Source: a virus. From it: a stretch of 49,010 nucleotides of DNA. Of this stretch, positions 1 through 49,010 are shown piece after piece. The stretch lies in IMG/VR virus record IMGVR_UViG_3300033145_000155; one strand, given 5' to 3'. The notes under the pieces are model-generated. The model was not told the origin of the DNA, did no database searches, and saw only the letters and a program-made list of their open reading frames with translations. The translations under genes were made by a program, and so were the position numbers. Numbering within the stretch: the first letter of the stretch is position 1; every line of letters starts with the position of its first letter.

Positions 1-114
1 GAAACCAACGCAGGTAAAACTTACATGCTAAGGACTGCTCGCAAACCTGTTCACATAGATTCCTTCGATCCTGGTGGTACTAAATGTCTCAGAGATTTAA
101 TTGAAAGCGGTGAT
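1..114. repeat. Terminal overlap. Bases 1-114 are identical to 48897-49010, so the genome is circular or terminally redundant with a unit length of 48,896 bp.
   Basis: Both ends compared base by base; 114/114 identical. Confidence 0.95.
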
Positions 115-732
115 ATTATAGCAGATACGCAATGGGAAGCTGATGATCCTTTCAACCCTAAAGTGTTTGCTAATTGGATGCGAGCAACCGACCTCCGATT
201 TCAAATAGGTTACTTTGAACAGTTCGGAACCTATTGCATTGACTCTGCTACTACATTCGGTGAAGCTATTATGAATTACCAACTTGGAAGCCAAGGTAGA
301 TCGGGCGAATCACCTAGGATGCGTCAAGACTATATGCCACAGAAAACTTACATGACTAATTATATTAAAAAGTTAATGCGACTCCCTTGCGATTTCATTC
401 TTACTGGTCACTTACGTGAGATTAAAAAGTTAATCCGAGTTGATACAAAGACTGGCATTTCAACTGAGGAAATCAAGTATCGTTTCTATACCACTGGTCA
501 AGCTGTTGTGACTATCCCTTTACTCTTCGATGAGATCTATGTCATACTTGGAGAAGCAGGTCGTGAAGGTCCTCGGCGCAAGATGCTGATTGATTCTCTT
601 GGTGAGTATGTAGCGAGGTCAAGGCTGAAAGCAAAGGGATTGCTTAACTCTGTTGAAGAACCAGACATTAAAGAAATATTGAAAAAGATAGGAATGGATT
701 ATCAAGATAAACCAAAGCTTGTTATTGAGTAA
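1..732 (+). CDS. Sak4-like / RecA-fold ATPase. This is the 3' part; the same gene starts at 48804 and wraps the window ends (274 aa in total).
   Basis: Walker A GETNAGKT. Position 1 is in frame with the ATG at 48804 once the 114-nt overlap is removed. Lies next to DUF669-like and Cas4-like nuclease genes. Confidence 0.7.
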   Translation, partial: ETNAGKTYMLRTARKPVHIDSFDPGGTKCLRDLIESGDIIADTQWEADDPFNPKVFANWMRATDLRFQIGYFEQFGTYCIDSATTFGEAIMNYQLGSQGRSGESPRMRQDYMPQKTYMTNYIKKLMRLPCDFILTGHLREIKKLIRVDTKTGISTEEIKYRFYTTGQAVVTIPLLFDEIYVILGEAGREGPRRKMLIDSLGEYVARSRLKAKGLLNSVEEPDIKEILKKIGMDYQDKPKLVIE

Positions 733-756
733 AATAAAAAGAAAGGAGGAAAGGCT

Positions 757-1008
757 ATGTCATCATCATTACCAGTAGCAGAAACAGATGTAAACACGAT
801 TAGGGATCTTATTATTGGAAACATAGATATTGCACGAGGGATAAGAACAAAGTCTGAAAGGCTACACTGTGGAATATCAAAAGAAGATGTATCTGATAAA
901 CCAGATGTGGCAAATAAGCTAGTTGGTCAAGAGCTTATTGATAGACTGTATGAAATGCGGACGATTCTCAATGAAGCTGATGAAGCACTCACTGGATTCA
1001 ATGGATAA
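757..1008 (+). CDS. hypothetical protein (83 aa)
   Basis: ORF with AAAGGAGG SD upstream. Confidence 0.7.
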   Translation: MSSSLPVAETDVNTIRDLIIGNIDIARGIRTKSERLHCGISKEDVSDKPDVANKLVGQELIDRLYEMRTILNEADEALTGFNG

Positions 1009-1032
1009 GATCGTTTTATAATTAAACAAACT
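1008..1032. repeat. 25-nt palindromic element (PE25) copy 1
   Basis: AGATCGTTT-TATAATT-AAACAAACT, followed by CTTAAAGAAAGGAGG. Confidence 0.8.
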
Positions 1033-1075
1033 TAAAGAAAGGAGGTTAAACTAACGGTAGAGGGAAAGTAACTAT

Positions 1076-1096
1076 TAACAACTAACAACTAACAAC
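1076..1096. repeat. Tandem heptamer TAACAAC x3 in the leader of the 1119 gene
   Basis: Read directly: TAACAAC at 1076, 1083 and 1090. Confidence 0.8.
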
Positions 1097-1118
1097 AAAC
1101 TTTAAGGAGGCATAAAAA

Positions 1119-1538
1119 ATGTCATTAACAGATTATTCAAATCTTGAAAAAGAAATTACCGATGCACCAGAGCCAAAGACTTTACCCCGAGGTACTGAGG
1201 TAAAAGCACGCATCATTGCTATGCGTGAAGGTATCAGTGAAAAGAACGATGCACAGTGGTACATGCCTGTGTTTGACATTCCTAAAGAACCCCTCGCAAT
1301 GGAGTTCAATGATTTCTTCTGGGACCTAGCAGATCGTGATAAGCTGGATGAAAAATCAGCTTCTCGTTCATTCAGGAAATTCAAACTCTTTGCTGAAGCT
1401 TTTGGCATTGACTACTCCAAACCGTTTAGCTGGACAGAGGACTTGATTGGCCTGGAAGGTTGGGTCATTCTTGGTGTGAAGAAAAGCGACGAGTATGGAG
1501 ATCAGAACACTGTGTCAAAATATGTAGCAGGTAGGTAG
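1119..1538 (+). CDS. hypothetical protein, possibly a DUF669-like ssDNA-binding partner of Sak4
   Basis: 139 aa, sits directly after the Sak4-like ATPase, SD AAGGAGG. The family assignment is from memory of the sequence pattern only. Confidence 0.4.
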   Translation: MSLTDYSNLEKEITDAPEPKTLPRGTEVKARIIAMREGISEKNDAQWYMPVFDIPKEPLAMEFNDFFWDLADRDKLDEKSASRSFRKFKLFAEAFGIDYSKPFSWTEDLIGLEGWVILGVKKSDEYGDQNTVSKYVAGR

Positions 1539-1585
1539 CTACATCATTGCTAAGGCGGCATTTATTAACTAGCAACATATTGTAT

Positions 1586-1611
1586 GGGGAGCGCCGCCCT
1601 CCCCTTTATTT
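1586..1611 (+). terminator. Rho-independent terminator candidate
   Basis: GGGGAG-cgccgcc-CTCCCC followed by TTTATTT. Confidence 0.6.
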
Positions 1612-1630
1612 AACAACAAGGAGATAAACT

Positions 1631-1942
1631 ATGAACAACGATAAATTTATGTTAGTAACAGAAAAGAGTATTGCTAGGAGTAACAAACTCTTGGATCGCA
1701 AGGGTTTGGTTTACACTGTCAACGACGACCGCTTGATTAACTTCAAACAAGTAGGTGCAATAGAACTTAAGTCACCTACCGAATCCCTCATGTCTATGAT
1801 GAATAAGCATGTAGCAGCAGCTTCATCAATGGTGAAGGAGCCCACTAAATACACACGCAAGCATTGGAATAGTGTGCTTGATGATATACGGAATTACACT
1901 ATCCTTCTCGATGCGCTGTTGATAGACATGGGGATTGAGTGA
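1631..1942 (+). CDS. hypothetical protein (103 aa), possibly DUF1599-like
   Basis: SD AAGGAG. The C-terminal pattern DDIRNYTILLDALL resembles DUF1599. The call is weak. Confidence 0.3.
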   Translation: MNNDKFMLVTEKSIARSNKLLDRKGLVYTVNDDRLINFKQVGAIELKSPTESLMSMMNKHVAAASSMVKEPTKYTRKHWNSVLDDIRNYTILLDALLIDMGIE

Positions 1943-2583
1943 TGACATGTAAAAATTGCGGTACTAATAGGCCAGGAGATATTATAAAGGTAACCTCAGA
2001 CTTAATGCATTGTGCAGTATGTGGAGAGAAAGTAGATCCTTATAAAAGATATGTTAAGGTAGATAGTAACTGGGACAGATACTTTCACTCCATTTGTGAA
2101 TCGGTTGCTTCCAAGTCACCTTGCCTATCCCGCAAAATAGGTGCTATCCTCGTGAGGGATCATAGTATTGTAAGTACGGGGTACAATGGTCCTCCACGAG
2201 GAATACCTCATTGCGGCCATGATAGATATATGAATGATGATACCTTATATGCTCTTATACAGAGCCCTCAAAAATTTCAACCTCATAGAATAAGAAATGA
2301 ATGTCCTCGCAAAATCCTTGGCTATGCCTCAGGTACTCACATGGAACTATGTCTTGCTCAACATGCAGAGGAAAACACTGTATCAAATGCTGCTCGTTTA
2401 GGTGTGTCAATTATTGGCACTACACTTTATATGAACTCAGTAATCCCTTGTAAAAACTGCTTTGGTACTTTAATTAATGCAGGGATTGTAGAAATAGTAG
2501 TAGATGAAGTAACTGTCTATGATAAACATACACAGTTCCTCATCAACAATTCAGTTATTAAATTAAGGAGGTTTGAACTATGA
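1942..2583 (+). CDS. dCMP (deoxycytidylate) deaminase with an N-terminal CxxC...CxxC zinc ribbon
   Basis: HAEENTVSNAA and PCKNC zinc-binding motifs of the cytidine/dCMP deaminase fold. The ATG at 1942 overlaps the upstream TGA. Confidence 0.85.
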   Translation: MTCKNCGTNRPGDIIKVTSDLMHCAVCGEKVDPYKRYVKVDSNWDRYFHSICESVASKSPCLSRKIGAILVRDHSIVSTGYNGPPRGIPHCGHDRYMNDDTLYALIQSPQKFQPHRIRNECPRKILGYASGTHMELCLAQHAEENTVSNAARLGVSIIGTTLYMNSVIPCKNCFGTLINAGIVEIVVDEVTVYDKHTQFLINNSVIKLRRFEL

Positions 2584-2753
2584 TAAGACACTACTTAAAA
2601 ATAACTCCAGCTATCCCCATTAAGGATAGACATAAAATAGAAAAATTAATAACAAAGATGGGATATGTATTTATAGGAGGAGGAACATCTAATGTCAAAG
2701 AAGTCCTCTTTGAAGATACCTTTTCTGATATATCATTTGAGGAGAAAGAATGA
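2580..2753 (+). CDS. small hypothetical protein (57 aa, below the ORF-track cutoff)
   Basis: ATGA start/stop overlap with the deaminase gene. Fills an otherwise empty 216-nt gap. Confidence 0.4.
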   Translation: MIRHYLKITPAIPIKDRHKIEKLITKMGYVFIGGGTSNVKEVLFEDTFSDISFEEKE

Positions 2754-2762
2754 AGTTGAATA

Positions 2763-2787
2763 AGTTCGTTTTATAATAAAACAATCT
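2763..2787. repeat. PE25 copy 2
   Basis: AGTTCGTTT-TATAATA-AAACAATCT, immediately followed by GGAG (the SD of the 2800 gene). The 31-mer 2761-2791 is identical to 39627-39657. Confidence 0.85.
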
Positions 2788-2799
2788 GGAGATGAGATT

Positions 2800-3078
2800 A
2801 TGAAAATTCTATACACAGCTATGGAAGGAGGTTATTGGTTACCTCTAAATATTGATCAGTCCATTGAACAATTAAAGGAATATTGTGAGCTAAATAAGAA
2901 AACAGGGATAGATACTCACAATAGAATACTGATAAACGGAGGAGGGATTAACTGTGTATATGCAGCAGCTATTATGTTTTCAGATGGTACTATCTGGGAT
3001 GATATAATCTGTGACTATGATAAGGTAGACCCAAAATTATTTGACAGTATCTTACGGAGGTATAACTATGAACGATGA
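2800..3078 (+). CDS. hypothetical protein (92 aa)
   Basis: ORF with an SD supplied by the PE25 flank. Confidence 0.7.
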   Translation: MKILYTAMEGGYWLPLNIDQSIEQLKEYCELNKKTGIDTHNRILINGGGINCVYAAAIMFSDGTIWDDIICDYDKVDPKLFDSILRRYNYER

Positions 3079-3310
3079 ATATAGGCCTAGGTTTAGTTTT
3101 GAAGTTACCTATGAGCAAAAACAGCGTGCTGATAAGATTCTCGCTACCTATGGTTTACGTAAAGCTATATTTGGCTATATCCTCGATGATGTCTTAAACA
3201 TGATTGAGGAGTATGGTGGCGTAGCTATAGGCGTGATGATGAGTGGGAAGCTTAAACCTCGGGATGTCATACCAACTATGAAAAGGGCTGAGGAGGCTGG
3301 AAAGAAATGA
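3068..3310 (+). CDS. hypothetical protein, possibly a ribbon-helix-helix DNA binder
   Basis: Start moved to the ATG at 3068 (SD GGAGG 8 nt upstream). The N-terminal PRFSFEVTYEQKQRADKI looks like a beta-strand followed by a helix. Confidence 0.5.
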   Translation: MNDEYRPRFSFEVTYEQKQRADKILATYGLRKAIFGYILDDVLNMIEEYGGVAIGVMMSGKLKPRDVIPTMKRAEEAGKK

Positions 3311-3579
3311 ACCATAGAGATTTAGGCAGGGTATCAATATCAAGTGAGATGATTCTTAATCATCCTGAACAGGTTGCTGAAGTCTTCGCACTCTTAAAGT
3401 TTATACCTATTCATGCTGAGCATAAGCTATACAATAATGATATTGAGTATGTAGCATTGTCTGAGCGTTTTGAAGAAGTCCAAACCGGATGTATAATACC
3501 ATACTATCAGTTAAACATTACACAAGATAAATGTGGGAAAGTAAATCTGGTTGAAGTAGAACAAGTAGATAACATCTAA
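3307..3579 (+). CDS. hypothetical protein (90 aa)
   Basis: ATGA overlap with the upstream gene. Confidence 0.65.
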   Translation: MNHRDLGRVSISSEMILNHPEQVAEVFALLKFIPIHAEHKLYNNDIEYVALSERFEEVQTGCIIPYYQLNITQDKCGKVNLVEVEQVDNI

Positions 3580-3595
3580 ATATTTGGAGGTAATG

Positions 3596-3796
3596 ATGGC
3601 AAACTTAGACGATCTTAATTATCCTTCTATATCTGACATGTCTGCTGATGAGGGCATTGAACTCCTTCGCCAGATTCGATTAAGTCGTAGGATTCCAGTG
3701 AAGAAGGTAAGCACTACAACAAAGACTAACCCAAAGAAAACTTCAAACATCAGTGCTGAAGCGGCTGCTGAATTACTTAAGATTTTAGGAGGATAA
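3596..3796 (+). CDS. hypothetical protein (66 aa)
   Basis: ATG 5 nt after GGAGG. The track start at 3584 is a TTG inside the SD. Confidence 0.6.
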   Translation: MANLDDLNYPSISDMSADEGIELLRQIRLSRRIPVKKVSTTTKTNPKKTSNISAEAAAELLKILGG

Positions 3797-3799
3797 ACA

Positions 3800-5116
3800 A
3801 TGACAATTGAAGTAGGTATTGTAGGAATGATTCCAATCGAATCAATAGTTGTCTCAGACAGAGCTCGAGAGGTAATGGGAGATCTTAATGGACTAGAAGA
3901 CAACATGAAGGAAACTGGACTAATCTCACCACTCGCTGTCAAAGACAATGGCAATGGAATTTATAAACTTCTCGCTGGTGAACGTAGGTTTAACATACTT
4001 AAAAAGAACAAGGTTAAGGAAATCCCTGTTCGTATATATAACAAAACCTTATCTGAAATCGAGATGAAGATCATTGAGAAATCTGAAAACTTCTTCCGTA
4101 AAGATATGGAGTTCTGGGAGTTTGATAAACTCACCTTTGAAATCCATGAGATGCAGCAATCTATCCATGGTGTCAAAGCTCCAGGCCCTGGACAGGAAGG
4201 ATGGTCAACTGAAGACACTGGTGATATGATAGGTGGTGTGTCCAAAGCTACTGTGTCTCAATCTATTAAACGAGCTGAAGCACGTGAAGCCTTTCCTGAA
4301 CTATTTGATAATTGTAAGACCGCAGCTGATGCGACTAAGGTACTTAAGAAAGTTGATGAAGCCTTGATTAAACAAGCCATTGCACAAAAGCTTGAAGCGC
4401 AAAAGCCTTCTGGTACTCTTGGTCAATTATCAAAGTGCTACATCCTCAAGGATTTCTTTGAAGGTGTTAAGGAAATCCCTGATGGTATAATGCACTTGGT
4501 TGAGATAGATCCTCCATATGCTATTGAGCTAGGTAAGGCAAAGAAAGTTGAAGGGGAATCTCAATATCAATTAGATGACTATAGCGAAATTGATAAAGAC
4601 ACATATCCAGAATTCCTTTCCAATTTACTCAGTGAAACTTATCGAGTCATGGCTGAGCACTCTTGGCTTATCTTCTGGTTTGCTCCCGAGCCTTGGTTTG
4701 ATTTAGTTTATAAAGCTATCATAGAAACAGGCTTTGACTCAACAAGAATGTGCGGTATCTGGACTAAGCCTTCTGGTCAGTCCAAGCGTCCGGAGATGCA
4801 CTTGGCAAATAGTTATGAAATGTTCTTCTACGCATGGAAGGGTCGTCCAGCGCTGAACAAAGCTGGAAGATCAAACATATTTCAATATTCTCCAGTGCCT
4901 GCAATCCAGAAGACACACCCAACTGAACGTCCAATAGAATTAACAACTGACATTTATGATACCTTTGCTTTTCCAGGGTCTCGTATCTTAATCCCATTCC
5001 TCGGTTCAGGCAATGGATTGATTAGTGCACATCAACTGGGAATGTCTGCAGTAGGATTTGAACTAGGAAAAGGTCATAGAGACTCGTTCTTGGTTAAGGT
5101 TAACGAGATGAAATGA
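3800..5116 (+). CDS. ParB-like N-terminal domain fused to a beta-class N6A/N4C DNA methyltransferase
   Basis: ParB box LLAGERRF. Motif IV is EIDPPYA, followed later by motif I IPFLGSGNG. This order (IV before I) defines the beta class. Confidence 0.85.
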   Translation: MTIEVGIVGMIPIESIVVSDRAREVMGDLNGLEDNMKETGLISPLAVKDNGNGIYKLLAGERRFNILKKNKVKEIPVRIYNKTLSEIEMKIIEKSENFFRKDMEFWEFDKLTFEIHEMQQSIHGVKAPGPGQEGWSTEDTGDMIGGVSKATVSQSIKRAEAREAFPELFDNCKTAADATKVLKKVDEALIKQAIAQKLEAQKPSGTLGQLSKCYILKDFFEGVKEIPDGIMHLVEIDPPYAIELGKAKKVEGESQYQLDDYSEIDKDTYPEFLSNLLSETYRVMAEHSWLIFWFAPEPWFDLVYKAIIETGFDSTRMCGIWTKPSGQSKRPEMHLANSYEMFFYAWKGRPALNKAGRSNIFQYSPVPAIQKTHPTERPIELTTDIYDTFAFPGSRILIPFLGSGNGLISAHQLGMSAVGFELGKGHRDSFLVKVNEMK

Positions 5117-5277
5117 GACTATTATTATACATACTTTTAATCTTATGCCTTATACTAGGCATATTATTAATCATCAACTGCTTCATACCATTTGGCATAG
5201 GTGTTCTAGTCTTTGGCTATTGTATAATAAAAGTGCTTTATGAAACAGACCGTTTTATAATAAAACGATCTGAATAA
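5113..5277 (+). CDS. small hydrophobic protein (54 aa), uncertain
   Basis: ATGA overlap with the methylase stop. Predicted sequence is MRLLLYILLILCLILGILLIINCFIPFGIGVLVFGYCII... The 3' end consists of a PE25 copy, so it may not be coding. Confidence 0.35.
   Translation: MRLLLYILLILCLILGILLIINCFIPFGIGVLVFGYCIIKVLYETDRFIIKRSE
5247..5271. repeat. PE25 copy 3
   Basis: AGACCGTTT-TATAATA-AAACGATCT, 17 nt upstream of the polymerase ATG. Confidence 0.85.
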
Positions 5278-5288
5278 AAGGAGATAAA

Positions 5289-7799
5289 ATGAGAAGGACT
5301 TACGTACCTCCATCAGGAAACAAAGATGCTAAATTAGCAGGAGTTGGCGAACAGCCTGGCATGGAAGAGATTCGTTCACGGCCACCCAAACCTTTTGTTG
5401 GCCCTGCTGGACGTGGATTAGAAGAATGTCTTCAGATGACTAAAATAGTGCGCCGTGATCTTTACTTAACCAACGTAATCAAAGACCTTGACGCACCTCT
5501 CAAACATTACATAGACCTCGACAATCGTGGGAATCCAACTATCCACCCCGAAGGCTATCAATACATCCAGGAGCTTGCCGAGGAACTTAAATCCCTAAAC
5601 CTCAACGCCGTAATAGCCTTTGGCAACATTGCTTTACTCGCACTTACAAACCGTGTAGGGATAACCAAGTGGCGTGGGTCTGTCCTTGAATCTACCATTG
5701 TTCCTGGGCTTAAAGTAATCCCTACATTCCACCCTGCCACCTTCATCCCACCAAAGTTCAACTTCCTCAACAGACCTTTGATCTGCGAAGATTTACTCCA
5801 AGCTAAATATGAATCTGAGTTTAAAGAAATAGTTCGCCAACCTCGTGATATAACTGTCAGGCCCACATTTAATGAATCAGTTGATGTGTTAAACTATTGT
5901 TATGAAGCTGGACTGCGTGGCCAGACAATAGGTATTGATATTGAAGTTATCAATGGCGAGGTTGATTGTATATCTTTTGGATGGAACTCTGCTAACTCTA
6001 TCTCAATCCCCTTTCGTTATCAGCAAGGGGATTATTTCAATGTAGATCAAGAATTAGAAATAATGTTGCTTATCTCAAAGATTATCCAAGAGCCTCGGAT
6101 TACCAAGTGTGGTGCTAACTTCATATTTGATACACAGTTTATGTTTCACAAGTATGGCATTGTCCCTCGTGGTATATTACACTGTACACAGATTGCACAG
6201 AAGATTTCCTATCCAGACTTTCCTGCTGGACTAGACTTCGTAACCAACATGCATACAGACATCCCTTACTATAAACAAGATGGTAAACAATGGATGAAGA
6301 TGCAAGCTGGCACCTGGGAGCAATGGTGGAACTATAATGGCATGGACGCTATTGTTCCTGTTGAGGCTATACCTAAACAATTAAAGGTGCTTGAACACCA
6401 AGGTAACATTGAAACTTACGAACGTCAACGTAAGTTAATCAAACCTTTAATCTATATGTCCGAGCGTGGTATTAAACTTGATGTCCAAGGTATGATGGAA
6501 TACAAGGATGAACAACAGGCTGAGTTAGACATCCTCGCCGAAAATCTTAACAAGGAAGTAGGTTATGATATTAACTATAACTCGCCTAAGCAACTAATGG
6601 ACTACTTTTACAAAGAGTTAAAAATCAAACCTTATAAAAAGCGCAATGCTCAAGGTCAGTATAATAACTCAATAGATGTTGATGCACTCAAACGTATATC
6701 AAGGCAAGGTTATAAAGCAGCTCAGACCATGCTAGACATTCGTGGTCTTAGCAAGCGTATTTCAACTTATTTAAACATAGGAAAGGTGGATAAAGATGGA
6801 AGATATAGAAGTTCGTATAAGCCCGTTGGAGCTGAAACAGGAAGGCTCTCATCGGGTGAAACTATCTTTGGAACTGGAGGTAATCAGCAAAACTGGCCAC
6901 ACGATTTACTTCGATTTTTCCTCTTTGATGAAGGATATATCGGATACTCTTTCGATCTTAGTCAAATCGAAAATAGAATTGTGGCGTATGTTGGTGGAGT
7001 CCTCCCACAAATCGAAGCCTTTGGACAAGGAATAGACCTTCATCGTCTTACTGCTTCAATCATCTTCAACAAACCTTACGATCAAATTTCAGGTGAAGAT
7101 GGTTCTTCTGAACTTGGTGATGGTAGACAGTCCGAACGCTATTGGGGTAAGAAAGGTAATCACGCAATCAACTATGACATCGGCTATAAGAAATTTGCTC
7201 TTGTCAATGAGATGAATGAAACCGAGGCAAAGCAAGTTCTCGAAACAGTCCATCGTGGGTATCCTCAAATTCGAGGCGGTTATCAGATAATCATTCAAAA
7301 CATGCTTAAGAAAAATAGAATGGTTACAAACTTATACGGTCGTAATAGGTTATTCCTCGGCCCTATTATTCCATCCTATCCTGGCGTGCCAAAGGGTGCA
7401 TGTGAGAGTACATTCCGAGATGCTTATGCACATCTTCCACAATCAACTTGTGCTGACAAGATCAATGAACAAGGTATTGAATACATCTATTACAATCAAG
7501 ATTTATTCAAATACATTGAACTCCTTGCTCAGATACATGACTCGATTGTGTTTCAAGTTCCTTTGTCAATTCCCTGGGAAGAACATGCTAGGATGTTATT
7601 ACTAATTAAGCAATCGCTTGAACAGCCTATTTATTGGCATGGGACAGAGATTAAAACTCCATGTGATTTATCTATTGGTAAGTGTATGTGTAAGGACATG
7701 ATGATAGAATTGAAAAGTAAGGAAATTCCATCTGATAATGACTCATTAGCAACCAAACTAAAAATTATCTACAACACAATTAAAAATAATGGAAACTAA
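5289..7799 (+). CDS. Family A DNA polymerase with an N-terminal UDG-family-4-like domain and a 3'-5' exonuclease region
   Basis: UDG-like motifs GEQPGMEE...FVGPAGRGL and FHPATF. Pol motif A DLSQIENRIVA, motif B-like KKGNHAINYDIGY, motif C QIHDSIVF. Confidence 0.85.
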   Translation: MRRTYVPPSGNKDAKLAGVGEQPGMEEIRSRPPKPFVGPAGRGLEECLQMTKIVRRDLYLTNVIKDLDAPLKHYIDLDNRGNPTIHPEGYQYIQELAEELKSLNLNAVIAFGNIALLALTNRVGITKWRGSVLESTIVPGLKVIPTFHPATFIPPKFNFLNRPLICEDLLQAKYESEFKEIVRQPRDITVRPTFNESVDVLNYCYEAGLRGQTIGIDIEVINGEVDCISFGWNSANSISIPFRYQQGDYFNVDQELEIMLLISKIIQEPRITKCGANFIFDTQFMFHKYGIVPRGILHCTQIAQKISYPDFPAGLDFVTNMHTDIPYYKQDGKQWMKMQAGTWEQWWNYNGMDAIVPVEAIPKQLKVLEHQGNIETYERQRKLIKPLIYMSERGIKLDVQGMMEYKDEQQAELDILAENLNKEVGYDINYNSPKQLMDYFYKELKIKPYKKRNAQGQYNNSIDVDALKRISRQGYKAAQTMLDIRGLSKRISTYLNIGKVDKDGRYRSSYKPVGAETGRLSSGETIFGTGGNQQNWPHDLLRFFLFDEGYIGYSFDLSQIENRIVAYVGGVLPQIEAFGQGIDLHRLTASIIFNKPYDQISGEDGSSELGDGRQSERYWGKKGNHAINYDIGYKKFALVNEMNETEAKQVLETVHRGYPQIRGGYQIIIQNMLKKNRMVTNLYGRNRLFLGPIIPSYPGVPKGACESTFRDAYAHLPQSTCADKINEQGIEYIYYNQDLFKYIELLAQIHDSIVFQVPLSIPWEEHARMLLLIKQSLEQPIYWHGTEIKTPCDLSIGKCMCKDMMIELKSKEIPSDNDSLATKLKIIYNTIKNNGN

Positions 7800-7802
7800 A
7801 AT

Positions 7803-8996
7803 ATGCCTAATAATAGAAATCTCCCCGACTGGTTGGATAGTTTCATGCTCCTCACAGAGAACTCCGAGCCTCCATTACTCTTCCGTAAGTGGACTGCTAT
7901 TTCCGCTATTGCTTCCGCTTTGCAAAGAAAGGTTAGAGTGGAGCTTGGACTATCCCTTACTTTTTATCCTAATTTATACATAGTCCTTGTCGGCCCAAGT
8001 GCTACCGGCAAGGGTACAGCAATGAAGTATGCTTCAGACATTATTGAACAGGTTCCCTCAATTCGTCTAAGTGCTCAAGCTACTTCGCTTCAAGCTCTTA
8101 TTCGCCGAATGAAGGAGACTAACCTAACCGACATTGACTTGGCTACAGGTGACCAACAGTACCATTCATCGCTTACTATTTTCTCCACCGAATTTACTGT
8201 ATTCTTAGGTTATCATAACAAGGAATTAATTTCCGCTCTTTGTGAATGGTATGACTGTCATGAACGGTGGAGTTATGAAACCATAGCAAGGAAAAAGGAA
8301 GAGGTCATTGGAGTCTGGGTTAACATCCTTGCAGGGACAACTCCTGATGCCATTCAAAGTTCACTACCTATTGAATCCATAGGAGGTGGTCTAACTTCCC
8401 GCATCATCTTTGTGTATGAAGAGAAGAGGGAAAAGTTAGTCATCTTTCCTACGAAAACAGATGAAGAAATCCAGCTTCAACAAATGCTAATTAATGATCT
8501 GGAACAAATAAGTATGCTGTCTGGAAAGATGGAATATGGTTCTGACTTTGCTGAAGCTTACTCTGCATGGTGTTATAATGCAGATGAGAATCCTCCCTTT
8601 TATGATCCAAAGTTTGATGGTTACTGTGGTCGGCGAAGGAATCATTTAATATCCTTGTCAATGATCTGTTGTGCAAGTAGAACCGACAGCATGATTATGA
8701 CAGCTGAGGATCTTGCAAGGGCTTCTGAATTCTTACTTGGAGCGGAAGTTAAAATGGGCAAGGTTTTCAGAGGTATGGGCAAAAGTGATATCTCATCTTT
8801 GATCAATGATGCTATTGTGTTCATTGAGAATTCAATTACTAAGGAAATCCCTGTTTGGCAATTTGCTAGACAGTTCGAAGGTAACATGGATAAGTTTATT
8901 ATGGACAGAGTTTTGTTTACATTGGAGGCTAGCAATTATATTAAGATAGTGAAAAGGCCTGGGACTGACACTTTGATAACCATATTAGATCGTTAA
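7803..8996 (+). CDS. P-loop NTPase, possibly a DUF3987-like replicative helicase or primase-associated protein
   Basis: Walker A VGPSATGKGT. Sits directly after the polymerase. The family guess is from memory only. Confidence 0.45.
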   Translation: MPNNRNLPDWLDSFMLLTENSEPPLLFRKWTAISAIASALQRKVRVELGLSLTFYPNLYIVLVGPSATGKGTAMKYASDIIEQVPSIRLSAQATSLQALIRRMKETNLTDIDLATGDQQYHSSLTIFSTEFTVFLGYHNKELISALCEWYDCHERWSYETIARKKEEVIGVWVNILAGTTPDAIQSSLPIESIGGGLTSRIIFVYEEKREKLVIFPTKTDEEIQLQQMLINDLEQISMLSGKMEYGSDFAEAYSAWCYNADENPPFYDPKFDGYCGRRRNHLISLSMICCASRTDSMIMTAEDLARASEFLLGAEVKMGKVFRGMGKSDISSLINDAIVFIENSITKEIPVWQFARQFEGNMDKFIMDRVLFTLEASNYIKIVKRPGTDTLITILDR

Positions 8997-9011
8997 ATTG
9001 TTAAACGATCT
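8987..9011. repeat. PE25 copy 4, at a convergent gene junction
   Basis: AGATCGTTA-AATTGTT-AAACGATCT. Overlaps the stop codons of both convergent genes. The 23-mer 8992-9014 is identical to 16783-16805. Confidence 0.85.
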
Positions 9012-12000
9012 TATTGACCACTCCTTAATTTTCCAACCTCCTCTCTAAATCCAGGAGACATGACACCACCAGCTTTAATAACTGTCCCTAATTCTTCATA
9101 CAGTTCTTTACGTTCCTCATCTGAAGCAGAGTTAAGTCTGTCAACATAAACCTTGGCTCTCGCTTCAGTTGTAAGACCTTTCAACCGTAACCAGAAAGTA
9201 CGATTAGGTAATCCCTTTATCTTTTCTTGGAATGTGAATCTATCCTTAAGTCTATCATATGTATCCTTGTCTTTAAACTCCCTCATATAATCTATAACTT
9301 CTTTCCTACTTACATTATCCTGATAGAGGTAGCCTTCAACTCTCATATCCAGCCCACGATTCTGAATCCATCTTTGAATATCACTTGCTTCCTTAGCCTC
9401 ATCTATCTTCTCTCCATATTGTGAGTAAGGATTAGTTACACTAAAGAATCTTTTAATAATAGGTATCTTAGACAATACCATTGCAAGGTGCTGTTCTTTC
9501 TTGTTCTTAGGAAGATCACCAAATGATGCATCGTAGCCTTGACCAAGTAAATAAGACCATAGTGTTCCACTGGTTGTTAATTCCTCTATCATATACTTAG
9601 TGCGTTCAGGAGACATCCCAGTTGCTTCACCAAAATCTATAAATGTTTGAGGTGTTTGACCAGGAATATATTCCTCTTTACTTTCTGGCCAACTAAAAGG
9701 TTTATCAGACTTCCTCCAAATATCTTCATTCATCCAGAAGTCTTTATTAGTAACATATCCAAGCGTTCCACTAATAGTAGGTGGCAACTCAGTTACCCCA
9801 ACAGGGCTTTGCTCCTTAAGTGAATCAACTATTCTATTAACATCTACTTCATTGCCAAGCCATTTATCTACACTACCTTCAAAGAATGTTTTGAAGAACT
9901 TCTGACCAGGGTCAATAGGTATTTTAATATAAGGATACCTCATCTGACCATGCTCATCTTCAAATCCAAAGTCGTCACCTAAAGTAAGACAAAGATTATT
10001 TTGTTCATCTATATTTCCTTTAAGTGCTTGTGAACTTTTTGGATGCATCTTGTTCTTAGCTATATAAAGGCCAGCTACCAATGCACCAAACTGTGCAAGT
10101 TTATAAGTAGAGCTTAAAGCTGTCCCACTCCCTGGTTTGAAAGATCTAAACAATCCTCTTGTACCTACAACAGCTGCATTAAGATAAGGAAAAGCATTAT
10201 CAGCTGCTTTAGTAATCCCTCCACCCTGACCAAAGTCCATATAGTCTCTTGCAGCAAATGTAGCTTCCTGTGTAATCTTTGGATTTTTATTAGCTTCTTC
10301 AAATGTAAGGCCTTGTTCCTTTGCACGATTTCTAATAACCCTATCTCTAATTGCCAGCCTAGTCATTATCTCAGACGTCTCACCAAAGTAACCTAAGAAA
10401 TTATATATAGCATCTATTGATCCTTCAACATGCCTACCACGTTGGAGTAGTCTACCTTGGTGAACAAGAAATTCCATCCCTCCACCTTCTTCAATATACT
10501 TTTCATAACGTCCCTTGCGAAGCGCTGCATCTGTAAGTATAGTTGCTAAGTCCCTACCTATCTGCAAACCAAATACTGGCATGTGAGGACTATAAACAGA
10601 TGTCCATTTTCCATCTTTAAATTCCCTAGCAGCAAACCAAGTATGCAATACATCTCTTGGTAAATTAGCCAACGCAAATCCCCAGTTAATACCAGTAGCA
10701 AATGTCCTTAACACTGGTGATGCACTAGCATACCTCAACACCTGCCCCATCTTATAACTTATCTCTGGGTTATTAGTTATCCACTCCTTTGACATTTCAG
10801 GTGAGATATAAAGTTCCTGGCGCTTACCTTTTTCATACACTAAAATTCGATGCCATCCAGTTGGTATCATATCCTTTGGGTCTTCTTTAATCCTAACAAA
10901 GGGATTAGTATTATCAGCCTTTGCAACTTCAAGCAAACTTAGATTAGCTCTATTATTCAATATACGTCCATAAGATCTATTAAATACTTCAAGAGCCATA
11001 ATCTCACTTGAGGATTCATAGATGTCAGTCTCCTTACCTTTTGACAAAGCCTCAACACCTGAACTGTAAATAGTTCTATCAGTCTTCTTCAATTTTGGGA
11101 CTTGTTTATCGTAGATTTCTACCAACTTAATCCTTCGATAGTTATGTGAAATAAGTGCATCATATTCTTGTTCAGAAATCAACTCAGCATCCAACAAATC
11201 TTTCAATGGTTTCTTCATCCAATCAAAGTATGCTCCAACTTTACCCCCCACACTTCCATCGTCCTTTAAATGATATAAGTTGTAAGCCTCAGCATCTGTA
11301 TAATCTCTCACTCCATTAACTTTTTTATATTTAAATATCTCCATTCTAGCAGCACATTCAGCTGGGGTATATCCTTCTGGATAGGCAAATTCTTTAGGTA
11401 ACTTGTACTTACTTATATCCAACATCCTTACTGACAATGCTAAGGTATCAAATACTATCTTATCACCTTTACTCATTCCACTGTAAGCTTCCTTCCTCAT
11501 CTGCTTTAACATATTGGCCGAGAGTGAACTAGCTCCTTTGGATAGGTACATCCTCTGTATTATATCATAACCTACATCACCAAGAGCTTCAAGCAACTTA
11601 CCACGGATATTTCCTGAACGGTCTACAAATGAACGATTAAAGTTTTCTCTTAACATCTGAGCAGCTTCTTTAGGTCTGAAAGCTTTCATCCCCTGAGATT
11701 TTCTTACATAGTCAAAACCTTTCCTAGCCCCTTCAATTAACTGCTTAGCACCTTCACCTGCTGCACCTGTAATGTCGTAGAGTTTGGTTGGTTCAGATCG
11801 TTTTGGAATTAAACGATCTGCTTTATCTAACCCTATCCCATACTTATCAAGTAATACATTTTCCTTTAACGGCCTCTTTGTCTTTTCAAATGTAAGGAAT
11901 TCTGAGTGAGCAATTCTAGGTATCCTTTGCTCTCCTCCCTTTAAATCCACTAAAAGACTACCTTTATTCACATACACAAACTTACCTAAATATCTCATAC

Positions 12001-14710
12001 CATATTTAGTAGCAAACCTTTTTATATAATCAGACACAGGAATATTATATGACCTAGCTTTATCATACCCTTTCATTGTAGATACTCTTTCTCCTGTAGA
12101 CTTAGATATGTCTTGAATTTTAATAGTTACCCTACCATAAGGCTTTAATACCCTAGCAAACTCTTTCATAGCTCCATCATGATAAGCTAGTAATGCATCT
12201 AAGCTTTCAAAACCTCCAAATCTTTTTGCCATTGTAGGTATCTGTTTACCAACAACTAAATATGGAGGATCACTTATTATTGAATTTATAGATTGATCAT
12301 CAAGAGGTATATGTTTAGATACATCAGCCTTTATTGTGTCTTTAGTCTGAGGTACTTTATCCATCTTAATTATAGGTCTTATTTCATTAGGTAGATTTTT
12401 CCATATTTTACCAGAGCTATAATTTACATCTAAGTCTACCTTACCTTTATGCATTAGGTTTATAATATTAGATAATAACTCATCATGGTTCTTACTCCAT
12501 GACTTAATTACTTTCTTAATATTTTTAGATGCTTGAGTTGGGTCTACCCCTGAATATAAGGTATTGCTACTATCATCTTTTATAATATTATCTACTGCAT
12601 CTAAAGTGGACAAATCTAAACGCTCAGTTCGTTTGACATCCAAACGATCTGCATTCCTTGCCCACTCCGCAGCGTCACTAACCGTCTCCTTCCAAACATT
12701 GAAGTCTTCACCTTTATCAAACTTATCTCTAACTTCATCAGCCCTTATAGCTAATTCACTAAGGTGATTCCTAATCTCTTCAATAGGAAGTTCTTCTCCA
12801 TTAAGCCATCTATTAACATCGTTGATTAGCTTACCAGTAAATAAGTCAGGGTCTCCCAAAACATTCTTAATTCGCTCTTTGTAAAGTTTATGTAATGTAT
12901 TAGTCTCTTCAACTGACTTGTCACGGAAAGGTGATTGGTCAGTGGATAATTCAGCAGGTTTAGGAGTACCTGTTTGAGTATCAAGTTCGGTGGTAAGTTC
13001 TTCACCTTTAGGTTTAATTCCTCTTGACCTTTCAAGCTTTTCCCACTGTTCTTTCACAGTCATCTTGTTGATTTCTTTGACTGGATAACCAGCTCGATTA
13101 AGTTCATGTTTTTCATCTTTGGTTAACTTAACTTCTTCTAATATATGCTTAAGTCTTTCTATATCTAACTTACTATAATCTGTTTTACCTTGTAACATAC
13201 TCTTGTCAGTAATTTCCCTATACTTATTAAAGAACATTGATCCCTCTTCTGTAAATACATCTGGAAAGGTATCAATCTTATCAGCAAGCCCACTACTTAA
13301 AATATAGTTATGAATACTTGTCATTATACCTTTTCTTTGATATTCTTTTAATGTATGTAAACCTTCTGTATAGGCTACATTATCATATATAGATACGTCT
13401 GCAGATCCAACTATTTTTTCTCCAATCTTTGCCTGTATTTTAAATTCTTTAGGGTCTTTAGTACTAATTACATTATAAGATATTTCTTCACCTTCAATCT
13501 TTTCTTTCTTTGTTTTCTTCTTTGCCTTCTTTTTTGCCTCAATTTTTTTCTCCTTGATTAAGTCTTGGCCAGTAGTTACTTTTTTCTTAACAGCCTTTTC
13601 TTTCTTAATCTCCTTAACCTTCTTCCCTTTCTCCTTCAAATCACCTTTTACTACACTCTCAGTATCTATATTCTCATTCAGTTTTCTTGCTTCAAGTTCT
13701 GCTTGTACCTTTTCAACATCTAAGACTTTCTGCTGTGCTGCTTTAACTACTTCATCAGGAATCCTATCAATCTCTTTTTGTTTAATAACTATTTTCTCAG
13801 CCTTATCCAAAATAGGCTTAGCGTCCTTTGCATATTGTTCATGACCTCCTTTGTATGTCCTACCCATGACAACTATTCCAACAACATCAGCTATAAAATG
13901 CAAAGCTCCTCTAACATTAGGCATGTATTCAAACATGTCTAACTCAGCCAATGTATGAATAGGCGTTGATGCAGCTGTGTAAGGTGCCATGCCTATCTCA
14001 CCTATAATAGCACTATAGTCTGTAGGTTCTTTCTCTCCACCTTCACCTACAGCTTTCTTACTTAAATACTTACCAAAGGTCATAGGTGATTGTAGTAATC
14101 TATCAAATGGTGCAACTATACTCTCATGCCATCTTCCCGCACCTTTCTCCATTCCTTTACTAGCAGCTTCATAAAGATCAAGGAGAGTGAAATCCTCTGA
14201 CTTGAGTATCCTAGAACCCATCTCCTTTGATGTTTCAACAGCTGCAGACAATGCACCTTGAGCAAATCCAGGAAGGGACATAGCAAAGGTAAGTGTCCCT
14301 CTCACAGCATCATAAGGATTCTTAGCCATTCCCCACAGTTGGTTAAGCGCTTCCATTGCACCACGCTTATCATCATCTGTCATGGTAGGAGGTTGGAATA
14401 AAGTAGAATCAGTAATACCTTCTCCAAAAGCCATCTCACCTACCTTTTCATAGAAAGGCTTTGGTGCAGCCGAGATCATCTGATTCATTATATGAGGATC
14501 TTCATATAAGTCAGAAACAGGTGCAGTCGAAGCTTCGAATTTAGGGACAGGAGCAAGCAACTCAGGTTGCGGCTGCCTGAGGAGGTCAAGCCCGGAAGTT
14601 ACTTGACCTCGGCCTTGACCCTGTCCCTGTTTCAGTAAATCCATTTCAGATTGTTTTGTTATTAAACGATCTGATTGTTCACCCCTTAATAAATCAAGAC
14701 CTGACGGCAT
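9011..14710 (-). CDS. Giant multidomain (polyvalent-type) virion/internal protein, ~1,899 aa, with a GNAT-like module and a DPPY methyltransferase-like module
   Basis: Start set at the MPSGLDLL ATG at 14710 (SD GGAGGAA 8 nt upstream). GNAT-like region HTLKEYQRKGIMTSIHNYIL. MTase-like region SIISDPPYL...RVLKPYGRV...AHSEFLTFEK. It is the last gene of the structural operon, after internal-protein-like genes. Confidence 0.75.
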   Translation of the reverse strand: MPSGLDLLRGEQSDRLITKQSEMDLLKQGQGQGRGQVTSGLDLLRQPQPELLAPVPKFEASTAPVSDLYEDPHIMNQMISAAPKPFYEKVGEMAFGEGITDSTLFQPPTMTDDDKRGAMEALNQLWGMAKNPYDAVRGTLTFAMSLPGFAQGALSAAVETSKEMGSRILKSEDFTLLDLYEAASKGMEKGAGRWHESIVAPFDRLLQSPMTFGKYLSKKAVGEGGEKEPTDYSAIIGEIGMAPYTAASTPIHTLAELDMFEYMPNVRGALHFIADVVGIVVMGRTYKGGHEQYAKDAKPILDKAEKIVIKQKEIDRIPDEVVKAAQQKVLDVEKVQAELEARKLNENIDTESVVKGDLKEKGKKVKEIKKEKAVKKKVTTGQDLIKEKKIEAKKKAKKKTKKEKIEGEEISYNVISTKDPKEFKIQAKIGEKIVGSADVSIYDNVAYTEGLHTLKEYQRKGIMTSIHNYILSSGLADKIDTFPDVFTEEGSMFFNKYREITDKSMLQGKTDYSKLDIERLKHILEEVKLTKDEKHELNRAGYPVKEINKMTVKEQWEKLERSRGIKPKGEELTTELDTQTGTPKPAELSTDQSPFRDKSVEETNTLHKLYKERIKNVLGDPDLFTGKLINDVNRWLNGEELPIEEIRNHLSELAIRADEVRDKFDKGEDFNVWKETVSDAAEWARNADRLDVKRTERLDLSTLDAVDNIIKDDSSNTLYSGVDPTQASKNIKKVIKSWSKNHDELLSNIINLMHKGKVDLDVNYSSGKIWKNLPNEIRPIIKMDKVPQTKDTIKADVSKHIPLDDQSINSIISDPPYLVVGKQIPTMAKRFGGFESLDALLAYHDGAMKEFARVLKPYGRVTIKIQDISKSTGERVSTMKGYDKARSYNIPVSDYIKRFATKYGMRYLGKFVYVNKGSLLVDLKGGEQRIPRIAHSEFLTFEKTKRPLKENVLLDKYGIGLDKADRLIPKRSEPTKLYDITGAAGEGAKQLIEGARKGFDYVRKSQGMKAFRPKEAAQMLRENFNRSFVDRSGNIRGKLLEALGDVGYDIIQRMYLSKGASSLSANMLKQMRKEAYSGMSKGDKIVFDTLALSVRMLDISKYKLPKEFAYPEGYTPAECAARMEIFKYKKVNGVRDYTDAEAYNLYHLKDDGSVGGKVGAYFDWMKKPLKDLLDAELISEQEYDALISHNYRRIKLVEIYDKQVPKLKKTDRTIYSSGVEALSKGKETDIYESSSEIMALEVFNRSYGRILNNRANLSLLEVAKADNTNPFVRIKEDPKDMIPTGWHRILVYEKGKRQELYISPEMSKEWITNNPEISYKMGQVLRYASASPVLRTFATGINWGFALANLPRDVLHTWFAAREFKDGKWTSVYSPHMPVFGLQIGRDLATILTDAALRKGRYEKYIEEGGGMEFLVHQGRLLQRGRHVEGSIDAIYNFLGYFGETSEIMTRLAIRDRVIRNRAKEQGLTFEEANKNPKITQEATFAARDYMDFGQGGGITKAADNAFPYLNAAVVGTRGLFRSFKPGSGTALSSTYKLAQFGALVAGLYIAKNKMHPKSSQALKGNIDEQNNLCLTLGDDFGFEDEHGQMRYPYIKIPIDPGQKFFKTFFEGSVDKWLGNEVDVNRIVDSLKEQSPVGVTELPPTISGTLGYVTNKDFWMNEDIWRKSDKPFSWPESKEEYIPGQTPQTFIDFGEATGMSPERTKYMIEELTTSGTLWSYLLGQGYDASFGDLPKNKKEQHLAMVLSKIPIIKRFFSVTNPYSQYGEKIDEAKEASDIQRWIQNRGLDMRVEGYLYQDNVSRKEVIDYMREFKDKDTYDRLKDRFTFQEKIKGLPNRTFWLRLKGLTTEARAKVYVDRLNSASDEERKELYEELGTVIKAGGVMSPGFREEVGKLRSGQ
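11795..11819. repeat. PE25 copy 5 (intragenic, perfect arms)
   Basis: AGATCGTTT-TGGAATT-AAACGATCT. Read on the minus strand it encodes DRLIPKRS. Confidence 0.85.
12626..12650. repeat. PE25 copy 6 (intragenic)
   Basis: AGTTCGTTT-GACATCC-AAACGATCT. Encodes DRLDVKRT. Confidence 0.75.
14648..14672. repeat. PE25 copy 7 (intragenic, near the 5' end of the giant gene)
   Basis: AGATTGTTT-TGTTATT-AAACGATCT. Encodes DRLITKQS. Confidence 0.8.
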
Positions 14711-15812
14711 ATCTAACTTCCTCCATATCTCCAGATGGCCATTCAACTGTCCAAATTATAGTCTTACCATCTTCAGCCCATTTAACTTCTTTAATCTTTC
14801 CACCACCGGCAGTGATCTTATCTTCAATAAACTGTACTTTAACCTCAGAAGTTTTTTGCTCTTGTTCACCGGTCTCCATCCTAAACAATTCATTTTGAAC
14901 TTCATCAGAACTCATATATTTATTAAGGTCTTCAGTCCACTTAGGATCTTTGAAATAAGTCTGACCTTTTAATCCAGCCTTAGCTTTTATCTCAGTTAAT
15001 TTCTCTCCAAGAGTCAAACCACCACCAAGAGCTGTAATGTCTCTAAGCCATGTATTGAAATCTGGCTCAGTGTCATTAGGTCCTCTATAACCACCTGCTA
15101 CAGCCTCTTCATAATCCTTCTTATGGCCAGTCCAAGCAGAGTTTTGATACTCTTCAAAACTACCTTTAAATGAACCACCTGCTTCAGTTTGAGCATATTC
15201 GTAATTTTTAATAGCATTTGTACGCTCATCCTTATTTGCAGACTTATACCAATCAAGGTATTGCTTAGTAGTCAATTTAATATCTGTCCCAGGTATAGTA
15301 ATTGAAGGCGTCTTCTCACCAATTAATGCATCATAGTAATCCATCATCTTCTGCTTATACAATGTATCAGACACATCACTAACCTTTTTCTGTCTCAATG
15401 CCTCGACACTTTGAGCACCACTAAGGGCACTGGAAATGTCTTGAGGTGTCAGGCCAGCCAAATCGGCACCTGAGATACTTGGCTGACTAGAAACGAAAGG
15501 GTTTGCCATTCCTCCTGGTTGCTTGATAGGAGCAAGACTTTGATCTGGGGTGAACATGCTACCTCCAGACAAAGTGCCAAGAGCAGAAGCTGGAATATCC
15601 ATCTTTATTCCATCTTTACTAATTGCCCCTTTTGTATCATCAGGGCCTAGCATCTGCTGTAACAGCTTCATGTAATTCTGTGCAGCGATGTTCTGCATAG
15701 TAACTTTATTCACATTAGCTCCTATTGGCTGACCAGCTCCAATGTCCTGTCCTGCAGCTGCAAGATACTGCAAGAACATTTTGTTTTGCATGAGATTTTC
15801 TAAACCTTCCAT
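14694..15812 (-). CDS. hypothetical structural protein (372 aa), possibly an internal virion/ejection protein
   Basis: SD GGAGG. Sits between a Gly-rich membrane-like protein and the giant protein. Confidence 0.6.
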   Translation of the reverse strand: MEGLENLMQNKMFLQYLAAAGQDIGAGQPIGANVNKVTMQNIAAQNYMKLLQQMLGPDDTKGAISKDGIKMDIPASALGTLSGGSMFTPDQSLAPIKQPGGMANPFVSSQPSISGADLAGLTPQDISSALSGAQSVEALRQKKVSDVSDTLYKQKMMDYYDALIGEKTPSITIPGTDIKLTTKQYLDWYKSANKDERTNAIKNYEYAQTEAGGSFKGSFEEYQNSAWTGHKKDYEEAVAGGYRGPNDTEPDFNTWLRDITALGGGLTLGEKLTEIKAKAGLKGQTYFKDPKWTEDLNKYMSSDEVQNELFRMETGEQEQKTSEVKVQFIEDKITAGGGKIKEVKWAEDGKTIIWTVEWPSGDMEEVRYAVRS

Positions 15813-15824
15813 AATTAATTCCTC

Positions 15825-16763
15825 CTATAAAAATGCAGATGCAGCGCCAAGAAATGCTCCAACGCCAGCACCAACTCCAGTGCCTATTCCAGGCACAACA
15901 CTTCCAACCATTGCCCCAGCAGCTGCCCCACTCAATGCACCACCTATTGCTGACTGTGCTTGAGAGGGTCCTGAGGTAGCTCCAGGTGTAGCTGTACCAC
16001 CACCAATAGCTGCTAGTAAATTACCTCCATGTTGAAACACTTCCAGATCCCAAAGTGCGTCAGACTCATCTATTTTAAGATTAGCATCCATCTCTTCCTT
16101 CTTAGCTACAATTTTAATTCTGTTAACATCAGCTATCATCTGAGATGCAGTCTTTTGATATTCAAGTTTGAGTGCAATCAGACGAATGGCATCATCTGAA
16201 AACGCCTTCATATGTAAATCAGCTGCATACTTTGCAACTTGCCTATCCTGATTTTCTTCAATGTTAGCTCTGCCAATGACAAAGGCAGAACTCATCACTG
16301 CATTTATATCCAGCATGCCTGCATTGAACCTTGGTAGAATTTCAGCTATTAACCTGGCATCTAAATCAGCAGCAAATTCATCCACTGCATCATCTATCCT
16401 ATCAGTATCAAGAACATTACTTATCAATGTGTCAAGGGTTGTTCCAGTACTTAGTAATGTAACAAGTGACTGCAATTCATCAGGAGCTGCAAGCATTGTG
16501 ACTAAGTCAGCATCAGGATCGTATGCATTCTGAAGTGTCCAAGGTGAGTTGCCCAGAGCTGAATTCATCACATCAGTTATTGATTCAGTTATTGTATCAA
16601 CACCTGAGTTATCCAACCAATCACCATGGATAGTTTCTAAATATGCTGAATGACTAACAGCACCAGAACCTCCACCTCCACCGCCACTCCCACCTTTGAA
16701 ACATACTAATGGATAAAATCTATATCCATAATCTTGTTTAAATTTCCACCAATTTATATTCAT
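15825..16763 (-). CDS. hypothetical structural protein with a poly-Gly tract and a Gly/Ala-rich hydrophobic C-terminus (possible internal/ejection protein)
   Basis: Start moved to MNINWW (SD GGAGA 7 nt upstream); the track start at 16856 overlaps the upstream gene. The C-terminus is GGALSGAAAGAMVGSVVPGIGTGVGAGVGAFLGAASAFL. Confidence 0.6.
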   Translation of the reverse strand: MNINWWKFKQDYGYRFYPLVCFKGGSGGGGGGSGAVSHSAYLETIHGDWLDNSGVDTITESITDVMNSALGNSPWTLQNAYDPDADLVTMLAAPDELQSLVTLLSTGTTLDTLISNVLDTDRIDDAVDEFAADLDARLIAEILPRFNAGMLDINAVMSSAFVIGRANIEENQDRQVAKYAADLHMKAFSDDAIRLIALKLEYQKTASQMIADVNRIKIVAKKEEMDANLKIDESDALWDLEVFQHGGNLLAAIGGGTATPGATSGPSQAQSAIGGALSGAAAGAMVGSVVPGIGTGVGAGVGAFLGAASAFL

Positions 16764-16777
16764 CTCAGTCTCCATTA

Positions 16778-16802
16778 AGTTTGTTAAATTGTTAAACGAT
16801 CT
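16778..16802. repeat. PE25 copy 8
   Basis: AGTTTGTTA-AATTGTT-AAACGATCT. Overlaps the stop codon of the 16792 gene. Confidence 0.75.
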
Positions 16803-17244
16803 TATCAATGTTAAATGAAATAAAAGTATAATCAGCACTACCCCCAAGATAGTCAACTACTTTAACAATATAAGGCTCTTGAGTATAAGCAACTATTCGA
16901 CTGCATCCTTTTGCTTTAGCATACTTTGCAATAGTCTGAAGTCCATGAATCCAACTAGACTCATCAACTGAATTATATCCATATAAGCAATAGATTAATA
17001 AACTCTTTGAACCACTAGCATCATCATATAAAAATCTTGTTAAAACTATCCCTTCAAAATTGTTTTCATTCTCACTTTTATTATATGAAGCCCATACAGT
17101 AATTGTTCCATTGAGGGCAGATGCTAAAATCCTATTCATCTTATCTGGATGCTCATTTACGATGGGTGGTAAAGATTGTTCAACTGCATACTTTATAATA
17201 TCCCATAGTCTTGAAATTTGATCTGGTAACAGTCGTGTTAGCAT
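16792..17244 (-). CDS. hypothetical protein (150 aa), weak acetyltransferase-fold resemblance
   Basis: TAATG overlap with the upstream gene. The strand-helix pattern LLIYCLYGY...IAKYAKAKGCSRIVAYT is GNAT-like, but there is no clear Q/RxxGxG/A motif. Confidence 0.55.
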   Translation of the reverse strand: MLTRLLPDQISRLWDIIKYAVEQSLPPIVNEHPDKMNRILASALNGTITVWASYNKSENENNFEGIVLTRFLYDDASGSKSLLIYCLYGYNSVDESSWIHGLQTIAKYAKAKGCSRIVAYTQEPYIVKVVDYLGGSADYTFISFNIDKIV

Positions 17245-18653
17245 TATTTTTGTCCTCGCAACGAGCTAGGTGGAGAATATACTCCTCTTATCCCTCTTAA
17301 GTCAGTCATTTTAAATCTTATCTTAATATATTTTATAGGTGAAATAACTGCAACGTAATCAAAGTTTAACCTAACTACAAATTCATTCCCTGAGGCAGTG
17401 ATAGCTGCAATCCCTTCATTGTTTAAAGGTACTTCACTTGTATATCCCCAGACATCTAATGTATTAGCCCAGCCAATAGCTGCTTTAGCACCAAAGGTAA
17501 TTAAAGTATCTGATTCAACCGAACTAATTGTTTTCTGTCCTCGATAACCAAGGTCGAATATTGTAGTGGTTAGTGAAGGTATATAGTCATCAACTGTGTT
17601 GGGTAACATAATTAGTTCATCATCGTAATTACTCATAGTCCATAATGCAGAAGGGTGCTGTGGAACTTCTGTTAATCCATAAGGGGAAAGTAAGAAAGTT
17701 TTCTTACTATTACCAATATAAAAGTCATTCTTAATTCGATCATACTTAACAATTATATCTTCATTTTCATCTTCAAGGTCTTTCATATATCTATAATATC
17801 CAAGTTCTTTAATTCCTTTACTCGTCATTTCCCTTATTATATAATCAGTGCCTACAAACACATGACGTCGGAGGTCTCCATCAATAGCGCCACGGTTAAC
17901 TAGTCCAACGTCCTCCAACTCAGTAAATCCAAAGGTGGTAACAGGACTACCAACAGGCCTTAACATTGTAATCCCTTTAGATGAATAACCTATTACATTG
18001 TCACCTAATCGTCTAACATGGTAAACCTTCCCACCATAAGGACAACGTCGATAACCTGCTTCATTCTGTCTATCAGGTGTAAAGTCCATTTCACCAATCT
18101 TAGACCAGCAATAGAATGCCTCATCACAGTCATGCCATGCACTTACTATGCCTCCACCTACTGCTTGACCCTTAAAGTTACACACAGTTCTCATCATGGG
18201 AATAGTTGCACTTGCAGCTACTTCATGCCAGTCTCCTAATCCCACATCCCAATAGATCATAATAACTCCATTGGTCATAAAAGCGTAAAGGCCAAAGTCT
18301 GCAACTTCCATCAAAGACCCAATGCCAAAGGTTAATTCATCTATATCAAATATATGAGTGGCTACATAATCATCTGAAATTAAATATACCTTATCCTCAT
18401 GGTTGAGTAAAGCATCTCTGATGATTAAGAAGTTATATTTTTCACCTACAATAAACTGTGGGAATGGCCAAGAGTATTCCATGTCAACTACACCAACCAA
18501 AGGATCATCATCTGAAATTTTATATCCTTCAAGGTCATTCTTACCTACACGAAATCCAAGACATTCAAACAACCACTCATCGTTCACTGGTATAGAACGT
18601 TCAGGGCTAAGACCTTTTTTTAAAGAATCTATAGTTAATTCATATTCACGCAT
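17244..18653 (-). CDS. hypothetical structural protein (469 aa), possibly tail tubular/nozzle
   Basis: Size and position in the structural operon only. Confidence 0.5.
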   Translation of the reverse strand: MREYELTIDSLKKGLSPERSIPVNDEWLFECLGFRVGKNDLEGYKISDDDPLVGVVDMEYSWPFPQFIVGEKYNFLIIRDALLNHEDKVYLISDDYVATHIFDIDELTFGIGSLMEVADFGLYAFMTNGVIMIYWDVGLGDWHEVAASATIPMMRTVCNFKGQAVGGGIVSAWHDCDEAFYCWSKIGEMDFTPDRQNEAGYRRCPYGGKVYHVRRLGDNVIGYSSKGITMLRPVGSPVTTFGFTELEDVGLVNRGAIDGDLRRHVFVGTDYIIREMTSKGIKELGYYRYMKDLEDENEDIIVKYDRIKNDFYIGNSKKTFLLSPYGLTEVPQHPSALWTMSNYDDELIMLPNTVDDYIPSLTTTIFDLGYRGQKTISSVESDTLITFGAKAAIGWANTLDVWGYTSEVPLNNEGIAAITASGNEFVVRLNFDYVAVISPIKYIKIRFKMTDLRGIRGVYSPPSSLRGQK

Positions 18654-19152
18654 AGTAACCCTCTCTACATAAATACTTATCTGAATTCCATATTCTAAGA
18701 ATTGTTGAACGGCTTACTTTAAACATCTTAGATACATAAGAAGCTGAGAATTTATATCTTTGATGGCGAAGATACATTCCTTTGTCTACAGGAATACACA
18801 GTTTTCTAATCAGCCATATCTCACCTTCATGAAGCTTTAATTGACCTCCTCCTCGATTAAATAGATTCCTTTTTGCCCTATCCATATTATTGTCTCCATA
18901 AGTTCCACAGTACAAATGCTTAGGATTAACACATTTTCTATTATCACATTTGTGAAGAATTAGTTTACCTTTTGGTATAGGGCCATTAACAATTCTCCAA
19001 GATACTCTATGAGCATAATCCAACTTTTCACTAACACTGAATTGTCCATATCCATTAACTATATACGCTTGCCATTCCCAACAGTCATCTTCACCTTTAA
19101 CATCTACCTTAGCCCAAAATCTTTCCAATAGTCTTTGAGATAACTCCCTCAT
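18646..19152 (-). CDS. HNH homing-type endonuclease
   Basis: HKCDNRKCVNPKHLYCGTYGDNNMD (HNH_3-type motif). Confidence 0.8.
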   Translation of the reverse strand: MRELSQRLLERFWAKVDVKGEDDCWEWQAYIVNGYGQFSVSEKLDYAHRVSWRIVNGPIPKGKLILHKCDNRKCVNPKHLYCGTYGDNNMDRAKRNLFNRGGGQLKLHEGEIWLIRKLCIPVDKGMYLRHQRYKFSASYVSKMFKVSRSTILRIWNSDKYLCREGYYA

Positions 19153-19319
19153 AATCCTCTCCTATTATCTATGAACTTTCCATCTCTTGCTGAATGATGT
19201 TTTGAGTGCTTACTTGCACGGTAAGCTGCATAAACTCTTTCTCAAGTGGCTTTGTCTTTGTAGACATTTCCTTTTTGTCCAAGTCTATATTTTCCGTTCC
19301 CAACTGGGATACAAGGCAT
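19149..19319 (-). CDS. small ORF interrupted by an in-frame UGA (25 aa + UGA + 30 aa)
   Basis: SD AAGAGGTGA then ATG at 19319. In-frame TGA at 19242-19244. The same frame continues open with no start codon and ends in an ATGA overlap with the HNH start. Confidence 0.35.
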
Positions 19320-19331
19320 GGCTGTCACCTC

Positions 19332-19805
19332 TTATTCTTCAAGTAAATCATTTTCCAACTCGTCTATTAAATAACTTTTAACCTCAACATCTTTAACCGT
19401 AGGTACCCAAAGAAAAGATGTCCAAAATTCTGTGACAGCATCTTCAGGTTTCTCAGCTTTGTATGATATAGAAATTGTCAACCTATCAAATGCACTTGCT
19501 TTAATATCAGGTTTGATAACTAACCTTTTCTTTGTAAGAACAAATACATTAGATGTCCCAGTCTCATCACCCATCAAGGCAAAGGTAATAGCTACTTCCT
19601 GCTTAGGTTTTTTACCAAGGTCAATAACACCTTTTGTTATAGTCCCTCCACAGGGAAACATGTAGCGGAGGACTATACCTTTAACCTCGTCACCTAATAC
19701 AGCGTTGGATATTGGATAAGGTGTTATTAAAGCAACTGTCTTTTTCCTTGATCTTCGAGCAAGCCGTTTTGTTACCATCTCAAGATGTTTAATTTTGTCT
19801 TCCAT
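19332..19805 (-). CDS. hypothetical protein (157 aa)
   Basis: SD AAGGAGAG. Confidence 0.65.
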   Translation of the reverse strand: MEDKIKHLEMVTKRLARRSRKKTVALITPYPISNAVLGDEVKGIVLRYMFPCGGTITKGVIDLGKKPKQEVAITFALMGDETGTSNVFVLTKKRLVIKPDIKASAFDRLTISISYKAEKPEDAVTEFWTSFLWVPTVKDVEVKSYLIDELENDLLEE

Positions 19806-19821
19806 AATTACTCTCCTTATC

Positions 19822-20181
19822 CTAATCTACTTTTAAATAAGTGCATGGAGGATCTTCTTCAAATCTCGTAGCCTTAATACTATCTAATTCCTCATACAGT
19901 GCTCTTGCTACTCTATGTCTACCGTCAAAGATCTTTGCATCTTCATCAAGAATAATCGGAAAACTCATATCAGCTTCAATCACCATTTTCATATGAGAAA
20001 CAAACTCTCGAATTTTCATGCCTCCTATATTTGCGTCAAGGCAAAGATAATCCATTGGGATATCTTTAACAGGTAAATCCTTTGCACGAGCAATTAAATC
20101 AGAGACAACCCATCGTTCTCCTTTATCGCCATCAACCTTCTGTCCTGAAATGCTTGTCCACTTTTTCTTTATCTTAATCAT
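19822..20181 (-). CDS. ParB/Srx-fold (ParB-like nuclease domain) protein
   Basis: FDGRHRVARA, a DGxHR-type motif. Confidence 0.6.
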   Translation of the reverse strand: MIKIKKKWTSISGQKVDGDKGERWVVSDLIARAKDLPVKDIPMDYLCLDANIGGMKIREFVSHMKMVIEADMSFPIILDEDAKIFDGRHRVARALYEELDSIKATRFEEDPPCTYLKVD

Positions 20182-20904
20182 TTATCCCTCCATCTGACTT
20201 ACTTCTGCAATTAGTTCTTCAACAAGATCCATTCCAAGCTGTTTCATTTCAATAGCTATTGAACTAGTCCAGTCATTAACTCCTTGCGTATTACGATTAG
20301 TTATCTCAATGTATCTCATAGCGGACATGTAAAGTAACATTGGATGGACTTCTGACCAATAGTTCTTATCTTCATCTTCAACAAGCTCCATTGAATAGAA
20401 TAGTCCATTGACAGTGATCGTTAACTTTTCACTCGTAGGAACATTAACAATAACTGAATTATACTCATGTGCATTGCCAGCTGGAATTTCTACAAATCCA
20501 ATGAAAGCTTCAATGTCTTCAACTGTCGCATCCTCTGGAGAATATCTTGTAATGCAAGGTGAGTAATACAAAGGTGTTCCAGCTGTACGTGAGCTAGGCA
20601 ACCCTGTCAAATAACCCTCCATTAAATTCTGAAGACTTACCTTCTCAAGTTGCCAACGAGCACTTGTTGAAGCAGCCCAGACTTCTTTAATAGCACGACA
20701 ATAAGGAAATGAGACACTGAACCTATTAACCTCTAACAACCGATAACAACTAGCCCAGGACTTCTGTGTTTCATCTAATCTATCAAGGAACTTCCTTCCT
20801 TCATTGATATAAATATCAGCGCCGTTGTCGGAGAAGTCTTCATTAACAAGGTCAAACCTCCCTGATAAATTCCTAAACATTGTACGTAGTTGAAGTAAGT
20901 TCAT
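20182..20904 (-). CDS. hypothetical structural protein (240 aa), possibly a head-tail adaptor
   Basis: First gene after the major capsid terminator. Call is by position only. Confidence 0.5.
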   Translation of the reverse strand: MNLLQLRTMFRNLSGRFDLVNEDFSDNGADIYINEGRKFLDRLDETQKSWASCYRLLEVNRFSVSFPYCRAIKEVWAASTSARWQLEKVSLQNLMEGYLTGLPSSRTAGTPLYYSPCITRYSPEDATVEDIEAFIGFVEIPAGNAHEYNSVIVNVPTSEKLTITVNGLFYSMELVEDEDKNYWSEVHPMLLYMSAMRYIEITNRNTQGVNDWTSSIAIEMKQLGMDLVEELIAEVSQMEG

Positions 20905-20919
20905 TTCATCACCATTAAC

Positions 20920-20944
20920 AGATCGTTTAATTATTAAACGATCA
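20920..20944. repeat. PE25 copy 9
   Basis: AGATCGTTT-AATTATT-AAACGATCA. The core GATCGTTTAAT-T-ATTAAACGATC is a perfect 11-bp-arm palindrome. Confidence 0.85.
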
Positions 20945-20954
20945 TTTATAATAA

Positions 20955-20994
20955 GCTGTGAGGTAAGGGAAAGGAGTAAACCTTACCCCACAGC
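20955..20994 (-). terminator. Stem-loop terminator candidate downstream of the major capsid gene
   Basis: 14-bp stem with one mismatch (GCTGTGAGGTAAGG / CCTTACCCCACAGC) and a 12-nt loop. On the minus strand it is followed by an A/U-rich run. Confidence 0.55.
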
Positions 20995-21019
20995 CGTTAT
21001 TGACCTACCTGGAGGTTAG

Positions 21020-22321
21020 CTACGGTGTTAACAAGTTTGGTAAGCCAACACCATTTAAGACTGCGCATTTCTGCGGCAGTCCAAACTCAAGACCACACTC
21101 AGTGAGGTATTCCTCATTAGTGCCATCAACCCTGCGCTGACCATAACCCTCAGAATGTTCCTTAGACTTACTTTCACCATAGAAAGATGTATCATCTATG
21201 TAACGGTAAGACATTTCCTTAGGCTCAAGAATCACTCCCATGTTACGAGTGGTTGCATCGTAAGAAAACAACGGATGAGTCTTCATATGAATAGTCCCAA
21301 AGGGAGTTATCCAAGTACGAATCTGCATACCGTAAGTTTTCTGTGCAGGTGCAAGGTTGATCTGTCCACCAGCCATTGCAAGAGCGTCAAGGCCAAGCAA
21401 GAATCCAGAACCACAGAGGCAGAGTTTTTCATCTGCTCCGTACCTAAATATCTGCTCAAGCATATTTTTAAACCAGGTTTCACCACCAGCTGCCCAGGTC
21501 TGCCCAGCGTAAGCAGCATTCAACGTATAGTCATCACAGTTTGCAGGCGCATACTGACGAATGAAGTTGATCACACCTCTAGTGGTTCGCTCAGGTTTTC
21601 CATTGTCGCCTATGTTCTGGGTCATAATACCCCAGAGGAACGCAAGCTCCATTTCCCAAGAATGCATCTCAAGACATTCAGACTTTGCCTTCTGATACTG
21701 ATCACCAGTGCGAAGACGAGTCTTTCGAGCAGTCCGAGTAAGGGACAAGGGTGAGCGAAAGATCTGAGTATAGTTATCAACTTCAACCGGATTCAGCGCA
21801 ATCGCATCAGGCATTTCACCACCCTCAGGATTGATGTTACCGATGATTTTAAAGGTATCACAGTCAGTAAGATCATGGTCAGCTGAGTTATCATCAGCTT
21901 CGAGTAGTTTAATGGCAACAACAGAGTTTGTAGTACCTCTGGTAATGCCAGTTATCTTACCCACAACATCAACTCGCCAATCAGATGCATCACGAAGAAG
22001 AATCTGATGTCCCTCACGCATACGATTTGCGAGAATAGTGGTTATCTGGATATAAATTGTATCCCCAGCAACCCCAGCACCTGCATAGGCAGCTGTCATA
22101 TCAGGTAAAGTATATACACCAGCTACATCTCCACCAACAGCTGACTGCTCCTGAGTCCACCAATGGAACTTAGGATCATCAACACTTTCACTACCCATCA
22201 TTGAAAGTATTGCAGTCAAAGGAGCCATACCATTAGGATACAAATAGAGTATCTGCTGTCTCCAATTTTCAGGACGCTGGTTATCTACCCAGTCACCCGT
22301 ACCTCTCATACCAAGAAACAT
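21020..22321 (-). CDS. major capsid protein (presumed HK97 fold)
   Basis: 433 aa, directly after an acidic scaffold-like gene, strong SD, own downstream terminator. The N-terminal pattern GDWVDNQRPENWRQ...LYPNGMAPLT resembles podovirus capsid proteins as I recall them. Confidence 0.75.
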   Translation of the reverse strand: MFLGMRGTGDWVDNQRPENWRQQILYLYPNGMAPLTAILSMMGSESVDDPKFHWWTQEQSAVGGDVAGVYTLPDMTAAYAGAGVAGDTIYIQITTILANRMREGHQILLRDASDWRVDVVGKITGITRGTTNSVVAIKLLEADDNSADHDLTDCDTFKIIGNINPEGGEMPDAIALNPVEVDNYTQIFRSPLSLTRTARKTRLRTGDQYQKAKSECLEMHSWEMELAFLWGIMTQNIGDNGKPERTTRGVINFIRQYAPANCDDYTLNAAYAGQTWAAGGETWFKNMLEQIFRYGADEKLCLCGSGFLLGLDALAMAGGQINLAPAQKTYGMQIRTWITPFGTIHMKTHPLFSYDATTRNMGVILEPKEMSYRYIDDTSFYGESKSKEHSEGYGQRRVDGTNEEYLTECGLEFGLPQKCAVLNGVGLPNLLTP

Positions 22322-22344
22322 AATTAGTTACCTCCATTAAGTTC

Positions 22345-22369
22345 AGATTGTTTTATAATAAAACAATCT
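22345..22369. repeat. PE25 copy 10 (perfect palindrome)
   Basis: 22344-22370 is CAGATTGTTTTAT-A-ATAAAACAATCTG, with 13-bp perfect arms. Confidence 0.9.
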
Positions 22370-22377
22370 GGTTATTG

Positions 22378-22737
22378 TTAAGCATAGTCATATCCACTAG
22401 GGAATGTAGAAGTGATTGCAGCAAGCGGATGCCAATGCATACCATCACTATACATCAACAGACGATCACAAGCACTGTTGAGAACTATATCAACCCAGCA
22501 TTCTGAATCGTCTCTGTCCGTAATAGTAATAGTGTTAATAGCATCTGCTGCCCTAACCACTATTGAATAAAATCGTCCTTTTGCCTCAGCTACAGGTGGA
22601 AGAGCGATTACCATAGGAGCAGTCAATGCACTAGGACGTACTACATAGTCATAATTAGCCATCTCGACTGACTCAGTAGGATCTATATATTTATCAACTA
22701 CTTCCTTATCATGTTGAGCAAATCTATCTTCAAGCAT
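22378..22737 (-). CDS. hypothetical protein (119 aa) between scaffold and capsid, possibly head decoration or accessory
   Basis: SD GGAGG. Call is by position. Confidence 0.6.
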   Translation of the reverse strand: MLEDRFAQHDKEVVDKYIDPTESVEMANYDYVVRPSALTAPMVIALPPVAEAKGRFYSIVVRAADAINTITITDRDDSECWVDIVLNSACDRLLMYSDGMHWHPLAAITSTFPSGYDYA

Positions 22738-22753
22738 TATTGTTACCTCCGTA

Positions 22754-23488
22754 TTAACGTCTTAAGGTATCATTCATCGACGCAAGCTCTTCCTGCATCG
22801 GTGTAAGATCTGGTTTATTATCAGGTTCTCCAGACTTCCCTTTTCTACGGGGGAGTTTAGGAGCACCACCTTTACCGTCAACATCTTTCTTCACAGCTTT
22901 CTTCTGTAAATCAAGACGCTTACGAACCTCTTCACCTACTTCACTAAGAACCTCATCATATTTTTTATCAGGGTTCTCTGAAGCTACTTCTTCAAACACA
23001 GCAGCGACAACCTTCTTAAATGGTACAAGGTCTTCATTGTCTTCATAGAACTTCTCACTTGCATTTTTCAAGTTGGTCATAACAGCTATGTTAGTTTTCA
23101 CTATATCGGGTATGGAACGTAGCACACCTTCACCAAGAACTTTCCTTGTGTCGGTTACAGCTTTCTGATATATTGAATTGAGCATCTTGTTGAATTCCTT
23201 AGGATCACGGATAAGTTCTTCAATGTCTAACTCACCTACAAAGTCCTGGTCTTCAAATGTTAAAGGTGGTTCGTCATCTTTCTTATCCTTGTCCTTGTCA
23301 TCTTCAACGTCTTTAGTGTCTTTGGTATCTTTAGAAGATTCTGCCTCAGCTAGTTTTGTGCGGAGACTTTCTATAAGTTTATCTTTGTCGTCTGATTCAG
23401 AGTCATCTTTGTCATCATCAGATTTGTCATCTTTATCTTTATCCTCATCCTCATCACCTTTAGATTTCTTATCGTCAATCTTTATCAT
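22754..23488 (-). CDS. scaffolding-like acidic protein
   Basis: D/E/K-rich N-terminal half, helical C-terminal half, located between portal and capsid. The start is uncertain (ATG at 23488, 23500 or 23503, or a +1 continuation from the 23630 ORF). Confidence 0.65.
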   Translation of the reverse strand: MIKIDDKKSKGDEDEDKDKDDKSDDDKDDSESDDKDKLIESLRTKLAEAESSKDTKDTKDVEDDKDKDKKDDEPPLTFEDQDFVGELDIEELIRDPKEFNKMLNSIYQKAVTDTRKVLGEGVLRSIPDIVKTNIAVMTNLKNASEKFYEDNEDLVPFKKVVAAVFEEVASENPDKKYDEVLSEVGEEVRKRLDLQKKAVKKDVDGKGGAPKLPRRKGKSGEPDNKPDLTPMQEELASMNDTLRR

Positions 23489-23630
23489 CAGCAGGATCAT
23501 CATCACCTTCTAGATCATCCTTCTTATCCTGATCTGGATCATCTTCAATAGTCTCACCAAAAGATTTAAGCATTTCACCTATGTCATCCTTTACCTCTTT
23601 TTCTTTATCATCATTCACTTCGTTTCCCAT
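23475..23630 (-). CDS. acidic 51-aa ORF, possibly the true N-terminus of the scaffold protein
   Basis: SD GGAGG then ATG at 23630. It ends at a UGA after which the scaffold frame continues at +1 with the same acidic composition. Confidence 0.45.
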   Translation of the reverse strand: MGNEVNDDKEKEVKDDIGEMLKSFGETIEDDPDQDKKDDLEGDDDPADDKD

Positions 23631-23643
23631 TTCACTAACCTCC

Positions 23644-23668
23644 AGTTTGTTTATTTATTAAACGATCT
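23644..23668. repeat. PE25 copy 11
   Basis: AGTTTGTTT-ATTTATT-AAACGATCT. On the minus strand it is immediately followed by GGAGG. Confidence 0.8.
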
Positions 23669-23671
23669 TAA

Positions 23672-24136
23672 TTACTTAACACTTAATTGCCTCCAAATCT
23701 CCTTCCAATAACCATAGTTAGTTGAACCATCACCTCCGATATTTACCAACGCTAGTACATCATCCTGCTGTGCCGCAAAATCTGTCAACACAGGTAATTG
23801 ATTAAGATACATTTTCCCATCTGATTTAATCCCATCTTTAAGTGATATATCGTTGTCTTGGAAAACAAATATCTTAATCTGTCCTTCAGTCCCACCTCTA
23901 ATATATTCTATAACAGAGGCACCAATCCCAGAAGTTAAAACTACTTCTATCTTCTGAGCACTTAAATCAATACCGATTACTAAAGCTGTGTCTCCAGCTG
24001 ATATGGACAAATTTGTAACAGTTATGCTATTAGAATATTCTTCTATAGCATTGATAGCTACAGCAAGTGCTCTGATATAAGCTGGTATTTCAGCGACTAG
24101 TACTTGATCAGTTGGTTTATTTGTGTCTAAGCTCAT
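23672..24136 (-). CDS. hypothetical protein (154 aa)
   Basis: SD GGAGGA. Confidence 0.65.
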   Translation of the reverse strand: MSLDTNKPTDQVLVAEIPAYIRALAVAINAIEEYSNSITVTNLSISAGDTALVIGIDLSAQKIEVVLTSGIGASVIEYIRGGTEGQIKIFVFQDNDISLKDGIKSDGKMYLNQLPVLTDFAAQQDDVLALVNIGGDGSTNYGYWKEIWRQLSVK

Positions 24137-24404
24137 CTTTCTTATCCTCCAGAATACTTAAAAATACATCAGGCATGCTTAATATATAGTCAACAGCCTT
24201 AACCCTTCCATTTAAATCTCCCATGTGAAGTAAGACGGATGCCGTGGAAGAATTATTATCAGCTGCGTCATCAACTATAGATTTCATTTCAAGTTCAAAT
24301 CCTTCCTTCCATGACTCAAGCTCAACAATCATATCAGTCCATAGGATAGAATTTTTAAAGTCCTCTATATCACCCTTAGTTGTCCTTATATTTGTCCCTT
24401 CCAT
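24117..24404 (-). CDS. hypothetical protein (95 aa)
   Basis: SD AGGAG. Directly after the portal gene. Confidence 0.65.
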   Translation of the reverse strand: MEGTNIRTTKGDIEDFKNSILWTDMIVELESWKEGFELEMKSIVDDAADNNSSTASVLLHMGDLNGRVKAVDYILSMPDVFLSILEDKKDELRHK

Positions 24405-24405
24405 T

Positions 24406-26355
24406 TTACACTCCTGTAGGTACTAGATTTCCACGTTCAACTTCACGTGAGACTTCTTCATCAGGCATGACTTGCCCTTGAATCTGATTAACATTGCGCC
24501 TGAAGTCTTCTACATTCTTTGCTCCAAGCTGCTGAGCAATATACATGAAGATTCTTGTTACATCAAACTGCTGTGCCAATTCAGGTGTTGTGCCTATTAC
24601 CTCAAACATCTTAATCCATGATTGAGAGAAGTTACCTCCAGGAATTGAACCATCTCTTACAATTAAATCATAGTTGACTGCCAAGTCATAAGGAGTTACT
24701 CTTACACGTTCTTGCTTACCGTATATAGATTTAAGTTGCTCAGCGTAGCGTCCAACTAATTTGACATAACTATCTTGAGACATATACTGTTGCGTATGCA
24801 CAGCAAACATAGATCCCACATCCTGCATGAATTGCATACCTATTATCATAGCAATACGTTGTAAGCGAGAAATTGCAGAACCCCGTGTACCTTGGAACTC
24901 CGCACCGGTCAAGCGTTCAGGTCCACCTTGTCGTAATGCACCTTGCATTGATTGGTCAGCACCGGAGATTCTATCCATCCACTGAGTGATGTATGCAGAG
25001 TCTGATATGTTAAGCCGAGTAATGTCATTTACCTGAAGTTGCTGAACAACCTTATCTACTCCACGTCCCCAAGCAGGGCGTCGTAACCTAATTAATTTCC
25101 CAGGCTCAGGATCTTTCAAATCCTCTATGTTGATTAAATAAGGGTCAACAACAAACATGTCGTTGATAGCTTTTTTGACGTTAGCTACATGTGAATTAAA
25201 CAAAAAGTCTAACGTATGCTGTAAGCCATACAACACTTCCATACGTCCAATAGGTGTAATCGAGTATCCATCGAACTCTGGACTTGCTACCGAAATAGGA
25301 TACATCCCATGGTTGTGGTCAGCTTTTTCACAAGCTATTATCACATCATCTGCAGCAAGCTCAAAGTACCATTTCTCAGGATATTCACTAGCTCCAAGTT
25401 TCCATTCTTTAGGTATTAAGTTAATATACATCTTAATGGTGTCAACTGGATTTGTAGAATCTGTCATTGATCTACGTAGGTCAGTTGAACCACCATGCTT
25501 TTTCTGCCTATCACTTTGATCCATTGCTAATGTTGATCTTTTGTTCTTTTTAAACCTTAAATACTTTACATTGAATAAGCTTGAATTCGGTGTATTTTCC
25601 TCACTTAGGAGATTCATATAATTATCACGATCTACCCAGCCAATGAATTCACCATCTTGGATATTGTTACTTGACACAGATGGATCGGGGAGCCACATGT
25701 AAGGTTCTATGTTGCTTAGGTCATTACCTTCGAATAGCAAAGAGTCGACCATAGTAGTTTGATTCTGTGTACTTTCACCTAGGTCAGATAACGTAACCAC
25801 AGATGATTTAACAGGCTTACGACCATACTGAGATTTCCATCCAGGGATTGCAATCCCTACACCGTAACTCAATGAATCACGTAAGACTGTGTGTACTGCA
25901 AGTGGTACCTTATTTTTAATACAATGAAGTTTAATAACTAACTCCATTAACATTGCACCTTGAGTATCATCATCTTCAACGCCTTCATATTGGAACATAG
26001 GATCTTGGAAAAAGGCCATTGAGAGGTAAGTTAACAACGCTTCAAGCATTGAATAAGAATAAGGAAAGACAATTGAAACAGGCTTTGTCATGTCCTTTTT
26101 CTTTAACTTCTCTTCCTTATCCTTAAGTGGAATGTAAGTTGTTAAAGTCTTATCTATCTCACGCCAGGAATCGAAACGCTTGGAGATTACATTGCGTGAT
26201 TCTCTAGCCCGTTGCCAGATTTTATCACGTAACTTTTTATGGAAGTCACTATCTGGCTTTAGATCAAGATCATTAGGATATTCATAATTAAAGTTTTCCT
26301 TATTATAAATATCTTCTTTCCAGCTTGAAGGTTCTCCAGTTACTATGTAAGGCAT
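24406..26355 (-). CDS. portal protein
   Basis: 649 aa, lies between TerL and the scaffold/capsid genes. No search was run. Confidence 0.7.
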   Translation of the reverse strand: MPYIVTGEPSSWKEDIYNKENFNYEYPNDLDLKPDSDFHKKLRDKIWQRARESRNVISKRFDSWREIDKTLTTYIPLKDKEEKLKKKDMTKPVSIVFPYSYSMLEALLTYLSMAFFQDPMFQYEGVEDDDTQGAMLMELVIKLHCIKNKVPLAVHTVLRDSLSYGVGIAIPGWKSQYGRKPVKSSVVTLSDLGESTQNQTTMVDSLLFEGNDLSNIEPYMWLPDPSVSSNNIQDGEFIGWVDRDNYMNLLSEENTPNSSLFNVKYLRFKKNKRSTLAMDQSDRQKKHGGSTDLRRSMTDSTNPVDTIKMYINLIPKEWKLGASEYPEKWYFELAADDVIIACEKADHNHGMYPISVASPEFDGYSITPIGRMEVLYGLQHTLDFLFNSHVANVKKAINDMFVVDPYLINIEDLKDPEPGKLIRLRRPAWGRGVDKVVQQLQVNDITRLNISDSAYITQWMDRISGADQSMQGALRQGGPERLTGAEFQGTRGSAISRLQRIAMIIGMQFMQDVGSMFAVHTQQYMSQDSYVKLVGRYAEQLKSIYGKQERVRVTPYDLAVNYDLIVRDGSIPGGNFSQSWIKMFEVIGTTPELAQQFDVTRIFMYIAQQLGAKNVEDFRRNVNQIQGQVMPDEEVSREVERGNLVPTGV

Positions 26356-26356
26356 T

Positions 26357-26686
26357 TTATTCCTCTACTTTTCTTTGATGTTCAAGTTCAGCTATTGCCT
26401 GTCGTCTGAGGATTTCTTTTTCTTTTGCTTTAATCGCTTCCTCATAAAGTTGTTCTTCGGTCTTTTCAGGTTCAGGTTGTGCGTCCAAGATTGCTTGATA
26501 TTCTTCATCAGTCACAAACTTAACTTCGATATCTTTCAGGTTGTACCCTGCATTTACAGCGTTCTGGCGTAGTGTTTCAAGGTTCATCTCGGCATATACT
26601 TTATCATCAATCTTGGGGTCAGGATGTGTTTCTCCGCCACTCTGCGATTCGATCAGTTTTCCTGTTTTAGTTATTGATATTCTCAT
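26357..26686 (-). CDS. hypothetical protein (109 aa)
   Basis: SD AGGAGAA. Confidence 0.65.
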   Translation of the reverse strand: MRISITKTGKLIESQSGGETHPDPKIDDKVYAEMNLETLRQNAVNAGYNLKDIEVKFVTDEEYQAILDAQPEPEKTEEQLYEEAIKAKEKEILRRQAIAELEHQRKVEE

Positions 26687-26695
26687 AATATTCTC

Positions 26696-28468
26696 CTATC
26701 TAAATGCCATGTAGTGGATATATGCTGAGCCTGTTTTTGCCCCTGCCTTTGTCCATGTAATTGTGAAACCATCTGCGCCAAGAACAGAGATAACCCCAGA
26801 ATAAATAATACCCGCAGCTTGATTAAGCTGGATACTGTTTACAACAGAATAAGACCATGTGTCCGCTGTCCTATTATGCCAATCGTCTATACTATAAGCG
26901 TTCGATCCGTCATCAAATCCAAACGATGCTTCTGCTGCTACATTAGTCACAGCGAAAAATATTACAAAAGAAGGTTTGAACCCTACTCCTGAAATTTCCT
27001 GTGTTCCTGTGGCATCAGCGGTATCTTTCGTGAATGTTCCAATCTTCATTCCCACTGCCCATTCAGGAGCTATTGCACCAGCGTTCATAAAGAGTTTCAG
27101 GTTAGCTGTACCTTTGGCAAGTCGTGCCAGGACACCTAAGGCCCTGTAATAGATATCGCCGTCAGCATCGGATCCTATGGCAAGATTAGAACCATCATCC
27201 TTAGCAAACCCTATATGTCCTGAACTTGCATAGTCCAGATTACTCAAATTAGCATGGTTAGCAACTTCCACTCCACTGAAAAATTGTGAAGTTACCATTA
27301 CTACCTTTGTAAAACTACCACCTGCCTTTGGAGCTATAATACAACCTATCAGACAACCAAAGTCATTTAGATAAGATGGTACTGTGGGAGCTACTATAGT
27401 ATTCAGTACTGCTTCCGCTAATGAATAACTATCTGTGCCTAAGACCTCATAAACATGCTCATCATCTATATGCTTATAAATATAATGATTGCCATACTTA
27501 TTGTTCCCAATGGTAGCTAATACCCCACTTCCATCATCATAATGAGAACAGTCTATTGTATTTCTATTTACTTCTGTCCAACCACCTAAGCCATCTTTAT
27601 ACAGCATAGTGAATTGAGTCGTATTACTGTTATATGAGGATAAAGGAAATCTATTCAATCCACTATAAACTACTCCAGTTTCCATAGTGAATTTGTCAGT
27701 AGCTAAATAATGTATTGTGGAGCCATTTTCTAGTTCTATTTCTCTTAGTTCTTTTGCTCTTTTATGTAATTTCCTAACTCCATCTTGGAACCTAAATCCG
27801 CTGCTAATGTAGTGAACATTGTTAAGGGCATCCCTCCTCACCTTGCCAATAGGGATGTTTCTCTTGTCGGCTTCATAAGGACTGGATGTTGAAAGAGATA
27901 TTGTTGGAGATCCTGCGTTGTAGTTTAGACAGACATAATAGGTCGTGTCAGCCAACGTAATTGCTATGTTATCTTCTAAATCTTTAGTAACCCTCTCAAG
28001 CTTACCTGTAAGGCTATCAGTAATTCTTAGAAGTGAGACTAAGGCTTCTACCTTGAATGTCCCTGCATTAGTTCCTTCTATTACTTCACCTCCACTAACT
28101 ATCATAGGGCTTTCAGTATAACCTTGCTCTTCTTTATCATTATTTACATATTCTGATACATCTACCCCATCAACAGATTTTCCAGCAGGTAAAATAATAT
28201 TTCCATCATCATCTATTGAAACAGCACTACCTTGAACTTTCCTAGCTCCACCATCTCCACGAACCACTGCATTGTCAGGGATGTTAGCGTCTGAAGAAAC
28301 TCCTTCTCCAATACCTGGCATGTCACCTTTACGCAACACATCTTCATCAAGCACAGGAGCAGCATTAACTTTGATAGGGTCATCTACTTCTATAGACTTA
28401 TCATAATCTCCATCATCGTATTGAATTATATCTGGATTACCACCTATCCTAATTGTTCTTAAAGCCAT
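26696..28468 (-). CDS. fibre/receptor-binding-like structural protein (590 aa)
   Basis: Gly/Asp/Ser/Thr-rich composition predicted to be mostly beta. Call is by size and composition only. Confidence 0.4.
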   Translation of the reverse strand: MALRTIRIGGNPDIIQYDDGDYDKSIEVDDPIKVNAAPVLDEDVLRKGDMPGIGEGVSSDANIPDNAVVRGDGGARKVQGSAVSIDDDGNIILPAGKSVDGVDVSEYVNNDKEEQGYTESPMIVSGGEVIEGTNAGTFKVEALVSLLRITDSLTGKLERVTKDLEDNIAITLADTTYYVCLNYNAGSPTISLSTSSPYEADKRNIPIGKVRRDALNNVHYISSGFRFQDGVRKLHKRAKELREIELENGSTIHYLATDKFTMETGVVYSGLNRFPLSSYNSNTTQFTMLYKDGLGGWTEVNRNTIDCSHYDDGSGVLATIGNNKYGNHYIYKHIDDEHVYEVLGTDSYSLAEAVLNTIVAPTVPSYLNDFGCLIGCIIAPKAGGSFTKVVMVTSQFFSGVEVANHANLSNLDYASSGHIGFAKDDGSNLAIGSDADGDIYYRALGVLARLAKGTANLKLFMNAGAIAPEWAVGMKIGTFTKDTADATGTQEISGVGFKPSFVIFFAVTNVAAEASFGFDDGSNAYSIDDWHNRTADTWSYSVVNSIQLNQAAGIIYSGVISVLGADGFTITWTKAGAKTGSAYIHYMAFR

Positions 28469-28479
28469 TGTTTATCTCC

Positions 28480-28504
28480 AGATCGTTTTATAATTTAACG
28501 ATCT
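28480..28504. repeat. PE25 copy 12
   Basis: AGATCGTTT-TATAATT-TAACGATCT. On the minus strand it runs directly into GGAG, then the ATG at 28468. Confidence 0.85.
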
Positions 28505-28722
28505 TAAATCCCAAGCAATTTATTATTGACAGCCTTTTTAAGTTCATCTACAGTTTTAGTCAAGTTATCTATTTTAGATATTACTATAGTTGAACAAGCA
28601 TGTTGTCGTTCTGCACAAGTTTTATCCTTCACTTTACCATTACTCCCTAAATACTTACCAGTAGTCCCTGAAACAAATGCTATAACTATCCCACTTAATA
28701 CATAAGTAATTGGTTCAGCCAT
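28504..28722 (-). CDS. small membrane protein (72 aa, one N-terminal TM segment), holin-like candidate
   Basis: Start moved to MAEPITYVLSGIVIAFVSG (TAATG overlap with the TerL stop, SD GGAGGG). Confidence 0.5.
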   Translation of the reverse strand: MAEPITYVLSGIVIAFVSGTTGKYLGSNGKVKDKTCAERQHACSTIVISKIDNLTKTVDELKKAVNNKLLGI

Positions 28723-30269
28723 TATATAGCCCTCCACTCCTCAATAGGAGAATCATATTTAAGTTCATTGTATTCAGCCTCTACATCAGCAGTGTTTTCC
28801 TTAGGGCTGAAATACCTCTCTCCCAATTCAAGCATTTCTATTAAATAAGCCTCAGCATCCATTATGTCCCAGAGTGCAGAACGAGGAAACATTAAAAGTT
28901 GCGCTTCTAACTTCTTCATTGTCTGACATGAATCATTGTGATAGATGTAACCGCCACGGTAATAAGGTACAAGTTCCTTAATACGAAGTTCTTTCTTCAT
29001 CCCACCTCTAGTCTTAAGCCAGACTAGTTCATAGAAACTTCCACGCCGAAACATTTCGTTTTTAATAGGTTGTTTAATAAATTCATTCAACGAAGTTTCT
29101 TCAATTCCTAATACCTTTGCATCCAACATTTGAGCCATGCCAAACATAGCATCATAGATTTCATCTGGATACATTTTCTCTGATATGATATCCCTAATGA
29201 ACAATCGAGCAGATGTTAGATCAATCCCTATACCAATTATAGCTGACTCAGCAGAATGGATTTTTACAGTTTTAGCAGGGTCGAGAATAATAACCGTCTC
29301 AATATTATTATCCTGCTGAACTTCAACATCAAGCATTTTAATATCATTCTCGCCAACACCTCTATCCGGTGGTAAGTTATAGTATCTAAAATACTCCTGA
29401 CGAAACGCTGAGTCTTTCGTTGAAATAGGTAAGTTGCGTAACTCACGAAAGAAAACATCTGTCTGGCCAGCATCTACGTGTTGCTGCCATTCAATAGCTA
29501 TTGACTCATCAGACATAAAGTTAGGTGCTGTTGAATGAAAGTCATTGTCACAAGCTTCGAGTCGCACAGAGTCCCACTCAGGTGAGTCGAGCAACTTTTG
29601 CAACACTGAGTCTTCATGTTTTAAAGTATCAATGTAGACTATTTTACAATTCTTAGCCATATCACCTATCCTTGGCAATGCTTTGACTACGTCAGCATAA
29701 AGCCACTCGTACCATCCTTTGCGAATTTCTTCATTGTTAATCTTAACAGGGTCTTCAAGGTCATCTATTACAATGAGTCCTGGACGGTCATTTTTGAACA
29801 GCACACCACGAACCTGCTGACCTGCACCTCTTGGCCAAACTAATGTATCGTAAGCAACCCAAGATTTTTTACTAAACACCTCGTCAAATTCCTTGTTATT
29901 CACATCTCGTTGTTTGAAGTCTCCGAAGAAAGCTTTAATATCACGGTTGGTGACAAGCTCTCTCCGGAGATTTTCAGTTTGCAGACTTGCTGCATCATGA
30001 GACTTATTAATGTAGCATATAAACCCTGTATGCCTAAACAATATCCACCTAGCCATTAATGCAAGAGCAACGATGGAAGTCTTCCCCCAACCACGAGGCG
30101 CTGCAATAGCTACTTTCTGTGCAGGGCCATCTATGAGATCGAAGATTTTTCCATGTACAGAGTCAGCAAAAGGCATTGTGAACCGCTCAGGAAAGAATGT
30201 TAAAGCTGTAGCCTTTGTCGATACAGAACATGTTGAAAGTATTTTTTCGAGCTCTTGATCTTTTTTCAT
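28722..30269 (-). CDS. terL: terminase large subunit
   Basis: Walker A-like AAPRGWGKTS, Walker B LIVIDDLED. 515 aa. Confidence 0.85.
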   Translation of the reverse strand: MKKDQELEKILSTCSVSTKATALTFFPERFTMPFADSVHGKIFDLIDGPAQKVAIAAPRGWGKTSIVALALMARWILFRHTGFICYINKSHDAASLQTENLRRELVTNRDIKAFFGDFKQRDVNNKEFDEVFSKKSWVAYDTLVWPRGAGQQVRGVLFKNDRPGLIVIDDLEDPVKINNEEIRKGWYEWLYADVVKALPRIGDMAKNCKIVYIDTLKHEDSVLQKLLDSPEWDSVRLEACDNDFHSTAPNFMSDESIAIEWQQHVDAGQTDVFFRELRNLPISTKDSAFRQEYFRYYNLPPDRGVGENDIKMLDVEVQQDNNIETVIILDPAKTVKIHSAESAIIGIGIDLTSARLFIRDIISEKMYPDEIYDAMFGMAQMLDAKVLGIEETSLNEFIKQPIKNEMFRRGSFYELVWLKTRGGMKKELRIKELVPYYRGGYIYHNDSCQTMKKLEAQLLMFPRSALWDIMDAEAYLIEMLELGERYFSPKENTADVEAEYNELKYDSPIEEWRAI

Positions 30270-30445
30270 AATTTAATTAATCTACAGTTCCCTTGATGTA
30301 TTGAAGGTCTTTTCGTATTTCTGCTAATTCCGCTTCAGGTGTCATTTTAGTCTCCTATTTGGTTATTGGTATAGCTTCAATTTCAGTTGTCATTTTACAC
30401 TCTATTTATAACTGTATCCTTTGTTGAGCAAATTGAGAACTCATT

Positions 30446-32812
30446 TTACCATGATCCTTCGACATACACTGGATACATATATAAATATGTGCCAGCTGAC
30501 CGTTTAACGCTTACTCTTACATATATCATGTATCCATTTTCAAGTTCATATGCGTAATCAGATGTAGTAAATACCCCTGAGCCTGTAAATGTTTGATCTA
30601 TGCCTATCTGTGTCACAGTCCCATTGTACTGCTGTTTATACAACTGTACTAAAGTTGTAGTTGCTTCGTCATCTGTGTTAACAAATATAGTAATAATGTT
30701 AATGATAGCCTCATTTCTTACTGGAATTTCAAAATCCCACACATCATATACTCCATCTCCTGCAACGCCACTACTTCGCACATCACCAGCAGGCCAGGTC
30801 ATTGTTCCATTAGGACTTTCACCATTAAATCTTCCATGAAGTGTAATTACTCTATTATTACTCGCAAACTCAGCACCTGAAAATTTATCTCCAGGAATCA
30901 AATGCCAATTATACCCATTAATATTATACGATGTTGTAAAGCCAGATGACGCCATACAACTTAAAAAAACATCTCTGGTAGTCCCAGCATCATCATACCC
31001 TGTTCCATTCGCACTTGTATTTTCAGCTACAATTCCAATGAAATTGTTATAGTTGTTACCTTCCTCTGAAGCTACTTTAACTCCATAGGTAGCGGCATCC
31101 ACTGAATAACAATCAATCATACCACTCATAAAAACATTTCTTGAGTTCCGCTGATAAAGATAAATCCCGCCTTTTTCTGACTGAGAACGAAGACCAACAA
31201 AGGAATTATCGTAAATTATACCAGGAGATACTCCTTGAAGTAAAAACCCATAAGAATTACTTTGTGAATATAAATTATAGTATCTATTCGCTGCTAACTC
31301 ACCATAGAAAGTTATTCCATAGCAATTTGTATATGCATTATTTGACCTAACATCTTCAACAAGAGATAGATAGGCATTTTTTATCCTAATACCTCCAGCT
31401 CTATTATTATTATCAAAAAAAATACCTCCTAAATATGTATTCTGTGCGCAGTTATCCACTGCACTTCCACCCCAATCAAGCAAATATTCACCTACTGGGA
31501 AACTATTACCAGCTTTAATAATAGATAAACTTTTATTACCAGAAATATACTGGTTCGTTGAAGATATTGCCGTGTTCACAATATAAGTTTTCAACCCAAA
31601 ATAGACTGGTTTCTCTGTAGCTAATGCTTTATAAATTGCATTATAATCGTCAGTAACTCCATCACCTGTTGCTCCCCACCATTCAGGTTTGACCCCACTG
31701 CATGCAGATTCTCCAAAAGCAACACTCCCATCCCCGCTAAACACCTGATAAAGTCCAGCAGAGAAAGGGCCGTTGATGGTGAGAGTTTTTGTGTTAGCGA
31801 CTGTTAGGATTCTTCCTTTAGAAGGTATTAACAAAGTAGTGTTTGCATTGATAGTACAATCATCAACAATTGTAGATGCAGTAGATACTTCTAACTCAAC
31901 ATTAGCAGCACCTATTTTGGTAACAGCTATTTCAAATGTTGAGAACCAAGCAGACTTTACTTTAGTCCCTGAGGCGAAAGTTATAGAACCATCACTTGAG
32001 ATAATTTGATTATCTCCAGCAATCAACTGAGAATTTAATGTAAGAGTCCTTCCAGCATCAATGCTAAGAACTCCTCCATTGAATATCTTAAGTGATAAAT
32101 TACTAGGAATAGTATTATCATAACTTATTACATTCTCATCTGAGACTTCCAAAGTAACTTCTTCATTCTCAACCTGAGCAACTACAGAACGAAGACTATT
32201 AAACCAATCAATCTTTAGTATAGTTCCATCTAAGAAATCATAGTCACCAAGCCCAGCAAAGATTTGATAGTTTCCAGCTTCTATATTTTTAATATTAGAG
32301 AAAACTACTTCTGAATCAACTTGGATGATGTTATTAGGTGAATCCCACTTTAATGTAACATCATTACCCAGTGCACAGGTAGTAGTTATATGAGCTTGAG
32401 AGGTTACTAACAAAGTAACCGAGTCATCATTGGTTAGGTTAATAGCTTTGTAAAGGCTAGGAAACCAAGCTGAGCGAATAACAGATCCATCAGCGAAGTC
32501 TACATCTCCAGCGCCTGTGAAGATTTGACGATCTGGTGCTCTGATATTTCTGGTGTTGATAGTTAGTTGGCCAGAGTTAACTATTGCACCATCTCGCTCG
32601 AAAGCAAGAGTGACGTTGGAAGGGATTGTTAGAGCTGTTACAGTCTGCGGTGAGACAATTTTAATAGTTCGTTCATTAGCACCAACTGCACTTATTGCAT
32701 CGTTGAGAGTTTCGTAAGCACGAGTTACTATTATGTCAGGGAAGAATTCTGCATATGCAGGAGTGACAAATAGTGCTAAAGCTAAAATTATTGAAAGTAT
32801 AAGTTTCTTCAT
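30446..32812 (-). CDS. secretion-signal-bearing beta-helix (pectate-lyase-fold) protein with four N-terminal tandem repeats; tailspike/depolymerase-like
   Basis: Start moved to MKKLILSIILALALFVTPAYA-EF (SD GGAG). Four 86-94-aa repeats each end in a W-F/W motif. The last leads into EWWGATGDGVTDDYNAI, typical of pectate_lyase_3-type domains. Confidence 0.65.
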   Translation of the reverse strand: MKKLILSIILALALFVTPAYAEFFPDIIVTRAYETLNDAISAVGANERTIKIVSPQTVTALTIPSNVTLAFERDGAIVNSGQLTINTRNIRAPDRQIFTGAGDVDFADGSVIRSAWFPSLYKAINLTNDDSVTLLVTSQAHITTTCALGNDVTLKWDSPNNIIQVDSEVVFSNIKNIEAGNYQIFAGLGDYDFLDGTILKIDWFNSLRSVVAQVENEEVTLEVSDENVISYDNTIPSNLSLKIFNGGVLSIDAGRTLTLNSQLIAGDNQIISSDGSITFASGTKVKSAWFSTFEIAVTKIGAANVELEVSTASTIVDDCTINANTTLLIPSKGRILTVANTKTLTINGPFSAGLYQVFSGDGSVAFGESACSGVKPEWWGATGDGVTDDYNAIYKALATEKPVYFGLKTYIVNTAISSTNQYISGNKSLSIIKAGNSFPVGEYLLDWGGSAVDNCAQNTYLGGIFFDNNNRAGGIRIKNAYLSLVEDVRSNNAYTNCYGITFYGELAANRYYNLYSQSNSYGFLLQGVSPGIIYDNSFVGLRSQSEKGGIYLYQRNSRNVFMSGMIDCYSVDAATYGVKVASEEGNNYNNFIGIVAENTSANGTGYDDAGTTRDVFLSCMASSGFTTSYNINGYNWHLIPGDKFSGAEFASNNRVITLHGRFNGESPNGTMTWPAGDVRSSGVAGDGVYDVWDFEIPVRNEAIINIITIFVNTDDEATTTLVQLYKQQYNGTVTQIGIDQTFTGSGVFTTSDYAYELENGYMIYVRVSVKRSAGTYLYMYPVYVEGSW

Positions 32813-32885
32813 TTTTATCTCCTTAGTTTTTCTCTGTTCTAAACAATTCTTGATAAACACCACCTCTGCATATGAGTATTTAGTT

Positions 32886-34532
32886 TCATATCCTTACCTC
32901 ATTAGATTGTTTTATTGTTAAACGATCTTGGGCCTTAGCTAACTTTTCACGCCAAGACTTTGAGTTAATTACTTTAGGTTTCATAGTGTTAAATTGTATA
33001 ACTTGTTTATTGTCAATGTCTTTGACAGTTTCTTTCACATAGGAGAATTTGTCAAGCTCGTATACTTGATTGCTTCTATTGCTGCCATGAACTACCATGT
33101 AAGTGTAAGAAGGTGGAATGGTGTAGACTGTGTCAAATAGGTCACCCATTCTTAAATGAACAGTTTCGTATAAGTCTATTTTTTGTTCTTTCTTTTGCAC
33201 TAAAGCTATGAAAGGGCTTGTTCTAGATCTACCATGAGGAGCGTAGAATGTGTATACTTGGCCATCTGGAGATTGACCAAAGACTTGGTAATTAATGAGG
33301 AAGTTATCTTCCTTCATTATCCTAGCCATGTGCTTCATGTGAGCTATCCAACCAGGAACTACCCAATCATCTATGTCCATGCGAGCCATGATGGGAGTGC
33401 GAGGATAGTTGAGACGCTTGGTAATGTTCTCAGGACATCCCTTGTCAGTCTCCTTAGCCCAATTCTTTGATTGTTCAACTGAGTTTCTCCACTGGGATAA
33501 ATCACCTGAAGTGTATAGAAAGTTGATGTTAAGGCTTCCCCAATCAAGGGATTTGATTCGCTCAGTTGCTTCACAGTCTTCTGGGCCGACAGAGAGATAA
33601 ACAGCAAAGTCTTGGTCAGTTTGAGATTTAAGACTGTTGATAAAGTAATTTTGCATCATAGATAGGTGATTCTCATCTATGACACCTAACTCGTGGAAAG
33701 GTCCAACTTTGTTGTAGATTGCCCTGGACACAACAATGGTTTCTAAGGAAGAAGGATTTGGGCCAACCTTTATTCGATTACGAGGAAACCAAACACAGGA
33801 GAAGCCCCACTTTGATTCAAACAGCTTACGACCTTTTTGAATTAACTCTTCATTGTTTTTAGTCTTTCCATATTTATTATGTCTATCACCTCTATCGTTG
33901 TAAGCAATTAGATTTCTGTCTGTGATGGTGGCTATCTTCCAACCATTTTTTCTAACATTCATTGAGAAGTCAAAGTCCCAAGAACCGATGAAGTATCTTA
34001 TGTCTATGATGTCAGGGATTAAGGCTACTTCTTGACGAATCAGCATTGATGTTCCACCTATGAGGTCAACATCTGCAGTTGGACTAGTTATGGATTCAAT
34101 AGGAGTGCATGTTACCTTGGTGCCGTTGACAGTTCTATGATATACAAGCTGATTATGCATCACATCTACCATACCATAGTCAGGGTTGTTAGTTAAGAAC
34201 TCTAACTCCGCATCCAATGTACCTTCCTTATAATCCATATCATTGTCAGACATGAAGATGAAAGGTGTTTTAGCTGCACGTTTTAAGTTAGTTGCACGTG
34301 GAGGAGCTATGCCACCATTTCCAGAGGAGAAGTAAATGTCTTTTTCAACGAATCCAGATGCAGATTCAATGATTAGGTCTTTCATCACCTTAGATACTTT
34401 TTCTTCTCCTTGAACATGGAGACAGAGATTTAAGGAAAGTGAAGTAGACTTAGGTATGCTAAGCAAGGTTTTGGCTAACCTATCTTCCCTCATCCAAGAT
34501 ACTATAGCTACAGTGATTTGTGGTTTAGTCAT
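32886..34532 (-). CDS. two-domain glycosyltransferase (tandem GT-A/GT2-like modules)
   Basis: N-terminal ITVAIVSW...MSDNDMD (DxD). Second module SLKSQTDQDFAVYL...ARMDIDDW. Confidence 0.65.
   Translation of the reverse strand: MTKPQITVAIVSWMREDRLAKTLLSIPKSTSLSLNLCLHVQGEEKVSKVMKDLIIESASGFVEKDIYFSSGNGGIAPPRATNLKRAAKTPFIFMSDNDMDYKEGTLDAELEFLTNNPDYGMVDVMHNQLVYHRTVNGTKVTCTPIESITSPTADVDLIGGTSMLIRQEVALIPDIIDIRYFIGSWDFDFSMNVRKNGWKIATITDRNLIAYNDRGDRHNKYGKTKNNEELIQKGRKLFESKWGFSCVWFPRNRIKVGPNPSSLETIVVSRAIYNKVGPFHELGVIDENHLSMMQNYFINSLKSQTDQDFAVYLSVGPEDCEATERIKSLDWGSLNINFLYTSGDLSQWRNSVEQSKNWAKETDKGCPENITKRLNYPRTPIMARMDIDDWVVPGWIAHMKHMARIMKEDNFLINYQVFGQSPDGQVYTFYAPHGRSRTSPFIALVQKKEQKIDLYETVHLRMGDLFDTVYTIPPSYTYMVVHGSNRSNQVYELDKFSYVKETVKDIDNKQVIQFNTMKPKVINSKSWREKLAKAQDRLTIKQSNEVRI
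32904..32928. repeat. PE25 copy 13 (inside the 3' end of the GT gene)
   Basis: AGATTGTTT-TATTGTT-AAACGATCT. Encodes DRLTIKQS. Confidence 0.8.
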
Positions 34533-35001
34533 TTGATTTCCTAAATATTGCTATCCTTGCTGATTGATCATCTAGACGATTACAGTTTTTAAGCATGGGT
34601 AATAATCCCTCTGATTGATGATCGTTGTTGAAGTCGTCTATAGCGATATACCGTGAGTGCTTTTGTGCATAGTATAGTTGATTCATCCTTGGTAAAATTC
34701 CGTCTACTAAAGATAGACCAAAGTGGCCTTTTATATCTGCGTCGACATTATTCCATAGACGAAATTCCACGTTAGCAAGATTAAACTTTTTAACTTCTCT
34801 AAGATATATAGAATCTGTTTCATACGAGATTATATCCAAACCTATATTGTTTAACAATATAGTTGACAACCCTGACCCAAATTCAAGGATGGAAGTAATA
34901 TCATACTTTTGTACATAATGATTTATTTTATTCCAACTAGCTATGTCCAGAAACCTAGTAGGAAATGGCCATTCTTTGTATATGTCTTTGTCAGTTTTCA
35001 T
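34525..35001 (-). CDS. class I SAM-dependent methyltransferase-like protein
   Basis: Motif I ILEFGSGLST, acidic post-I ISYETD. Confidence 0.55.
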   Translation of the reverse strand: MKTDKDIYKEWPFPTRFLDIASWNKINHYVQKYDITSILEFGSGLSTILLNNIGLDIISYETDSIYLREVKKFNLANVEFRLWNNVDADIKGHFGLSLVDGILPRMNQLYYAQKHSRYIAIDDFNNDHQSEGLLPMLKNCNRLDDQSARIAIFRKSND

Positions 35002-35026
35002 AGTTAGTTTTATTATAAAACGATCT
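35002..35026. repeat. PE25 copy 14
   Basis: AGTTAGTTT-TATTATA-AAACGATCT. Abuts the ATG at 35001. Confidence 0.75.
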
Positions 35027-35030
35027 TTAT

Positions 35031-35534
35031 TTAATCAAAACTCCATATGTAGATTAGACGGTTTTGAATAGATATTATTTTAACTGGGTTAATATTAGAT
35101 GTCCATTGACTTATGTCGTCCTTTGATATATTGTGGACTTTGTTATCTTTCCATTTATAAGGAAAAGATAAAATAGCATTATAGCTTATCCTTTTTACTT
35201 CTTTAAATGCATCAACTTGATTACTTAAATGTTCCCATACTTGAAGAGCTATAAACAGATCAAACTGCTTATCTTTCACTGGATAAGGAACATTGTTTAA
35301 GTCATGGATTATTTCCTTATGTCCTAAGTTTTTAGGTCTTAATTCTATAATGGTTGAATCATCAGACATATACATGCCTTCTGAGCCAGCTTCGCATATT
35401 GAAGAAGGTTGGATAGTCTTTATTTCATCAATTACTAAAGACATATAATCCCACCTAGCACTATTCCCATGTTGGTAGTAAGGAGAGCCTTTAGCTATTT
35501 CATCGTACTTTGATTTAGTTAATAGATTATCCAT
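35031..35534 (-). CDS. class I SAM-dependent methyltransferase-like protein
   Basis: ICEAGSEG (motif I-like) and FDLFIALQVWEHL (Methyltransf_11/23-like). Confidence 0.55.
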   Translation of the reverse strand: MDNLLTKSKYDEIAKGSPYYQHGNSARWDYMSLVIDEIKTIQPSSICEAGSEGMYMSDDSTIIELRPKNLGHKEIIHDLNNVPYPVKDKQFDLFIALQVWEHLSNQVDAFKEVKRISYNAILSFPYKWKDNKVHNISKDDISQWTSNINPVKIISIQNRLIYIWSFD

Positions 35535-35545
35535 TAAAAATTATC

Positions 35546-35794
35546 CTACTTATCAATCAAAGCATCAGACCCTTCATCTTCTTCAATAGCATCTATTGAA
35601 TGATTAGGGTCAATTTTATCTAGTCCATAATCTATGATCTTGGAAAGAGGACGAGTCCAAGGTATTGAACCTTTATGTTTAAGCTTTAACTTTCCAAGAC
35701 GTGAGCTGATGGTTTCATCAGGGTCACCACCAGCAAAAGTGTTTCCAAGTTGGTCAATGCTTATTAAGATGTTTAATAAATATTTTCCTATCAT
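35546..35794 (-). CDS. hypothetical protein (82 aa)
   Basis: ORF in the operon. Its start overlaps the upstream small TM ORF. Confidence 0.55.
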   Translation of the reverse strand: MIGKYLLNILISIDQLGNTFAGGDPDETISSRLGKLKLKHKGSIPWTRPLSKIIDYGLDKIDPNHSIDAIEEDEGSDALIDK

Positions 35795-35933
35795 TAGTTA
35801 ACCCACCAATTACTAAGTAAATAGCCTCAACAGAGTTTTCCTCAGGGAGAAGCCAACAAAGAGCTCCAGCCAAAACTAAAAAGACTAAAGGACCTAAATT
35901 TGATTTTATAAGTTCAGTGATTACTTCTTTCAT
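35754..35933 (-). CDS. small membrane protein (59 aa, below the ORF-track cutoff), holin candidate
   Basis: SD AGGAGGAG then ATG at 35933. Hydrophobic core LGPLVFLVLAGALCWLL. Confidence 0.45.
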   Translation of the reverse strand: MKEVITELIKSNLGPLVFLVLAGALCWLLPEENSVEAIYLVIGGLTNDRKIFIKHLNKH

Positions 35934-35941
35934 GGCTCCTC

Positions 35942-36331
35942 CTATTTATAATGAAACTTACTTATCCCTAACTTAAATTTATCTATCCCTTCCATATGCT
36001 TCATAAACAAGGCAAATGCTGTCTTACTATTCCATATTGTATGGTGTCCTTTTGTCATACCTAAAAGTATACAGGCTGTTGTATCTTCTTCTTTGTTGCC
36101 CCAGTGAAATCGAATCAATGTATGCCCCTTAACTACTATTTCAAAGGTATCTCCAAATTTATGGCTTTTAACCCTAACACAGTCATATATTCCTTCTGGA
36201 ATTTGGAATCTTTTAAGGTCATTAGAATCAGGCTCCAGCGTCAAACAAAGAAGTTCACCATCAATAATAAGTATTCCTGGACACCCTAAATTAGATTCAT
36301 TAAACCTTAATATATCAACTATCATTTTCAA
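35942..36331 (-). CDS. DUF5675-like protein with a YkuD-like His...Cys signature; candidate cell-wall hydrolase
   Basis: FHWGNKEEDTTACILLG resembles the L,D-transpeptidase-fold H-x(n)-(S/T)-x-C-I motif. This is an inference. Confidence 0.4.
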   Translation of the reverse strand: MKMIVDILRFNESNLGCPGILIIDGELLCLTLEPDSNDLKRFQIPEGIYDCVRVKSHKFGDTFEIVVKGHTLIRFHWGNKEEDTTACILLGMTKGHHTIWNSKTAFALFMKHMEGIDKFKLGISKFHYK

Positions 36332-36833
36332 CTACCTCTGCTTCAACAATGCCAGATTCCTCAACAGCCTTAGTCCCGCGCTGTTTGAAAGCTTCTAATT
36401 CCTCCTTTGTTAAAGTGTAAGAAGCATTAAGGTTATGGATTTTGGTAGGAGCCCTTAATCCACTGAGTTCCAACGCAACTGTATCTGCCACAGCTTTTTT
36501 ATCCTTAAGTGTTGACTCACCAGAATTATCATCAAAGATCTCATGATAAACATCTAATGCCTTGTTAGTCAACACTCTAATTTTTTCTGAAACTTTTTTC
36601 GCTTCCTCATCACGGTCAAGGCGAATCTCGGAAAGTTTACGTTCACCAAGCTCGGAGTTAAGGGTGTTGGAAACTGTCTGGGGATGGATATTTAAAATCT
36701 CTGCTATCTCTACATTCTTATACCCAAGCCCTTGAATTTCATAGGTTTTACGTTCACCACTTTCTGCACGTCGCTTGTCTGGCACAAGAAAGTCAAACCC
36801 ATAAAGCCCCTGTCTAGTCTCCACACCTTCCAT
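36315..36833 (-). CDS. HTH protein (sigma-70 region 4/LuxR-like helix-turn-helix), possibly the terminase small subunit
   Basis: GYKNVEIAEILNIHPQTVSNTL. It is the second gene of the late operon. Confidence 0.4.
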   Translation of the reverse strand: MEGVETRQGLYGFDFLVPDKRRAESGERKTYEIQGLGYKNVEIAEILNIHPQTVSNTLNSELGERKLSEIRLDRDEEAKKVSEKIRVLTNKALDVYHEIFDDNSGESTLKDKKAVADTVALELSGLRAPTKIHNLNASYTLTKEELEAFKQRGTKAVEESGIVEAEVVENDS

Positions 36834-36838
36834 CTTGG

Positions 36839-36952
36839 TTACTTCCTACCTTTCCCATTCTTTGGTTGTTTCGCTGGAGCACATCCTCCACGACCTTTAT
36901 TATCCCTCTTACCATTCCCACTACCATCTTTCTTAGGAACTCCTTTACTCAT
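36839..36952 (-). CDS. small basic Gly-rich protein (37 aa, below the ORF-track cutoff)
   Basis: SD GAGG then ATG at 36952. Sequence MSKGVPKKDGSGNGKRDNKGRGGCAPAKQPKNGKGRK. It is the first ORF after the late promoter. Confidence 0.45.
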   Translation of the reverse strand: MSKGVPKKDGSGNGKRDNKGRGGCAPAKQPKNGKGRK

Positions 36953-36991
36953 AGCAATTTACCTCAATTTCCTTTCCATATTCTAAATTCT

Positions 36992-37020
36992 ACCATATCA
37001 TAACTACAAACGTTTGTCAA
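36992..37020 (-). promoter_or_regulatory. sigma70-like promoter of the long minus-strand (late/structural) operon
   Basis: On the minus strand: TTGACA, 17 nt, TATGGT, preceded by TGa (extended -10). Confidence 0.6.
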
Positions 37021-37045
37021 CGTATTTTTCAGTACAATTACTACC

Positions 37046-37070
37046 AGACCGTTTATTTATTAAACGATCT
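37046..37070. repeat. PE25 copy 15 (in the divergent control region)
   Basis: AGACCGTTT-ATTTATT-AAACGATCT, about 26 nt upstream of the late -35 box. Confidence 0.8.
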
Positions 37071-37215
37071 ATACTTAACCGTACATGTTGGGACATTTTA
37101 TAAATCTTCAGACAAAATGTGAGAGATGTAACCCCCGCGCTATTACGTCTAATTTCCCCCATTGGATTGAACTGTTAATAAAATCAATGGGTTACGTGCT
37201 AGGTAAAAATAAACA

Positions 37216-37243
37216 TTGACAATGGTGGTTGTTATGATATGGA
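37216..37243 (+). promoter_or_regulatory. sigma70-like early promoter
   Basis: TTGACA, 16 nt, TATGGA, with TGa as an extended -10. Confidence 0.5.
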
Positions 37244-37293
37244 ATATGTTCATTGACAATTGAATAATGCACGTGCCGGAAACGAGGTTTATT

Positions 37294-37470
37294 ATGAGGT
37301 TGAAAAACATCAAACGAAAATTGATGGAATTGAATGACGACGGCAAAGGTAATACAAACATAATGTTGAATCCGTGGAATGAAGGTTACATAACGGCGCT
37401 CGTGGATTACGCTGTTATAAATGAGGATGAATTTGATACATTGATGAAATGGTTTAAAACAGGAGAATAA
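37294..37470 (+). CDS. hypothetical protein (58 aa)
   Basis: Start moved to the ATG at 37294 (GAGG 8 nt upstream). Confidence 0.5.
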   Translation: MRLKNIKRKLMELNDDGKGNTNIMLNPWNEGYITALVDYAVINEDEFDTLMKWFKTGE

Positions 37471-37569
37471 CATTAACAGGCGCGTGCATTATTGAATTAT
37501 TAATGGCTCTTTTACAATTGAATAACGTTGCAACTCCATGATACAAACTAAAATGGAAGGAGTTTTATC

Positions 37570-37926
37570 ATGGAATTAACAGAAGTTGTGAAAAACGTAA
37601 CATTGTCAAAGGTTTGTTCAATCAAACCAGACAAGGATTCTGATGAGTCTAAATCAGTTACGCTAAATGTTAATTTTGACGGAGTAACCTTAAGTGATGT
37701 TTTCGCAAAGGCCGTTTCAAGCGCTGTTATTCAGTGGCAAAATGGGTCCGGGCGCAAACAGTTTGACTCATGGGAGCATAATGGTAAAGTCAACATTGAC
37801 TTTAAAGCGCCCGGTAAAGCACCACAAGTTGACCCTGAGACCGCAATGGTAGCGAAACTCAAAGGCATGAGTCCTGATGAACAAAAGGCGTATATTGAGA
37901 ATATGTTAGCCAAGGCAATCAAATAA
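37570..37926 (+). CDS. hypothetical protein (118 aa), paralog of the 42640 gene product
   Basis: SD GGAAGGAG, own terminator. Its C-terminus aligns without gaps to that of the 42640 protein (10/33 identical). Confidence 0.75.
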   Translation: MELTEVVKNVTLSKVCSIKPDKDSDESKSVTLNVNFDGVTLSDVFAKAVSSAVIQWQNGSGRKQFDSWEHNGKVNIDFKAPGKAPQVDPETAMVAKLKGMSPDEQKAYIENMLAKAIK

Positions 37927-37961
37927 CTAAACATTTTCATGGAGTTGCAAACATTAAGGAA

Positions 37962-37998
37962 AAGGGCAGTGGTTTAATTATCACTGCCCTTTCTTTTT
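37962..37998 (+). terminator. Rho-independent terminator
   Basis: AAGGGCAGTG, 10-nt loop, CACTGCCCTT, then TCTTTTT. Confidence 0.8.
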
Positions 37999-38504
37999 GC
38001 CAACATTCTATGTTGTTATACTTGGAACGTTGGACTTGGAACATAGCATTAAATAACTCTCTTTGTATCTACACTTGGAACACCTAACCATTAACCGCTG
38101 AACGTAACCTAAACCTTAACCTTAGGATGCAGTAGTGCATTCCAGCTAACATCTCCAGTTCGTTCAATGATAAAACGATCTGTTTGATGTTCAACTTGGA
38201 TTAAATACACTGAATTGTACATTGACATGAGGGTGTAGTTGTGTTAATGTATGTTTGTATTTATGTTTGTATGTAAATGTGTATCCTACAGATAATATAT
38301 AACCGTGGAATACATAAAACGATCTAAGGCATACATCTATAAATAATAATAAGTAATATATATATATACTATATATAAAGATATATATTAAAGAAGAAGG
38401 AGGACTAAGATCGTTTAATGGTTTTTGGTTTGGACATATCATCTGTAGGATACGGATTTACATGGTTACAAGGCTACATGATTACAAATGATTAGGAGGT
38501 AGAT
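37999..38504. other. Repeat-dense non-coding region; candidate replication origin or other cis-acting DNA site
   Basis: Contains iteron-like ACTTGGAAC x3 (+1 variant), a TAACC-rich tract, a PE25 copy, tandem 12-mers, nested inverted repeats around a (TA)n core, and TACATGRTTACAA x2. Confidence 0.5.
38157..38181. repeat. PE25 copy 16
   Basis: AGTTCGTTC-AATGATA-AAACGATCT. Confidence 0.7.
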
Positions 38505-38705
38505 ATGTTAGAGAAAATAGATGTTATGGAGTACTTTGGTGAATGGATAAGTGAAGATGAATGTGAGACAGTGATTGAATGTGCCTTGCGTAGAAGACGT
38601 TGTGGAGGGTTTACAGATCAGATGAATGCTGTTAGAGAGTATTTGAAAGAAGTGTTAGGACATGATGTTAGGTTTATGAGTGGATATAGGAGAGTTAAGA
38701 CATGA
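38505..38705 (+). CDS. hypothetical protein (66 aa)
   Basis: SD AGGAGG. Confidence 0.7.
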   Translation: MLEKIDVMEYFGEWISEDECETVIECALRRRRCGGFTDQMNAVREYLKEVLGHDVRFMSGYRRVKT

Positions 38706-39406
38706 ATAGAGAAATTAAGCAAGAGAGTAGTATGCCTGTGCAGTCAAGAGTGAGTATAATTGACTTAGCAAACTTAGATATGTATTGGACTGATACAGGG
38801 TATAGTGTTAAGACTATGAGTCAGTTAGTATCATGGAGTATGAGTTTGCTATATGAAGTGTTAGCGTCTAATAATTGCATAAAGGCACGTATTGATAGAG
38901 TAGATGATGCTAATAGGTATTTAGAGAGTAGAGGACTGTATCAGAGAAGTATGAGGGAGAAGGGATTTAAGAAGTTAGGAGCAGCTATTAAAATGGAAGT
39001 TATTAGGGATGAAAGAGGAAATGTTAAGGATGTACTACCAAGAGAGCATAACATACTACATAATAAGCGTAGCGTTAATAGTTTTGATGGTAGGATATTT
39101 AGCGGAGAGATTGAGAGAATGACTAAGATATATGAAGATAGTGAACCAAAGAAGGAAGCAATAAGTGAAGAGTCAAGGAAAGCTACTATGCAAGCAGTTG
39201 CAGACCGTATGAAGCGTGAGGACGAGGGTGAAAGTGAGGATATGAGCAAAAGCAAACTATCCAGCGAAACCTTAGTTGGTGAGAAAATGACTGGTGAGCA
39301 AGCAGAGAATAAAATGAAGGAGATTAAATTAAAAGATAAGGAAAGGGTTGAGGCAGAGAAGAGTTTGAACTTCAAGGATTTGATGAAAGGTGTGAGAAAT
39401 GAGTAA
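38702..39406 (+). CDS. hypothetical protein (234 aa), K/E-rich C-terminal half
   Basis: ATGA overlap, SD GGAG. Confidence 0.7.
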   Translation: MNREIKQESSMPVQSRVSIIDLANLDMYWTDTGYSVKTMSQLVSWSMSLLYEVLASNNCIKARIDRVDDANRYLESRGLYQRSMREKGFKKLGAAIKMEVIRDERGNVKDVLPREHNILHNKRSVNSFDGRIFSGEIERMTKIYEDSEPKKEAISEESRKATMQAVADRMKREDEGESEDMSKSKLSSETLVGEKMTGEQAENKMKEIKLKDKERVEAEKSLNFKDLMKGVRNE

Positions 39407-39629
39407 GATATTTATTGTAGCAGGTAACTATAAACAAACGAAAGAATATGCTATATGTAAAGGTATTAAATATAGTAGGTTCGTCTATGTTAATGAAATG
39501 TATAAGATGCAAGGTATAAGAAAAGGAAAGTTAATATTTACTGGATCATGGGATAGAAGACCCAATTTTAATATAGATGAAATTTTACTATATGCTAAGT
39601 ATATGCAATTTAACATTGTATATGATTAA
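39399..39629 (+). CDS. hypothetical protein (76 aa)
   Basis: Overlapping start, in the operon. Confidence 0.65.
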   Translation: MSKIFIVAGNYKQTKEYAICKGIKYSRFVYVNEMYKMQGIRKGKLIFTGSWDRRPNFNIDEILLYAKYMQFNIVYD

Positions 39630-39653
39630 GTTCGTTTTATAATAAAACAATCT
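39629..39653. repeat. PE25 copy 17
   Basis: AGTTCGTTT-TATAATA-AAACAATCT then GGAGG. Identical 31-mer to the copy at 2761. Confidence 0.85.
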
Positions 39654-39664
39654 GGAGGTGAAAG

Positions 39665-39874
39665 ATGAACAATCGAATAATTAGTCAAAAGGTAACTGGC
39701 CCAGAAAGAACATTTGTATCAGAGGATGTTAAGCATATCTTAGACCAGATAGATAACATTCTTTATATTCAACGTAAAATGATTGATACTATATTGAATG
39801 AGCAGGTTAAATGTATAGATACTAGTATACTTAGTGCAAAAGAATTAAATAGGTTAATGAAGAATGATTTGTAA
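39665..39874 (+). CDS. hypothetical protein (69 aa)
   Basis: SD from the PE25 flank. Confidence 0.7.
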   Translation: MNNRIISQKVTGPERTFVSEDVKHILDQIDNILYIQRKMIDTILNEQVKCIDTSILSAKELNRLMKNDL

Positions 39875-39904
39875 ACTGTAATAATATTACAGTGTTAATG
39901 CTTA

Positions 39905-39933
39905 TTGACAAACGGTTAAAATTATGTTATGGT
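39905..39933 (+). promoter_or_regulatory. sigma70-like promoter
   Basis: TTGACA, 17 nt, TATGGT, with TGt as an extended -10. The first 10 nt (TTGACAAACG) match the late promoter. Confidence 0.55.
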
Positions 39934-39996
39934 ATCACTGACACAATGGAAAAGGTAATGTTTGATAAACTATTAAATAAAGGAAAGGAAACTATT

Positions 39997-40197
39997 ATGA
40001 TTAAAACACAGTGTAATTGCAACTATGGATTTGTCGAAACAGGAATTGGCAACCCTATTGGGCCGGATCAAAACCATCTAATTATCCAAGTGCTTGATGT
40101 GGATGGTCATGTACTATACAGCAATCACTTTATCAATGAGGACATGGATGATCTTGAAATGAGGTGTATTAGATGTGGGGAAATAGCAAGGTATTAA
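39997..40197 (+). CDS. hypothetical Cys-rich protein (66 aa)
   Basis: Start moved downstream of the promoter to the ATG at 39997 (AAGGAAAGGAA upstream). Contains CNC...CIRC. Alternative starts are at 39946 and 39958. Confidence 0.5.
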   Translation: MIKTQCNCNYGFVETGIGNPIGPDQNHLIIQVLDVDGHVLYSNHFINEDMDDLEMRCIRCGEIARY

Positions 40198-40222
40198 TTA
40201 TGAAATGTAAGGAGATTTAATA

Positions 40223-40405
40223 ATGAATTACAAAAACATAACTTTAATCATGAAAATAAAAGGATTTGGAATAAGGACTGATATTGATGAGAGAGAAGCG
40301 ATAATTGAGGCGCTAACGAAAGACCTTGAAAATTGCAAAGGTGTTGAAAACTATCTTAGCGATCCAACTATTTCAATTTACGCAGAGGAAAAGGATGAAA
40401 TTTAA
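40223..40405 (+). CDS. hypothetical protein (60 aa)
   Basis: SD AAGGAG. Confidence 0.65.
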   Translation: MNYKNITLIMKIKGFGIRTDIDEREAIIEALTKDLENCKGVENYLSDPTISIYAEEKDEI

Positions 40406-40586
40406 AGTAACTATCAACTGGCATTGTGAGGTGTTAAAATTCTACACTCATGCCAAAAGTGATTCCAAAACACTCAACAATGCTATTAGTCAGTTGGCAA
40501 AGAGGGTGGGAAGAACTACAAGGTCTGTAAGACTTTATGTTACAGACCCTAACTATGATAGATGGAAAGTGGAGGTGTTGAGATGA
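40395..40586 (+). CDS. hypothetical protein (63 aa)
   Basis: Start moved to MKFKV (GAGGAAAAGG upstream). Confidence 0.6.
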   Translation: MKFKVTINWHCEVLKFYTHAKSDSKTLNNAISQLAKRVGRTTRSVRLYVTDPNYDRWKVEVLR

Positions 40587-40789
40587 AAAAGACAGTGGTT
40601 GACATAGGCTATGGAGATTTGGATATTTATGTAGATGGTCAATTAGCCCTTCATATTGGACAGGTTAGTGATGATGATACTATTAATCTCTTTCTATATC
40701 CTAAAGGTGATTTGGTTAAGTCTATAATGAATGAGGAAGATTCCAAGTCAGAATGTACTCATGAAATCCTGATACCGAAAAAGAGGTAA
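40583..40789 (+). CDS. hypothetical protein (68 aa)
   Basis: Start moved to MKKTVV (ATGA overlap, SD GGAGG). Confidence 0.65.
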   Translation: MKKTVVDIGYGDLDIYVDGQLALHIGQVSDDDTINLFLYPKGDLVKSIMNEEDSKSECTHEILIPKKR

Positions 40790-40793
40790 AATA

Positions 40794-40994
40794 ATGAAAG
40801 ACGAAACAAAAGTAAATGCTTACCTTCCAATATTAATGGCAGGAGCAATGGCTACAGTAAGAAATCCACAAAGGAAGGTTTATGGTGCCTCAACTATTAA
40901 ATCAAATAATTCACTGGAGATTAATAAACATCGTAAGAAGAGGAAGGCTAAGAATAAAATATCTATAGCGTCAAAGAGGAAAAATAGGAAATGA
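40794..40994 (+). CDS. hypothetical basic protein (66 aa)
   Basis: SD AGAGG. Confidence 0.6.
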   Translation: MKDETKVNAYLPILMAGAMATVRNPQRKVYGASTIKSNNSLEINKHRKKRKAKNKISIASKRKNRK

Positions 40995-40997
40995 ATA

Positions 40998-41022
40998 AGT
41001 TTGTTCAATCATTAAACAATCT
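40998..41022. repeat. PE25 copy 18
   Basis: AGTTTGTTC-AATCATT-AAACAATCT, followed by TAAAGAAAGGAGG as in copy 1. Confidence 0.7.
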
Positions 41023-41042
41023 TAAAGAAAGGAGGAACTCCA

Positions 41043-41174
41043 ATGCAGTATCTAAAAAAACGTAAGTTGTCGTGGGAAGATTATCTAATAGGCTTTATAA
41101 TCTTCGGATGTCTTTCTATCATCGGAGCGATAGCAGGAGCGGTGTTTGTATCTGTTTTGAACTTCATAGGGTGA
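41043..41174 (+). CDS. small membrane protein (43 aa)
   Basis: SD AAGGAGG. Hydrophobic LIGFIIFGCLSIIGAIAGAVFVSVL. Ends at GGG-TGA. Confidence 0.5.
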   Translation: MQYLKKRKLSWEDYLIGFIIFGCLSIIGAIAGAVFVSVLNFIG

Positions 41175-41308
41175 TATCATAAAGATTAAATGTCCAGAAT
41201 GTAAAAAGAAAGTTAAAATCATCCGCTTTGGCTATGGCTATGTTGCACACTGCTGTGGAAAGGTACTTTACAATGAAAGCAATGCAAATCATACAAAAAA
41301 GAATATAT

Positions 41309-41521
41309 ATGATAAAGCATAGTATTTACAAACCACCTTTACCATTGAAAAGGATGCGAAAATATCCTCCGCCGAAGTTTAAGGCATATCAAAAGAATGG
41401 TAAGGTTAGAATTTACACTGAGGAGGAAATAATTAAATATTGCGAGGAGAACAACTATGGAATTGACGAGAGAAGAAGAAGCAAATGTTCTCAAGGAGGA
41501 CCTTGTAAAGACTCATCGTAA
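41309..41521 (+). CDS. hypothetical protein, start uncertain
   Basis: Part of track ORF 41228-41521. The upstream part overlaps a zinc-ribbon-like frame. No clear SD. Confidence 0.3.
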   Translation: MIKHSIYKPPLPLKRMRKYPPPKFKAYQKNGKVRIYTEEEIIKYCEENNYGIDERRRSKCSQGGPCKDSS

Positions 41522-41762
41522 GTTAACAAAAGCACATAAGAAGATGAGAGCATCAAGGGAAACTTACCTTGAGCACGAAAAAGTGTGGAGTAAACTAAAT
41601 GAACAACATAGAAGATTGGACTATCAACTTGCTATGTTAGATGGGAGATATAAGGTGTTATCTCCTCAAGGGACAAGGAAGACAAGGGAAAAGGATGTAA
41701 GTGAGCTTACTACAGATCAGATATTAAGGATTGCTGAAGAGCTTGGAGTTGATCTGAAGTAA
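41457..41762 (+). CDS. hypothetical coiled-coil protein (101 aa)
   Basis: SD GAGGAG. Confidence 0.7.
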   Translation: MELTREEEANVLKEDLVKTHRKLTKAHKKMRASRETYLEHEKVWSKLNEQHRRLDYQLAMLDGRYKVLSPQGTRKTREKDVSELTTDQILRIAEELGVDLK

Positions 41763-41786
41763 TGAAATAAAAGGAGGCTAAATACA

Positions 41787-41954
41787 ATGAAAGTAACTAA
41801 TAAAGAATTCTCTGAGCAGAAAGGAGGTTTCATTGAGAAGTGTAAAAGAGTCTTTGGTGATGACTTATCAAATCGACAGCATAAACATCTACCTCTAACA
41901 AGACAAGCATCGAAATTTAGAATGGGAAAAGGGATTGTTTATCAATCTCAATAA
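41787..41954 (+). CDS. small hypothetical protein (55 aa)
   Basis: SD AAGGAGG. Below the track cutoff. Confidence 0.55.
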   Translation: MKVTNKEFSEQKGGFIEKCKRVFGDDLSNRQHKHLPLTRQASKFRMGKGIVYQSQ

Positions 41955-41981
41955 TAAATAAACTATAAAGGAGAGATTAAC

Positions 41982-42191
41982 ATGGAACAGACAGTATTTG
42001 ATTCACCATCAAAATATAATGTTGGAGAATTAATGAATAAGCTAAAGGATTATCCACCTGAATCTAAGATTAGAATAACTATCAGGATGGAAGGAAACGA
42101 AGAGCTAATATTTATGCCTATTAATGAAATTTACTTTGATAAAGACCTAAATGAACTTGATATAGATGCTCTATGGAAGGACAGAATTTAA
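41982..42191 (+). CDS. hypothetical protein (69 aa)
   Basis: SD AAGGAGAG. Confidence 0.7.
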   Translation: MEQTVFDSPSKYNVGELMNKLKDYPPESKIRITIRMEGNEELIFMPINEIYFDKDLNELDIDALWKDRI

Positions 42192-42208
42192 TATTAGGAG
42201 AATAACAA

Positions 42209-42355
42209 ATGAAAGCATTGAATATTATAGTAATAATCCTTTTAATCACAAACATTGTTTTACCTTTTATTTTAGAAGGTTCAGTAAATAAATGGAGTAG
42301 TGGTTTGGGATGGGGATTGGCTGTTGGATATTACTATATTATAATATCTACTTAA
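42209..42355 (+). CDS. small membrane protein (48 aa)
   Basis: SD AGGAG. Two hydrophobic stretches. Confidence 0.5.
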   Translation: MKALNIIVIILLITNIVLPFILEGSVNKWSSGLGWGLAVGYYYIIIST

Positions 42356-42370
42356 GAAAGGAGAAAAACA

Positions 42371-42535
42371 ATGGAGTACAATTTTAAACTAACACGACCA
42401 GCTAAGGCACACGGAGGAGATCGTTATGAGTATTCTGTTAAGGGTAAAGAAGATCACATGGTCTTCTACATCCCACAAAGTATATCAAGAAAGGAGGGAA
42501 AGATTAAAGATGAAATAAAAATTACTATTGAGTAA
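42371..42535 (+). CDS. small hypothetical protein (54 aa)
   Basis: SD AAGGAG. Confidence 0.55.
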   Translation: MEYNFKLTRPAKAHGGDRYEYSVKGKEDHMVFYIPQSISRKEGKIKDEIKITIE

Positions 42536-42562
42536 GTGGGAGTAAATACACAATGATTTCCG

Positions 42563-42591
42563 TTGACATTGTGTCAAACTTTTGTTATCAT
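42563..42591 (+). promoter_or_regulatory. near-consensus sigma70 promoter with an extended -10
   Basis: TTGACA, 17 nt, TATCAT, preceded by TGt. The -35 box is part of the palindrome TTGACA-TTG-TGTCAA. Confidence 0.65.
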
Positions 42592-42639
42592 GTAATTTCA
42601 TCAGATGGGAAACCATCAAAAAAACCAAGGAGGTTAGTA

Positions 42640-43011
42640 ATGAAGAAAGTAGTTGTAGACGCAAAAGTACCTGAGAACGTAGAAAAGGGGATCTCAGCAA
42701 TGACAGCAGCTATCACCGTTGACTATGCCGAGAATATTAAGGAAGCAGTTGAGATGTTTGGTGAGGAAGCAGTTCTCACAAATGCTTTCGCAAACTGGAG
42801 GGTAACACTGCAGGGCAACATTAGAGGTGCACTCAGACGTGGTGAGAATGCAGATGCTATTGCGGCTCGTCTCGCCAGTGCAAAGATGGGTGTTGCACAG
42901 AGTGGTGGAAAAGCTGACCCAGTTCAGGCTTACCTGGCGGCTTTCCAGAGTGCTACTCCCGACAAGCAGAAAGAAATGCTTGCAGAACTGCAGAAGAGAG
43001 CAGCTAAGTAA
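42640..43011 (+). CDS. hypothetical protein (123 aa), paralog of the 37570 gene product; monocistronic unit
   Basis: Start moved to MKKVVV (SD AAGGAGG). Has its own promoter and terminator. Visibly more G+C-rich than its surroundings. Confidence 0.75.
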   Translation: MKKVVVDAKVPENVEKGISAMTAAITVDYAENIKEAVEMFGEEAVLTNAFANWRVTLQGNIRGALRRGENADAIAARLASAKMGVAQSGGKADPVQAYLAAFQSATPDKQKEMLAELQKRAAK

Positions 43012-43026
43012 GTAAGTAAAACTAAG

Positions 43027-43058
43027 ACCTCCTGGTGTAAAGCCAGGAGGTTCTTTTT
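43027..43058 (+). terminator. Rho-independent terminator
   Basis: ACCTCCTGG, 7-nt loop, CCAGGAGGT, then TCTTTTT. Confidence 0.8.
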
Positions 43059-43096
43059 AACACTTAAAAATGGTACATTGAAGTAGAGTGTCTAAC

Positions 43097-43143
43097 AGTT
43101 TGTTTAATGATTAAACGATCTTTAATATTAAACGATCTTTAAT
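43097..43143. repeat. PE25 copy 19 plus a tandem duplication of its right arm
   Basis: AGTTTGTTT-AATGATT-AAACGATCT (43097-43121). The 17-mer ATTAAACGATCTTTAAT occurs twice in tandem (43110-43126 and 43127-43143). Confidence 0.8.
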
Positions 43144-43145
43144 AT

Positions 43146-43244
43146 AGTGATAGCGGTACAGCGGTAATGTACCTGCGCAACTCATCAGCGCATAAAGGGG
43201 TGTAGATTAGATTTACCGTATCGGTGAGAATCCGGTCTATCACT
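43146..43244 (+). ncRNA. non-canonical class-II tRNA-like cloverleaf (identity unassignable)
   Basis: 7-8-bp acceptor stem, 4-bp D stem (the loop has A14, GG and A21 equivalents), 5-bp anticodon stem with the 9-nt loop AACTCATCA, 6-bp variable-arm hairpin, and a 5-bp T stem abutting the acceptor 3' strand. The T loop is TGAGAAT, not TTCRANY, and position 8 is C. Confidence 0.35.
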
Positions 43245-43251
43245 TTAATAT

Positions 43252-43353
43252 GACGGGAGTGGCAACTATAGTAACCCTAAGGATTTAATCCTTGCAGAGC
43301 AGATAGTGTGAAAGTCACTCAAAATACTAATACACAAGATTCTGCCTCCCGTC
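43252..43353 (+). ncRNA. second structured RNA candidate in the same leader
   Basis: The 8-bp closing stem GACGGGAG/CTCCCGTC encloses the hairpin AAGGAT-tta-ATCCTT and the stem GCAGA/TCTGC. Confidence 0.3.
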
Positions 43354-43376
43354 TCACAATGAAAGGAGAAAAAGTA

Positions 43377-43607
43377 ATGGAGTTTCCAAAAGGTATACAT
43401 GGACATGACAGAGAGCATCCCGAAAGAAATCTGAAATGGTGTAAAGAACAAAAAGAGAAAATAGCAAAAGGGATAGAAGATAACCTGACAAGAGAATTTC
43501 AGAGAGATGAAAAATTTGAAAATCTAATGAAAGAAGTTGATAAAGGGGATTTTGAGATGGGTGTCAATGTCGGCACAGAAGAAAATCCCAGATGGATACA
43601 GCTTTAG
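43377..43607 (+). CDS. hypothetical protein (76 aa)
   Basis: Start moved to MEFPKG (SD AAAGGAGAA). Confidence 0.6.
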   Translation: MEFPKGIHGHDREHPERNLKWCKEQKEKIAKGIEDNLTREFQRDEKFENLMKEVDKGDFEMGVNVGTEENPRWIQL

Positions 43608-43715
43608 AAGAGGTTAATGCAAGAGGCTAGAAAATAAATATCGGTACAGCCCGCTTTGTGAAAACTGCGATGCCTCTCACAACAATCTTGACGAGAGTGG
43701 TTAAGGAGAAAGAAT

Positions 43716-43961
43716 ATGGGTGAGATAGCAGAAATGATGCTTAATGGGTTGCTTGACGGGGAGACCGGGGAATATATAGGTGACCTGAATATGAAACGCT
43801 ATGGTATGAAAGAACCAGGATTCCCTATTTCCTACGAGCGTGAGACAAGAGAAGCGGATGCGATAAAAACTAAATGTCCTCAATGCGGTAAAAGATTAAA
43901 AACAAGGGCTGGAGCATTACAACATCTTTGGGATAAACATGGCATGAAAACAGGTTTTTAG
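43716..43961 (+). CDS. C2H2 zinc-finger protein (81 aa)
   Basis: CPQC-x12-H-x4-H (KCPQCGKRLKTRAGALQHLWDKH). SD AAGGAG. Confidence 0.65.
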   Translation: MGEIAEMMLNGLLDGETGEYIGDLNMKRYGMKEPGFPISYERETREADAIKTKCPQCGKRLKTRAGALQHLWDKHGMKTGF

Positions 43962-43989
43962 TATAATATAATGAAAGGAGCAAAAGCAA

Positions 43990-44229
43990 ATGAAAGCAAT
44001 AAAAAGAACGAAACAACCTACTTTAAAACAAATGCAGAACATGGCATCTAATCTTCAAGAGAAGTATGGTCTATATTCAAGTATTCAAATAGACTCCCAC
44101 AAATTTTCATCTAATCATGCACAGACAGAATATTGGATTTCAGTTCAAACAGTATGTGGGCAATTTCTTAAATCTTGGGAAGCAGTCCTTGATAAATATG
44201 AAGAATTAATGGAGGACAAAGATGCCTAA
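43990..44229 (+). CDS. hypothetical protein (79 aa)
   Basis: SD AAGGAG. Confidence 0.7.
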   Translation: MKAIKRTKQPTLKQMQNMASNLQEKYGLYSSIQIDSHKFSSNHAQTEYWISVQTVCGQFLKSWEAVLDKYEELMEDKDA

Positions 44230-45076
44230 ATACCAGCGTTGGAAAAATATCATGAAGTGTTATCCTTTTGAGGAAAAGCGCTTAGCTAAATGGCATCCTC
44301 CTTACATATGTCAACCTAAGTTCGACGGTGTAAGATGTCGAGCTATCCCATTGCAGACTGGACCTAAAGGTAATGAATACTTACTTGTCTCCAGTGAAGA
44401 AAACATCATCTATTCAGTACCTCACATAAATGAAGAATTAAGCGGATTTGAGTTAAAGGATGAACTAGATGGTGAACTCTACTTCCACGGTATGAGTTTT
44501 GAGGAAATCCTTTCAATCACCTCACGCACTGTAAACTTGCATATAGACTATCGCATGATGAAGTTTCACATCTTCGACATTGTAAATGAAGAACCTCAAA
44601 TGCAAAGGATATTGAAGTTGGAAGAACTACGTGGGTTAAGCCGTGTGCTACCTATTGCGCCATTCTGGCTAGCTGAATCATTAGATGAAGTCAAACATAT
44701 ATATGATAAGTTAATAGCATTAAAATATGAAGGGATTATAATAAGACACTTTCAAAATATCTATGAATGTAAGCGTTCAACTTACATGATGAAATTTAAA
44801 CCTAAAAAGAAAGATGAATATAAAATCATTGGATGGAAGGAGGAAATTTCAAAGGATGGAATACCTAAAGGCCGTATAGGTTCACTTATTATGTCTTCAC
44901 AAGAAGATGAAGAATTTAGTGTAAGTGCTGGGCTTGATGGAGATGAAAAGGATAGACTGTGGAACATTAGGAACTTATTAAGCGGTAAAAGTGCCATAGT
45001 CCACTATCAGCACTTAACTGATAAAAAAATACCTAAAGGAACTTTCAATGTGGAGGTAATTGAAGATGGAATTTGA
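44222..45076 (+). CDS. ATP-dependent DNA ligase
   Basis: Motif I PKFDGVR (KxDG), motif III ELDGELY, motif IV EGIIIR, motif V MMKFKPKK. Confidence 0.85.
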   Translation: MPKYQRWKNIMKCYPFEEKRLAKWHPPYICQPKFDGVRCRAIPLQTGPKGNEYLLVSSEENIIYSVPHINEELSGFELKDELDGELYFHGMSFEEILSITSRTVNLHIDYRMMKFHIFDIVNEEPQMQRILKLEELRGLSRVLPIAPFWLAESLDEVKHIYDKLIALKYEGIIIRHFQNIYECKRSTYMMKFKPKKKDEYKIIGWKEEISKDGIPKGRIGSLIMSSQEDEEFSVSAGLDGDEKDRLWNIRNLLSGKSAIVHYQHLTDKKIPKGTFNVEVIEDGI

Positions 45077-45347
45077 TGGTACTGAGTATAATCCTATATG
45101 TGAGGATATACCTACAAAAAATGAAATGACAATAGATAAAAAAGTATTAGATGTATTCTATGCTCATGGAAAAATGTTAAAATTGCATGCTGATGCTCTT
45201 GCTTGCCACTATGAATGTCTTGGGATGAACGCTGAGAATTCATTAGCTGTATGTCAAGATAGAGTAATACCTTATTCTAATAATGACTATCTCAACGTCA
45301 TGATGAAGTGGAGACTTGTTGACGAGAATAATGAGTCAATAATTTAA
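45066..45347 (+). CDS. hypothetical protein (93 aa)
   Basis: Start moved to ATG (MEFDG) with GGAGG 9 nt upstream. Confidence 0.6.
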   Translation: MEFDGTEYNPICEDIPTKNEMTIDKKVLDVFYAHGKMLKLHADALACHYECLGMNAENSLAVCQDRVIPYSNNDYLNVMMKWRLVDENNESII

Positions 45348-45366
45348 CTATCTAAGGAGGTAAAAA

Positions 45367-45534
45367 ATGGATTATGAAGAAGCTATTGAATGGCTGAATG
45401 GTAAGAGGTCTATGACGAACACTGTTCCACAAGAGCCTTGGGAAACATGGGAAGTACGGATAGCACAAGCAGATGCTGCTATGGTTCAACAAGCATACTG
45501 GATTGTTAAGGCACATAAAGAAGGATTAATATAA
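45367..45534 (+). CDS. small hypothetical protein (55 aa)
   Basis: SD AAGGAGG. Below the track cutoff. Confidence 0.55.
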   Translation: MDYEEAIEWLNGKRSMTNTVPQEPWETWEVRIAQADAAMVQQAYWIVKAHKEGLI

Positions 45535-45559
45535 ACTAAACTAAAGGAGGAGAAGAAAG

Positions 45560-45961
45560 ATGTTAGAACAAAAAGAATTTTACATTGCAGGAGTGAAGTT
45601 TCATAAATTGGCTACAGTAATTAACAAGTTGAGAATAGGGATACGGCTTACCCTAACACCTGAACCAACTAACAGATTCGATCCTAATGCTGTTAAGATT
45701 GAATACCATGATTTTGATGAACTTGTTATGCTTGGCTACGTACCAAAGAAATTCAGCTCAGAGATAAGTGCAAGATTTGACATAGACCTTAACTTTGAAT
45801 GTGTAATCACTGAACTCAATCCAGGAGCTAAACCTTGGGAGCAGTGCAAAGTTGTAATAAGGGATATTAATGAAGATGACAAATGTGATCCTGTGTTTGA
45901 GCCAGCTGACCCTGACGTAGGTGATGGTCCTGACTTTGATTCAGAATGTAAGGAGGAATAA
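45560..45961 (+). CDS. HIRAN-domain protein
   Basis: FYIAGVKFH...LTLTPEPTNRFDPNAVKIEY. Confidence 0.65.
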   Translation: MLEQKEFYIAGVKFHKLATVINKLRIGIRLTLTPEPTNRFDPNAVKIEYHDFDELVMLGYVPKKFSSEISARFDIDLNFECVITELNPGAKPWEQCKVVIRDINEDDKCDPVFEPADPDVGDGPDFDSECKEE

Positions 45962-45963
45962 TT

Positions 45964-46341
45964 ATGAGGTATGTATATTGTGCTAATTGCGGCACCCGCT
46001 TATCAATCATGAGAAAGGCTATGCCTAAGTATGGCAAGATAATCGACATTGTAGAATATCACGAGTGTCCTGATGAGCCTATCGAGATTAACCTCGAACC
46101 TGTTGACATTCCTAATTTTATTGAAACTAAGGATAAGAACAAGTTCGTTCAACAATTAAACGATCTCCAACCACCTTCAATTTTAAGTTCAATAGGTTCA
46201 GATCTTAAAGATAAACGTAAAACAGAGAATGTTAAAGGCCCTAACTTATCCTCGGCGCCAACTGGCTTGAGTGACTTAATAGACTCAATGCAGAATTCAA
46301 TCCCAGAGGGTGACATAGGAAAGGAACCTAATGATGCCTAA
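45964..46341 (+). CDS. hypothetical zinc-ribbon-like protein (125 aa)
   Basis: CANC...HEC. Contains an in-frame PE25 copy. Confidence 0.65.
   Translation: MRYVYCANCGTRLSIMRKAMPKYGKIIDIVEYHECPDEPIEINLEPVDIPNFIETKDKNKFVQQLNDLQPPSILSSIGSDLKDKRKTENVKGPNLSSAPTGLSDLIDSMQNSIPEGDIGKEPNDA
46142..46166. repeat. PE25 copy 20 (intragenic)
   Basis: AGTTCGTTC-AACAATT-AAACGATCT. Confidence 0.7.
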
Positions 46342-46627
46342 TGTTTACATAGTAAATAGAAGCGCTCACGACTTTTCACCAGCTGAGCATTATGGAAAGA
46401 TAATATTCCTTTCCGAGGGACCTATGAATCGTTACTCAACTAACAACATGTACAGGTCATTCAGTTCAATTATGAAGAATTCAAAGGAACATGACCATAT
46501 AGTTCCTTGTTCACTCAATGTTATGAATTCGATAGCTTGTGCAATCTTTGCGAGGAAACATGGAAGACTTAACTTACTCCTCTTTAAAGAAGGTAATTAT
46601 ATTGAGCGTAATCTGGTTATTGAGTAG
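46331..46627 (+). CDS. hypothetical protein (98 aa)
   Basis: Overlapping start, in the operon. Confidence 0.65.
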   Translation: MMPNVYIVNRSAHDFSPAEHYGKIIFLSEGPMNRYSTNNMYRSFSSIMKNSKEHDHIVPCSLNVMNSIACAIFARKHGRLNLLLFKEGNYIERNLVIE

Positions 46628-46826
46628 CATAATCATAATAGGTTCAACATACTTAATTATTAAACCAGATAAGCAAATCTCTGAAGGGGCAATAGTCTTA
46701 GATGGTGTTAGGAAAGCAATGAATAGTTTAGGGCCTAACTATCATTACCGTATGCTTCATGATGGAACTTTGCAGGTTAATAAAGGAGATGGAAAGTGGT
46801 TGAAGTTAAAATATGAAAGGAGGTAA
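46560..46826 (+). CDS. hypothetical membrane-anchored protein, start uncertain
   Basis: Hydrophobic segment VIILSVIWLLSSIIIIGSTYLII. Overlaps the upstream gene by 68 nt if the ATG at 46560 is used. Confidence 0.45.
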   Translation: MEDLTYSSLKKVIILSVIWLLSSIIIIGSTYLIIKPDKQISEGAIVLDGVRKAMNSLGPNYHYRMLHDGTLQVNKGDGKWLKLKYERR

Positions 46827-46830
46827 TAAG

Positions 46831-47010
46831 ATGGGAGACGCACCTAATGTAATGTACCTTGGAGATGGAGTGTATGCTGAAGCAGATGGATTTGGTGTGG
46901 TGTTAAGAGCTAACGACCACAGAGATGAACAATGCACAGATAAGATATATCTTGAACCAGAAATAATGGAGAGGTTAATTAACTTTTATAAGATGTGTAT
47001 GGGAGAATAA
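46831..47010 (+). CDS. hypothetical protein (59 aa)
   Basis: Start moved to MGDAPN (SD AAAGGAGG). Confidence 0.6.
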   Translation: MGDAPNVMYLGDGVYAEADGFGVVLRANDHRDEQCTDKIYLEPEIMERLINFYKMCMGE

Positions 47011-47035
47011 TTATTAAATGAAAGGAGGAGAAGAA

Positions 47036-47188
47036 ATGACTACCGAGAGAGCTTTAAAGAGATGGAGAAAAGAAGCGTTGATGATGAAGGAGGACCCTGA
47101 TCCTGATAATGTATATGAGCAAGAGCTTGCTGAACGCATCCTTCGATTAACTCAGGAATTGTTAGATCAATATTTAATAAGAAAATGA
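47036..47188 (+). CDS. small hypothetical protein (50 aa)
   Basis: SD AAAGGAGGAG. Below the track cutoff. Confidence 0.55.
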   Translation: MTTERALKRWRKEALMMKEDPDPDNVYEQELAERILRLTQELLDQYLIRK

Positions 47189-47200
47189 AAGGAGAAAAAG

Positions 47201-47383
47201 ATGGAACCAATTGTAGCTAAACTAGATAAATCTTCAAAGGGAAAACGTCAGCGTTATATAGTGGGTGATACTGACTCACCTATATCCGGCGCACTATATC
47301 TTAGGCCAAGTGTTGAATTGCCAGCTGAGATAACTGTGGTGTTTCCTTTGAAGAAGAAAAAGGAGGAGAAAAGAAATGCATGA
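47201..47383 (+). CDS. hypothetical protein (60 aa)
   Basis: SD AAAGGAG. Confidence 0.65.
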   Translation: MEPIVAKLDKSSKGKRQRYIVGDTDSPISGALYLRPSVELPAEITVVFPLKKKKEEKRNA

Positions 47384-47795
47384 GATTATTGAGGGTAAGA
47401 TAAAGGATCTTAAGAAGCAAATAAGATATACCAAGTTACTTGATGAGGATCTAAACAAGATAGTCGAACTTTTCCCATCAGCTGGAATATGGCTAGACCA
47501 AGATATAAATATAACTATACTAGTACAAAGTATGGATGAGGTCAAAAGACTACTAAGGATTTTCTATTCCTCAGGGATTCATCTAAAAGAATTCTTTAAG
47601 AGTGAGACAGAGCCTAAGTGGATACTACAGGGGACAAACGCTGAAATTCACTTTACTCCTGTCTGGTCAAAGGATGAGGGTGCAACCTGCAAACTTGTTA
47701 AGGTAGGAGAGGTTACCCATACTTATCCTCAGTATAAACTTGTCTGTGATGATGGAGAGGAAATATTTATAGAAAATGAAAAAGGAGGTAGTTAA
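47376..47795 (+). CDS. hypothetical protein (139 aa)
   Basis: SD AAGGAGGAG. Confidence 0.7.
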   Translation: MHEIIEGKIKDLKKQIRYTKLLDEDLNKIVELFPSAGIWLDQDINITILVQSMDEVKRLLRIFYSSGIHLKEFFKSETEPKWILQGTNAEIHFTPVWSKDEGATCKLVKVGEVTHTYPQYKLVCDDGEEIFIENEKGGS

Positions 47796-48803
47796 ATGAC
47801 TTTCCCAATCCAAGAACAACCAACCTGGTCTATCCGTGACTCGTCTAAACTTGACGACTTCAAACGTTGCAGGCGTTATTATTTCTACTCACACATCCTC
47901 GGCTGGCGTCCTGATTATCCAGCGCATGACCTTTACTTCGGTGAATGCTGGCATATGGCTAGAGAACACCAGCTCCTCCACGGCTATGATGATGTTGAAG
48001 GTGCTTACAATGTATTTATCAATCACTACCGCAAACTATTCGCACCTGAAGATGATGAGATAAACAAGCCAAAGACACCAACAGCTGTACTTGGTGCACT
48101 TATGAAATTTGCTGAGGAACGTTCACGTGACTTGATTGACAATGAGGTTGTCATAATAGATGGTGCGAAGATGACTGAAATATCTGGGACTGTCCCAGTT
48201 GATGAAAATCGTGTGCTTCACTATCGTATGGACTCTATTATGCGTCGCCTTGATGATGGTATGATATTTTCCTGGGACCATAAGACTACGCATGAAAAGT
48301 GGATTAATGGTAGACAATGGGAAGAACAATTTCACCTTGGTATTCAAAACGGTACTTACACACATTGTCTCTATTGCATGTTTCCTATTGAACAAGTCCT
48401 CGGCATTGAGTTCTGTGGCACGGGATTTACATTCTTAAAACGTGGTTCTGCTAATCGACCAGCTGGATATCACACAACACTTAAACGTGTTCCTGCGTTT
48501 AAAGATCCAGATCAAATGAACGTCTGGCTCTGGAATGTGATTGATGAACTTGATGAGGTAGATAGGGAAATGGATAGGTTATTTCATTGTAAGGAAGAAG
48601 ACGCTGTGTTAATGGCTTTTCCAATGAACCCTAAATCATGCTCAGACTTTCGAGGTTGTCCTTTCCATGACTATTGTTTAAGCTGGAGTAATCCTTTACA
48701 ACGATGCTACGAGCCTCCATTGGGATTTAGGGAGGAGTTCTGGGATCCTTCAAAGATGGACACTACAAATAAGAAAAACTTAGAATGGGGAGGAGATAAA
48801 TAA
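47796..48803 (+). CDS. PD-(D/E)XK nuclease, Cas4/RecB-like exonuclease with Cys cluster
   Basis: Core D...SWDHK. N-terminal Cys (FKRCRRYY) plus C-terminal C-x5-C-x5-C (CSDFRGCPFHDYC). Adjacent to the Sak4-like ATPase. Confidence 0.7.
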   Translation: MTFPIQEQPTWSIRDSSKLDDFKRCRRYYFYSHILGWRPDYPAHDLYFGECWHMAREHQLLHGYDDVEGAYNVFINHYRKLFAPEDDEINKPKTPTAVLGALMKFAEERSRDLIDNEVVIIDGAKMTEISGTVPVDENRVLHYRMDSIMRRLDDGMIFSWDHKTTHEKWINGRQWEEQFHLGIQNGTYTHCLYCMFPIEQVLGIEFCGTGFTFLKRGSANRPAGYHTTLKRVPAFKDPDQMNVWLWNVIDELDEVDREMDRLFHCKEEDAVLMAFPMNPKSCSDFRGCPFHDYCLSWSNPLQRCYEPPLGFREEFWDPSKMDTTNKKNLEWGGDK

Positions 48804-49010
48804 ATGGCCTACGATTACAAAGAAGAACTAAAAAAGGTAAAGGAATACTATGAAGGTGACCCTTTACAAAAACGATTCAGTGCATTAGTAACTGGGGAAA
48901 CCAACGCAGGTAAAACTTACATGCTAAGGACTGCTCGCAAACCTGTTCACATAGATTCCTTCGATCCTGGTGGTACTAAATGTCTCAGAGATTTAATTGA
49001 AAGCGGTGAT
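48804..49010 (+). CDS. 5' part of the Sak4-like ATPase gene; continues at position 115 of the window after the 114-nt overlap
   Basis: SD GGAGGAG, ATG at 48804. In frame across the junction. Confidence 0.7.
   Translation, partial: MAYDYKEELKKVKEYYEGDPLQKRFSALVTGETNAGKTYMLRTARKPVHIDSFDPGGTKCLRDLIESGD
48897..49010. repeat. Terminal overlap, identical to 1-114
   Basis: Direct comparison. Confidence 0.95.

Follow-up and report, generated by a model that had tools for sequence, protein, structure and literature searches.

The question raised by this locus is what function is served by a 25-nt palindromic element, PE25, that recurs about 20 times along a single phage genome. The window, that is the whole stretch of viral DNA analysed here (49,010 nucleotides, IMG/VR record IMGVR_UViG_3300033145_000155), had been the subject of a preliminary description, which listed 20 full copies with a 9-7-9 arrangement of arms and spacer and put forward four roles: operators of a phage DNA-binding protein, mobile cassettes of REP or PeSL type, RNA processing or stability hairpins, and a strand-polar DNA signal. 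Overall, this list of roles was partly supported.

The 20-copy family proved genuine. Nineteen matches to AGATCGTTT-N7-AAACGATCT with at most three mismatches recovered the listed starts exactly, versus 0.04 expected from 100 dinucleotide shuffles, and the 20th copy, at 40998, carried four mismatches. Exact occurrences of AAACGATCT in the window numbered 20 versus 0.37 expected, including 38317 (+), 38408 (-) and a duplicated arm at 43130. The 9-7-9 architecture had to be abandoned: since spacer positions 10-11 (AA) and 15-16 (TT) were also conserved family-wide, the family-wide unit is an 11-3-11 palindrome, AGATCGTTTAA-N3-TTAAACGATCT. GATC was ordinary in this genome (138 observed versus 170-210 expected). 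The copies and half-sites were distributed as follows, with strand indicated where one was assigned.

1008-1032: intergenic copy, 2 mismatches; its first base is the final stop-codon base of 757-1008, and TAAAGAAAGGAGG comes after it
2763-2787: intergenic copy, 2 mismatches; GGAG immediately 3', ATG of 2800-3078 12 nt on; homology to relative L111 (95 % identical) stops at 2792
5247-5271: copy upstream of the UDG-PolA gene, 1 mismatch; PolA ATG 17 nt on; palindrome present at this junction in 63 % of 92 relatives
8987-9011: copy at the convergent junction of both gene blocks, 1 mismatch; covers the stops of 7803-8996 (+) and 9011-14746 (-); junction occupied in 50 % of 60 relatives
11795-11819: in-frame copy within the giant ORF (residues 964-972), downstream edge of a cassette, 0 mismatches
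12626-12650: in-frame copy within the giant ORF (residues 687-695), upstream edge of the same cassette, 1 mismatch
14648-14672: copy where 14694-15812 meets the giant ORF, 1 mismatch; in frame at about codons 13-21 of the longest ORF, 9011-14746
16778-16802: intergenic copy among minus-strand genes, 3 mismatches; ATG of 15825-16763 14 nt on; junction occupied in 43 % of 63 relatives
20920-20944: copy 3' of the major capsid gene, 1 mismatch; comes after a terminator-like hairpin (20989-20973); ATG of 20182-20904 15 nt on
22345-22369: copy 5' of the major capsid gene, 2 mismatches; ATG 23 nt on; junction occupied in 52 % of 80 relatives by lineage-specific variants
23644-23668: intergenic copy, 2 mismatches; GGAGG immediately 3', ATG 13 nt on
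28480-28504: intergenic copy, 1 mismatch; ATG of 26696-28468 11 nt on
32904-32928: copy in the final codons of ORF 32886-34532 (stop at 32886-32888), 1 mismatch; homology to relative L112 stops at 32870
35002-35026: copy abutting the ATG of 34525-35001, 2 mismatches; homology to L112 stops at 35038
37046-37070: copy close to where the minus-strand block begins, 1 mismatch; differs from its L112 orthologue at 6 or more positions despite 91 % identical flanks
38157-38181: copy in the divergent control region, 2 mismatches; flanked by ACTTGGAAC repeats and an AT-rich tract
38317-38325, plus strand: lone half-site AAACGATCT, exact match; no partner arm found at the expected spacing
38408-38416, minus strand: lone half-site (AGATCGTTT on the plus strand), exact match; no partner arm found at the expected spacing
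39629-39653: intergenic copy, 2 mismatches; its first base is the final stop base of 39399-39629, ATG 11 nt on; identical to copy 2763 across 31 nt
40998-41022: intergenic copy, the most degenerate, 4 mismatches; ATG 20 nt on
43097-43121: copy 45 nt after a GC-rich canonical terminator (43026-43052), 2 mismatches
43130-43138, plus strand: duplicated right arm in a 17-nt direct repeat, ATTAAACGATCTTTAAT, exact match
46142-46166: in-frame copy within the zinc-ribbon gene 45964-46341, 2 mismatches; peptide KFVQQLNDL

PE25 typically filled the space separating a stop codon from the next Shine-Dalgarno site, and Shine-Dalgarno sequence and start codon lay 11-23 nt downstream of 10 window copies. 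This placement, already pointed out in the preliminary description, held for most copies; five (11795, 12626, 14648, 32904 and 46142) were not intergenic. Shared flanks, adjacency to GGAG and the copy at the convergent junction, also noted there, were all seen in the window sequence. A function of PE25 as terminator was rejected, as canonical GC-rich terminators were present separately.

Approximately 200 related contigs from IMG/VR, Logan and ENA displayed PE25 at matching gene junctions, and 202 copies were counted in the 1 Mb surrounding the capsid gene of 80 relatives. Window junctions were occupied in 30-63 % of relatives versus 0-7 % for five tightly packed control junctions, and occupancy differed even among close relatives. 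Bacterial genomes rich in PE25 were not found, and host genomes yielded no copies. The core was homogeneous inside a genome and different between lineages (GTTTAA, ATTAAA, CATTAA, ATTTAA and others). The AG...CT ends of the element were invariant and each lineage-specific consensus was still two-fold symmetric; the centres of the conserved blocks GTTT and AAAC are separated by 11 bp. Distant relatives displayed other palindromes of the same architecture. PE25 is a real repeat family, found in lineage-specific versions throughout a phage clade.

Symmetry is a property of the consensus and not of the single copy. Swapping 3' arms within genome and orientation left the number of pairs equal or raised it (1273 observed versus 1311 +/- 11), and window copies displayed 83.7 % paired positions versus 83.1 % after shuffling. 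Half-sites were shown to evolve independently toward one genome-specific consensus.

Two ParB-domain proteins had been proposed as candidate readers of the element. A ParB domain was found in just one of them, the product of 3800-5116; the other, encoded by 19822-20181, gave no Pfam hit. The features of the proposed reader are the following.

3800-5116, plus strand: ParB-CTPase fold, helix-turn-helix and N6/N4 DNA methyltransferase in one protein
4196-4291, plus strand: residues 133-164, the helix-turn-helix in the ParB-like module; its recognition helix begins at K149

The product matched Pfam ParB_N (1.8e-8) and N6_N4_Mtase (9e-14) as well as the NCBIfam models Noc and ParB. Its GERR box and the box III residues E93, E96, N97, F98, R100 and K101 were invariant, and box I was recognised from the consensus. 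In a structure model, helices at 137-143 and 149-164 formed the helix-turn-helix, and with Foldseek about 200 N-terminal residues superposed on truncated Noc, the Noc-NBS complex and ParB, the C-terminal part matching CcrM, RsrI and MboIIA. The protein was thereby shown to combine a complete ParB/Noc-type N-terminal domain and DNA-binding domain with a beta-class N6/N4 DNA methyltransferase. It lacked the canonical C-terminal dimerisation domain, and no ParA partner was found in the phage. Relatives with few or zero PE25 copies still encoded the fusion protein with its helix-turn-helix intact.

Four residues determine the specificity of ParB and Noc, and they include the beginning of the recognition helix (PMC7383237). 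Of the 18 alignment columns that tell ATTAAA-type genomes from GTTTAA-type ones, 8 fell in residues 136-154 of the phage protein. Helices starting with SK(A/G)x were paired with G at position 6, TDAS with TTAAA, TQGA with CATTAA and TQPA with TATAAA; these associations were counted without phylogenetic correction, and some groups (e.g. the CATTAA genomes) may be single clades. Five genomes (L243, L259, L274, L219 and L236) had the backbone of the ATTAAA group, yet displayed K149 together with G6 cores.

For a prospective check, seven contigs were picked by helix sequence alone; six were new and one, L334, was the same contig as L195. A prediction was stated for the K, D and Q helices only. SK was accompanied by G6 in 8 of 8 cases, and TQGA by CATTAA in 13 of 24 half-sites. 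TDAS came with [A/G]TTAAA; position 9 was A in 18 of 24 half-sites, which fits the TTAAA core, but position 6 was mixed. Overall, the new contigs agreed with the helix-core pattern. Among the purely descriptive cases, the ST helix gave ATTTAA versus GTTTAA 5 to 5, the TPKT helix a new core, ATTTAA, in 9 copies, and the KSP helix just about 3 copies in 21 kb. Since G and A were each retained at position 6 in D149-type genomes, a simple match of residue 149 to base 6 accounts for just some of the code. As far as comparison of genomes can tell, lineages that differ in the consensus core were shown to differ in parallel at the opening residues of the recognition helix.

On this correlative evidence, the most probable reading, at moderate confidence, is that PE25 is a double-stranded DNA recognition site, similar to parS, NBS or OB, for the 3800-5116 fusion protein. 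The operator role suggested earlier is hence favoured for this protein, by its ParB/Noc domain and the helix-core co-variation, and not for the second ParB candidate.

An operator could also belong to a different two-fold-symmetric phage protein, PE25 then acting in global regulation or as a roadblock like stoperators or ESAS, and the ParB helix co-variation reflecting shared ancestry only. We regard this as rather unlikely. Half-site independence and concerted evolution would suit any dimeric reader, and the divergent control region contains a full copy and two half-sites. One candidate is the zinc-ribbon protein (45964-46341), whose gene has a PE25 copy at the matching protein position in 28 relatives. 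These ORFs share just 25-56 % identity, and their palindrome-preserving codons (AAG 28/28, AAC 26/26, GTT 23/28 versus 35-48 % background use) indicate selection at the nucleotide level. The zinc-ribbon protein also differed most between ATTAAA-type and GTTTAA-type genomes, 22 % of its columns being discriminating, more than in the ParB fusion, but this compared 4 versus 11 sequences with a disordered, partly unalignable tail. Its zinc-ribbon residues displayed no consistent type-specific change, and it was also present in element-poor genomes. Searches of the phage gave no repressor, no integrase and no further helix-turn-helix regulator, and an RHH-like candidate (3068-3310) had a PRFSFEI strand unchanged across types.

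Unlikely, too, is that PE25 copies are recombination linkers or selfish palindromic repeats of PeSL or REP type, homogenised by gene conversion and spreading along with cassettes, with no dedicated reader. This reading draws on a cassette in the giant ORF, bracketed by the two in-frame copies 11795 and 12626.

11820-12625, minus strand: methyltransferase-like cassette, residues 739-957 matching PHROG 24333, DNA methyltransferase

Cassette residues 751-950 were present in only 5-9 of about 65 relatives having the flanking parts; where the cassette was missing, residue 689 was joined to residue 972-975, and insert size at this position varied from 4 bp to 2.5 kb. HSP ends were 3.5-fold enriched within 30 bp of PE25 copies, and 3 of 9 breakpoints against near-identical relatives lay within 35 nt of a copy, but PE25-bearing junctions were only modestly richer in breakpoints than the remaining junctions. 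The L041 copy upstream of the capsid gene resembled a chimera with the 28480 copy; together with the variable occupancy among close relatives and the Sak4-like annealing protein and PD-(D/E)XK nuclease encoded by the phage, this suits exchange. The REP or PeSL role was thus backed by the bracketed cassette and the breakpoint enrichment, but not in its other parts: neither a promoter part nor host-genome copies were found, and no transposase or RAYT-type gene was detected in the phage. Drift and conversion would also leave unexplained the two-fold symmetry with invariant AG...CT ends, the codon choice keeping the in-frame copy across divergent zinc-ribbon ORFs and the cores tracking the helix-turn-helix.

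It is quite improbable that PE25 folds into mRNA hairpins that serve processing or stability, or that insulate the ribosome-binding site downstream. Their position would be suitable, as 81 % of start codons lay 10-24 nt past a copy, one third of upstream stop codons overlapped copy positions 1-2, and the highly expressed capsid gene is flanked by copies. Compensatory pairing, however, was absent within genomes, and in gene orientation C.A and A.C mismatches exceeded G.U pairs (177 to 71 and 127 to 60). Sense-strand hairpins were systematically weaker than antisense ones (mean -4.2 versus -5.4 kcal/mol; weaker in 237 of 360 copies), pairs 3-23 and 5-21 were mismatched in about half of the copies, and one copy lies at the end point of two convergent genes.

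That the copies are promoters or activator sites to which a phage factor redirects the host RNA polymerase appears very improbable. Concerted lineage-specific change at many sites recalls phage-specific promoters, copies lie downstream of canonical terminators (20989-20973 and 43026-43052) and the centre of window copies is often TATAAT, but in relatives the centre is AAWWWTT. There was neither a conserved flank nor a -35 element at fixed distance, the leader would be shorter than 25 nt, some copies lie in frame within ORFs or where convergent genes meet, and neither an RNA polymerase nor a sigma factor could be detected in the phage.

A strand-polar signal for nicking, packaging or replication priming had been proposed from the arm counts, which were confirmed for the window: of its 20 copies, 13 have an exact right arm and 4 an exact left arm. 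LUZ24-like phages carry site-specific nicks, and the distant capsid relatives (about 24 % identity) include PaP2- and PaMx41-like Pseudomonas podophages. The claim that the asymmetry is irrespective of gene strand rested on only 7 plus-strand window copies (right exact in 3, left in 1) and failed in relatives, where left versus right exact arms numbered 18 versus 15 and 5 versus 7 among plus-strand genes and 20 versus 38 on the minus strand; as transition bias in gene orientation also had the same sign in both gene blocks and the site is two-fold symmetric, this reading is the least credible of all. The arm asymmetry of PE25 tracks gene direction and is not strand-polar.

If PE25 is indeed the site of the fusion protein, a dimer would occupy each copy, with one helix-turn-helix per half-site, and the approximately 20 sites may serve as loading points from which the protein, with its methyltransferase domain in tow, could spread or slide along the genome of the phage. 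They would be located at cistron boundaries because a fixed 25-bp sequence fits there with coding undisturbed; the arm on the ribosome-binding-site side would drift to A-rich, unpaired sequence because it also lies within the translation start region. Copies may have become boundaries of exchangeable cassettes because a recurring 25-mer permits recombination and gene conversion, a role that would be a side effect of PE25 recurrence. ParB-like methyltransferases, a common and unexplained class of phage enzymes, would thereby gain a testable DNA target. The proposal of loading and spreading is modelled on other ParB-family proteins, and Noc and KorB likewise have many palindromic sites dispersed along the replicon (PMC8429893, PMC12704722); the conserved PE25 site differs in covering 25 bp, versus 16 bp for parS.

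The window was found to be an uncultured tailed phage with a complete-looking genome of 49,010 bp, whose genes were arranged in three blocks:

1-9,000, plus strand: block 1, replication (Sak4-like annealing protein, dCMP deaminase, ParB-methyltransferase, UDG-PolA, DUF3987 primase-like protein)
9,011-37,500, minus strand: block 2, virion (1,911-residue protein, capsid, SU10-like portal, large terminase)
37,570 to end, plus strand: block 3, small early genes, ligase, HIRAN protein and PD-(D/E)XK nuclease

No DNA-level similarity to cultured phages was detected by megablast or blastn. The nearest named relative, Desulfofustis phage LS06-2018-MD01, displayed the same genome layout and identities of 50 % (capsid) and 48 % (PolA). 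Lysogeny genes, including repressor and integrase, were not detected in the window.

The 25-bp palindromic element PE25 had been listed at 20 starts in the preliminary description. Nineteen of these were matched with at most three mismatches (0.04 expected) and the 20th with four; the half-sites, the duplicated arm and the counts of exact arms (13 versus 4) were also borne out by sequence scan. The element was shared by relatives throughout a large phage clade: matching the exact pattern against IMG/VR gave at least 120 stretches carrying it, and 202 copies were counted in 1 Mb of loci fetched via the capsid protein, i.e. independently of the element. Since most copies carry two to three mismatches, a stricter palindrome count (at least 10 of 11 pairs) did not succeed in classifying genomes. 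Spacer positions 10-11 and 15-16 were conserved as well, and the unit is therefore AGATCGTTTAA-N3-TTAAACGATCT. No conserved sequence was found outside the 25-mer in the flanks of relatives' copies.

Copies were located at cistron boundaries, about every 2.4 kb in the window. The corresponding junctions were occupied by a palindrome in 30-63 % of relatives, against 0-7 % for five control junctions that are tightly packed. Of 360 unique co-directional copies, 79 % had a Shine-Dalgarno sequence and start codon at most 80 nt away, in 81 % of these 10-24 nt after the copy; the upstream stop codon overlapped PE25 positions 1-2 in one third of cases.

The sequence of the palindrome was specific to each lineage. 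At the junction upstream of the capsid gene, relatives carried AGATCGTTTAA..., AGATAATTAAA..., AGTTGATTCAA... and other versions, every one of them symmetric, and all copies inside one genome shared its variant. Distant relatives lacked PE25 and displayed palindromes of their own with the same build (CTTCGTTCAT-N3-ATGAACGAAG and AAGTTTCATTAA-N3-TTAATGAAACTT; in the Desulfofustis phage, CTATGTCCCAA-N-TTGGGACATAG). Some close relatives harbored almost no palindromes. Because the consensus itself is symmetric and all copies change together, a phage-encoded reader with two-fold symmetry is indicated.

Two ParB-domain proteins had been put forward as such readers. The product of 3800-5116(+) did contain a ParB domain; 19822-20181 gave no ParB match in Pfam and was dropped. 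The former is a fusion of ParB_N (Pfam, E = 1.8e-8) and an N6_N4 methyltransferase (residues 232-426), and its residues 20-107 matched TIGR00180 and the Noc model. Its GERR box was invariant (G60, R62 and R63 in 30 homologues), as were E93, E96, N97, F98, R100 and K101 of box III in the homologue alignment; box I was visible in the consensus. These are the conserved nucleotide-binding motifs; CTP binding and site-dependent loading or sliding of a clamp are putative. Sequence matches in the PDB were Noc, Spo0J and ParB. The structure model (pLDDT 74.5) placed a helix-turn-helix at helices 137-143 and 149-164. Foldseek aligned about 200-217 N-terminal columns to C-terminally truncated Noc and ParB, including the Noc-NBS complex, these constructs holding the N-terminal and DNA-binding domains; the C-terminal part matched CcrM-type methylases. 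By sequence only, the HTH_23 match was weak (E = 0.025), and a protein search with the 67-residue helix-turn-helix fragment returned no matches. The canonical C-terminal dimerisation domain was absent, with the methyltransferase in its place, and dimerisation may proceed through the methylase. No ParA, MinD or CbiA family match was encountered among the early and replication genes; a ParA partner is needed only for segregation systems.

Among homologues of known element type, eight of the 18 columns discriminating ATTAAA from GTTTAA genomes fell in residues 136-154. The start of the recognition helix was associated with the palindrome core as follows.

Start of the recognition helix and palindrome core in relatives
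SK(A/G)x: core with G at position 6 of the site
TDAS: core TTAAA
TQGA: core CATTAA
TQPA: core TATAAA

Five proteins with an ATTAAA-group backbone displayed K149, and their cores carried G at position 6 (G6); the link between helix and core is therefore not one deep split. Seven contigs were fetched by helix sequence, of which six were new (L334 was the same contig as L195), and predictions were stated beforehand for the K, D and Q helices only.

Palindrome cores of contigs fetched by helix sequence
TDAS (L329, L330): [A/G]TTAAA, position 6 mixed
TQGA (L331): CATTAA in 13/24 half-sites
SK (L335): position 6 = G in 8/8
ST (L334): ATTTAA versus GTTTAA, 5 to 5
TPKT (L333): ATTTAA, a new core, 9 copies
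KSP (L332): only about 3 copies in 21 kb

The palindrome sequence thus matched the specificity residues of the fusion protein, a correlative result whose statistic ignored kinship. K149, which we take to align with the first recognition-helix residue of ParB by motif alone (GKSRS... versus GVSKAT... in ParB), may be the counterpart of that residue. ParB and Noc owe their specificity to four residues, one of which opens the recognition helix (PMC7383237). On balance we lean slightly towards PE25 being a parS/NBS-like site array of this ParB-helix-turn-helix-methyltransferase fusion.

Element-poor relatives still encoded the fusion protein. In L204, L263, L332 and others, which have the helix (A/L)KSP(A/S/T)xV(V/T)(E/D), palindrome copies were few or absent; this would be explained by loss of the sites or by the helix reading a sequence that went undetected. 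The presence of replication-module genes, scored as homologues of window genes, did not differ significantly between element-rich and element-poor relatives. Two structural genes did differ in presence (p = 0.017, on 18 versus 4 loci), which we regard as noise. As alternative readers, the RHH-like protein 3068-3310 was rejected, its putative DNA-contacting strand PRFSFEI(T/S) being the same in GTTTAA, ATTAAA and GTTCAA types and PDB and NCBIfam giving no support, as was the helix-turn-helix protein 36315-36833, whose Desulfofustis-phage homologue carries a small-terminase annotation.

Of the other explanations, the mobile REP- or PeSL-like cassette had partial support: one clear cassette and breakpoints near copies were in its favor, and the absence of a promoter, a transposase and host copies stood against it. 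This cassette is the part of the giant protein (1,911 residues, 9011-14746(-)) encoded between the in-frame copies 11795 and 12626. Its methyltransferase-like residues 751-950 were present in 5-9 relatives and the flanking parts in 55-67. Insert-free relatives joined residue 689 to 972-975, and the in-frame copies of the window cover residues 687-695 and 964-972. As judged from the sequence, the canonical GTTTAA form is readable in one frame only, because the other two contain TAA. Homology to near-identical relatives stopped beside copies at 2792, 32870 and 35038, corresponding to three out of nine breakpoints. HSP ends were 3.5-fold enriched within 30 bp of copies, an enrichment that was modest over other junctions. 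Use of PE25 as a cassette seam was considered a side effect.

The middle of the giant protein, roughly residues 350-1000, was hypervariable, with inserts of 4 bp to 2.5 kb there in relatives. Residues 429-483 form a GNAT domain and residues 739-957 an N6/N4-methyltransferase-like one; the protein looks like a putative internal or ejected virion protein collecting enzyme cargo domains. Upstream of the capsid gene of L041, a 96.6 % identical relative, the copy at 3112-3136 differed from window copy 22345 at 4/25 positions, and over its first 20 nt it was identical to window copy 28480 read in reverse complement; this suggests that it may have arisen by gene conversion between copies.

A further in-frame copy was carried by 45964-46341(+), encoding a small zinc-ribbon protein (CxxCG...RKA.P..G.I.D...HxC) with a disordered tail, in which the copy encodes the conserved peptide KFVxxLN(D/E)L. 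Codons AAG (28/28), AAC (26/26) and GTT (23/28) were used there, against a background use of 35-48 %; the copy is kept through this choice of codons. The peptide persisted even in element-poor relatives, and this protein was the most different one between element types.

A role as hairpin was not upheld: the arms of one copy were under no selection for mutual pairing, and the sense hairpin was weak. Arm positions in the window were paired at 83.7 %, compared to 83.1 +/- 1.3 % after shuffling of 3' letters among copies. In relatives, 1273 pairs were observed versus 1311 +/- 11 with arms exchanged inside groups (62 groups of one genome and one orientation each, 236 copies). Observed pairing did not exceed that of exchanged arms; each arm is therefore held to the half-site consensus of its genome and not to its partner arm. 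In gene orientation, both gene blocks had more hairpin-breaking C.A/A.C mismatches than wobble pairs (177 to 71 and 127 to 60), and sense RNA folded worse than antisense (-4.15 versus -5.40 kcal/mol, Wilcoxon p = 3e-14). These results rule against selection for an RNA or single-strand hairpin.

A strand-polar DNA signal had also been listed as a possible role. The bias between the arms turned out to follow transcription and not the genome strand, with the same sign in both blocks; for plus-strand genes of relatives, exact left arms numbered 18 versus 15 right arms, and in the ligase set 5 versus 7. Its position next to the ribosome-binding site presumably makes the 3' arm drift toward A-rich sequence.

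The GATC tetranucleotide was rejected as the point of the element: it occurred 138 times genome-wide versus 170-210 expected, which was called neither depleted nor enriched, and was absent from ATTAAA, ATTTAA and CATTAA lineages. A sigma-70 promoter was discarded on account of unconserved flanks devoid of -35 or -10, the TATAAT centre being peculiar to the GTTTTA variant of the window. A canonical terminator was discarded likewise, PE25 lacking a GC-rich stem and U-tract on the transcribed strand; a terminator scan did flag PE25 in three cases, each time on the strand opposite to the genes. Canonical GC-rich hairpins with T-runs were located elsewhere (37961-37992, 43026-43052, 1586-1604 and 20989-20973), two of them with PE25 downstream. 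Finally, no known RNA family or tRNA was found for PE25, no Y1 (HUH) RAYT-type transposase domain, as in REP/BIME systems, in the window, no relevant match to the arm sequences in the literature, and no host repeat among 185,579 scanned species (one genome each), which yielded phage-like MAG contigs and isolated single matches only.

Public MAGs labelled Thorarchaeota, Bathyarchaeota and Brevinema contained near-identical relatives of the phage (P0002, P0107, L321-L328). Misbinning is the most likely cause, and these labels are therefore no reliable host guide.

Several other features of the window were recorded. In the DNA polymerase A at 5289-7799(+), the exonuclease and polymerase domains are preceded by a uracil-DNA-glycosylase-superfamily domain (residues 7-153), a fusion conserved in relatives. 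A lone plus-strand gene between divergent blocks, 37570-37926(+), has its own Shine-Dalgarno sequence and a strong intrinsic terminator (37961-37992); its 118-residue product was conserved in 13 loci and matched no family. Next to it, the non-coding region 38000-38500, where two gene blocks diverge, contained three ACTTGGAAC repeats (at about 38020, 38034 and 38074), TAACC-like repeats in a run, and 60 bp of pure A/T sequence (38340-38395) with a lone PE25 half-site on either side; from its appearance, the region may be an origin or serve early control. In the structural block, 18646-19152(-) has the appearance of an HNH-type endonuclease gene and is probably a mobile insertion, since it was present in just 19 related loci. 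About 200 nt of GC-richer non-coding sequence (43150-43350), preceded by a terminator and the PE25 copy with duplicated arm and followed by the gene at 43377, displayed long-range complementarity (GACGGGAG...CTCCCGTC) and may be a structured RNA; no Rfam family matched it.

As to function, a more speculative reading, given rather low credence, is that a DNA methyltransferase clamped by ParB and sliding along DNA would use the PE25 copies as loading sites in cis and mark the phage genome as self. The fusion protein would load solely on DNA carrying the phage's own palindromes and spread over the intervals of about 2.4 kb, methylating on the way, so that the phage genome would be tagged as self and the host genome not. 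Rapid joint change of helix and site would keep the marking of every phage private.

According to a survey, ParB-CTPase-methyltransferase fusions are among the commonest phage ParB-fold fusions and their role is open (PMC12704722); the PE25 array offers a candidate target. Natural specificity variants are at hand for such fusions (K149/G6 cores, TDAS/TTAAA, TQGA/CATTAA, TPKT/ATTTAA), and co-varying helix-site pairs could give orthogonal ParB/parS-type tools for DNA labelling or targeting. The sites may also act as seams where cassettes are exchanged, one case being enzyme domains inserted in frame into the 1,911-residue protein of the structural block. The present reading is also a possible idea for ESAS and other inverted repeats located at cistron boundaries, which are still unexplained.

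The ESAS of Cluster K mycobacteriophages resemble PE25 as imperfect inverted repeats just 5' of a subset of translation starts, borne by the same gene families in related phages and differing in position between subclusters (PMC3203893, PMC12699233). Their left repeat is nearer to consensus than the right (PMC3203893), as is the 5' arm of PE25. In contrast, ESAS arms are 17 bp long with a variable spacer of 4-13 bp, where PE25 has a fixed centre of 3 bp, and sequences and phages are unrelated. ESAS are moreover tied to a 13-bp SAS (GGGATAGGAGCCC) that includes the ribosome-binding site at the start codon, whereas the flank of PE25 is unconserved and its distance to the Shine-Dalgarno sequence varies from 10 to 24 nt.

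PeSL of T4-like phages are likewise short repeats at gene boundaries; they serve as exchange points for cassette insertions, deletions and replacements (PMC2839356, PMC4122927), a role that PE25 may share. They combine an early sigma-70-type promoter with a terminator-like stem-loop, whereas PE25 displayed neither promoter nor U-tract nor selection for pairing. Stoperators of temperate phages are 13-14 bp long, oriented with transcription and mostly located in short intergenic gaps, and co-evolve with their protein. Those of Cluster A mycobacteriophages are comparable to PE25 as numerous repressor sites distributed across a phage genome (PMC6550527, PMC9283540). They are asymmetric and read by a monomeric immunity repressor (PMC9283540), whereas PE25 is symmetric and neither repressor nor integrase was detected.

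ParB-parS, Noc-NBS and KorB-OB share with the present system a ParB CTPase fold with GERR box followed by a helix-turn-helix, and a palindromic cognate site, here a candidate one, in many copies on the own replicon; on plasmid RK2, for instance, KorB has about 12 OB sites through which it controls genes. Specificity, too, depends on a few positions where the recognition helix begins (PMC7383237). Noc has many NBS sites as nucleation points (PMC8429893), and KorB acts in a process other than DNA segregation (PMC12704722). ParB-type sites are, however, 13-16 bp long, compared to 25 bp (11-3-11) for PE25; a beta-class DNA methyltransferase replaces the C-terminal dimerisation domain; the search for a ParA partner was negative; the replicon is a phage without detected lysogeny genes; and the sites, spaced by about 2.4 kb at cistron boundaries, are not the same in close lineages. 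The domain architecture of 3800-5116 is that of the phage ParB-CTPase-N6/N4 methyltransferase fusions, described as enriched in phages and prophages with anti-defence as one suggested possibility; the available part of that survey names no DNA target (PMC12704722), whereas a candidate multi-copy target co-varying with the helix-turn-helix is encountered here. A ParB-family protein with many palindromic sites is thus known as a kind; the effector domain, site length, cistron-boundary placement, phage setting and rapid joint divergence are new.

Follow-up and report, generated by a model that had tools for sequence, protein, structure and literature searches.

The window analysed here, a viral contig of 49,010 bp, carries at the end of its structural operon a gene for a 1,899-aa protein in which enzyme-like segments are embedded. 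The question raised by this locus is what kind of protein this is and what the embedded segments do in it. We consider it likely to be a virion-borne, phage-type large polyvalent protein, with an LPD38-type chassis carrying GNAT-like and methyltransferase (MTase) cargo. The features of the locus, all on the minus strand, are as follows:

9011..14710, minus strand: complete ORF of the 1,899-aa protein, probably polyvalent (stop codon 9011-9013; exact sequence on record as P0001)
14719..14724, minus strand: ribosome-binding site GGAGGA, 8 nt 5' of the ATG (direct reading of the sequence)
14694..15812, minus strand: 372-aa Gly/Ala/Gln-rich protein, candidate companion internal or ejection protein (position)
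15825..16856, minus strand: 343-aa protein ending in a glycine-zipper tail; candidate for a membrane-active ejection protein (Pfam matches below cut-off)
14567..14704, minus strand: three S(G/E)(L/M)DLL(R/K)xxQ repeats, residues 3-48 (translation)
13646..14710, minus strand: backbone module 1, conserved N-terminal region, residues 1-355 (BLASTP, AF2)
13499..13645, minus strand: Lys-rich linker, residues 356-404, within variable slot A (translation)
13196..13498, minus strand: minimal GNAT-like module, residues 405-505, slot A cargo (Pfam, profile against PDB)
12611..13003, minus strand: backbone module 2, conserved middle helical domain, residues 570-700 (BLASTP, AF2)
11846..12550, minus strand: small SAM-methyltransferase module, residues 721-955, slot B cargo (PHROG, homology, profile against PDB)
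9014..11833, minus strand: backbone module 3, C-terminal ~940 aa, mostly helical, residues 960-1899 (homologues, AF2, Foldseek)
9458..10048, minus strand: putative LPD38-like segment within module 3, residues ~1555-1751 (mapped from relatives)

The minus strand from 9011 to 14746 is one uninterrupted ORF, and the ATG at 14710 gives a protein of 1,899 aa. The preliminary description had read a single ORF here, closing the structural operon, and both points were borne out. The ATG is served by the GGAGGA site, and gene order makes this the final gene of the minus-strand structural operon, with a convergent plus-strand primase gene beyond it that ends at 8996, 14 bp from the ORF. The first 17 nt of the gene are shared with the 3' end of the 372-aa gene upstream. 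The exact protein sequence was found in one record only, on a contig of 49,010 bp. The position as last structural gene was also seen in L008 and in a Desulfofustis phage, and across the family the giant protein closes the structural genes of phages of ~45-53 kb whose head genes are of the SU10 type. The T7-like podovirus setting suggested earlier was not upheld, as the major capsid protein and portal are of the SU10 type. In SU10, gp20-24 were identified as ejection proteins by mass spectrometry (PMC9509320), and gp24 (1,473 aa) likewise closes the structural genes as the largest of them, convergent with replication genes. Unlike this shared arrangement, no sequence or profile similarity was detected between the 1,899-aa protein and SU10 gp19-24, and the C-terminal model had no fold match in the PDB.

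The 372-aa upstream protein gave no match in family searches. A gene of 375 aa is conserved at its position in L008, and a 487-aa gene of the Desulfofustis phage corresponds to it by position only. The 343-aa protein matched Pfam Gly-zipper_YMGG (E = 0.0012) and the DNA ejection protein family P22_gp7 (E = 0.0065), both short of the families' own cut-offs, and its Gly-zipper tail is like that of P22 gp7.

Relatives of the 1,899-aa protein retain three backbone modules and vary their cargo at four sites. BLASTP detected module 1 in 64 of 119 relatives; the module is predicted to be helical (AF2 pLDDT 58-73 over residues 130-345), with two Gly/Ala-rich, weakly hydrophobic segments at approximately residues 140-158 and 263-281 by hydropathy. 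Module 2 was present in 78 of the 119 (AF2 pLDDT ~80 over residues 590-690). Module 3 has more than 110 homologues among metagenomic phage proteins, at 41-83% identity, and its AF2 model had a pLDDT of 72.7 and a pTM of 0.64. No match to this module was found by sequence or fold in the PDB, which contains podovirus ejection-protein structures. Foldseek against BFVD returned 59 matches at E<1e-3 (best 2.5e-25, TM ~0.5), and these were C-terminal chunks of phage LPD38-type large polyvalent proteins. PTXU04 gp25 was among them, aligned over ~960 columns (E = 3e-12, TM 0.47). The roughly 1,000 residues previously left without a known function form the part that the family conserves, its LPD38-type backbone, to which the enzymes are swappable additions. 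The polyvalent-type label given earlier agrees with this homology to LPD38-bearing phage proteins.

The LPD38-like segment was placed from Pfam matches in P0070 (58% identical; 28.6 bits, cut-off 27), P0116 and P0119, and direct BLASTP of the 1,899-aa protein to the LPD38 region of P0119 gave E = 6e-8. The Pfam scan of the 1,899-aa protein itself did not reach LPD38 at E ≤ 1, and the assignment proposed here is a transitive one. The sequence link to PTXU04-type proteins also runs through P0119; identity to proteins of the PTXU04 gp25/phi24B gp47 type is only 13-16%. Escherichia phage PTXU04 gp25 (2,198 aa) and phi24B gp47 (2,811 aa) are examples of LPD38 polyvalent proteins (Iyer et al. 2017, PMC5512222). 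The podovirus PTXU04 (PMC6563267) requires gp25 to infect efficiently (PMC11879866). The LPD38-bearing gp47 of the podovirus phi24B was abundant in virions by mass spectrometry and was proposed as an ejection protein (bioRxiv 10.64898/2026.04.10.717836). The protein studied here is similarly a giant multi-domain protein among late or structural genes of short-tailed phages, with variable enzyme domains N-terminal to the conserved module. It differs in having no MuF metallopeptidase, LPD1, LPD5, RelA/SpoT or kinase, and it comes from a separate ~49-kb lineage, uncultured, whose head genes are SU10-type.

At the N-terminus three repeats were read as SGLDLLRGEQ (residues 3-12), SEMDLLKQGQ (21-30) and SGLDLLRQPQ (39-48). 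They had been described as GLDLL(R/K)xxQ; all three fit DLL(R/K)xxQ, but the middle copy has MDLL in place of GLDLL. Of 75 full-length relatives, 20 have at least two strict SG[LIVM][DE]LL copies in their first 120 aa, against a background elsewhere in these proteins of 0.016 per 120 aa. As a speculation, the repeats might be a capsid-targeting or docking signal. The Lys-rich linker described earlier was confirmed, with 42% Lys across residues 356-410.

Slot A is predicted from its sequence to hold a minimal GNAT-like, acyl-CoA-type module, and slot B a compact (D)PPY amino-methyltransferase with motif I preceding motif IV and lacking a target-recognition domain (TRD). Profile searches, proposed as a check on both enzymes, found each of them (Pfam, PHROG, PDB profiles). 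Foldseek on AlphaFold models, also proposed, succeeded for the C-terminal module; the model of the N-terminal 1,000 residues was unreliable (pLDDT 47.7) and left the GNAT fold unconfirmed. The GC content is 29.4% in the GNAT module and 31.8% in the MTase module, compared to 38-41% in the backbone.

The GNAT-like segment, formerly bounded at 13211-13486 and now at 13196-13498, was supported by Pfam Acetyltransf_1 (cut-off 20.7 bits) with 22.7 bits at residues 417-471 of the whole protein and 27.2 bits (E = 5e-6) for the module alone, the match spanning only positions 28-86 of the 116-position model. A profile of six modules searched against the PDB had nine GNAT-fold entries and one non-GNAT (4zm6) among its best ten matches (best E = 0.0013). 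Motif A is QRKGIM (residues 458-463, nt 13322-13339). Q-R-x-G, G and F are conserved in all six modules; the final position of motif A is Met, Ala, Ser or Thr in the family, with no fixed Gly/Ala, and is Met here. The N-terminal arm and last strands of the canonical GNAT fold are missing. Only five relatives were detectable among 1.84 billion representatives, one of which matched Pfam Acetyltransf_CG at E = 0.003. The module, a minimal GNAT of ~100 aa whose family is very rare, shares its size and the beta4-alpha3 motif A core (QRKG) with the minimal GNATs of Acetyltransf_CG/COG2388. GNATs also appear among the cargo of polyvalent proteins in the survey of Iyer et al., who describe two RimI-like families (PMC5512222), from which the present module is set apart by description, showing the minimal ~100-aa core only.

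The MTase module matched PHROG 24333 'DNA methyltransferase' over residues 727-945 (E = 5e-23, profile positions 25-228 of 238). DPPY (motif IV, residues 814-817, nt 12260-12271), RVLKPYGRV and AHSEFLTFEK were present as previously described. The AdoMet motif had been reported missing, but a profile alignment to Trm11 marks residues 758-767 (VDLDVNYSSG, nt 12410-12439) as a candidate motif I, in degenerate form (YSSG, not GxG). Two parts of the earlier methylase reading were dropped. Beta-class membership was ruled out by the order of motif I then IV, with the degenerate motif I upstream of DPPY. Truncation was ruled out as the module is a complete unit of ~220 aa, homologous over its whole length to free-standing phage methylases of 165-225 aa, including Pseudoalteromonas phage H103 gp51 (200 aa, E = 4e-16), an LR756504 ORF and Bacteroides phage BS-TP2 gp39. 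These solo MTases (PHROG 24333) are 29-34% identical across the whole unit and share D-x-[DC]-x-x-Y-x-x-G, then DPP[YF]L, then RVLxxxG; they are separate early or middle genes, whereas here the unit is embedded in the 1,899-aa protein. DPP[YFH], RVLxxxG and the motif I Asp were kept in 5/5 MTase sequences. Against the PDB the best profile match was the tRNA m2G10 methyltransferase Trm11 (E = 1.4e-4), aligned from motif I past motif IV. The only other match to reach the motif I region was 2zfu ('Cerebral protein 1'), which we take to be an RNA methylase. DNA N4C MTase, CcrM and TTHA0409 aligned over motifs IV-VI only. The Foldseek PDB list, though from a poor model, was mostly methyltransferases and included DNA MTases.

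Cargo in relatives includes another methylase type, LPD23, lytic transglycosylase (SLT), lysozyme, GGDEF and kinase domains. Slot B was filled in 20 of 62 members (11 sequence clusters) and slot A inserts formed 19 clusters. N-terminal extensions occur in the members with SLT, and a C-terminal one in the member with lysozyme; such domains are also found in T7 gp16 and SU10 gp20. Identity to P0002 is mosaic (N-terminal 92%, GNAT 99%, middle 66%, C-terminal 75%).

It is unlikely that the protein is purely structural, an ejection conduit analogous to T7 gp16 and SU10 gp24 or tape-measure-like, with the GNAT and MTase segments as dead passengers or spacers. The degenerate motif I, the Met that ends motif A and the cutting down of the GNAT to ~100 aa point that way, and many relatives keep the backbone with empty slots. 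P0003 has neither module, its sequence joining directly across the GNAT site, and is 72-83% identical elsewhere, so the modules are dispensable for core function. Against this, catalytic-type motifs are kept across homologues that are 28-62% identical (5/5 MTase, 6/6 GNAT), both modules occur as independent free-standing genes, and ~100-aa GNATs are a recognised type (Acetyltransf_CG). Different enzymes have been gained repeatedly at the same sites, which argues for selection on cargo. That the protein stays unpackaged, as a late cytoplasmic multi-enzyme that modifies host factors or the DNA of progeny prior to lysis, with its operon position incidental, appears very improbable. Peptide fingerprinting of PTXU04 virions did assign gp7, gp10, gp11 and gp12 only (PMC6563267). 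The abundance of the phi24B LPD38 protein in virions, the gene position shared with SU10 gp24 and the P22-gp7-like tail of the neighbour argue otherwise, and the peptidoglycan hydrolase domains of relatives make sense only at cell entry.

Somewhat less doubtful is delivery as proposed with an MTase that acts on host RNA (e.g., m2G in tRNA/rRNA) or a protein amino group in place of DNA, reprogramming translation or inactivating a defence protein and not serving DarB-like antirestriction. The Trm11 match reaching motif I is consistent with this, as is a separate ParB-N6_N4 DNA methylase gene in the same genome. No TRD was visible in the module and the Pfam scan of the protein found no helicase partner or LPD36; according to Iyer et al., polyvalent DNA methylases are nearly always SF2-helicase-fused (PMC5512222). 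The closest families (PHROG 24333, 6025 and 954), however, are annotated as DNA methyltransferases. Pfam N6_N4_Mtase was the family matched, below threshold, by all five homologues; the score for the module was 20.7 against 26.7 bits. N4C MTase, CcrM, TTHA0409, M.TaqI and M.RsrI, all DNA MTases, were matched across profile and Foldseek searches. DPPY is the classic N6-adenine motif.

The virion-borne polyvalent reading is probably correct; from it we infer packaging, ejection and an anti-defence role. A few copies would be packed into the capsid along with the two small upstream proteins and exit via the tail, either before the DNA or together with it, and the backbone would join a trans-envelope ejection complex. 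Tethered to the ejected backbone, the enzymes would therefore work where and when the DNA enters the cell. Counting against this reading, no peptidase for freeing the modules was found in the protein. The GNAT module may acylate a host protein or small molecule. The MTase would most likely methylate the incoming DNA, or another amino-group substrate, and so blunt restriction. P1 DarB, a methylase carried in the virion and protecting DNA in cis (PMC5512222), offers the same logic, modifying or protecting DNA on entry, and also has its MTase domain inside a ~2,000-aa, presumably virion-internal protein. In DarB the MTase is of the EcoKI/TaqI-like kind, with LPD36 ahead of it and, nearly always, a SWI2/SNF2 helicase behind it (PMC5512222), unlike the ~220-aa, H103 gp51-like unit here. 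Related phages probably exchange such cargo by recombination. The 1,899-aa protein joins an already known class, proposed to disarm the host after injection alongside the phage DNA.

The ORF at 9011-14710 on the minus strand was unbroken and encoded a giant protein of 1,899 aa. GGAGGA stood before the ATG, and the gene shared its first 17 nt with the end of the gene before it. The gene was the last in a minus-strand structural operon holding TerL, portal and major capsid protein (MCP) genes, so that the intact ORF and the gene order agree with the preliminary description. Plus-strand replication genes (Sak4-like, dCMP deaminase, ParB-N6_N4 methylase, PolA and primase) met this long operon at approximately 9.0 kb. 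No terminator was found in the gap between the convergent genes. No near-identical genome to the window was found by megablast against 50,697 phage records. The features referred to in the text are as follows.

3800-5116, plus strand: ParB_N and N6_N4 DNA methylase fusion, 438 aa
5289-7799, plus strand: polymerase gene
8997-9010: gap between the convergent genes
9011-14710, minus strand: giant gene
11846-13498, minus strand: stretch of the giant gene with both AT-rich cargo modules
14567-14704, minus strand: N-terminal triple motif of the giant protein
15825-16856, minus strand: 343-aa ORF, two genes upstream of the giant gene
18646-19152, minus strand: HNH_3 homing-type endonuclease gene, 168 aa
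30446-34532, minus strand: genes of an 805-aa protein (pectate-lyase-like beta-helix segment) and a 548-aa protein, both upstream of the terminase gene

The MCP of the window matched Pfam SU10_MCP (E=6e-35) and the portal matched SU10_portal (E=3e-14). Genes for a tape measure or a tail tube were not recognised in the window, and a probable tailspike was seen in the pectate-lyase-like protein of 805 aa. On these three grounds the phage lineage looks short-tailed. A depolymerase is the other probable identity of the 805-aa protein. Its 548-aa neighbour had weak glycosyltransferase and rhamnosyl-transferase matches, and is an odd gene to find beside structural genes. The giant gene was likewise the last of the structural operon, converging on primase and polymerase genes, in L008, the contig of a relative with 57% identity. 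It held the same place, again converging on primase and polymerase genes, in Desulfofustis phage LS06-2018-MD01.

Several other genes of the window were compared with L008. The HNH_3 gene (PHROG 1872, E=1e-30; Pfam HNH_3, E=2e-13) lay within the structural operon between genes of 157 and 469 aa. In L008 a gap of 43 bp, in which no gene was called, separated the equivalent 157-aa and 468-aa genes, and the HNH_3 gene therefore looks like a mobile insertion. The position of the ParB_N and N6_N4 fusion was conserved in L008, and a gene of the same size in the Desulfofustis phage was annotated as a ParB-like partition protein at the equivalent position. Alongside the module of the giant protein, the phage thus encodes a second DNA methylase of conventional type. 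In the product of the L008 polymerase gene (16794-19325 of that contig) the exonuclease and polymerase domains of PolA were fused to a domain of the UDG family. A dCMP deaminase was encoded by both L008 and the window. The fusion and the deaminases may point to an unusual nucleotide metabolism.

About 1,000 residues of the giant protein had been set aside in the preliminary description as a remainder of unknown function. They are in fact the conserved core of a family. A search with the full protein followed by a C-terminal profile recovered more than 110 metagenomic proteins sharing residues ~960-1899 at 41-83% identity. Where long, the contigs of these relatives were ~45-53 kb. Mapping by BLASTP divided the backbone into three modules. 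The N-terminal module (~355 aa) was present in 64 relatives, the helical middle domain (~570-700) in 78 and the C-terminal module in 119. No strong transmembrane helices were found in the giant protein, which had only two weakly hydrophobic segments (Kyte-Doolittle 1.26-1.32).

The N-terminal module began with an S-G-(L/I)-(D/E)-L-L motif present three times, with copies 12-29 residues apart, and this motif was conserved in many members. The repeats had earlier been read as three copies of GLDLL(R/K)xxQ. All three fitted DLL(R/K)xxQ, but the middle copy reads MDLL. Other family members carried different triple repeats at the N-terminus, for example three copies of SLTDQMF or of (S/T)(I/F)E(E/D)M(I/L)G. 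A role as a signal for capsid targeting or docking is possible for the triple SG(L/I)DLL motif. The other sequence features of the preliminary description, namely the Lys-rich linker, YQRKGIMTSIHNYIL, DPPY, RVLKPYGRV and AHSEFLTFEK, were all present.

The C-terminal module was modelled from an alignment of 52 sequences (pLDDT 72.7, pTM 0.64) and was predicted to be mostly helical. It had no PDB relative by sequence, either as a single sequence or as a profile. The best Foldseek match of the fold in the PDB had E=0.13, and these matches were to helical membrane proteins at a TM of ~0.1, which is meaningless. Against predicted viral structures (Foldseek, BFVD) the model had 59 matches with E<1e-3, the best at 2.5e-25. 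The typical TM was ~0.5 over ~1,000 columns and all of the matches listed were viral, among them Escherichia phage PTXU04, Ralstonia phage Alix and Cellulophaga phage phi46:3. Matches with a chunk number or a name were later chunks of long phage proteins, often called 'Large polyvalent protein associated domain 38' (LPD38). Others were named after N-terminal cargo (RelA/SpoT, LT_GEWL, type I methylase).

Pfam LPD38 did not match the giant protein itself at E<=1 in a direct Pfam scan, and the assignment of this domain is therefore transitive. P0070, a relative with 58% identity, matched LPD38 at 28.6 bits (cut-off 27) at the position corresponding to residues 1570-1739 of the giant protein. In P0009, a distant homologue, Pfam LPD38 followed directly after the aligned stretch. 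The giant protein aligned by BLASTP to the LPD38 region of the protein P0119 (E=6e-8), and the C-terminal part of P0119 aligned in turn to PTXU04 gp25 (E=1e-100) and to giant proteins of Pelagibacter, Vibrio, Thalassomonas, Shewanella and Bacillus phages. These phages mostly had genomes of ~34-40 kb and several are presumably podophages. Several of the matched proteins were annotated as N6 DNA methylase, RelA/SpoT or large polyvalent protein. An LPD38-type domain in the giant protein is thus well supported by this chain of homology. LPD38 is limited to phage-type polyvalent proteins (PMC5512222).

Between the backbone modules lie two cargo sites, slot A with the GNAT-like module (residues 405-505) and slot B with the methyltransferase (MTase) module (residues 721-955). 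The content of the slots varied among relatives. P0003, a close relative, had neither the GNAT nor the methylase and its flanks joined directly. P0002, the closest relative, kept the GNAT, and in slot B a segment with LPD23 and an HExxH motif replaced the methylase. This segment was ~400 aa long (about residues 700-1060), with the motif HEIQH and the Pfam LPD23 match, and may be a metallopeptidase-type cargo. P0004 and P0039 carried a different methylase (PF01555, a weak match in the contig look-up for P0004) with the motifs HPATFP, DIFGGIGN and TSPTY in the slot that holds the MTase module in the giant protein. Inserts were counted over the 62 members with all three backbone modules. Slot B was filled (80 aa or more) in 20 members with 11 sequence clusters, and the inserts of slot A formed 19 clusters. 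N-terminal extensions were present in eight members, of which one cluster of four comprised the members with Pfam SLT. The single C-terminal extension was in a member carrying Pfam phage lysozyme. At least 35 insert sequence clusters were found in the 62 members. Further cargo in the family or its distant relatives included GGDEF, a polyvalent-type kinase and LPD3.

Within the giant gene the GC contents of the GNAT and MTase modules were 29.4 and 31.8%, respectively, compared to 38-41% for the backbone. GC3 was 18-21% in the cargo modules and 28-29% in the backbone. The AT-rich composition suggests that the cargo modules were acquired from a lower-GC source. Identity to P0002 was mosaic, at 92% for the N-terminal module, 99% for the GNAT, 66% for the middle domain and 75% for the C-terminal module. 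Both the low cargo GC and this mosaic fit a gain of cargo as cassettes by recombination.

The GNAT-like segment of the preliminary description was borne out. Pfam Acetyltransf_1 (cut-off 20.7) matched residues 417-471 at 22.7 bits in the whole protein and at 27.2 bits (E=5e-6) with the module isolated. The same model matched five of six GNAT-module relatives (best E=2e-8), and one member matched the minimal-GNAT family Acetyltransf_CG. GNAT-fold entries made up nine of the best ten matches when a six-module profile was compared with PDB sequences (best E=0.0013). The non-GNAT entry in the best ten was 4zm6, and haemagglutinin HA2 chains and UPF2 were found lower down. The motif A residues Q-R-x-G and a downstream G..F were invariant in the six-module alignment. 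The last position of motif A (Q/R-x-x-G-x-G/A) was Met in the giant protein and not Gly or Ala. By profile threshold and motif A the module can be placed in the GNAT superfamily on its sequence. The Acetyltransf_1 match spanned only model positions 28-86 of 116 in a module of ~100 aa, which holds beta-strands, motif A, alpha3, beta5 and alpha4 and is without the N-terminal arm and last strands. The AF2 model of this region was low-confidence coil and helix (pLDDT <45) and was unusable. The GNAT signal is genuine, but the predicted unit is a minimal core of ~100 aa.

This module was very rare. Only five relatives were found by an exhaustive phmmer search of 1.84 billion representative proteins. 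They were P0002 (the same module, 98-99% identical), P0121 (1,635 aa) and P0122 (489 aa), with modules within long proteins, a solo protein of 139 aa, and a protein of 216 aa with a tandem pair. Two RimI-like GNAT families have been described from polyvalent proteins (Iyer et al. 2017, PMC5512222), and the module of the giant protein may differ from them as a ~100-aa core of a very rare family.

The MTase module was also matched by profiles, so that both modules proposed in the preliminary description were found by this type of search. PHROG 24333 'DNA methyltransferase', which has no curated cut-off, matched residues 727-945 over nearly the whole profile (E=5e-23). All five sequences of the MTase alignment matched Pfam N6_N4_Mtase below threshold, the giant protein at 20.7 bits (cut-off 26.7) over model positions 1-109 of 221. 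By tblastn small free-standing proteins of phages were homologous to the module over its whole length, namely gp51 of Pseudoalteromonas phage H103 (E=4e-16, 200 aa), gp39 of Bacteroides phage BS-TP2 (164 aa) and an ORF in LR756504. The conserved blocks in the five-sequence alignment were, in order, D-x-D-x-x-Y-x-x-G, A-D, DPP[YFH]L and RVLxxxG. Motif IV was DPPY at residues 814-817, with DPP invariant in all five homologues. The first block read VDLDVNYSSG in the giant protein and FDVDVTYGNG in H103. This block is the candidate motif I. Its Asp was invariant, and GxG was kept in H103 gp51 (YGNG) but was YSSG in the giant protein.

The module had been described as a beta-class methylase, possibly truncated. 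A beta-class enzyme (permuted, IV...X-I) would have motif IV ahead of motifs X and I. The candidate motif I lay ~50 aa upstream of DPPY, and the unit stopped ~130 aa past it. The solo homologues of 165-225 aa matched over their whole length, which argues against truncation. The best PDB match of the five-sequence profile was the tRNA m2G10 methyltransferase Trm11 (E=1.4e-4), with motif I (LLDPMCGTGSF, opposite VDLDVNYSSG) followed by a D-x-P-Y motif IV and a RVLKxGG strand. CcrM, M.RsrI, TTHA0409, M.TaqI and a DNA N4C methylase aligned over motifs IV-VI only. From the end-to-end solo homologues and the Trm11 alignment the module is predicted to be a complete compact class-I methyltransferase in the order I then IV, with a degenerate Gly loop. 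The methylase claim of the preliminary description thus stands and its beta-class and truncated parts do not. No target-recognition domain or helicase partner was found for the module in Pfam, PHROGs or NCBIfam. Candidate substrates could be DNA (N6A/N4C), RNA (m2G) or a protein amine.

Residues 1-1000 gave an AlphaFold model with a mean pLDDT of 47.7, in which the MTase was only partly formed. The expected helix-strand-helix-strand-strand pattern was seen after DPPY. Methyltransferases were at the top of the Foldseek PDB list from this model and made up most of it (best E=0.037, none with E<1e-3), which may lend weak support to the MTase reading. A word-indexed homologue search with the 235-aa module returned no match although the parent protein and P0066, 60% identical over the module, were in the collection. 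This null result reflects limited sensitivity of the tool with a short query and not absence.

The giant protein has two distinct enzyme-like domains (GNAT-like and MTase) in one polypeptide, an LPD domain through its LPD38 homology, and a gene among late, structural genes. By these testable features it is a phage-type large polyvalent protein. It differs from described polyvalent proteins in cargo, having a methylase that is not DarB-like and a minimal GNAT. It stays within the known class because variable cargo is what defines such proteins. DarB combines an EcoKI/TaqI-like MTase with LPD36 and an SF2 (SWI2/SNF2) helicase. A DarB-type architecture was rejected as no helicase or LPD36 was found in the giant protein in Pfam, PHROGs or NCBIfam. 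The same databases gave no match to RNA polymerase (N4 vRNAP-like) or peptidase domains.

The gene occupies the position expected of podovirus ejection proteins, after the tail genes and at the end of the operon. In SU10 the gene of gp24 (1,473 aa) is also the largest structural gene and the last one ahead of convergent genes, a likeness to the giant gene that is positional only. SU10 gp20-24 are present in virions and gone after genome release, and hence are ejection proteins (PMC9509320). Comparison of the giant protein and its neighbours with SU10 gp11-13 and gp16-24 by phmmer, hmmsearch and hhalign gave nothing. Homology to the SU10 ejection proteins gp19-24 was rejected on negative results with phmmer, family HMMs and hhalign; the positional analogy stands. 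No homology was found to verified podovirus ejection proteins (SU10 gp20-24, T7 gp14-16, P22 gp7/16/20), and PDB sequence and fold searches were negative.

The 343-aa gene had a Gly-zipper C-terminal tail and a sub-threshold match to the P22_gp7 ejection protein. As listed, its ORF had a TTG start and a hydrophobic leader, and its last 60 residues formed an extreme Gly/Ala zipper. Translation may instead begin at an internal Met (METEMNINWW...). In phi24B, a short-tailed Stx phage, the LPD38-bearing gp47 was abundant in virions by proteomics but could not be seen in the map, and a role in ejection was proposed for it (bioRxiv 10.64898/2026.04.10.717836). Plating of PTXU04 fell strongly when gp25 was knocked down (PMC11879866). 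P1 DarB is a precedent for a virion-borne methylase guarding DNA in cis (PMC5512222, PMC12810830). From the operon position, the P22_gp7-like neighbour and this literature on LPD38, SU10 and DarB, we infer that the giant protein would be packaged in the virion, by analogy with phi24B gp47 and SU10 gp24. During infection it would then be expelled as a component of the ejection apparatus, carrying its two enzyme modules to the site of DNA entry.

A more far-reaching and rather doubtful reading is that the family is a modular delivery chassis, in which the phage would expel a fixed backbone of three modules from its capsid and four defined insertion sites would take enzyme 'warheads' swapped by recombination. 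Cargo types across the family included two unrelated methylases, LPD23 (HExxH), SLT, lysozyme and GGDEF. Were the family such a chassis, the triple SG(L/I)DLL would serve as the capsid-targeting or docking signal, and the ~100-aa mini-GNAT would be an undescribed family of injected effectors acylating a component of host defence or translation. The backbone could then be re-engineered to bring chosen enzymes into bacteria.

The findings agree with the scheme set out by Iyer et al. (2017) and do not overturn current ideas. Added here are the slot architecture of a subfamily, the identification of its conserved C-terminal module and the N-terminal SG(L/I)DLL repeats. The finding is well founded and open to experiment. 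Among phage weapons, polyvalent proteins are regarded as the first to arrive in the cytoplasm of the host and, to our knowledge, almost none has been studied experimentally. The family offers a natural experiment, with one conserved scaffold in more than 110 environmental phages and defined cargo sites. Close relatives differ in single modules, P0003 being without both and P0002 having the same GNAT with another slot B module. Module-by-module tests of anti-defence function are therefore feasible. The LPD38-type C-terminal ~940 aa are the conserved and structurally unsolved part of these proteins and merit a structure. For annotation, the 'unknown' bulk is the signature of the family and the recognisable enzymes are its accessories.

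Follow-up and report, generated by a model that had tools for sequence, protein, structure and literature searches.

The window analysed here, by which we mean the whole stretch of 49,010 nucleotides, belongs to a phage with a podovirus-like genome that is distantly related to LUZ24-like phages. Its minus strand carries a giant gene, identified from the open reading frame list and its translation, whose product is identical to the database protein P0001; Megablast of this gene against GenBank phages returned no match. The gene closes a structural operon, and a neighbouring gene shows faint similarity to the P22 gp7 ejection protein. BLASTP comparisons with 25 homologs divided the protein into block A (aa 1-415), slot 1, block B (aa 570-687), slot 2 and block C (aa 973-1899). 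The features of the locus, including three in-frame copies of a short palindromic element, are the following.

9011..14710, minus strand: giant gene, 1,899 aa plus stop codon
14648..14672, minus strand: in-frame copy 1, DRLITKQS, aa 14-21, in an N-terminal "slot 0" between two SGLDLL leader repeats
13298..13462, minus strand: GNAT acetyltransferase match in slot 1, aa 417-471 (Pfam PF00583, E=4.7e-5)
12626..12650, minus strand: in-frame copy 2, DRLDVKRT, aa 688-695, where conserved block B ends and slot 2 begins
11820..12625, minus strand: slot-2 cassette, aa 696-964, 269 aa, between copies 2 and 3
11849..12523, minus strand: predicted DPPY (motif IV) Rossmann-fold amino-methyltransferase core, P0001 aa 730-954 (AlphaFold2)
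11795..11819, minus strand: in-frame copy 3, DRLIPKRS, aa 965-972, closing slot 2 directly ahead of the block C leader TKLYDITG
8987..9011, no strand assigned: element copy between the convergent 3' ends of the primase gene and the giant gene

An earlier note, made from the sequence alone, had placed copies 2 and 3 in the same frame of the 1,899-aa ORF, and direct reading gives exactly this. The window letters of copy 2 are AGTTCGTTTGACATCCAAACGATCT, read on the gene (minus) strand as GAT CGT TTG GAT GTC AAA CGA ACT, and those of copy 3 are AGATCGTTTTGGAATTAAACGATCT, read as GAT CGT TTA ATT CCA AAA CGA TCT. Copy 1, which the note had listed as a third in-frame copy, is likewise translated; the N-terminus MPSGLDLL, which precedes it, does not vary among 14 homologs, and this establishes that the copy is indeed coding. 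Two further copies were found where the note had located them, one at 32905-32927, read as DRLTIKQS within the last 14 codons of a 548-aa weak glycosyltransferase-like ORF, and one at 46143-46165 inside ORF 45964-46341, where the frame differs from the DRL frame and reads KFVQQLNDL. Copies of the element thus occur inside three different ORFs of the window. The common frame of the in-gene copies is not independent evidence, because the sequence largely forces it: around the consensus centre AAT-N-ATT the other two frames meet TAA (T8A9A10 and T15A16A17), and the sole generally stop-free frame is GAT CGT TTx ... AAA CGA xCT, or D-R-L-x-x-K-R-S/T. Having one such frame, the element can reside within a gene, where it codes for a hydrophilic linker.

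The consensus of the element is A-GATCGTTT-N7-AAACGAWC-T, with 19-20 copies in the window. Scanning the whole window for GATCGTTT-N7-AAACGATC with at most three mismatches detected 19 copies against 0.16 expected, a number that 0 of 100 shuffles attained; the 20th copy, at 40999-41021, is weaker. The clade-standard form is a 25-bp quasi-palindrome, A-GATCGTTTAAT-N-ATTAAACGAWC-T. Since 158 of 159 unique copies, drawn from the window and its relatives, have the A at -1 and the T at +24 although neither belongs to the search pattern, the 25-nt unit is real. Most copies are intergenic.

20921..20943, minus strand: best intergenic copy, a perfect 23-bp palindrome, GATCGTTTAAT-T-ATTAAACGATC
Intergenic copies, about 15 in all: cores at 1009, 2764, 5248, 16779, 22346, 23645, 28481, 35003, 37047, 38158, 39630, 40999 and 43098

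In the typical intergenic layout, the upstream stop codon lies 0-13 nt before the element or inside it, and a Shine-Dalgarno sequence and start codon follow 12-24 nt past it. At 8987..9011, the primase TAA lies inside the element and the TAA of the giant gene directly abuts it; L001, L004, L005 and L010 have a copy likewise placed after the giant gene. A host-derived motif was dropped from consideration, the exact palindrome being found in none of 185,579 bacterial and archaeal genomes. GATC is mildly depleted in the window (0.65), and because 118 of its 138 sites lie outside elements there is no special link between the two; GATC-centred readings (Dam, restriction) were rejected. Rfam gave no match in the window at the gathering threshold.

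The earlier note had argued that a full palindrome kept inside coding sequence implies selection at the nucleic-acid level, and a codon test on 30 motifs picked by peptide pattern alone strongly supports this. Arg2 was CGT in 30/30 motifs (13% in the background), Arg7 was CGA or CGG in 18/18 (8%), and Leu was TTR in 23/23, Lys AAA in 19/19 and Thr ACT in 22/22. Further comparison revealed lineage variants, GTTCAA..TTGAAC in L002 and L076, coding DRS..E, and GACCGTTTAAAAATTGAAC in L007, and by the listed sequences each variant is found in intergenic and in-gene copies alike. Because each lineage keeps its own variant, the in-gene copies are maintained rather than decaying. The peptide shifts with the variant, from L to S and from K to E, and in L002, L003, L004 and L006, where the DNA element has decayed, the peptide has decayed as well. 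Judged by these sequences, the element is a clear case of a regulatory-type DNA motif that constrains protein sequence, with the peptide tracking the DNA variant. The same results make it quite improbable that the conserved feature is the peptide D-R-L-x-x-K-R-S/T itself, acting as an inter-domain linker, maturation-protease site or packaging signal, with the DNA likeness secondary: codon choice is fixed well past what the peptide needs, the peptide alters with the lineage variant and is not kept where the element decays, and the same DNA stands about 15 times outside genes. Such a peptide would nevertheless fit the motif that follows WAR where block B ends, a motif recognisable in many homologs down to about 30% identity, and the placement of element-coded peptides in low-confidence, probably flexible segments of the AlphaFold2 model; processing of polyvalent proteins into units is also expected (PMC5512222).

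The giant gene encodes a polyvalent-type multidomain protein built of cassettes, within a structural gene block. Its cassettes each carry a KLYSGIDP-like leader, often with an element before the leader. The GNAT match in slot 1 scores above the Pfam curated cut-off and represents a second variable cassette, which in the window is without recognisable flanking element copies; it is missing in P0004, P0005, P0006 and P0010 and 99% identical in P0002. An LPD38 match in block C (E=1.1e-3) reached 19.6 bits against a cut-off of 27; LPD23 exceeded its cut-off in the homolog P0002 and fell short of it in P0006 and P0008. At the position of window copy 1, P0006 carries an SLT lysozyme-like cassette. 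Polyvalent proteins are recognised by at least two distinct effector or enzymatic domains in a single, very large polypeptide; the 1,899 residues combine GNAT with the DPPY methyltransferase, and homologs add SLT.

The slot-2 cassette consists of a 36-aa leader with NTLYSGVDPT, the methyltransferase core and a tail of 10-16 aa. That a DPPY methylase-like region lies between the two copies, as the earlier note had read from the letters, was confirmed by PHROG 24333 "DNA methyltransferase" (E=5e-23, aa 739-957 in TTG numbering) and by homologs. An exhaustive HMMER search produced 420 library matches, mostly stand-alone proteins of 200-220 aa comprising the core only, which align to residues ~45-260 of the 285-aa bracketed piece; cassette homologs in other giants are distant (30-34% identity). 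A word-indexed homolog search with the cassette alone returned nothing, and phmmer found no match to it among PDB sequences. AlphaFold2 with a 59-sequence alignment gave pLDDT values of 80-98 over fragment residues 71-295 and values under 50 in two stretches that overlap the element-coded peptides, residues 32-42 and 307-325; the single-sequence run gave no confident fold (pLDDT 35). By PHROG, stand-alone homologs and the AlphaFold2 core, then, the domain boundaries coincide with the element positions. The top Foldseek matches were the Trm11 m2G tRNA MTase, TTHA0409 (a putative DNA methylase), an N4-cytosine MTase and CcrM, with probability 1.0 and TM-scores of just 0.26-0.35 normalised to the query, so that the nearest structural neighbours mix tRNA and DNA enzymes. 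The window sequence has DPPY, and the D155-P156-P157-F158 columns are conserved in the 59 homologs. The modelled core thus displays the motif IV and Rossmann fold that characterise (D/N)PP(Y/F) class I SAM-dependent amino-methyltransferases; Pfam N6_N4_Mtase scored below its cut-off on the cassette (20.6 against 26.7 bits).

If the bracketed segment is a module, it should be present or absent in relatives as a unit, and this is borne out. P0003 aligns to query aa 520-696 and 964-1899 with flanks 77-87% identical, and because the two alignments overlap on a single ADRLDVKQTE, which read from the protein is one junction copy, P0003 is without exactly the bracketed segment (about aa 697-963). Slot 2 is also empty at the DNA level in L007, L073 and L008. 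In L011 (protein P0004), whose flanks share 62-67% identity with the window, the same two junction copies enclose an unrelated PF01555 methylase, a cassette that could not be aligned to that of the window. Across relatives, slot 2 ranges from 0 to ~650 aa with differing content, including LPD23, and the slot-1 cassette of L004 is bracketed by two identical DRLKIERP copies. Both junctions are traceable individually: copy 2 has orthologs with the same D-V centre in P0003, P0004/L011 and P0010, copy 3 is 88.6% identical over 44 nt to an internal junction copy of L010, and homology to P0003, P0006, P0011 and L009 begins at aa 964-965, that is, at copy 3. The two bracketing copies share only a ~29-nt repeat with a variable 7-nt centre, and their flanks are unrelated. 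A repeat of this length is short for homologous exchange.

Among 47 giants compared, 473 homology break points fell within 10 aa of in-frame copies, against 86.5 expected under uniformity, a count to be read with the pairs being non-independent. Other break points lie away from element copies, namely a 47-aa indel and a switch at aa 527 in the comparison with L010, where identity is 95.9% up to that residue and 73% beyond it in block B; further on, slot 2 is unrelated in L010 and block C is 78-80% identical. One gene-sized indel in L010 abuts the element copy past the giant gene. Sample 3300033150 contains this mosaic L010 together with L087, which is window-like. L009 is too distant for blocks A and B to be traced. 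A split of the giant gene at an element in L044 was considered and rejected, the break being a frameshift inside block C and not at a junction. By alignment, the slot is thus shown to be empty, to hold a cassette of the same kind or to hold an unrelated one in different relatives, with breaks at the copies. The same kind of domain without flanking elements, named beforehand as evidence against the module, occurs in the more distant giants P0018, P0021, P0024 and P0029, whose homologous methylase cassettes are flanked by KLYSG[IVL]DP leaders, with no recognisable DRL motif beside the cassette; what is actually exchanged on may therefore be the peptide leader, or a different process may be at work.

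Chance meeting of two palindromes with a domain has next to no probability as an account of the bracketing. Nothing speaks for it other than that few copies lie in this one gene; 19 copies stand against 0.16 expected, the pattern is repeated in independent lineages and break points are enriched at copies; the copy excess, the empty slot of P0003 and the flanking copies of L011 refute this account. Rickettsia palindromic elements are 100-150 nt long and tolerated in frame in protein genes at unrelated insertion sites. A selfish mini-insertion of this type, spreading wherever an open frame is tolerated (linkers), would match a short palindrome with one open frame and copies in three different ORFs. 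We regard it as very improbable, given that no known mobile unit is as small as 25 nt, that the ORFs searched contain neither a transposase nor a RAYT-like gene, that positions are fixed relative to stop and start codons, and that the copies occupy orthologous module junctions, rather than sporadic or unrelated sites, across lineages sharing 30-60% identity.

It is possible, and we entertain it tentatively, that the in-gene copies are live expression signals, leading to internal transcripts or translation starts and to sub-genic products such as block C alone. The match with cassette boundaries would then be due to in-frame fusion of once separate genes, and the copies might be read by a promoter-recognition factor, by a dimer binding an operator or at the mRNA level. 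Among in-gene copies of relatives, 17/37 have an in-frame ATG downstream at +4 to +37, TGG or TGGAG comes after many, and GGAG stands after some; L005 has a fusion-like anatomy, element-TGGAG-11 nt-ATG GTT GGT ATT GAT CCT. Signals of this kind are also consistent with intergenic copies lying between a stop codon and the SD or start, with in-gene and intergenic copies co-varying per lineage, with the better conservation of the upstream half-site, a polarity with respect to transcription, and with the three predicted strong terminator-like hairpins of the window (20973-20989, after the capsid gene, 37961-37992 and 43026-43052), each of which has an element copy 30-170 nt further on, as re-initiation predicts. 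On the other hand, both copies that bracket the methylase in the window are without an SD and without a downstream in-frame ATG. No element copy was reported by a sigma-70 scan of the whole window; five have a central TATAAT yet no -35 at 16-18 nt, and just 3/20 pass a terminator-like scan. The ORFs searched include no phage RNA polymerase. The closest GenBank phage, a Desulfofustis phage with the same gene order, has a different 23-bp palindrome, CTATGTCCCAA-W-TTGGGACATAG, in 9 copies, none of them in its giant gene, and the GC-rich centre of this palindrome is unlike any -10 box. Taken as a classical signal, the element does not qualify as a sigma-70 promoter, nor do most of its copies qualify as intrinsic terminators. 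The expression-signal reading and cassette exchange at the element are compatible, not exclusive.

A selected RNA or DNA hairpin was not supported either. Predicted RNA hairpins of element copies range from -1.8 to -12.5 kcal/mol with A/T-rich arms, the weakest belonging to an intergenic copy, and in the pair table of 159 copies, pair 2 is an A.A mismatch in 48% and pair 4 shows no compensatory excess. Our search for a trans-acting factor returned only a weak HTH-like match in a 172-aa ORF (36315-36833), which does not resemble the regulator annotated in the Desulfofustis phage. Integrase and recombinase families gave no match among the ORFs searched, many small ORFs remaining unassigned; the recombination genes of the window are a Sak4-like SSAP and an exonuclease.

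Short in-frame motifs that bound exchangeable modules have parallels. In the T4-type tail-fibre adhesins gp37/gp38, Trojet et al. (2011) reportedly described shuffling at His-box and glycine-rich motifs. These are short, lie in frame and delimit hypervariable segments, and are thought to be intragenic recombination points; they are protein-level and gene-specific, whereas here a genome-wide intergenic DNA element fixes the codons. Integron attC sites are imperfect palindromes that flank promoterless cassettes, as the element flanks its cassettes, but they are 57-141 nt long and untranslated, while the element has 25 nt and is translated, and no integrase was found among the ORFs searched. The earlier note had compared the element with the promoter-early stem-loops (PeSLs) of T4-type phages, whose definition combines a consensus sigma-70 promoter (-35/-10) with a GC-rich hairpin terminator; PeSL-like sequences were also seen separating the two parts of split gene 43 (Arbiol et al. 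2010, PMC2839356; Comeau et al. 2014, PMC4122927). The likeness of role stands: both are short repeats with dyad symmetry found intergenically, just upstream of the SD or start of many genes, and both flank segments inserted, deleted or replaced between relatives. Membership does not, because the promoter-plus-terminator features fail, the element having neither a consensus promoter nor a stable terminator stem-loop, and the comparison is thus an analogy. PeSLs are, moreover, intergenic, whereas the element is also translated in frame and delimits domains, not genes, and the phage families are unrelated (T4-type versus podovirus-like).

The ESAS of Cluster K mycobacteriophages are imperfect inverted repeats directly upstream of the ribosome-binding region of a gene subset, with 17-bp arms and a 4-13-bp spacer, and are linked to a 13-bp SAS, GGGATAGGAGCCC, located at the start codon; only non-structural genes have them, and their function is given as unknown (Pope et al. 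2011, PMC3203893). In both systems the left (upstream) repeat matches the consensus more closely than its right counterpart does, and the consensus varies by sub-lineage, but sequence and dimensions of ESAS are unlike those of the element, which we do not assign to them, and there are no reports of ESAS inside coding sequence or at domain junctions. Phages and conjugative elements encode polyvalent proteins, which are mosaic multidomain giants (Iyer et al. 2017, PMC5512222). The giant protein resembles them in its GNAT and methyltransferase domains (SLT and LPD23 in homologs), its extensive mosaicism and its weak match to LPD38, which that paper lists as phage-specific. Cassette-type recombinational variability is raised there for one polyvalent system; a DNA element or repeated leader at domain junctions is not described in the passages searched (PMC5512222), and here the junctions are defined at the nucleotide level.

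We consider it probable that the normally intergenic element, in its only generally open frame, serves as an exchange junction for domain cassettes. The giant gene would then consist of exchangeable domain cassettes strung along a conserved scaffold, blocks A, B and C, with an element at the junctions that ordinarily fills the gap between an upstream stop codon and the next Shine-Dalgarno sequence. The ancestral B-C junction may have held one element copy followed by a KLYSGIDP-type leader, and the methyltransferase cassette with its own leader now lies between two copies at this junction. Exchange, we infer from the sequence comparisons, would proceed by recombination between copies, that is, between short repeated junctions (element plus leader) during co-infection, and the phage's Sak4-like annealing protein and exonuclease may help; no recombination product, circle or population variant was observed. 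The earlier note had seen in the bracketing the scar of a module inserted by recombination between element copies. Its cassette reading is supported by the comparisons, the recombination step stays at the strength just given, and "scar" is too passive a word for copies that are maintained. In-gene copies may stay intact because the reader of the intergenic copies still recognises them, and a dimeric DNA-binding factor or the transcription machinery would be the most plausible reader, because all copies co-vary by lineage. It is unlikely that the element is the site of a phage-encoded, co-evolving factor that actively promotes in-frame cassette exchange, directly or via a recruited nuclease or annealing system. 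If true, the phage would possess, for its counter-defence payload, an integron-like diversification system working at the domain level, in which the junction site doubles as intergenic expression signal and translated linker.

As part of a polyvalent-type protein whose gene lies beside ejection-protein-like genes, the small DPPY methyltransferase would plausibly be delivered with the DNA and would then modify nucleic acid at an early stage of infection. Phages and plasmids are believed to use polyvalent proteins as a payload against host defences, and the domain mosaicism of these proteins is well known, whereas the mechanism of the domain swaps is not; here, the cassette junctions are readable at nucleotide resolution, and the element with its repeated leader is a concrete, testable substrate for domain shuffling. 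The element rule could also locate cassette boundaries in metagenomic giant proteins. The uncultured podovirus-like clade to which this phage belongs carries a family of lineage-specific 23-25-bp intergenic palindromes.

Scanning the 49 kb for GATCGTTT-N7-AAACGATC with up to three mismatches identified 19 element copies in the window, against 0.16 expected, and a relaxed scan added a 20th at 40999; about 15 copies are intergenic. When the window and related contigs were taken together (159 unique copies), the bases flanking the searched core were A in 158/159 and T in 158/159. Because these near-invariant bases lie outside the search pattern, the 25-nt unit is real and not a search artefact. 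Sequence and translation placed the two copies bracketing the methyltransferase-like region where the earlier note had located them, both in frame with the long minus-strand ORF (the giant gene). A third copy, described there as in-frame, is truly coding: the upstream N-terminus MPSGLDLL is identical in 14 homologs, which sets the start of the giant gene at the ATG at 14710 and its length at 1,899 aa.

In-gene copies of the element in the giant gene
14648-14672, minus strand: copy 1, read as DRLITKQS
12626-12650, minus strand: copy 2, A-GATCGTTT-GGATGTC-AAACGAAC-T on the gene strand, read as DRLDVKRT
11795-11819, minus strand: copy 3, A-GATCGTTT-AATTCCA-AAACGATC-T on the gene strand, read as DRLIPKRS

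The shared frame of these copies is weaker evidence than it appears, because on direct reading the consensus centre, AAT-N-ATT, brings the two remaining frames to TAA. Two further copies had been assigned to genes. The copy at 32905, read as DRLTIKQS, indeed falls within the final 14 codons of an ORF weakly resembling a glycosyltransferase; that at 46143 is inside a 125-aa ORF, but its frame differs from that of the ORF. Directly upstream of the latter ORF is a small ORF (45560-45961) with a HIRAN domain (E=1.3e-8). Copy 32905 is followed by a good SD (GAGGTAAGGA; 32863-32905) and an ATG at +16. The 805-aa pectate-lyase-like ORF, whose listed start is a GTG at +41 that lacks an SD, is in a different frame from this ATG; a frameshift, an incorrect start or a short upstream ORF could account for this. 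At 43098-43137, the right half of a copy is partially repeated in tandem behind it (ATTAAACGATCTTTAATATTAAACGATCTTTAATAT), and lone half-sites occur at 38317 and 38409.

BLASTP comparison with 16 database homologs and 9 viral contigs resolved the giant protein into a conserved scaffold interrupted by two variable slots.

Scaffold of the giant protein
aa 1-415: block A, conserved scaffold
between blocks A and B: slot 1, variable, GNAT in the window
aa 570-687: block B, conserved scaffold
aa 696-964: slot 2, variable, methylase in the window
aa 973-1899: block C, conserved scaffold

The GNAT match spans aa 417-471, and the methyltransferase matches PHROG 24333 (E=5e-23). The C-terminal 930 aa are conserved, with a weak LPD38 match, and LPD23 and SLT domains were found in homologs.

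The bracketed segment is present or absent as a unit. In the database homolog P0003, whose flanks are 77-87% identical to the window, alignments with aa 520-696 and aa 964-1899 overlap on a single ADRLDVKQTE; exactly the inter-copy stretch is therefore missing and one junction copy is kept. Slot 2 is also empty at the DNA level in the contigs L007, L073 and L008. In L011 (= P0004; flanks 62% and 67% identical), an element copy lies at each slot-2 junction (GATCGTTTGGATGTTAAACAATC, with the D-V centre of the window, and GTTCGTTTAATTGATAAACGAAC), and the methylase in the slot belongs to PF01555 and shows no alignment with the cassette of the window. In further relatives, slot 2 holds 85 to ~650 aa of other content. 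L010 has two cassettes there, separated by a copy 88.6% identical over 44 nt to window copy 3; slot 1 of L004 is flanked on both sides by identical DRLKIERP copies, and P0006 carries an SLT cassette at the exact position of window copy 1. Among the 47 full-length giants, homology break points lay no more than 10 aa from an in-frame copy in 473 cases, where a uniform distribution would give 86.5; the figure is descriptive only, as the pairs are non-independent. The methylase is a cassette that is missing or replaced in relatives, with element copies at the cassette junctions and break points at the copies.

Compared with L010, the window (13132-15042; 8850-8996) is sharply mosaic: identity is 95.9% from the upstream gene through block A to the GNAT cassette, drops to 73% for block B, stands at 78-80% for block C and returns to 95.2% in the primase 3' end. 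L010 also has a ~195-nt insertion (6283-6481, versus window 8984-8996) holding, on the opposite strand, an 81-aa ORF that has an SD of its own. The insertion begins right after the element copy 3' of the giant gene, ends at a sequence that partly repeats the right end of the element (ACCGATCT), and looks like a gene-sized indel adjoining an element copy.

The domain boundaries agree with the element positions. With the bracketed piece (285 aa) as query, an exhaustive HMMER search retrieved 420 relatives, mostly stand-alone proteins of 200-220 aa matching query residues ~45-260 end to end, with a dozen inside other giants of ~2,000 aa. AlphaFold2 (59-sequence alignment) predicted a confident core (pLDDT 80-98) at aa 730-954 of P0001, the database protein identical to the giant protein, also between the copies. 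The pLDDT fell below 50 exactly over both element-coded peptides, which is only suggestive because the alignment is shallow outside the core. Foldseek related the core to (D/N)PP(Y/F) Rossmann amino-methyltransferases, namely Trm11, the putative DNA methylase TTHA0409, an N4-cytosine MTase and CcrM. The giant-protein cassette (11849-12523) is one of three methyltransferase-like genes or domains in this phage, the others being a ParB-N + N6_N4_Mtase fusion (3800-5116) and a small Methyltransf_11 ORF (35031-35534). Across the window, CGCG is strongly depleted (3 observed versus 17.7 expected), and CTAG (0.53), GATC (0.65), GTAC (0.72) and CATG (0.73) are under-represented.

Selection on the in-gene palindromes at the nucleic-acid level, as the earlier note supposed, is strongly supported by codon usage in motifs picked by peptide pattern only (DR[LS]xx[KE][RQ][ST]; 30 unique contexts; background from the same genes).

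Codon choice in the in-gene motifs
Arg2: CGT, 30/30 (background 13%)
Arg7: CGA or CGG, 18/18 (background 8%)
Leu: TTR, 23/23 (background 45%)
Lys: AAA, 19/19 (background 49%)
Thr: ACT, 22/22 (background 52%)

The peptide also tracks each lineage's DNA variant: L002 and L076 have intergenic GTTCAA...TTGAAC copies and in-gene DRS..E, and L007 has GACCGTTTAAAAATTGAAC both between genes and in the giant gene. At the end of block B in L002, L003, L004 and L006, where the DNA element has decayed, the peptide is likewise unconserved, which argues for selection, or homogenisation with other copies, at the DNA level. The in-gene copies are thus under DNA-level constraint, as maintained sites rather than decaying scars. 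The copies may also be internal regulatory sites, the alternative raised earlier, which is compatible with the cassette model.

Between genes, promoter and terminator scans ruled out a sigma-70 promoter or typical terminator; no Rfam family matches the element, and none of 185,579 bacterial and archaeal genomes contains it. A selected hairpin is unsupported: 48% of copies have A.A at pair 2, pair 4 shows no compensatory excess, and the hairpin of one copy has only -1.8 kcal/mol. The element is polar, with better conservation in the half on the side of the upstream gene. Its best copies form perfect 11-1-11 palindromes, the pattern expected of a site bound by a protein dimer. Three predicted strong terminator-like hairpins (20973-20989, 37961-37992, 43026-43052) are each followed within 30-170 nt by a copy (20921, 38158, 43098), which would fit a re-initiation signal; the hairpin at 20973-20989 directly follows the capsid gene, and that at 43026-43052 is bidirectional. 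Desulfofustis phage LS06-2018-MD01 (L089, OP947158) shares the window's gene order, lacks its element and has its own 23-bp palindrome, CTATGTCCCAA-W-TTGGGACATAG, at nine mostly intergenic sites (245, 2247, 7684, 15470, 23055, 29966, 37109, 41277, 42973), none within its giant gene. Together, these properties point to a putative lineage-specific trans-acting reader co-evolving with its sites. The only lead is ORF 36315-36833, a candidate by its weak helix-turn-helix matches (Sigma70_r4_2, GerE); it is the first gene of a long minus-strand operon, downstream of a sigma-70-like promoter (37020-36992) and copy 37047.

The element resembles PeSLs in role, but the promoter and terminator features that define them (PMC2839356) are not found in it. 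In intergenic architecture it resembles the ESAS of Cluster K mycobacteriophages, for which the same upstream-half conservation bias was reported (PMC3203893). The literature searched describes no intergenic palindrome that occurs genome-wide and, translated in frame, forms the junction of domain cassettes.

At the start of each cassette, and of block C, is a leader similar to the N-terminus of the protein itself (MPSGLDLL): NTLYSGVDPT after copy 2, TKLYDITG after copy 3, and KLYSGIDP, LNMMIPVD or LTMGIDP in relatives. An in-frame ATG lies at +4 to +37 after 17 of the 37 in-gene copies of relatives, many of which are followed by TGG or TGGAG; the L005 junction reads element-TGGAG-11 nt-ATG GTT GGT ATT GAT CCT. 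This is the layout of intergenic copies, which have a stop codon 0-13 nt before or within the element and an SD and start 12-24 nt after it. Neither SD nor ATG remains after window copies 2 and 3.

Cassettes may be exchanged by recombination between short repeated junction sequences, possibly assisted by the phage's Sak4-like annealing protein and exonuclease. Several observations speak against this, however. The common repeat is only ~29 nt with unrelated flanks; the 95%-to-73% identity switch versus L010 occurs at aa 527, away from element copies; and a window-only 47-aa segment (12985-13131, aa 528-575, VKLTKDEKHELNRAGYPVKEINKMTVKEQWEKLERSRGIKPKGEELT), missing in L010, has no copy at either edge. 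More distant giants, moreover, have KLYSG leaders on both sides of a homologous methylase cassette (30-34% identical) and no recognisable DRL motif next to it, so the leader may be as important for exchange as the palindrome.

The giant gene is the last of the structural operon in a podovirus-like genome. Also encoded there are a portal, a capsid protein and a large terminase, as well as a DUF3987 primase and a family A DNA polymerase. The polymerase (5289-7799) has a UDG-like domain of the uracil-DNA-glycosylase superfamily, which is N-terminal (aa 7-153) and precedes a 3'-5' exonuclease domain; an HNH endonuclease gene (18646-19152) within the structural operon overlaps the start of a 469-aa gene. 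In GenBank, the closest relative is Desulfofustis phage LS06-2018-MD01, with a capsid that is 50% identical, LUZ24-like phages being far more distant. The giant-gene product is a polyvalent-type protein, fitting the class of Iyer et al. 2017 (PMC5512222), and the simplest reading of its cassettes is that they are, or were, gene-like units with a standard element-SD-start-leader head, fused in frame.

Follow-up and report, generated by a model that had tools for sequence, protein, structure and literature searches.

A mosaic cassette of putative glycan-building and glycan-cutting genes between TerS and TerL of an apparently virulent SU10-like phage

In mycobacteriophage Corndog, gp35-38 comprise an O-methyltransferase, two glycosyltransferases and a GlcNAc-transferase, and these enzymes are not virion components (PMC4351075). 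The capsid glycan of chlorovirus PBCV-1 is capped by two glycosyltransferase and two methyltransferase activities, where A064R contains two rhamnosyltransferase domains and a methyltransferase domain and A061L is a stand-alone methyltransferase (PMC9614988); the product, attached to the capsid protein, is a terminal disaccharide with a methyl cap. Tandem GT-A domains, with a DxD motif in each, are present in K4CP (E. coli K4 chondroitin polymerase), PmHS2 (Pasteurella) and human LARGE1, and the K4CP-type polymerases act processively on lipid or polysaccharide acceptors. The serotype-converting gtrABC genes and O-antigen acetylases/polymerases of P22, SfV, D3 and epsilon15 belong to temperate phages, where they lie close to attachment sites; their products are membrane proteins. 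Exported enzymes include Pantoea WceF, a bacterial right-handed beta-helix glycanase encoded beside glycan-synthesis genes (PMC7949094), and Lys44 of Oenococcus phage fOg44, a lytic enzyme with a genuine signal peptide, exported before lysis (PMC6116005).

We analysed a stretch of 49,010 nucleotides (IMG/VR record IMGVR_UViG_3300033145_000155, here called the window), the complete genome of an uncultured SU10-like podophage with an apparently virulent lifestyle and probably a Gram-negative host. Four genes encoded on its minus strand (30446-35534), MT1, MT2, GT548 and BH, form a glycan cassette. Similar to the mycobacteriophage operons, soluble glycosyltransferase and O-methyltransferase genes lie within the head/packaging block of a tailed phage. 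However, no sequence homology was detectable, the site here is the TerS-TerL interval beside lysis genes, GT548 is one two-domain glycosyltransferase, and virion glycosylation is putative here. PBCV-1 likewise has two glycosyltransferase sites and two methyltransferases, soluble and virus-encoded, but the sequence families differ and our cassette has a GT-GT protein plus two separate methyltransferases, so that the likeness is architectural only. GT548 shares 10-13% identity with K4CP, PmHS2 and LARGE1 (whole-protein TM 0.2-0.33), and only the domain folds match. BH resembles WceF in being an exported beta-helix protein encoded beside glycan-synthesis genes; WceF has a Tat signal, whereas BH is phage-encoded and has a Sec-type signal, a ~360-residue repeat domain and a catalytic module swapped between relatives. 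Like Lys44 and SAR endolysins, it is a phage lytic enzyme predicted to be exported, but those cleave peptidoglycan, whereas BH resembles polysaccharide depolymerases and the window encodes a separate putative endolysin (DUF5675).

The earlier note on this DNA offered three functions without preferring any: virion glycosylation with methylated sugars, remodelling of host surface polysaccharide, and a combined synthesise-and-cleave system. The evidence favours the first, in which a protein of the phage or its virion would carry methylated sugars. We tentatively propose that a protein encoded by the phage, probably one of the virion, receives a short methylated glycan made by GT548, MT1 and MT2, and that BH acts as a depolymerase exported by Sec and regulated separately. 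The cassette would thus consist of two separable parts, cytoplasmic glycan building and exported glycan cutting.

The interval between TerS and TerL

The interval and its borders contain the following features, all on the minus strand:
36315..36833, minus strand: TerS-like HTH protein, bordering the variable interval upstream (TerS homology, weak Pfam HTH matches)
35942..36331, minus strand: DUF5675 protein in the endolysin slot (Pfam DUF5675 at 1e-24)
35754..35933, minus strand: 59-aa protein with one transmembrane segment, putatively holin-like (ORF; one hydrophobic segment, KD19 1.91)
35546..35794, minus strand: 82-aa protein (ORF and phrog_3342 match)
35031..35534, minus strand: MT1, small soluble class-I methyltransferase-like protein (Methyltransf_11; single-gene indel)
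35007..35027, minus strand: PE25-like, promoter-like motif ahead of the MT2 start (exact match to AAGATCGTTTWAYAATAAAAC)
34525..35001, minus strand: MT2, small soluble class-I SAM methyltransferase with an O-methyltransferase-like fold (AlphaFold2 and Foldseek)
32886..34532, minus strand: GT548, glycosyltransferase (soluble, bifunctional, two GT-A domains) forming the conserved core of the cassette
32909..32929, minus strand: PE25-like motif within the GT548 3' end, ahead of the BH gene (exact match)
30446..32812, minus strand: BH, 788-aa modular depolymerase-like protein, predicted to be Sec-exported (SD and ATG; identical to P0120)
28722..30269, minus strand: TerL, bordering the variable interval downstream

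All four cassette ORFs listed in the earlier note were recovered with the same coordinates, its TerL call is borne out by a match to phrog_38 (1e-59), and its TerS-like gene proved homologous to the TerS annotated in a Desulfofustis phage (34% identity, 8e-20), in which TerS adjoins TerL. The cassette belongs to the late operon for packaging and lysis. Lysis genes and a shuffled glycan cassette invariably occupied the interval from TerS to TerL in about 40 related metagenomic phages, and in close relatives the genes for glycosyltransferases, methyltransferases and exported depolymerases were combined in varying ways (TerL identity across relatives 73-98%). Only in relatives at ~45% TerL identity (L001 and L037) does TerS adjoin TerL, and the statement that the two are normally adjacent holds for these distant phages but not for close ones. 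The accessory character proposed for the block agrees with its variable gene content; the interval was, however, filled in every close relative examined, and it is a clade-wide hot spot rather than the site of a one-off insertion.

L043, the nearest relative, has no MT1, the difference being a clean ~500-bp indel, and the PE25 copy at 35007-35027 coincides with a mosaic breakpoint in this comparison. The gene of the DUF5675 protein, a family classified as C82-like peptidase lysins in a preprint, is replaced in L043 by SLT with conserved flanks, and other relatives have Peptidase_M15_4, SLT or LAS-like genes in the same slot. The gene of the 59-aa protein is conserved with L043 at the DNA level, and the 82-aa protein is conserved as well.

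The PE25 copies noted earlier near 35002 and 32904 are real and lie at 35007-35027 and 32909-32929. Across the window the motif has 24 matches versus 0.03 expected, and it precedes the BH gene in most relatives too. Since it stands upstream of genes on both strands, it gives no indication of expression timing.

The two-domain glycosyltransferase and the methyltransferases

GT548 was divided as follows:
33798..34532, minus strand: domain 1, residues 1 to ~245, GT2-like GT-A, with D96-N-D98 at 34239-34247 (PF00535/PF13641 in homologs)
32973..33749, minus strand: domain 2, residues ~262-520, PF11316-like GT-A, with D386-I-D388-D389 at 33366-33377 (PF11316 in homologs)
32940..32957, minus strand: C-terminal tail motif S-W-R-E-K-L, after a polybasic low-confidence linker

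The window copy scores below the Pfam cut-offs; among its homologs, PF00535 was matched in 17/29 and PF11316 in 23/29. Both DxD motifs (D96-N-D98 and D386-x-D388-D389) are invariant, the invariant residues being N97, D98, D186 and D188 in domain 1 and R384, D386, D388 and D389 in domain 2. Foldseek returned single-domain matches of domain 1 to SpsA and KfiA, and the full model (pLDDT 86) matched the two-GT-A-domain enzymes K4CP (7e-16), LARGE1 and PmHS2; with a pTM of 0.59, the relative orientation of the two domains in the model is unreliable. The two GT-A/GT2-like modules suspected earlier, each with a DxD motif, are thus supported by the invariant motifs, the Pfam matches of homologs and the Foldseek results. 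The two independent sites would most likely add two sugars or linkages successively from nucleotide sugars.

The S-W-R-E-K-L motif occurs in 31/33 complete GT homologs, radical-SAM fusions included, with synonymous variation in its arginine codons, and the tail carries 13 K+R versus 6 D+E. All homologs (n=119) were found on contigs of at most 53 kb, and a scan of GTDB genomes gave one 4-kb contig only. GT548 identity (46-96%) roughly parallels the divergence of TerL and TerS, and the gene is kept in loci without BH or methyltransferases. GT548 looks like a phage gene with a conserved target intrinsic to the phage. The earlier note had regarded constant retention in relatives as an argument against an accessory island, and this is partly what we found, GT548 behaving as a conserved phage gene.

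The two class-I SAM methyltransferases of the earlier note were supported in different ways. MT2 had no Pfam match; its AlphaFold2 model (pLDDT 93.5) matched class-I SAM methyltransferases in Foldseek, best of all small cation-dependent O-methyltransferases of the CCoAOMT type (3ntv and 3tfw; TM 0.72-0.75), and its conserved motifs are LEFGSGxST, SYETD and SLVDG. The methyltransferase fold of MT1 is supported, short of proof, by a match to Methyltransf_11 (24.2 bits, cut-off 21.2) over a 41-residue core, residues 76-116; no PDB relative was found with a four-sequence profile. MT2 and GT548 overlap by 8 nt, and MT1 or MT2, when present, is always directly upstream of GT548, as are the MT1 homologs in L025 and L045. 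In an unrelated 67-kb viral contig (L046), an MT1 homolog belongs to a cluster flanked by TerL and the head protease, which comprises three methyltransferases, four glycosyltransferases and a deacetylase; this is the same portal-to-protease position as in the mycobacteriophage operons. Such recurrence of glycan genes inside head/packaging modules supports the glycosylation reading.

No transmembrane segment was found in MT1, MT2 or GT548, and the three would work as soluble cytoplasmic enzymes, MT1 and MT2 probably O-methylating the GT548 product to give a short methyl-capped glycan. The acceptor of this glycan would be a protein that the phage itself encodes, most likely a virion component, in parallel to the mycobacteriophage structural-module operons of glycosyltransferase and O-methyltransferase genes and to chlorovirus A064R/A061L. 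The parallel is one of architecture, and the missing sequence homology to these enzymes counts against the glycosylation reading.

Phage enzymes with the GT-A fold are known to glycosylate 5hmC and 5hmU and are sometimes encoded near terminase and ParB-like genes (bioRxiv 10.1101/2023.12.21.572611). Together with the dCMP deaminase and the ParB-fused DNA methylase of this genome, this would fit hypermodification of phage DNA by GT548 and the methyltransferases via glycosylated hydroxymethylated bases. We consider it extremely improbable: among the larger ORFs scanned there was no thymidylate-synthase-like hydroxymethylase, 5mYOX/TET or C5 DNA methyltransferase, MT2 is like small-molecule or sugar O-methyltransferases and unlike DNA methyltransferases, and the other genes in relatives (epimerase, sulfotransferase-like, extra GT2) are typical of glycan synthesis.

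The exported beta-helix protein

BH was divided as follows:
32750..32812, minus strand: signal peptide, residues 1-21, cleavage site between AYA and EF, sole hydrophobic segment of BH
31667..32749, minus strand: four tandem ~90-aa repeats, conserved N-terminal domain (self-comparison of repeats)
30449..31666, minus strand: variable C-terminal pectate-lyase-like beta-helix module, putative glycanase (PF12708, phi29 gp12)

The 805-aa track proposed earlier opens at a GTG, and an ATG at 32812 has AAGGAG 7 nt upstream; the latter is almost certainly the real start, giving a 788-aa protein identical to database protein P0120. The signal peptide and beta-helix of the earlier description stand, with this shorter length. 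The N-terminus, MKKLILSIILALALFVTPAYA followed by EFF, has a positively charged start, a 12-14-residue hydrophobic core and A-x-A before E, a textbook signal peptidase I substrate. The -3/-1 rule is satisfied in 103/120 homologs (Ala at -1 in 100/103), and a signal peptide as such is retained in at least 103/120 although its sequence drifts. An export signal on a predicted polysaccharide-cutting enzyme is unusual in a phage.

The repeats share 25-36% mutual identity, and their domain family (263 representative clusters at E<=1e-30) is always N-terminal. Direct beta-helix evidence for the window copy is confined to residues ~380-480, with 26.2 bits to PF12708 (cut-off 27) and 3e-6 to phi29 gp12. 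Relatives keep the signal peptide and four-repeat N-terminus and have the catalytic C-terminus swapped for Beta_helix/NosD, GH43, GH32, GH130, K1-lyase_C, Phage_depo_C or Peptidase_S74 modules, even beside a GT548 with 96% identity. The depolymerase hallmarks of homologs, the conserved signal peptide and the gene's own upstream motif support BH as a depolymerase.

Swapping of the C-terminus behind a conserved N-terminus is also the classic tailspike pattern, and the Peptidase_S74, Phage_depo_C and K1-lyase_C modules of homologs and the gp12 appendage match would suit an ordinary virion tailspike, anchored by its N-domain, with a receptor-binding depolymerase at its C-terminus and a hydrophobic N-terminus that is not an export signal. 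Tailed-phage virions, however, assemble in the cytoplasm, and the N-terminal signal peptidase I substrate is retained despite sequence drift. Many relatives lack BH, and a better tail-fibre candidate is p590, which is encoded between the genes for TerL and the portal and likewise combines a conserved N-terminus and a variable C-terminus. We therefore regard a tailspike role as unlikely. The BH gene has its own upstream copy of the promoter-like motif. As an exported depolymerase, BH would leave via Sec and lose its signal peptide, and, pairing the conserved repeats with a strain-specific glycan-degrading module, would cut the capsule, O-antigen or exopolysaccharide of the host, both from within the periplasm and once the cell has lysed, not as part of the virion.

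Acceptor of the glycan and relation of GT548 to BH

A glycosyltransferase gene is directly upstream of BH in 23/33 loci, the genes overlapping or closely spaced. This arrangement would suit glycosylation of BH itself, an exported repeat-containing beta-helix protein, by GT548 and the methyltransferases in the cytoplasm ahead of Sec export, as for Aah/AIDA-I and TibC/TibA; an operon precedent with a glycosyltransferase and an exported beta-helical substrate exists (PMC3835316), and the closest complete relative has a cytidylyl/adenylyl-transferase-like gene and an epimerase. Against it, GT548 with an intact tail lies directly upstream of TerL without BH in at least 8/33 loci, BH occurs without any glycosyltransferase in two (L021 and L024), and GT548 is unrelated to the BAHT or HMW1C families, which makes BH a very unlikely acceptor. 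A link of the tail motif to the presence of BH (10/10 versus 0/3 at first) vanished in a larger set.

The main alternative to glycosylation of a phage protein is that the cassette alters a host envelope glycan while exported BH cuts back the native polymer within the periplasm. GT548 would dock at the inner membrane via its basic tail and elongate lipid-linked O-antigen, capsule or core, adding a disaccharide or polymer, and a methyl cap from MT1/MT2 would terminate the chain. WbdD methyl caps terminate chains in this way in ABC-transporter-dependent O-antigen synthesis. The best structural matches of GT548 are membrane-associated two-domain polymerases acting on lipid-linked or polysaccharide acceptors, its polybasic tail with an invariant Trp would suit peripheral membrane binding, and the cassette adjoins lysis genes and an exported glycanase, all envelope-directed functions; these observations, like the spacing of the glycosyltransferase and BH genes, favour remodelling, and all but the spacing count against the glycosylation reading. 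Periplasmic tailspike-like depolymerases within polysaccharide synthesis clusters, such as WceF, point the same way (PMC7949094). If remodelling were true, the infected cell would lose display of the phage receptor, which would lead to superinfection exclusion and fewer progeny lost to debris.

We consider remodelling possible but doubtful. GT548 is conserved and phage-confined, in contrast to the glycans of host surfaces and to the catalytic module of BH, both of them hypervariable, and the separate occurrence of GT548 and BH weakens the obligate synthesise-and-cleave pairing of the earlier note. No flippase, polymerase or transporter partner accompanies the enzymes. Known serotype-converting modules likewise alter surface glycans, but their carriers are temperate phages and their products membrane proteins; in this phage the position is in the late operon, the enzymes have no membrane segment, and no integrase was found among the larger ORFs scanned in the complete genome, for which reason late-acting surface conversion would bring little benefit.

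For the preferred reading, glycosylation of a virion protein, the Ser/Thr-rich tails suggested earlier are not present: no Ser/Thr-rich or mucin-like tails occur on the virion proteins of this phage, and this counts against it. In its favour, relatives carry nucleotide-sugar genes of their own, either a CTP_transf_like gene with an epimerase or an epimerase/dehydratase.

Genome setting and the TerS–TerL interval

An exact direct repeat of 114 bp at the two ends of the window (1-114 and 48897-49010) indicates that it represents a complete, circularly assembled phage genome of ~48.9 kb. The packaging, lysis and structural genes form one long minus-strand operon; the plus strand carries the replication genes, namely a family-A DNA polymerase with a UDG-like domain, a DUF3987 primase and a ligase, and also a dCMP deaminase and a ParB-fused N6/N4 DNA methylase. 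The portal and capsid proteins of the relatives belong to the Pfam families SU10_portal and SU10_MCP, and the cultured relatives recognized by portal similarity all infect Gram-negative hosts. The nearest GenBank phage was Desulfofustis phage LS06-2018-MD01 (46% identity in TerL, 42% in portal). A scan of GTDB genomes with TerL gave zero matches, the GTDB scans revealed no prophage copy, and Pfam scans of the larger ORFs of the complete genome revealed no integrase. The region analyzed contains the following features:

36315-36833, minus strand: TerS-like gene, homologous to the annotated TerS adjoining TerL in the Desulfofustis phage (8e-20)
35942-36331, minus strand: DUF5675 gene in the endolysin slot
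35754-35933, minus strand: 59-aa protein with one transmembrane segment
35546-35794, minus strand: 82-aa protein
35031-35534, minus strand: MT1, small methyltransferase-like gene
34525-35001, minus strand: MT2, small methyltransferase-like gene
32886-34532, minus strand: GT548, 548-aa glycosyltransferase
32940-32957: tail motif of GT548
30446-32812, minus strand: BH, beta-helix depolymerase-like protein
28722-30269, minus strand: TerL (phrog_38, 1e-59)
28722-28739: C-terminus of TerL
28504-28737: 77-aa protein with an N-terminal transmembrane segment, overlapping the TerL stop
26696-28468: p590, between TerL and the portal gene

The four minus-strand genes from MT1 to BH, reported in the earlier note, were confirmed at their coordinates, except that the start of BH had to be corrected. 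The same note regarded the block as an accessory insertion between TerS and TerL. We compared this interval among dozens of IMG/VR relatives, whose TerL identity is 64-98%. It spanned 2.4-8.1 kb in the 15 independent loci having both genes, and the order was the same in all 15: TerS, small lysis genes, methyltransferase/GT2/sugar-nucleotide genes, a large glycosyltransferase, an exported BH and TerL. TerS adjoins TerL in the distant contig L037 and in the Desulfofustis phage (TerL 44-46% identical). The content of the interval is thus variable, as an accessory region should be, but the relatives' loci make it a clade-wide hot spot and not an insertion private to the window phage.

Where the window has DUF5675, classed in a 2026 preprint as a C82-like peptidase lysin, the endolysin slot of the relatives holds an SLT, Peptidase_M15_4 or LAS-like gene. 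A single-sequence PDB search with the DUF5675 protein was empty or marginal. The interval contains variously GT2 enzymes, a 300-aa class-I methyltransferase, a sulfotransferase-like protein and NAD-dependent epimerase/dehydratases, and one protein weakly matched the Pfam family 'rhamnosyl O-methyltransferase/CmcI'. In some relatives GT548 is replaced by fusions of B12-binding radical-SAM and GT2 domains, as in L040 (7137-9965) and L041 (7838-9973); these proteins of 711-942 aa also carry PF11316, and ~20 such fusions were found in the database. Such a domain composition suggests that glycosyl transfer is coupled to radical (C-)methylation. Nucleotide-sugar genes were seen in two contigs: L016 has a 270-aa epimerase/dehydratase within the island (7552-8364), and in L038 a CTP_transf_like nucleotidyltransferase and an NAD epimerase of 310 aa precede TerS immediately (1070-2442).

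A second set of 35 loci was recovered with the GT548 profile, and 33 of them were assessable. BH directly followed the glycosyltransferase in 23, with a gap of at most ~110 nt in 20 of these; TerL followed directly in eight and other genes in two. MT2 preceded the glycosyltransferase in 10 loci and MT1 in two, and the two methyltransferases occurred together in none of the 35, only in the window. In L021 and L024, BH occurs by itself. The island's nearest relative, on contig L043, is 93.6% identical in DNA over MT2 and GT548 (96% in the GT548 protein). MT1 is absent from it as a clean ~500-bp indel, an SLT transglycosylase replaces DUF5675 between conserved flanks, two additional small genes precede BH, and the C-terminus of BH differs. 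Two of the breakpoints between L043 and the window fall on copies of PE25, a promoter-like repeated motif.

PE25 (AAGATCGTTTWAYAATAAAAC) has 24 matches in the window versus 0.03 expected, and within its palindromic core, GTTTTATAATAAAAC, lies a perfect TATAAT. Copies stand ahead of genes on both strands, and in relatives the motif is conserved directly upstream of the BH gene. The ~17 sites recorded include 1007-1033, 2762-2788, 5246-5272, 8992-9012, 20919-20945, 22344-22370, 28479-28505, 37051-37071 and 39628-39654, and the two copies noticed earlier near 35002 and 32904 are real (35007-35027 and 32909-32929). The latter lies within the 3' end of GT548 and encodes the residues 'QDRLTIKQ' there. 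Since the extension '...DRLxxKQ(S/T)G' closes many GT548 homologs as well, a regulatory DNA motif appears to be read through as a protein tail. The TerS–TerL locus provides a worked example of mosaic evolution, in which cassettes are shuffled at a fixed hot spot with a repeated promoter-like motif at their bounds.

The glycosyltransferase and the two methyltransferase-like proteins

The window copy of GT548 scored below the Pfam thresholds (17.8 versus 27 for PF13641, 19.4 versus 23 for PF11316), and at E≤1e-3 PF00535 was matched in 17 of 29 homologs and PF11316 in 23 of 29. The family comprises 119 homologs, ~95 of which share a two-domain build, and in 29 aligned sequences the DxD residues for metal and nucleotide-sugar binding, D96-N97-D98 and D386/D388/D389, vary hardly or not at all. 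An AlphaFold2 model (pLDDT 86, pTM 0.59) gave hundreds of GT-A matches in Foldseek, among them the single-domain matches KfiA and SpsA, the latter with a target-normalised TM of 0.6. The best matches were proteins with two GT-A domains, namely K4 chondroitin polymerase (K4CP, 7e-16), LARGE1 and the heparosan synthase PmHS2, together with mimivirus R699 and COLGALT1; in a viral library it matched GT-A proteins with several domains, from uncultured phages and from giant viruses. The prediction that GT548 has two tandem GT-A domains in one chain, as K4CP, PmHS2 and LARGE1 do, is thus well supported, and the protein would transfer sugars from nucleotide-sugar donors.

A PDB search with the single GT548 sequence was empty or marginal, none of 50,697 phage records matched it by tblastn at 1e-3, and megablast of the island against phage records was likewise negative. 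All GT548 homologs lie on contigs of at most 53 kb. In GTDB (185,579 species genomes) the GT548 profile matched a single 4-kb contig in a metagenome-assembled genome, which is probably mis-binned. Since GT548 has diverged to a similar degree as TerS and TerL and is kept where BH or the methyltransferases are absent, it is, as judged from gene content, the conserved core of the cassette.

The C-terminus of GT548 consists of a disordered polybasic linker followed by a Trp-Arg motif at its end. Of 33 complete homologs, 31 have this motif, [S/T/N/D]-W-[R/K]-x-[K/R]-[ILMV], and the radical-SAM fusions are among them. We considered that this stretch might instead be a DNA element of the BH promoter and rejected this explanation, because its arginine and lysine codons vary synonymously; the variation of the arginine codons argues for selection at the protein level. 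In the first 13 loci the tail accompanied BH (10 of 10 with BH following, 0 of 3 without), but in the 35 further loci it was also present where TerL directly follows the glycosyltransferase. The link between tail and BH was dropped, and the idea that BH is the acceptor of GT548 was down-weighted accordingly. In several phages TerL docks on the portal by its C-terminus. The last residues of TerL read [D/N]-W-R-x-x in nearly all clade members examined, the Desulfofustis phage (46% identical) among them, and it is conceivable that the two C-termini share a docking site on the portal; the resemblance covers three residues, was noticed post hoc and may be due to chance.

MT2 had no Pfam match, and its single-sequence PDB search was empty or marginal. 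Its AlphaFold2 model (pLDDT 93.5) matched O-methyltransferases and TehB in Foldseek at 5e-6, with TM up to 0.75, and is closest to small cation-dependent O-methyltransferases. The conserved motifs LEFGSGxST, SYETD and SLVDG include the invariant E40-F-G42-x-G44 (motif I, the SAM loop) and S59-Y-E61-T (the acidic end of beta-2). The predicted class-I SAM methyltransferase fold of MT2 is therefore well supported. MT1 exceeded the Methyltransf_11 gathering cut-off over a 41-residue core only, and its motif I is degenerate (C-E-A-G-S-E-G). It gave no PDB match with a single sequence and only a spurious one with a four-sequence profile, and neither MT2 nor a relative's class-I methyltransferase was detectably similar to it. 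A methyltransferase fold is predicted for MT1 with moderate support.

The BH family

Translation of BH almost certainly starts at the ATG at 32812, downstream of AAGGAG, and the product is identical to the 788-aa database protein P0120. It begins with the signal peptide MKKLILSIILALALFVTPAYA, followed by EFF, after which come four tandem repeats of ~90 aa that are mutually 25-36% identical. A pectate-lyase-like region scored 26.2 bits with PF12708, below the cut-off of 27, and a stretch of ~100 residues matched the phi29 gp12 appendage at 3e-6. A beta-helix depolymerase-like fold of the catalytic part is predicted with moderate support. The interpretation in the earlier note is partly supported; of the folds that it read into the cassette, those of GT548 and MT2 hold well, and those of MT1 and of the catalytic region of BH moderately.

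The signal peptidase I rules hold in 103 of 120 BH homologs: position -3 has a small residue, position -1 has Ala in 100 of these 103, and position +1 has Glu in 91; the other 17 show register shifts or truncated gene calls. According to a review of phage barrier-breaching enzymes (PMC6116005), signal peptides are described for endolysins only (Lys44, SAR endolysins), and depolymerases are treated as virion-borne or free. In view of the conserved cleavage site, we read BH as a Sec-exported depolymerase. A virion tailspike is considered improbable, because where a protein assembled into virions in the cytoplasm would carry its anchor, BH has a conserved signal peptide of the Sec type with an A-x-A cleavage site. 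The better candidate for a structure of this kind is p590, which is probably the tail fibre: its residues 1 to 50-100 are kept among relatives and the remainder is swapped.

At E≤1e-30 the N-terminal domain of BH was found in 263 representative clusters, which makes this a large family of at least 260 clusters at the 50% identity level; the domain is always in the N-terminal position and occurs in no cultured phage; tblastn of BH against phage records gave a generic pectin-lyase match only. Among the homologs the signal peptide and the N-terminal repeat domain are constant, whereas the catalytic half is swapped between Beta_helix/NosD, pectate-lyase-like, GH43, GH32 and GH130 modules. Phage_depo_C, K1-lyase_C or Peptidase_S74 end some homologs, but not the window copy, and no T9SS sorting domain was matched on BH in NCBIfam. 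The conserved export signal, recognized by its sequence pattern, is the least expected feature of this putative depolymerase family. If BH is truly exported, phage depolymerases would have a second delivery route besides the virion, which bears on escape from capsule or biofilm matrices and on avoiding re-adsorption to debris. The family would also offer a ready library of beta-helix lyases and GH43, GH32 and GH130 modules on a constant, secretion-competent scaffold. In the window copy, residues 22-31 (~32722-32749) are the site of an in-frame deletion in the family's most conserved part; the sequence 'SPNGIWTDS' (nine residues after the cleavage site), present in nearly all 120 homologs, is missing.

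Possible acceptors of the proposed glycan

Phage-encoded glycan synthesis and phage depolymerases are already known in kind, and the window holds a variant. The reading that we favour, tentatively and at somewhat less than even confidence, is that GT548 together with MT1 and MT2 would build a short methyl-capped glycan on a protein of the phage itself, probably one that is part of the virion, and that BH would be exported by Sec as a depolymerase and would not serve as a tailspike. To judge by the contrast between the conserved GT548 and the exchanged catalytic half of BH, BH may follow a host polysaccharide that varies between strains, and GT548 may serve an acceptor that is conserved and for that reason probably phage-intrinsic. 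Relatives have their own nucleotide-sugar genes, which fits virus-autonomous glycosylation; none were found among the larger ORFs scanned in the window. Glycan clusters also recur within head/packaging modules, both in the window clade and in L046, an unrelated 67-kb viral contig. Over 29-12090 of this contig the genes run from an intein-containing TerL through a glycosyltransferase, an endolysin and a 538-aa protein to three methyltransferases, and then through two GT2 genes, a polysaccharide deacetylase and a 711-aa GT2 to the head maturation protease. The cluster includes four glycosyltransferases, and one of its methyltransferases is homologous to MT1.

Its position in the head module resembles that in Corndog (PMC4351075), where, as in the window, glycosyltransferase and O-methyltransferase genes lie inside the structural/packaging operon. 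GT548 differs from the mycobacteriophage operon type in that tblastn revealed no sequence homology to characterised phage enzymes. The inventory of two glycosyltransferase sites and two methyltransferases is the same as that of A064R and A061L of PBCV-1, which cap the capsid glycan with di-O-methylated rhamnose (PMC9614988). If virions are indeed decorated, self-encoded virion glycosylation, so far a matter of actinobacteriophages and of giant viruses, would come to include a widespread environmental podophage clade, whose hosts are probably Gram-negative, and its simple genetic unit of four activities could be reconstituted.

Ser/Thr-rich tails, proposed earlier as O-glycosylation candidates, were sought on the virion proteins of the window and none were found, and no acceptor was identified. 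This leaves room for the main rival explanation, in which the cassette remodels the glycans of the host envelope. That explanation would accord with the structural neighbours of GT548, which are polymerases working at membranes, with its polybasic tail, whose Trp-Arg motif could bind acidic phospholipid, and with the locus shared with lysis genes and an exported glycanase; WceF is a periplasmic tailspike-like glycanase within a polysaccharide synthesis cluster (PMC7949094). However, GT548 is confined to phages, GT548 and BH are found apart, none of MT1, MT2 and GT548 has a transmembrane segment, and a virulent phage, as the lack of an integrase among the larger ORFs suggests, would gain little by late surface conversion. 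Of an alternating, processive polymerase of the K4CP type that acts on a polysaccharide or lipid-linked primer, GT548 shows the polybasic tail that could bind membrane, and scanning of the window genome revealed no export or primer genes.

Two other explanations are not supported. A serotype-converting (lysogenic conversion) module would call for a temperate phage and for membrane-embedded proteins of the GtrA/GtrB/GtrC or Wzy type, whereas the scans of the larger ORFs revealed no integrase, those of GTDB no prophage copy, and MT1, MT2 and GT548 have no transmembrane segment. Clusters for sugar hypermodification of DNA are defined by a glycosyltransferase beside a 5mYOX/TET enzyme, a thymidylate-synthase-like hydroxymethylase or a C5 DNA methyltransferase (10.1101/2023.12.21.572611). 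The larger ORFs of the complete genome include no thymidylate-synthase-like hydroxymethylase, TET-like/5mYOX dioxygenase or C5 DNA methyltransferase, and DNA hypermodification was discarded for want of such precursor-pathway genes.

Virion glycosylation and BH export could also be joined in a bolder proposal, which we consider improbable as a whole: that an exported depolymerase family and a tail-docked, phage-restricted glycosyltransferase with two active sites are two linked innovations of this uncultured SU10-like clade. The BH-family depolymerases would act from inside the infected cell's envelope and not on the virion, constituting a 'receptor-destroying, exit-clearing' class of enzymes not described for tailed phages. 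The [S/D]-W-R tail of GT548 would copy the [D/N]-W-R C-terminus of the clade's TerL and dock the enzyme on the procapsid or portal; a methylated glycan made by the virus would thereby be added while the head assembles.

A different arrangement was observed in L069 (10126-11112) and also in L070, where a glycosyltransferase without the W-R tail is followed by four ORFs and there is no BH. One of these ORFs encodes a 328-aa protein with Thr/Pro-rich repeats (APTTLPPTTLAPTTLVPTT), a mucin-like stretch that, by its composition, would be a natural target of O-glycosylation.
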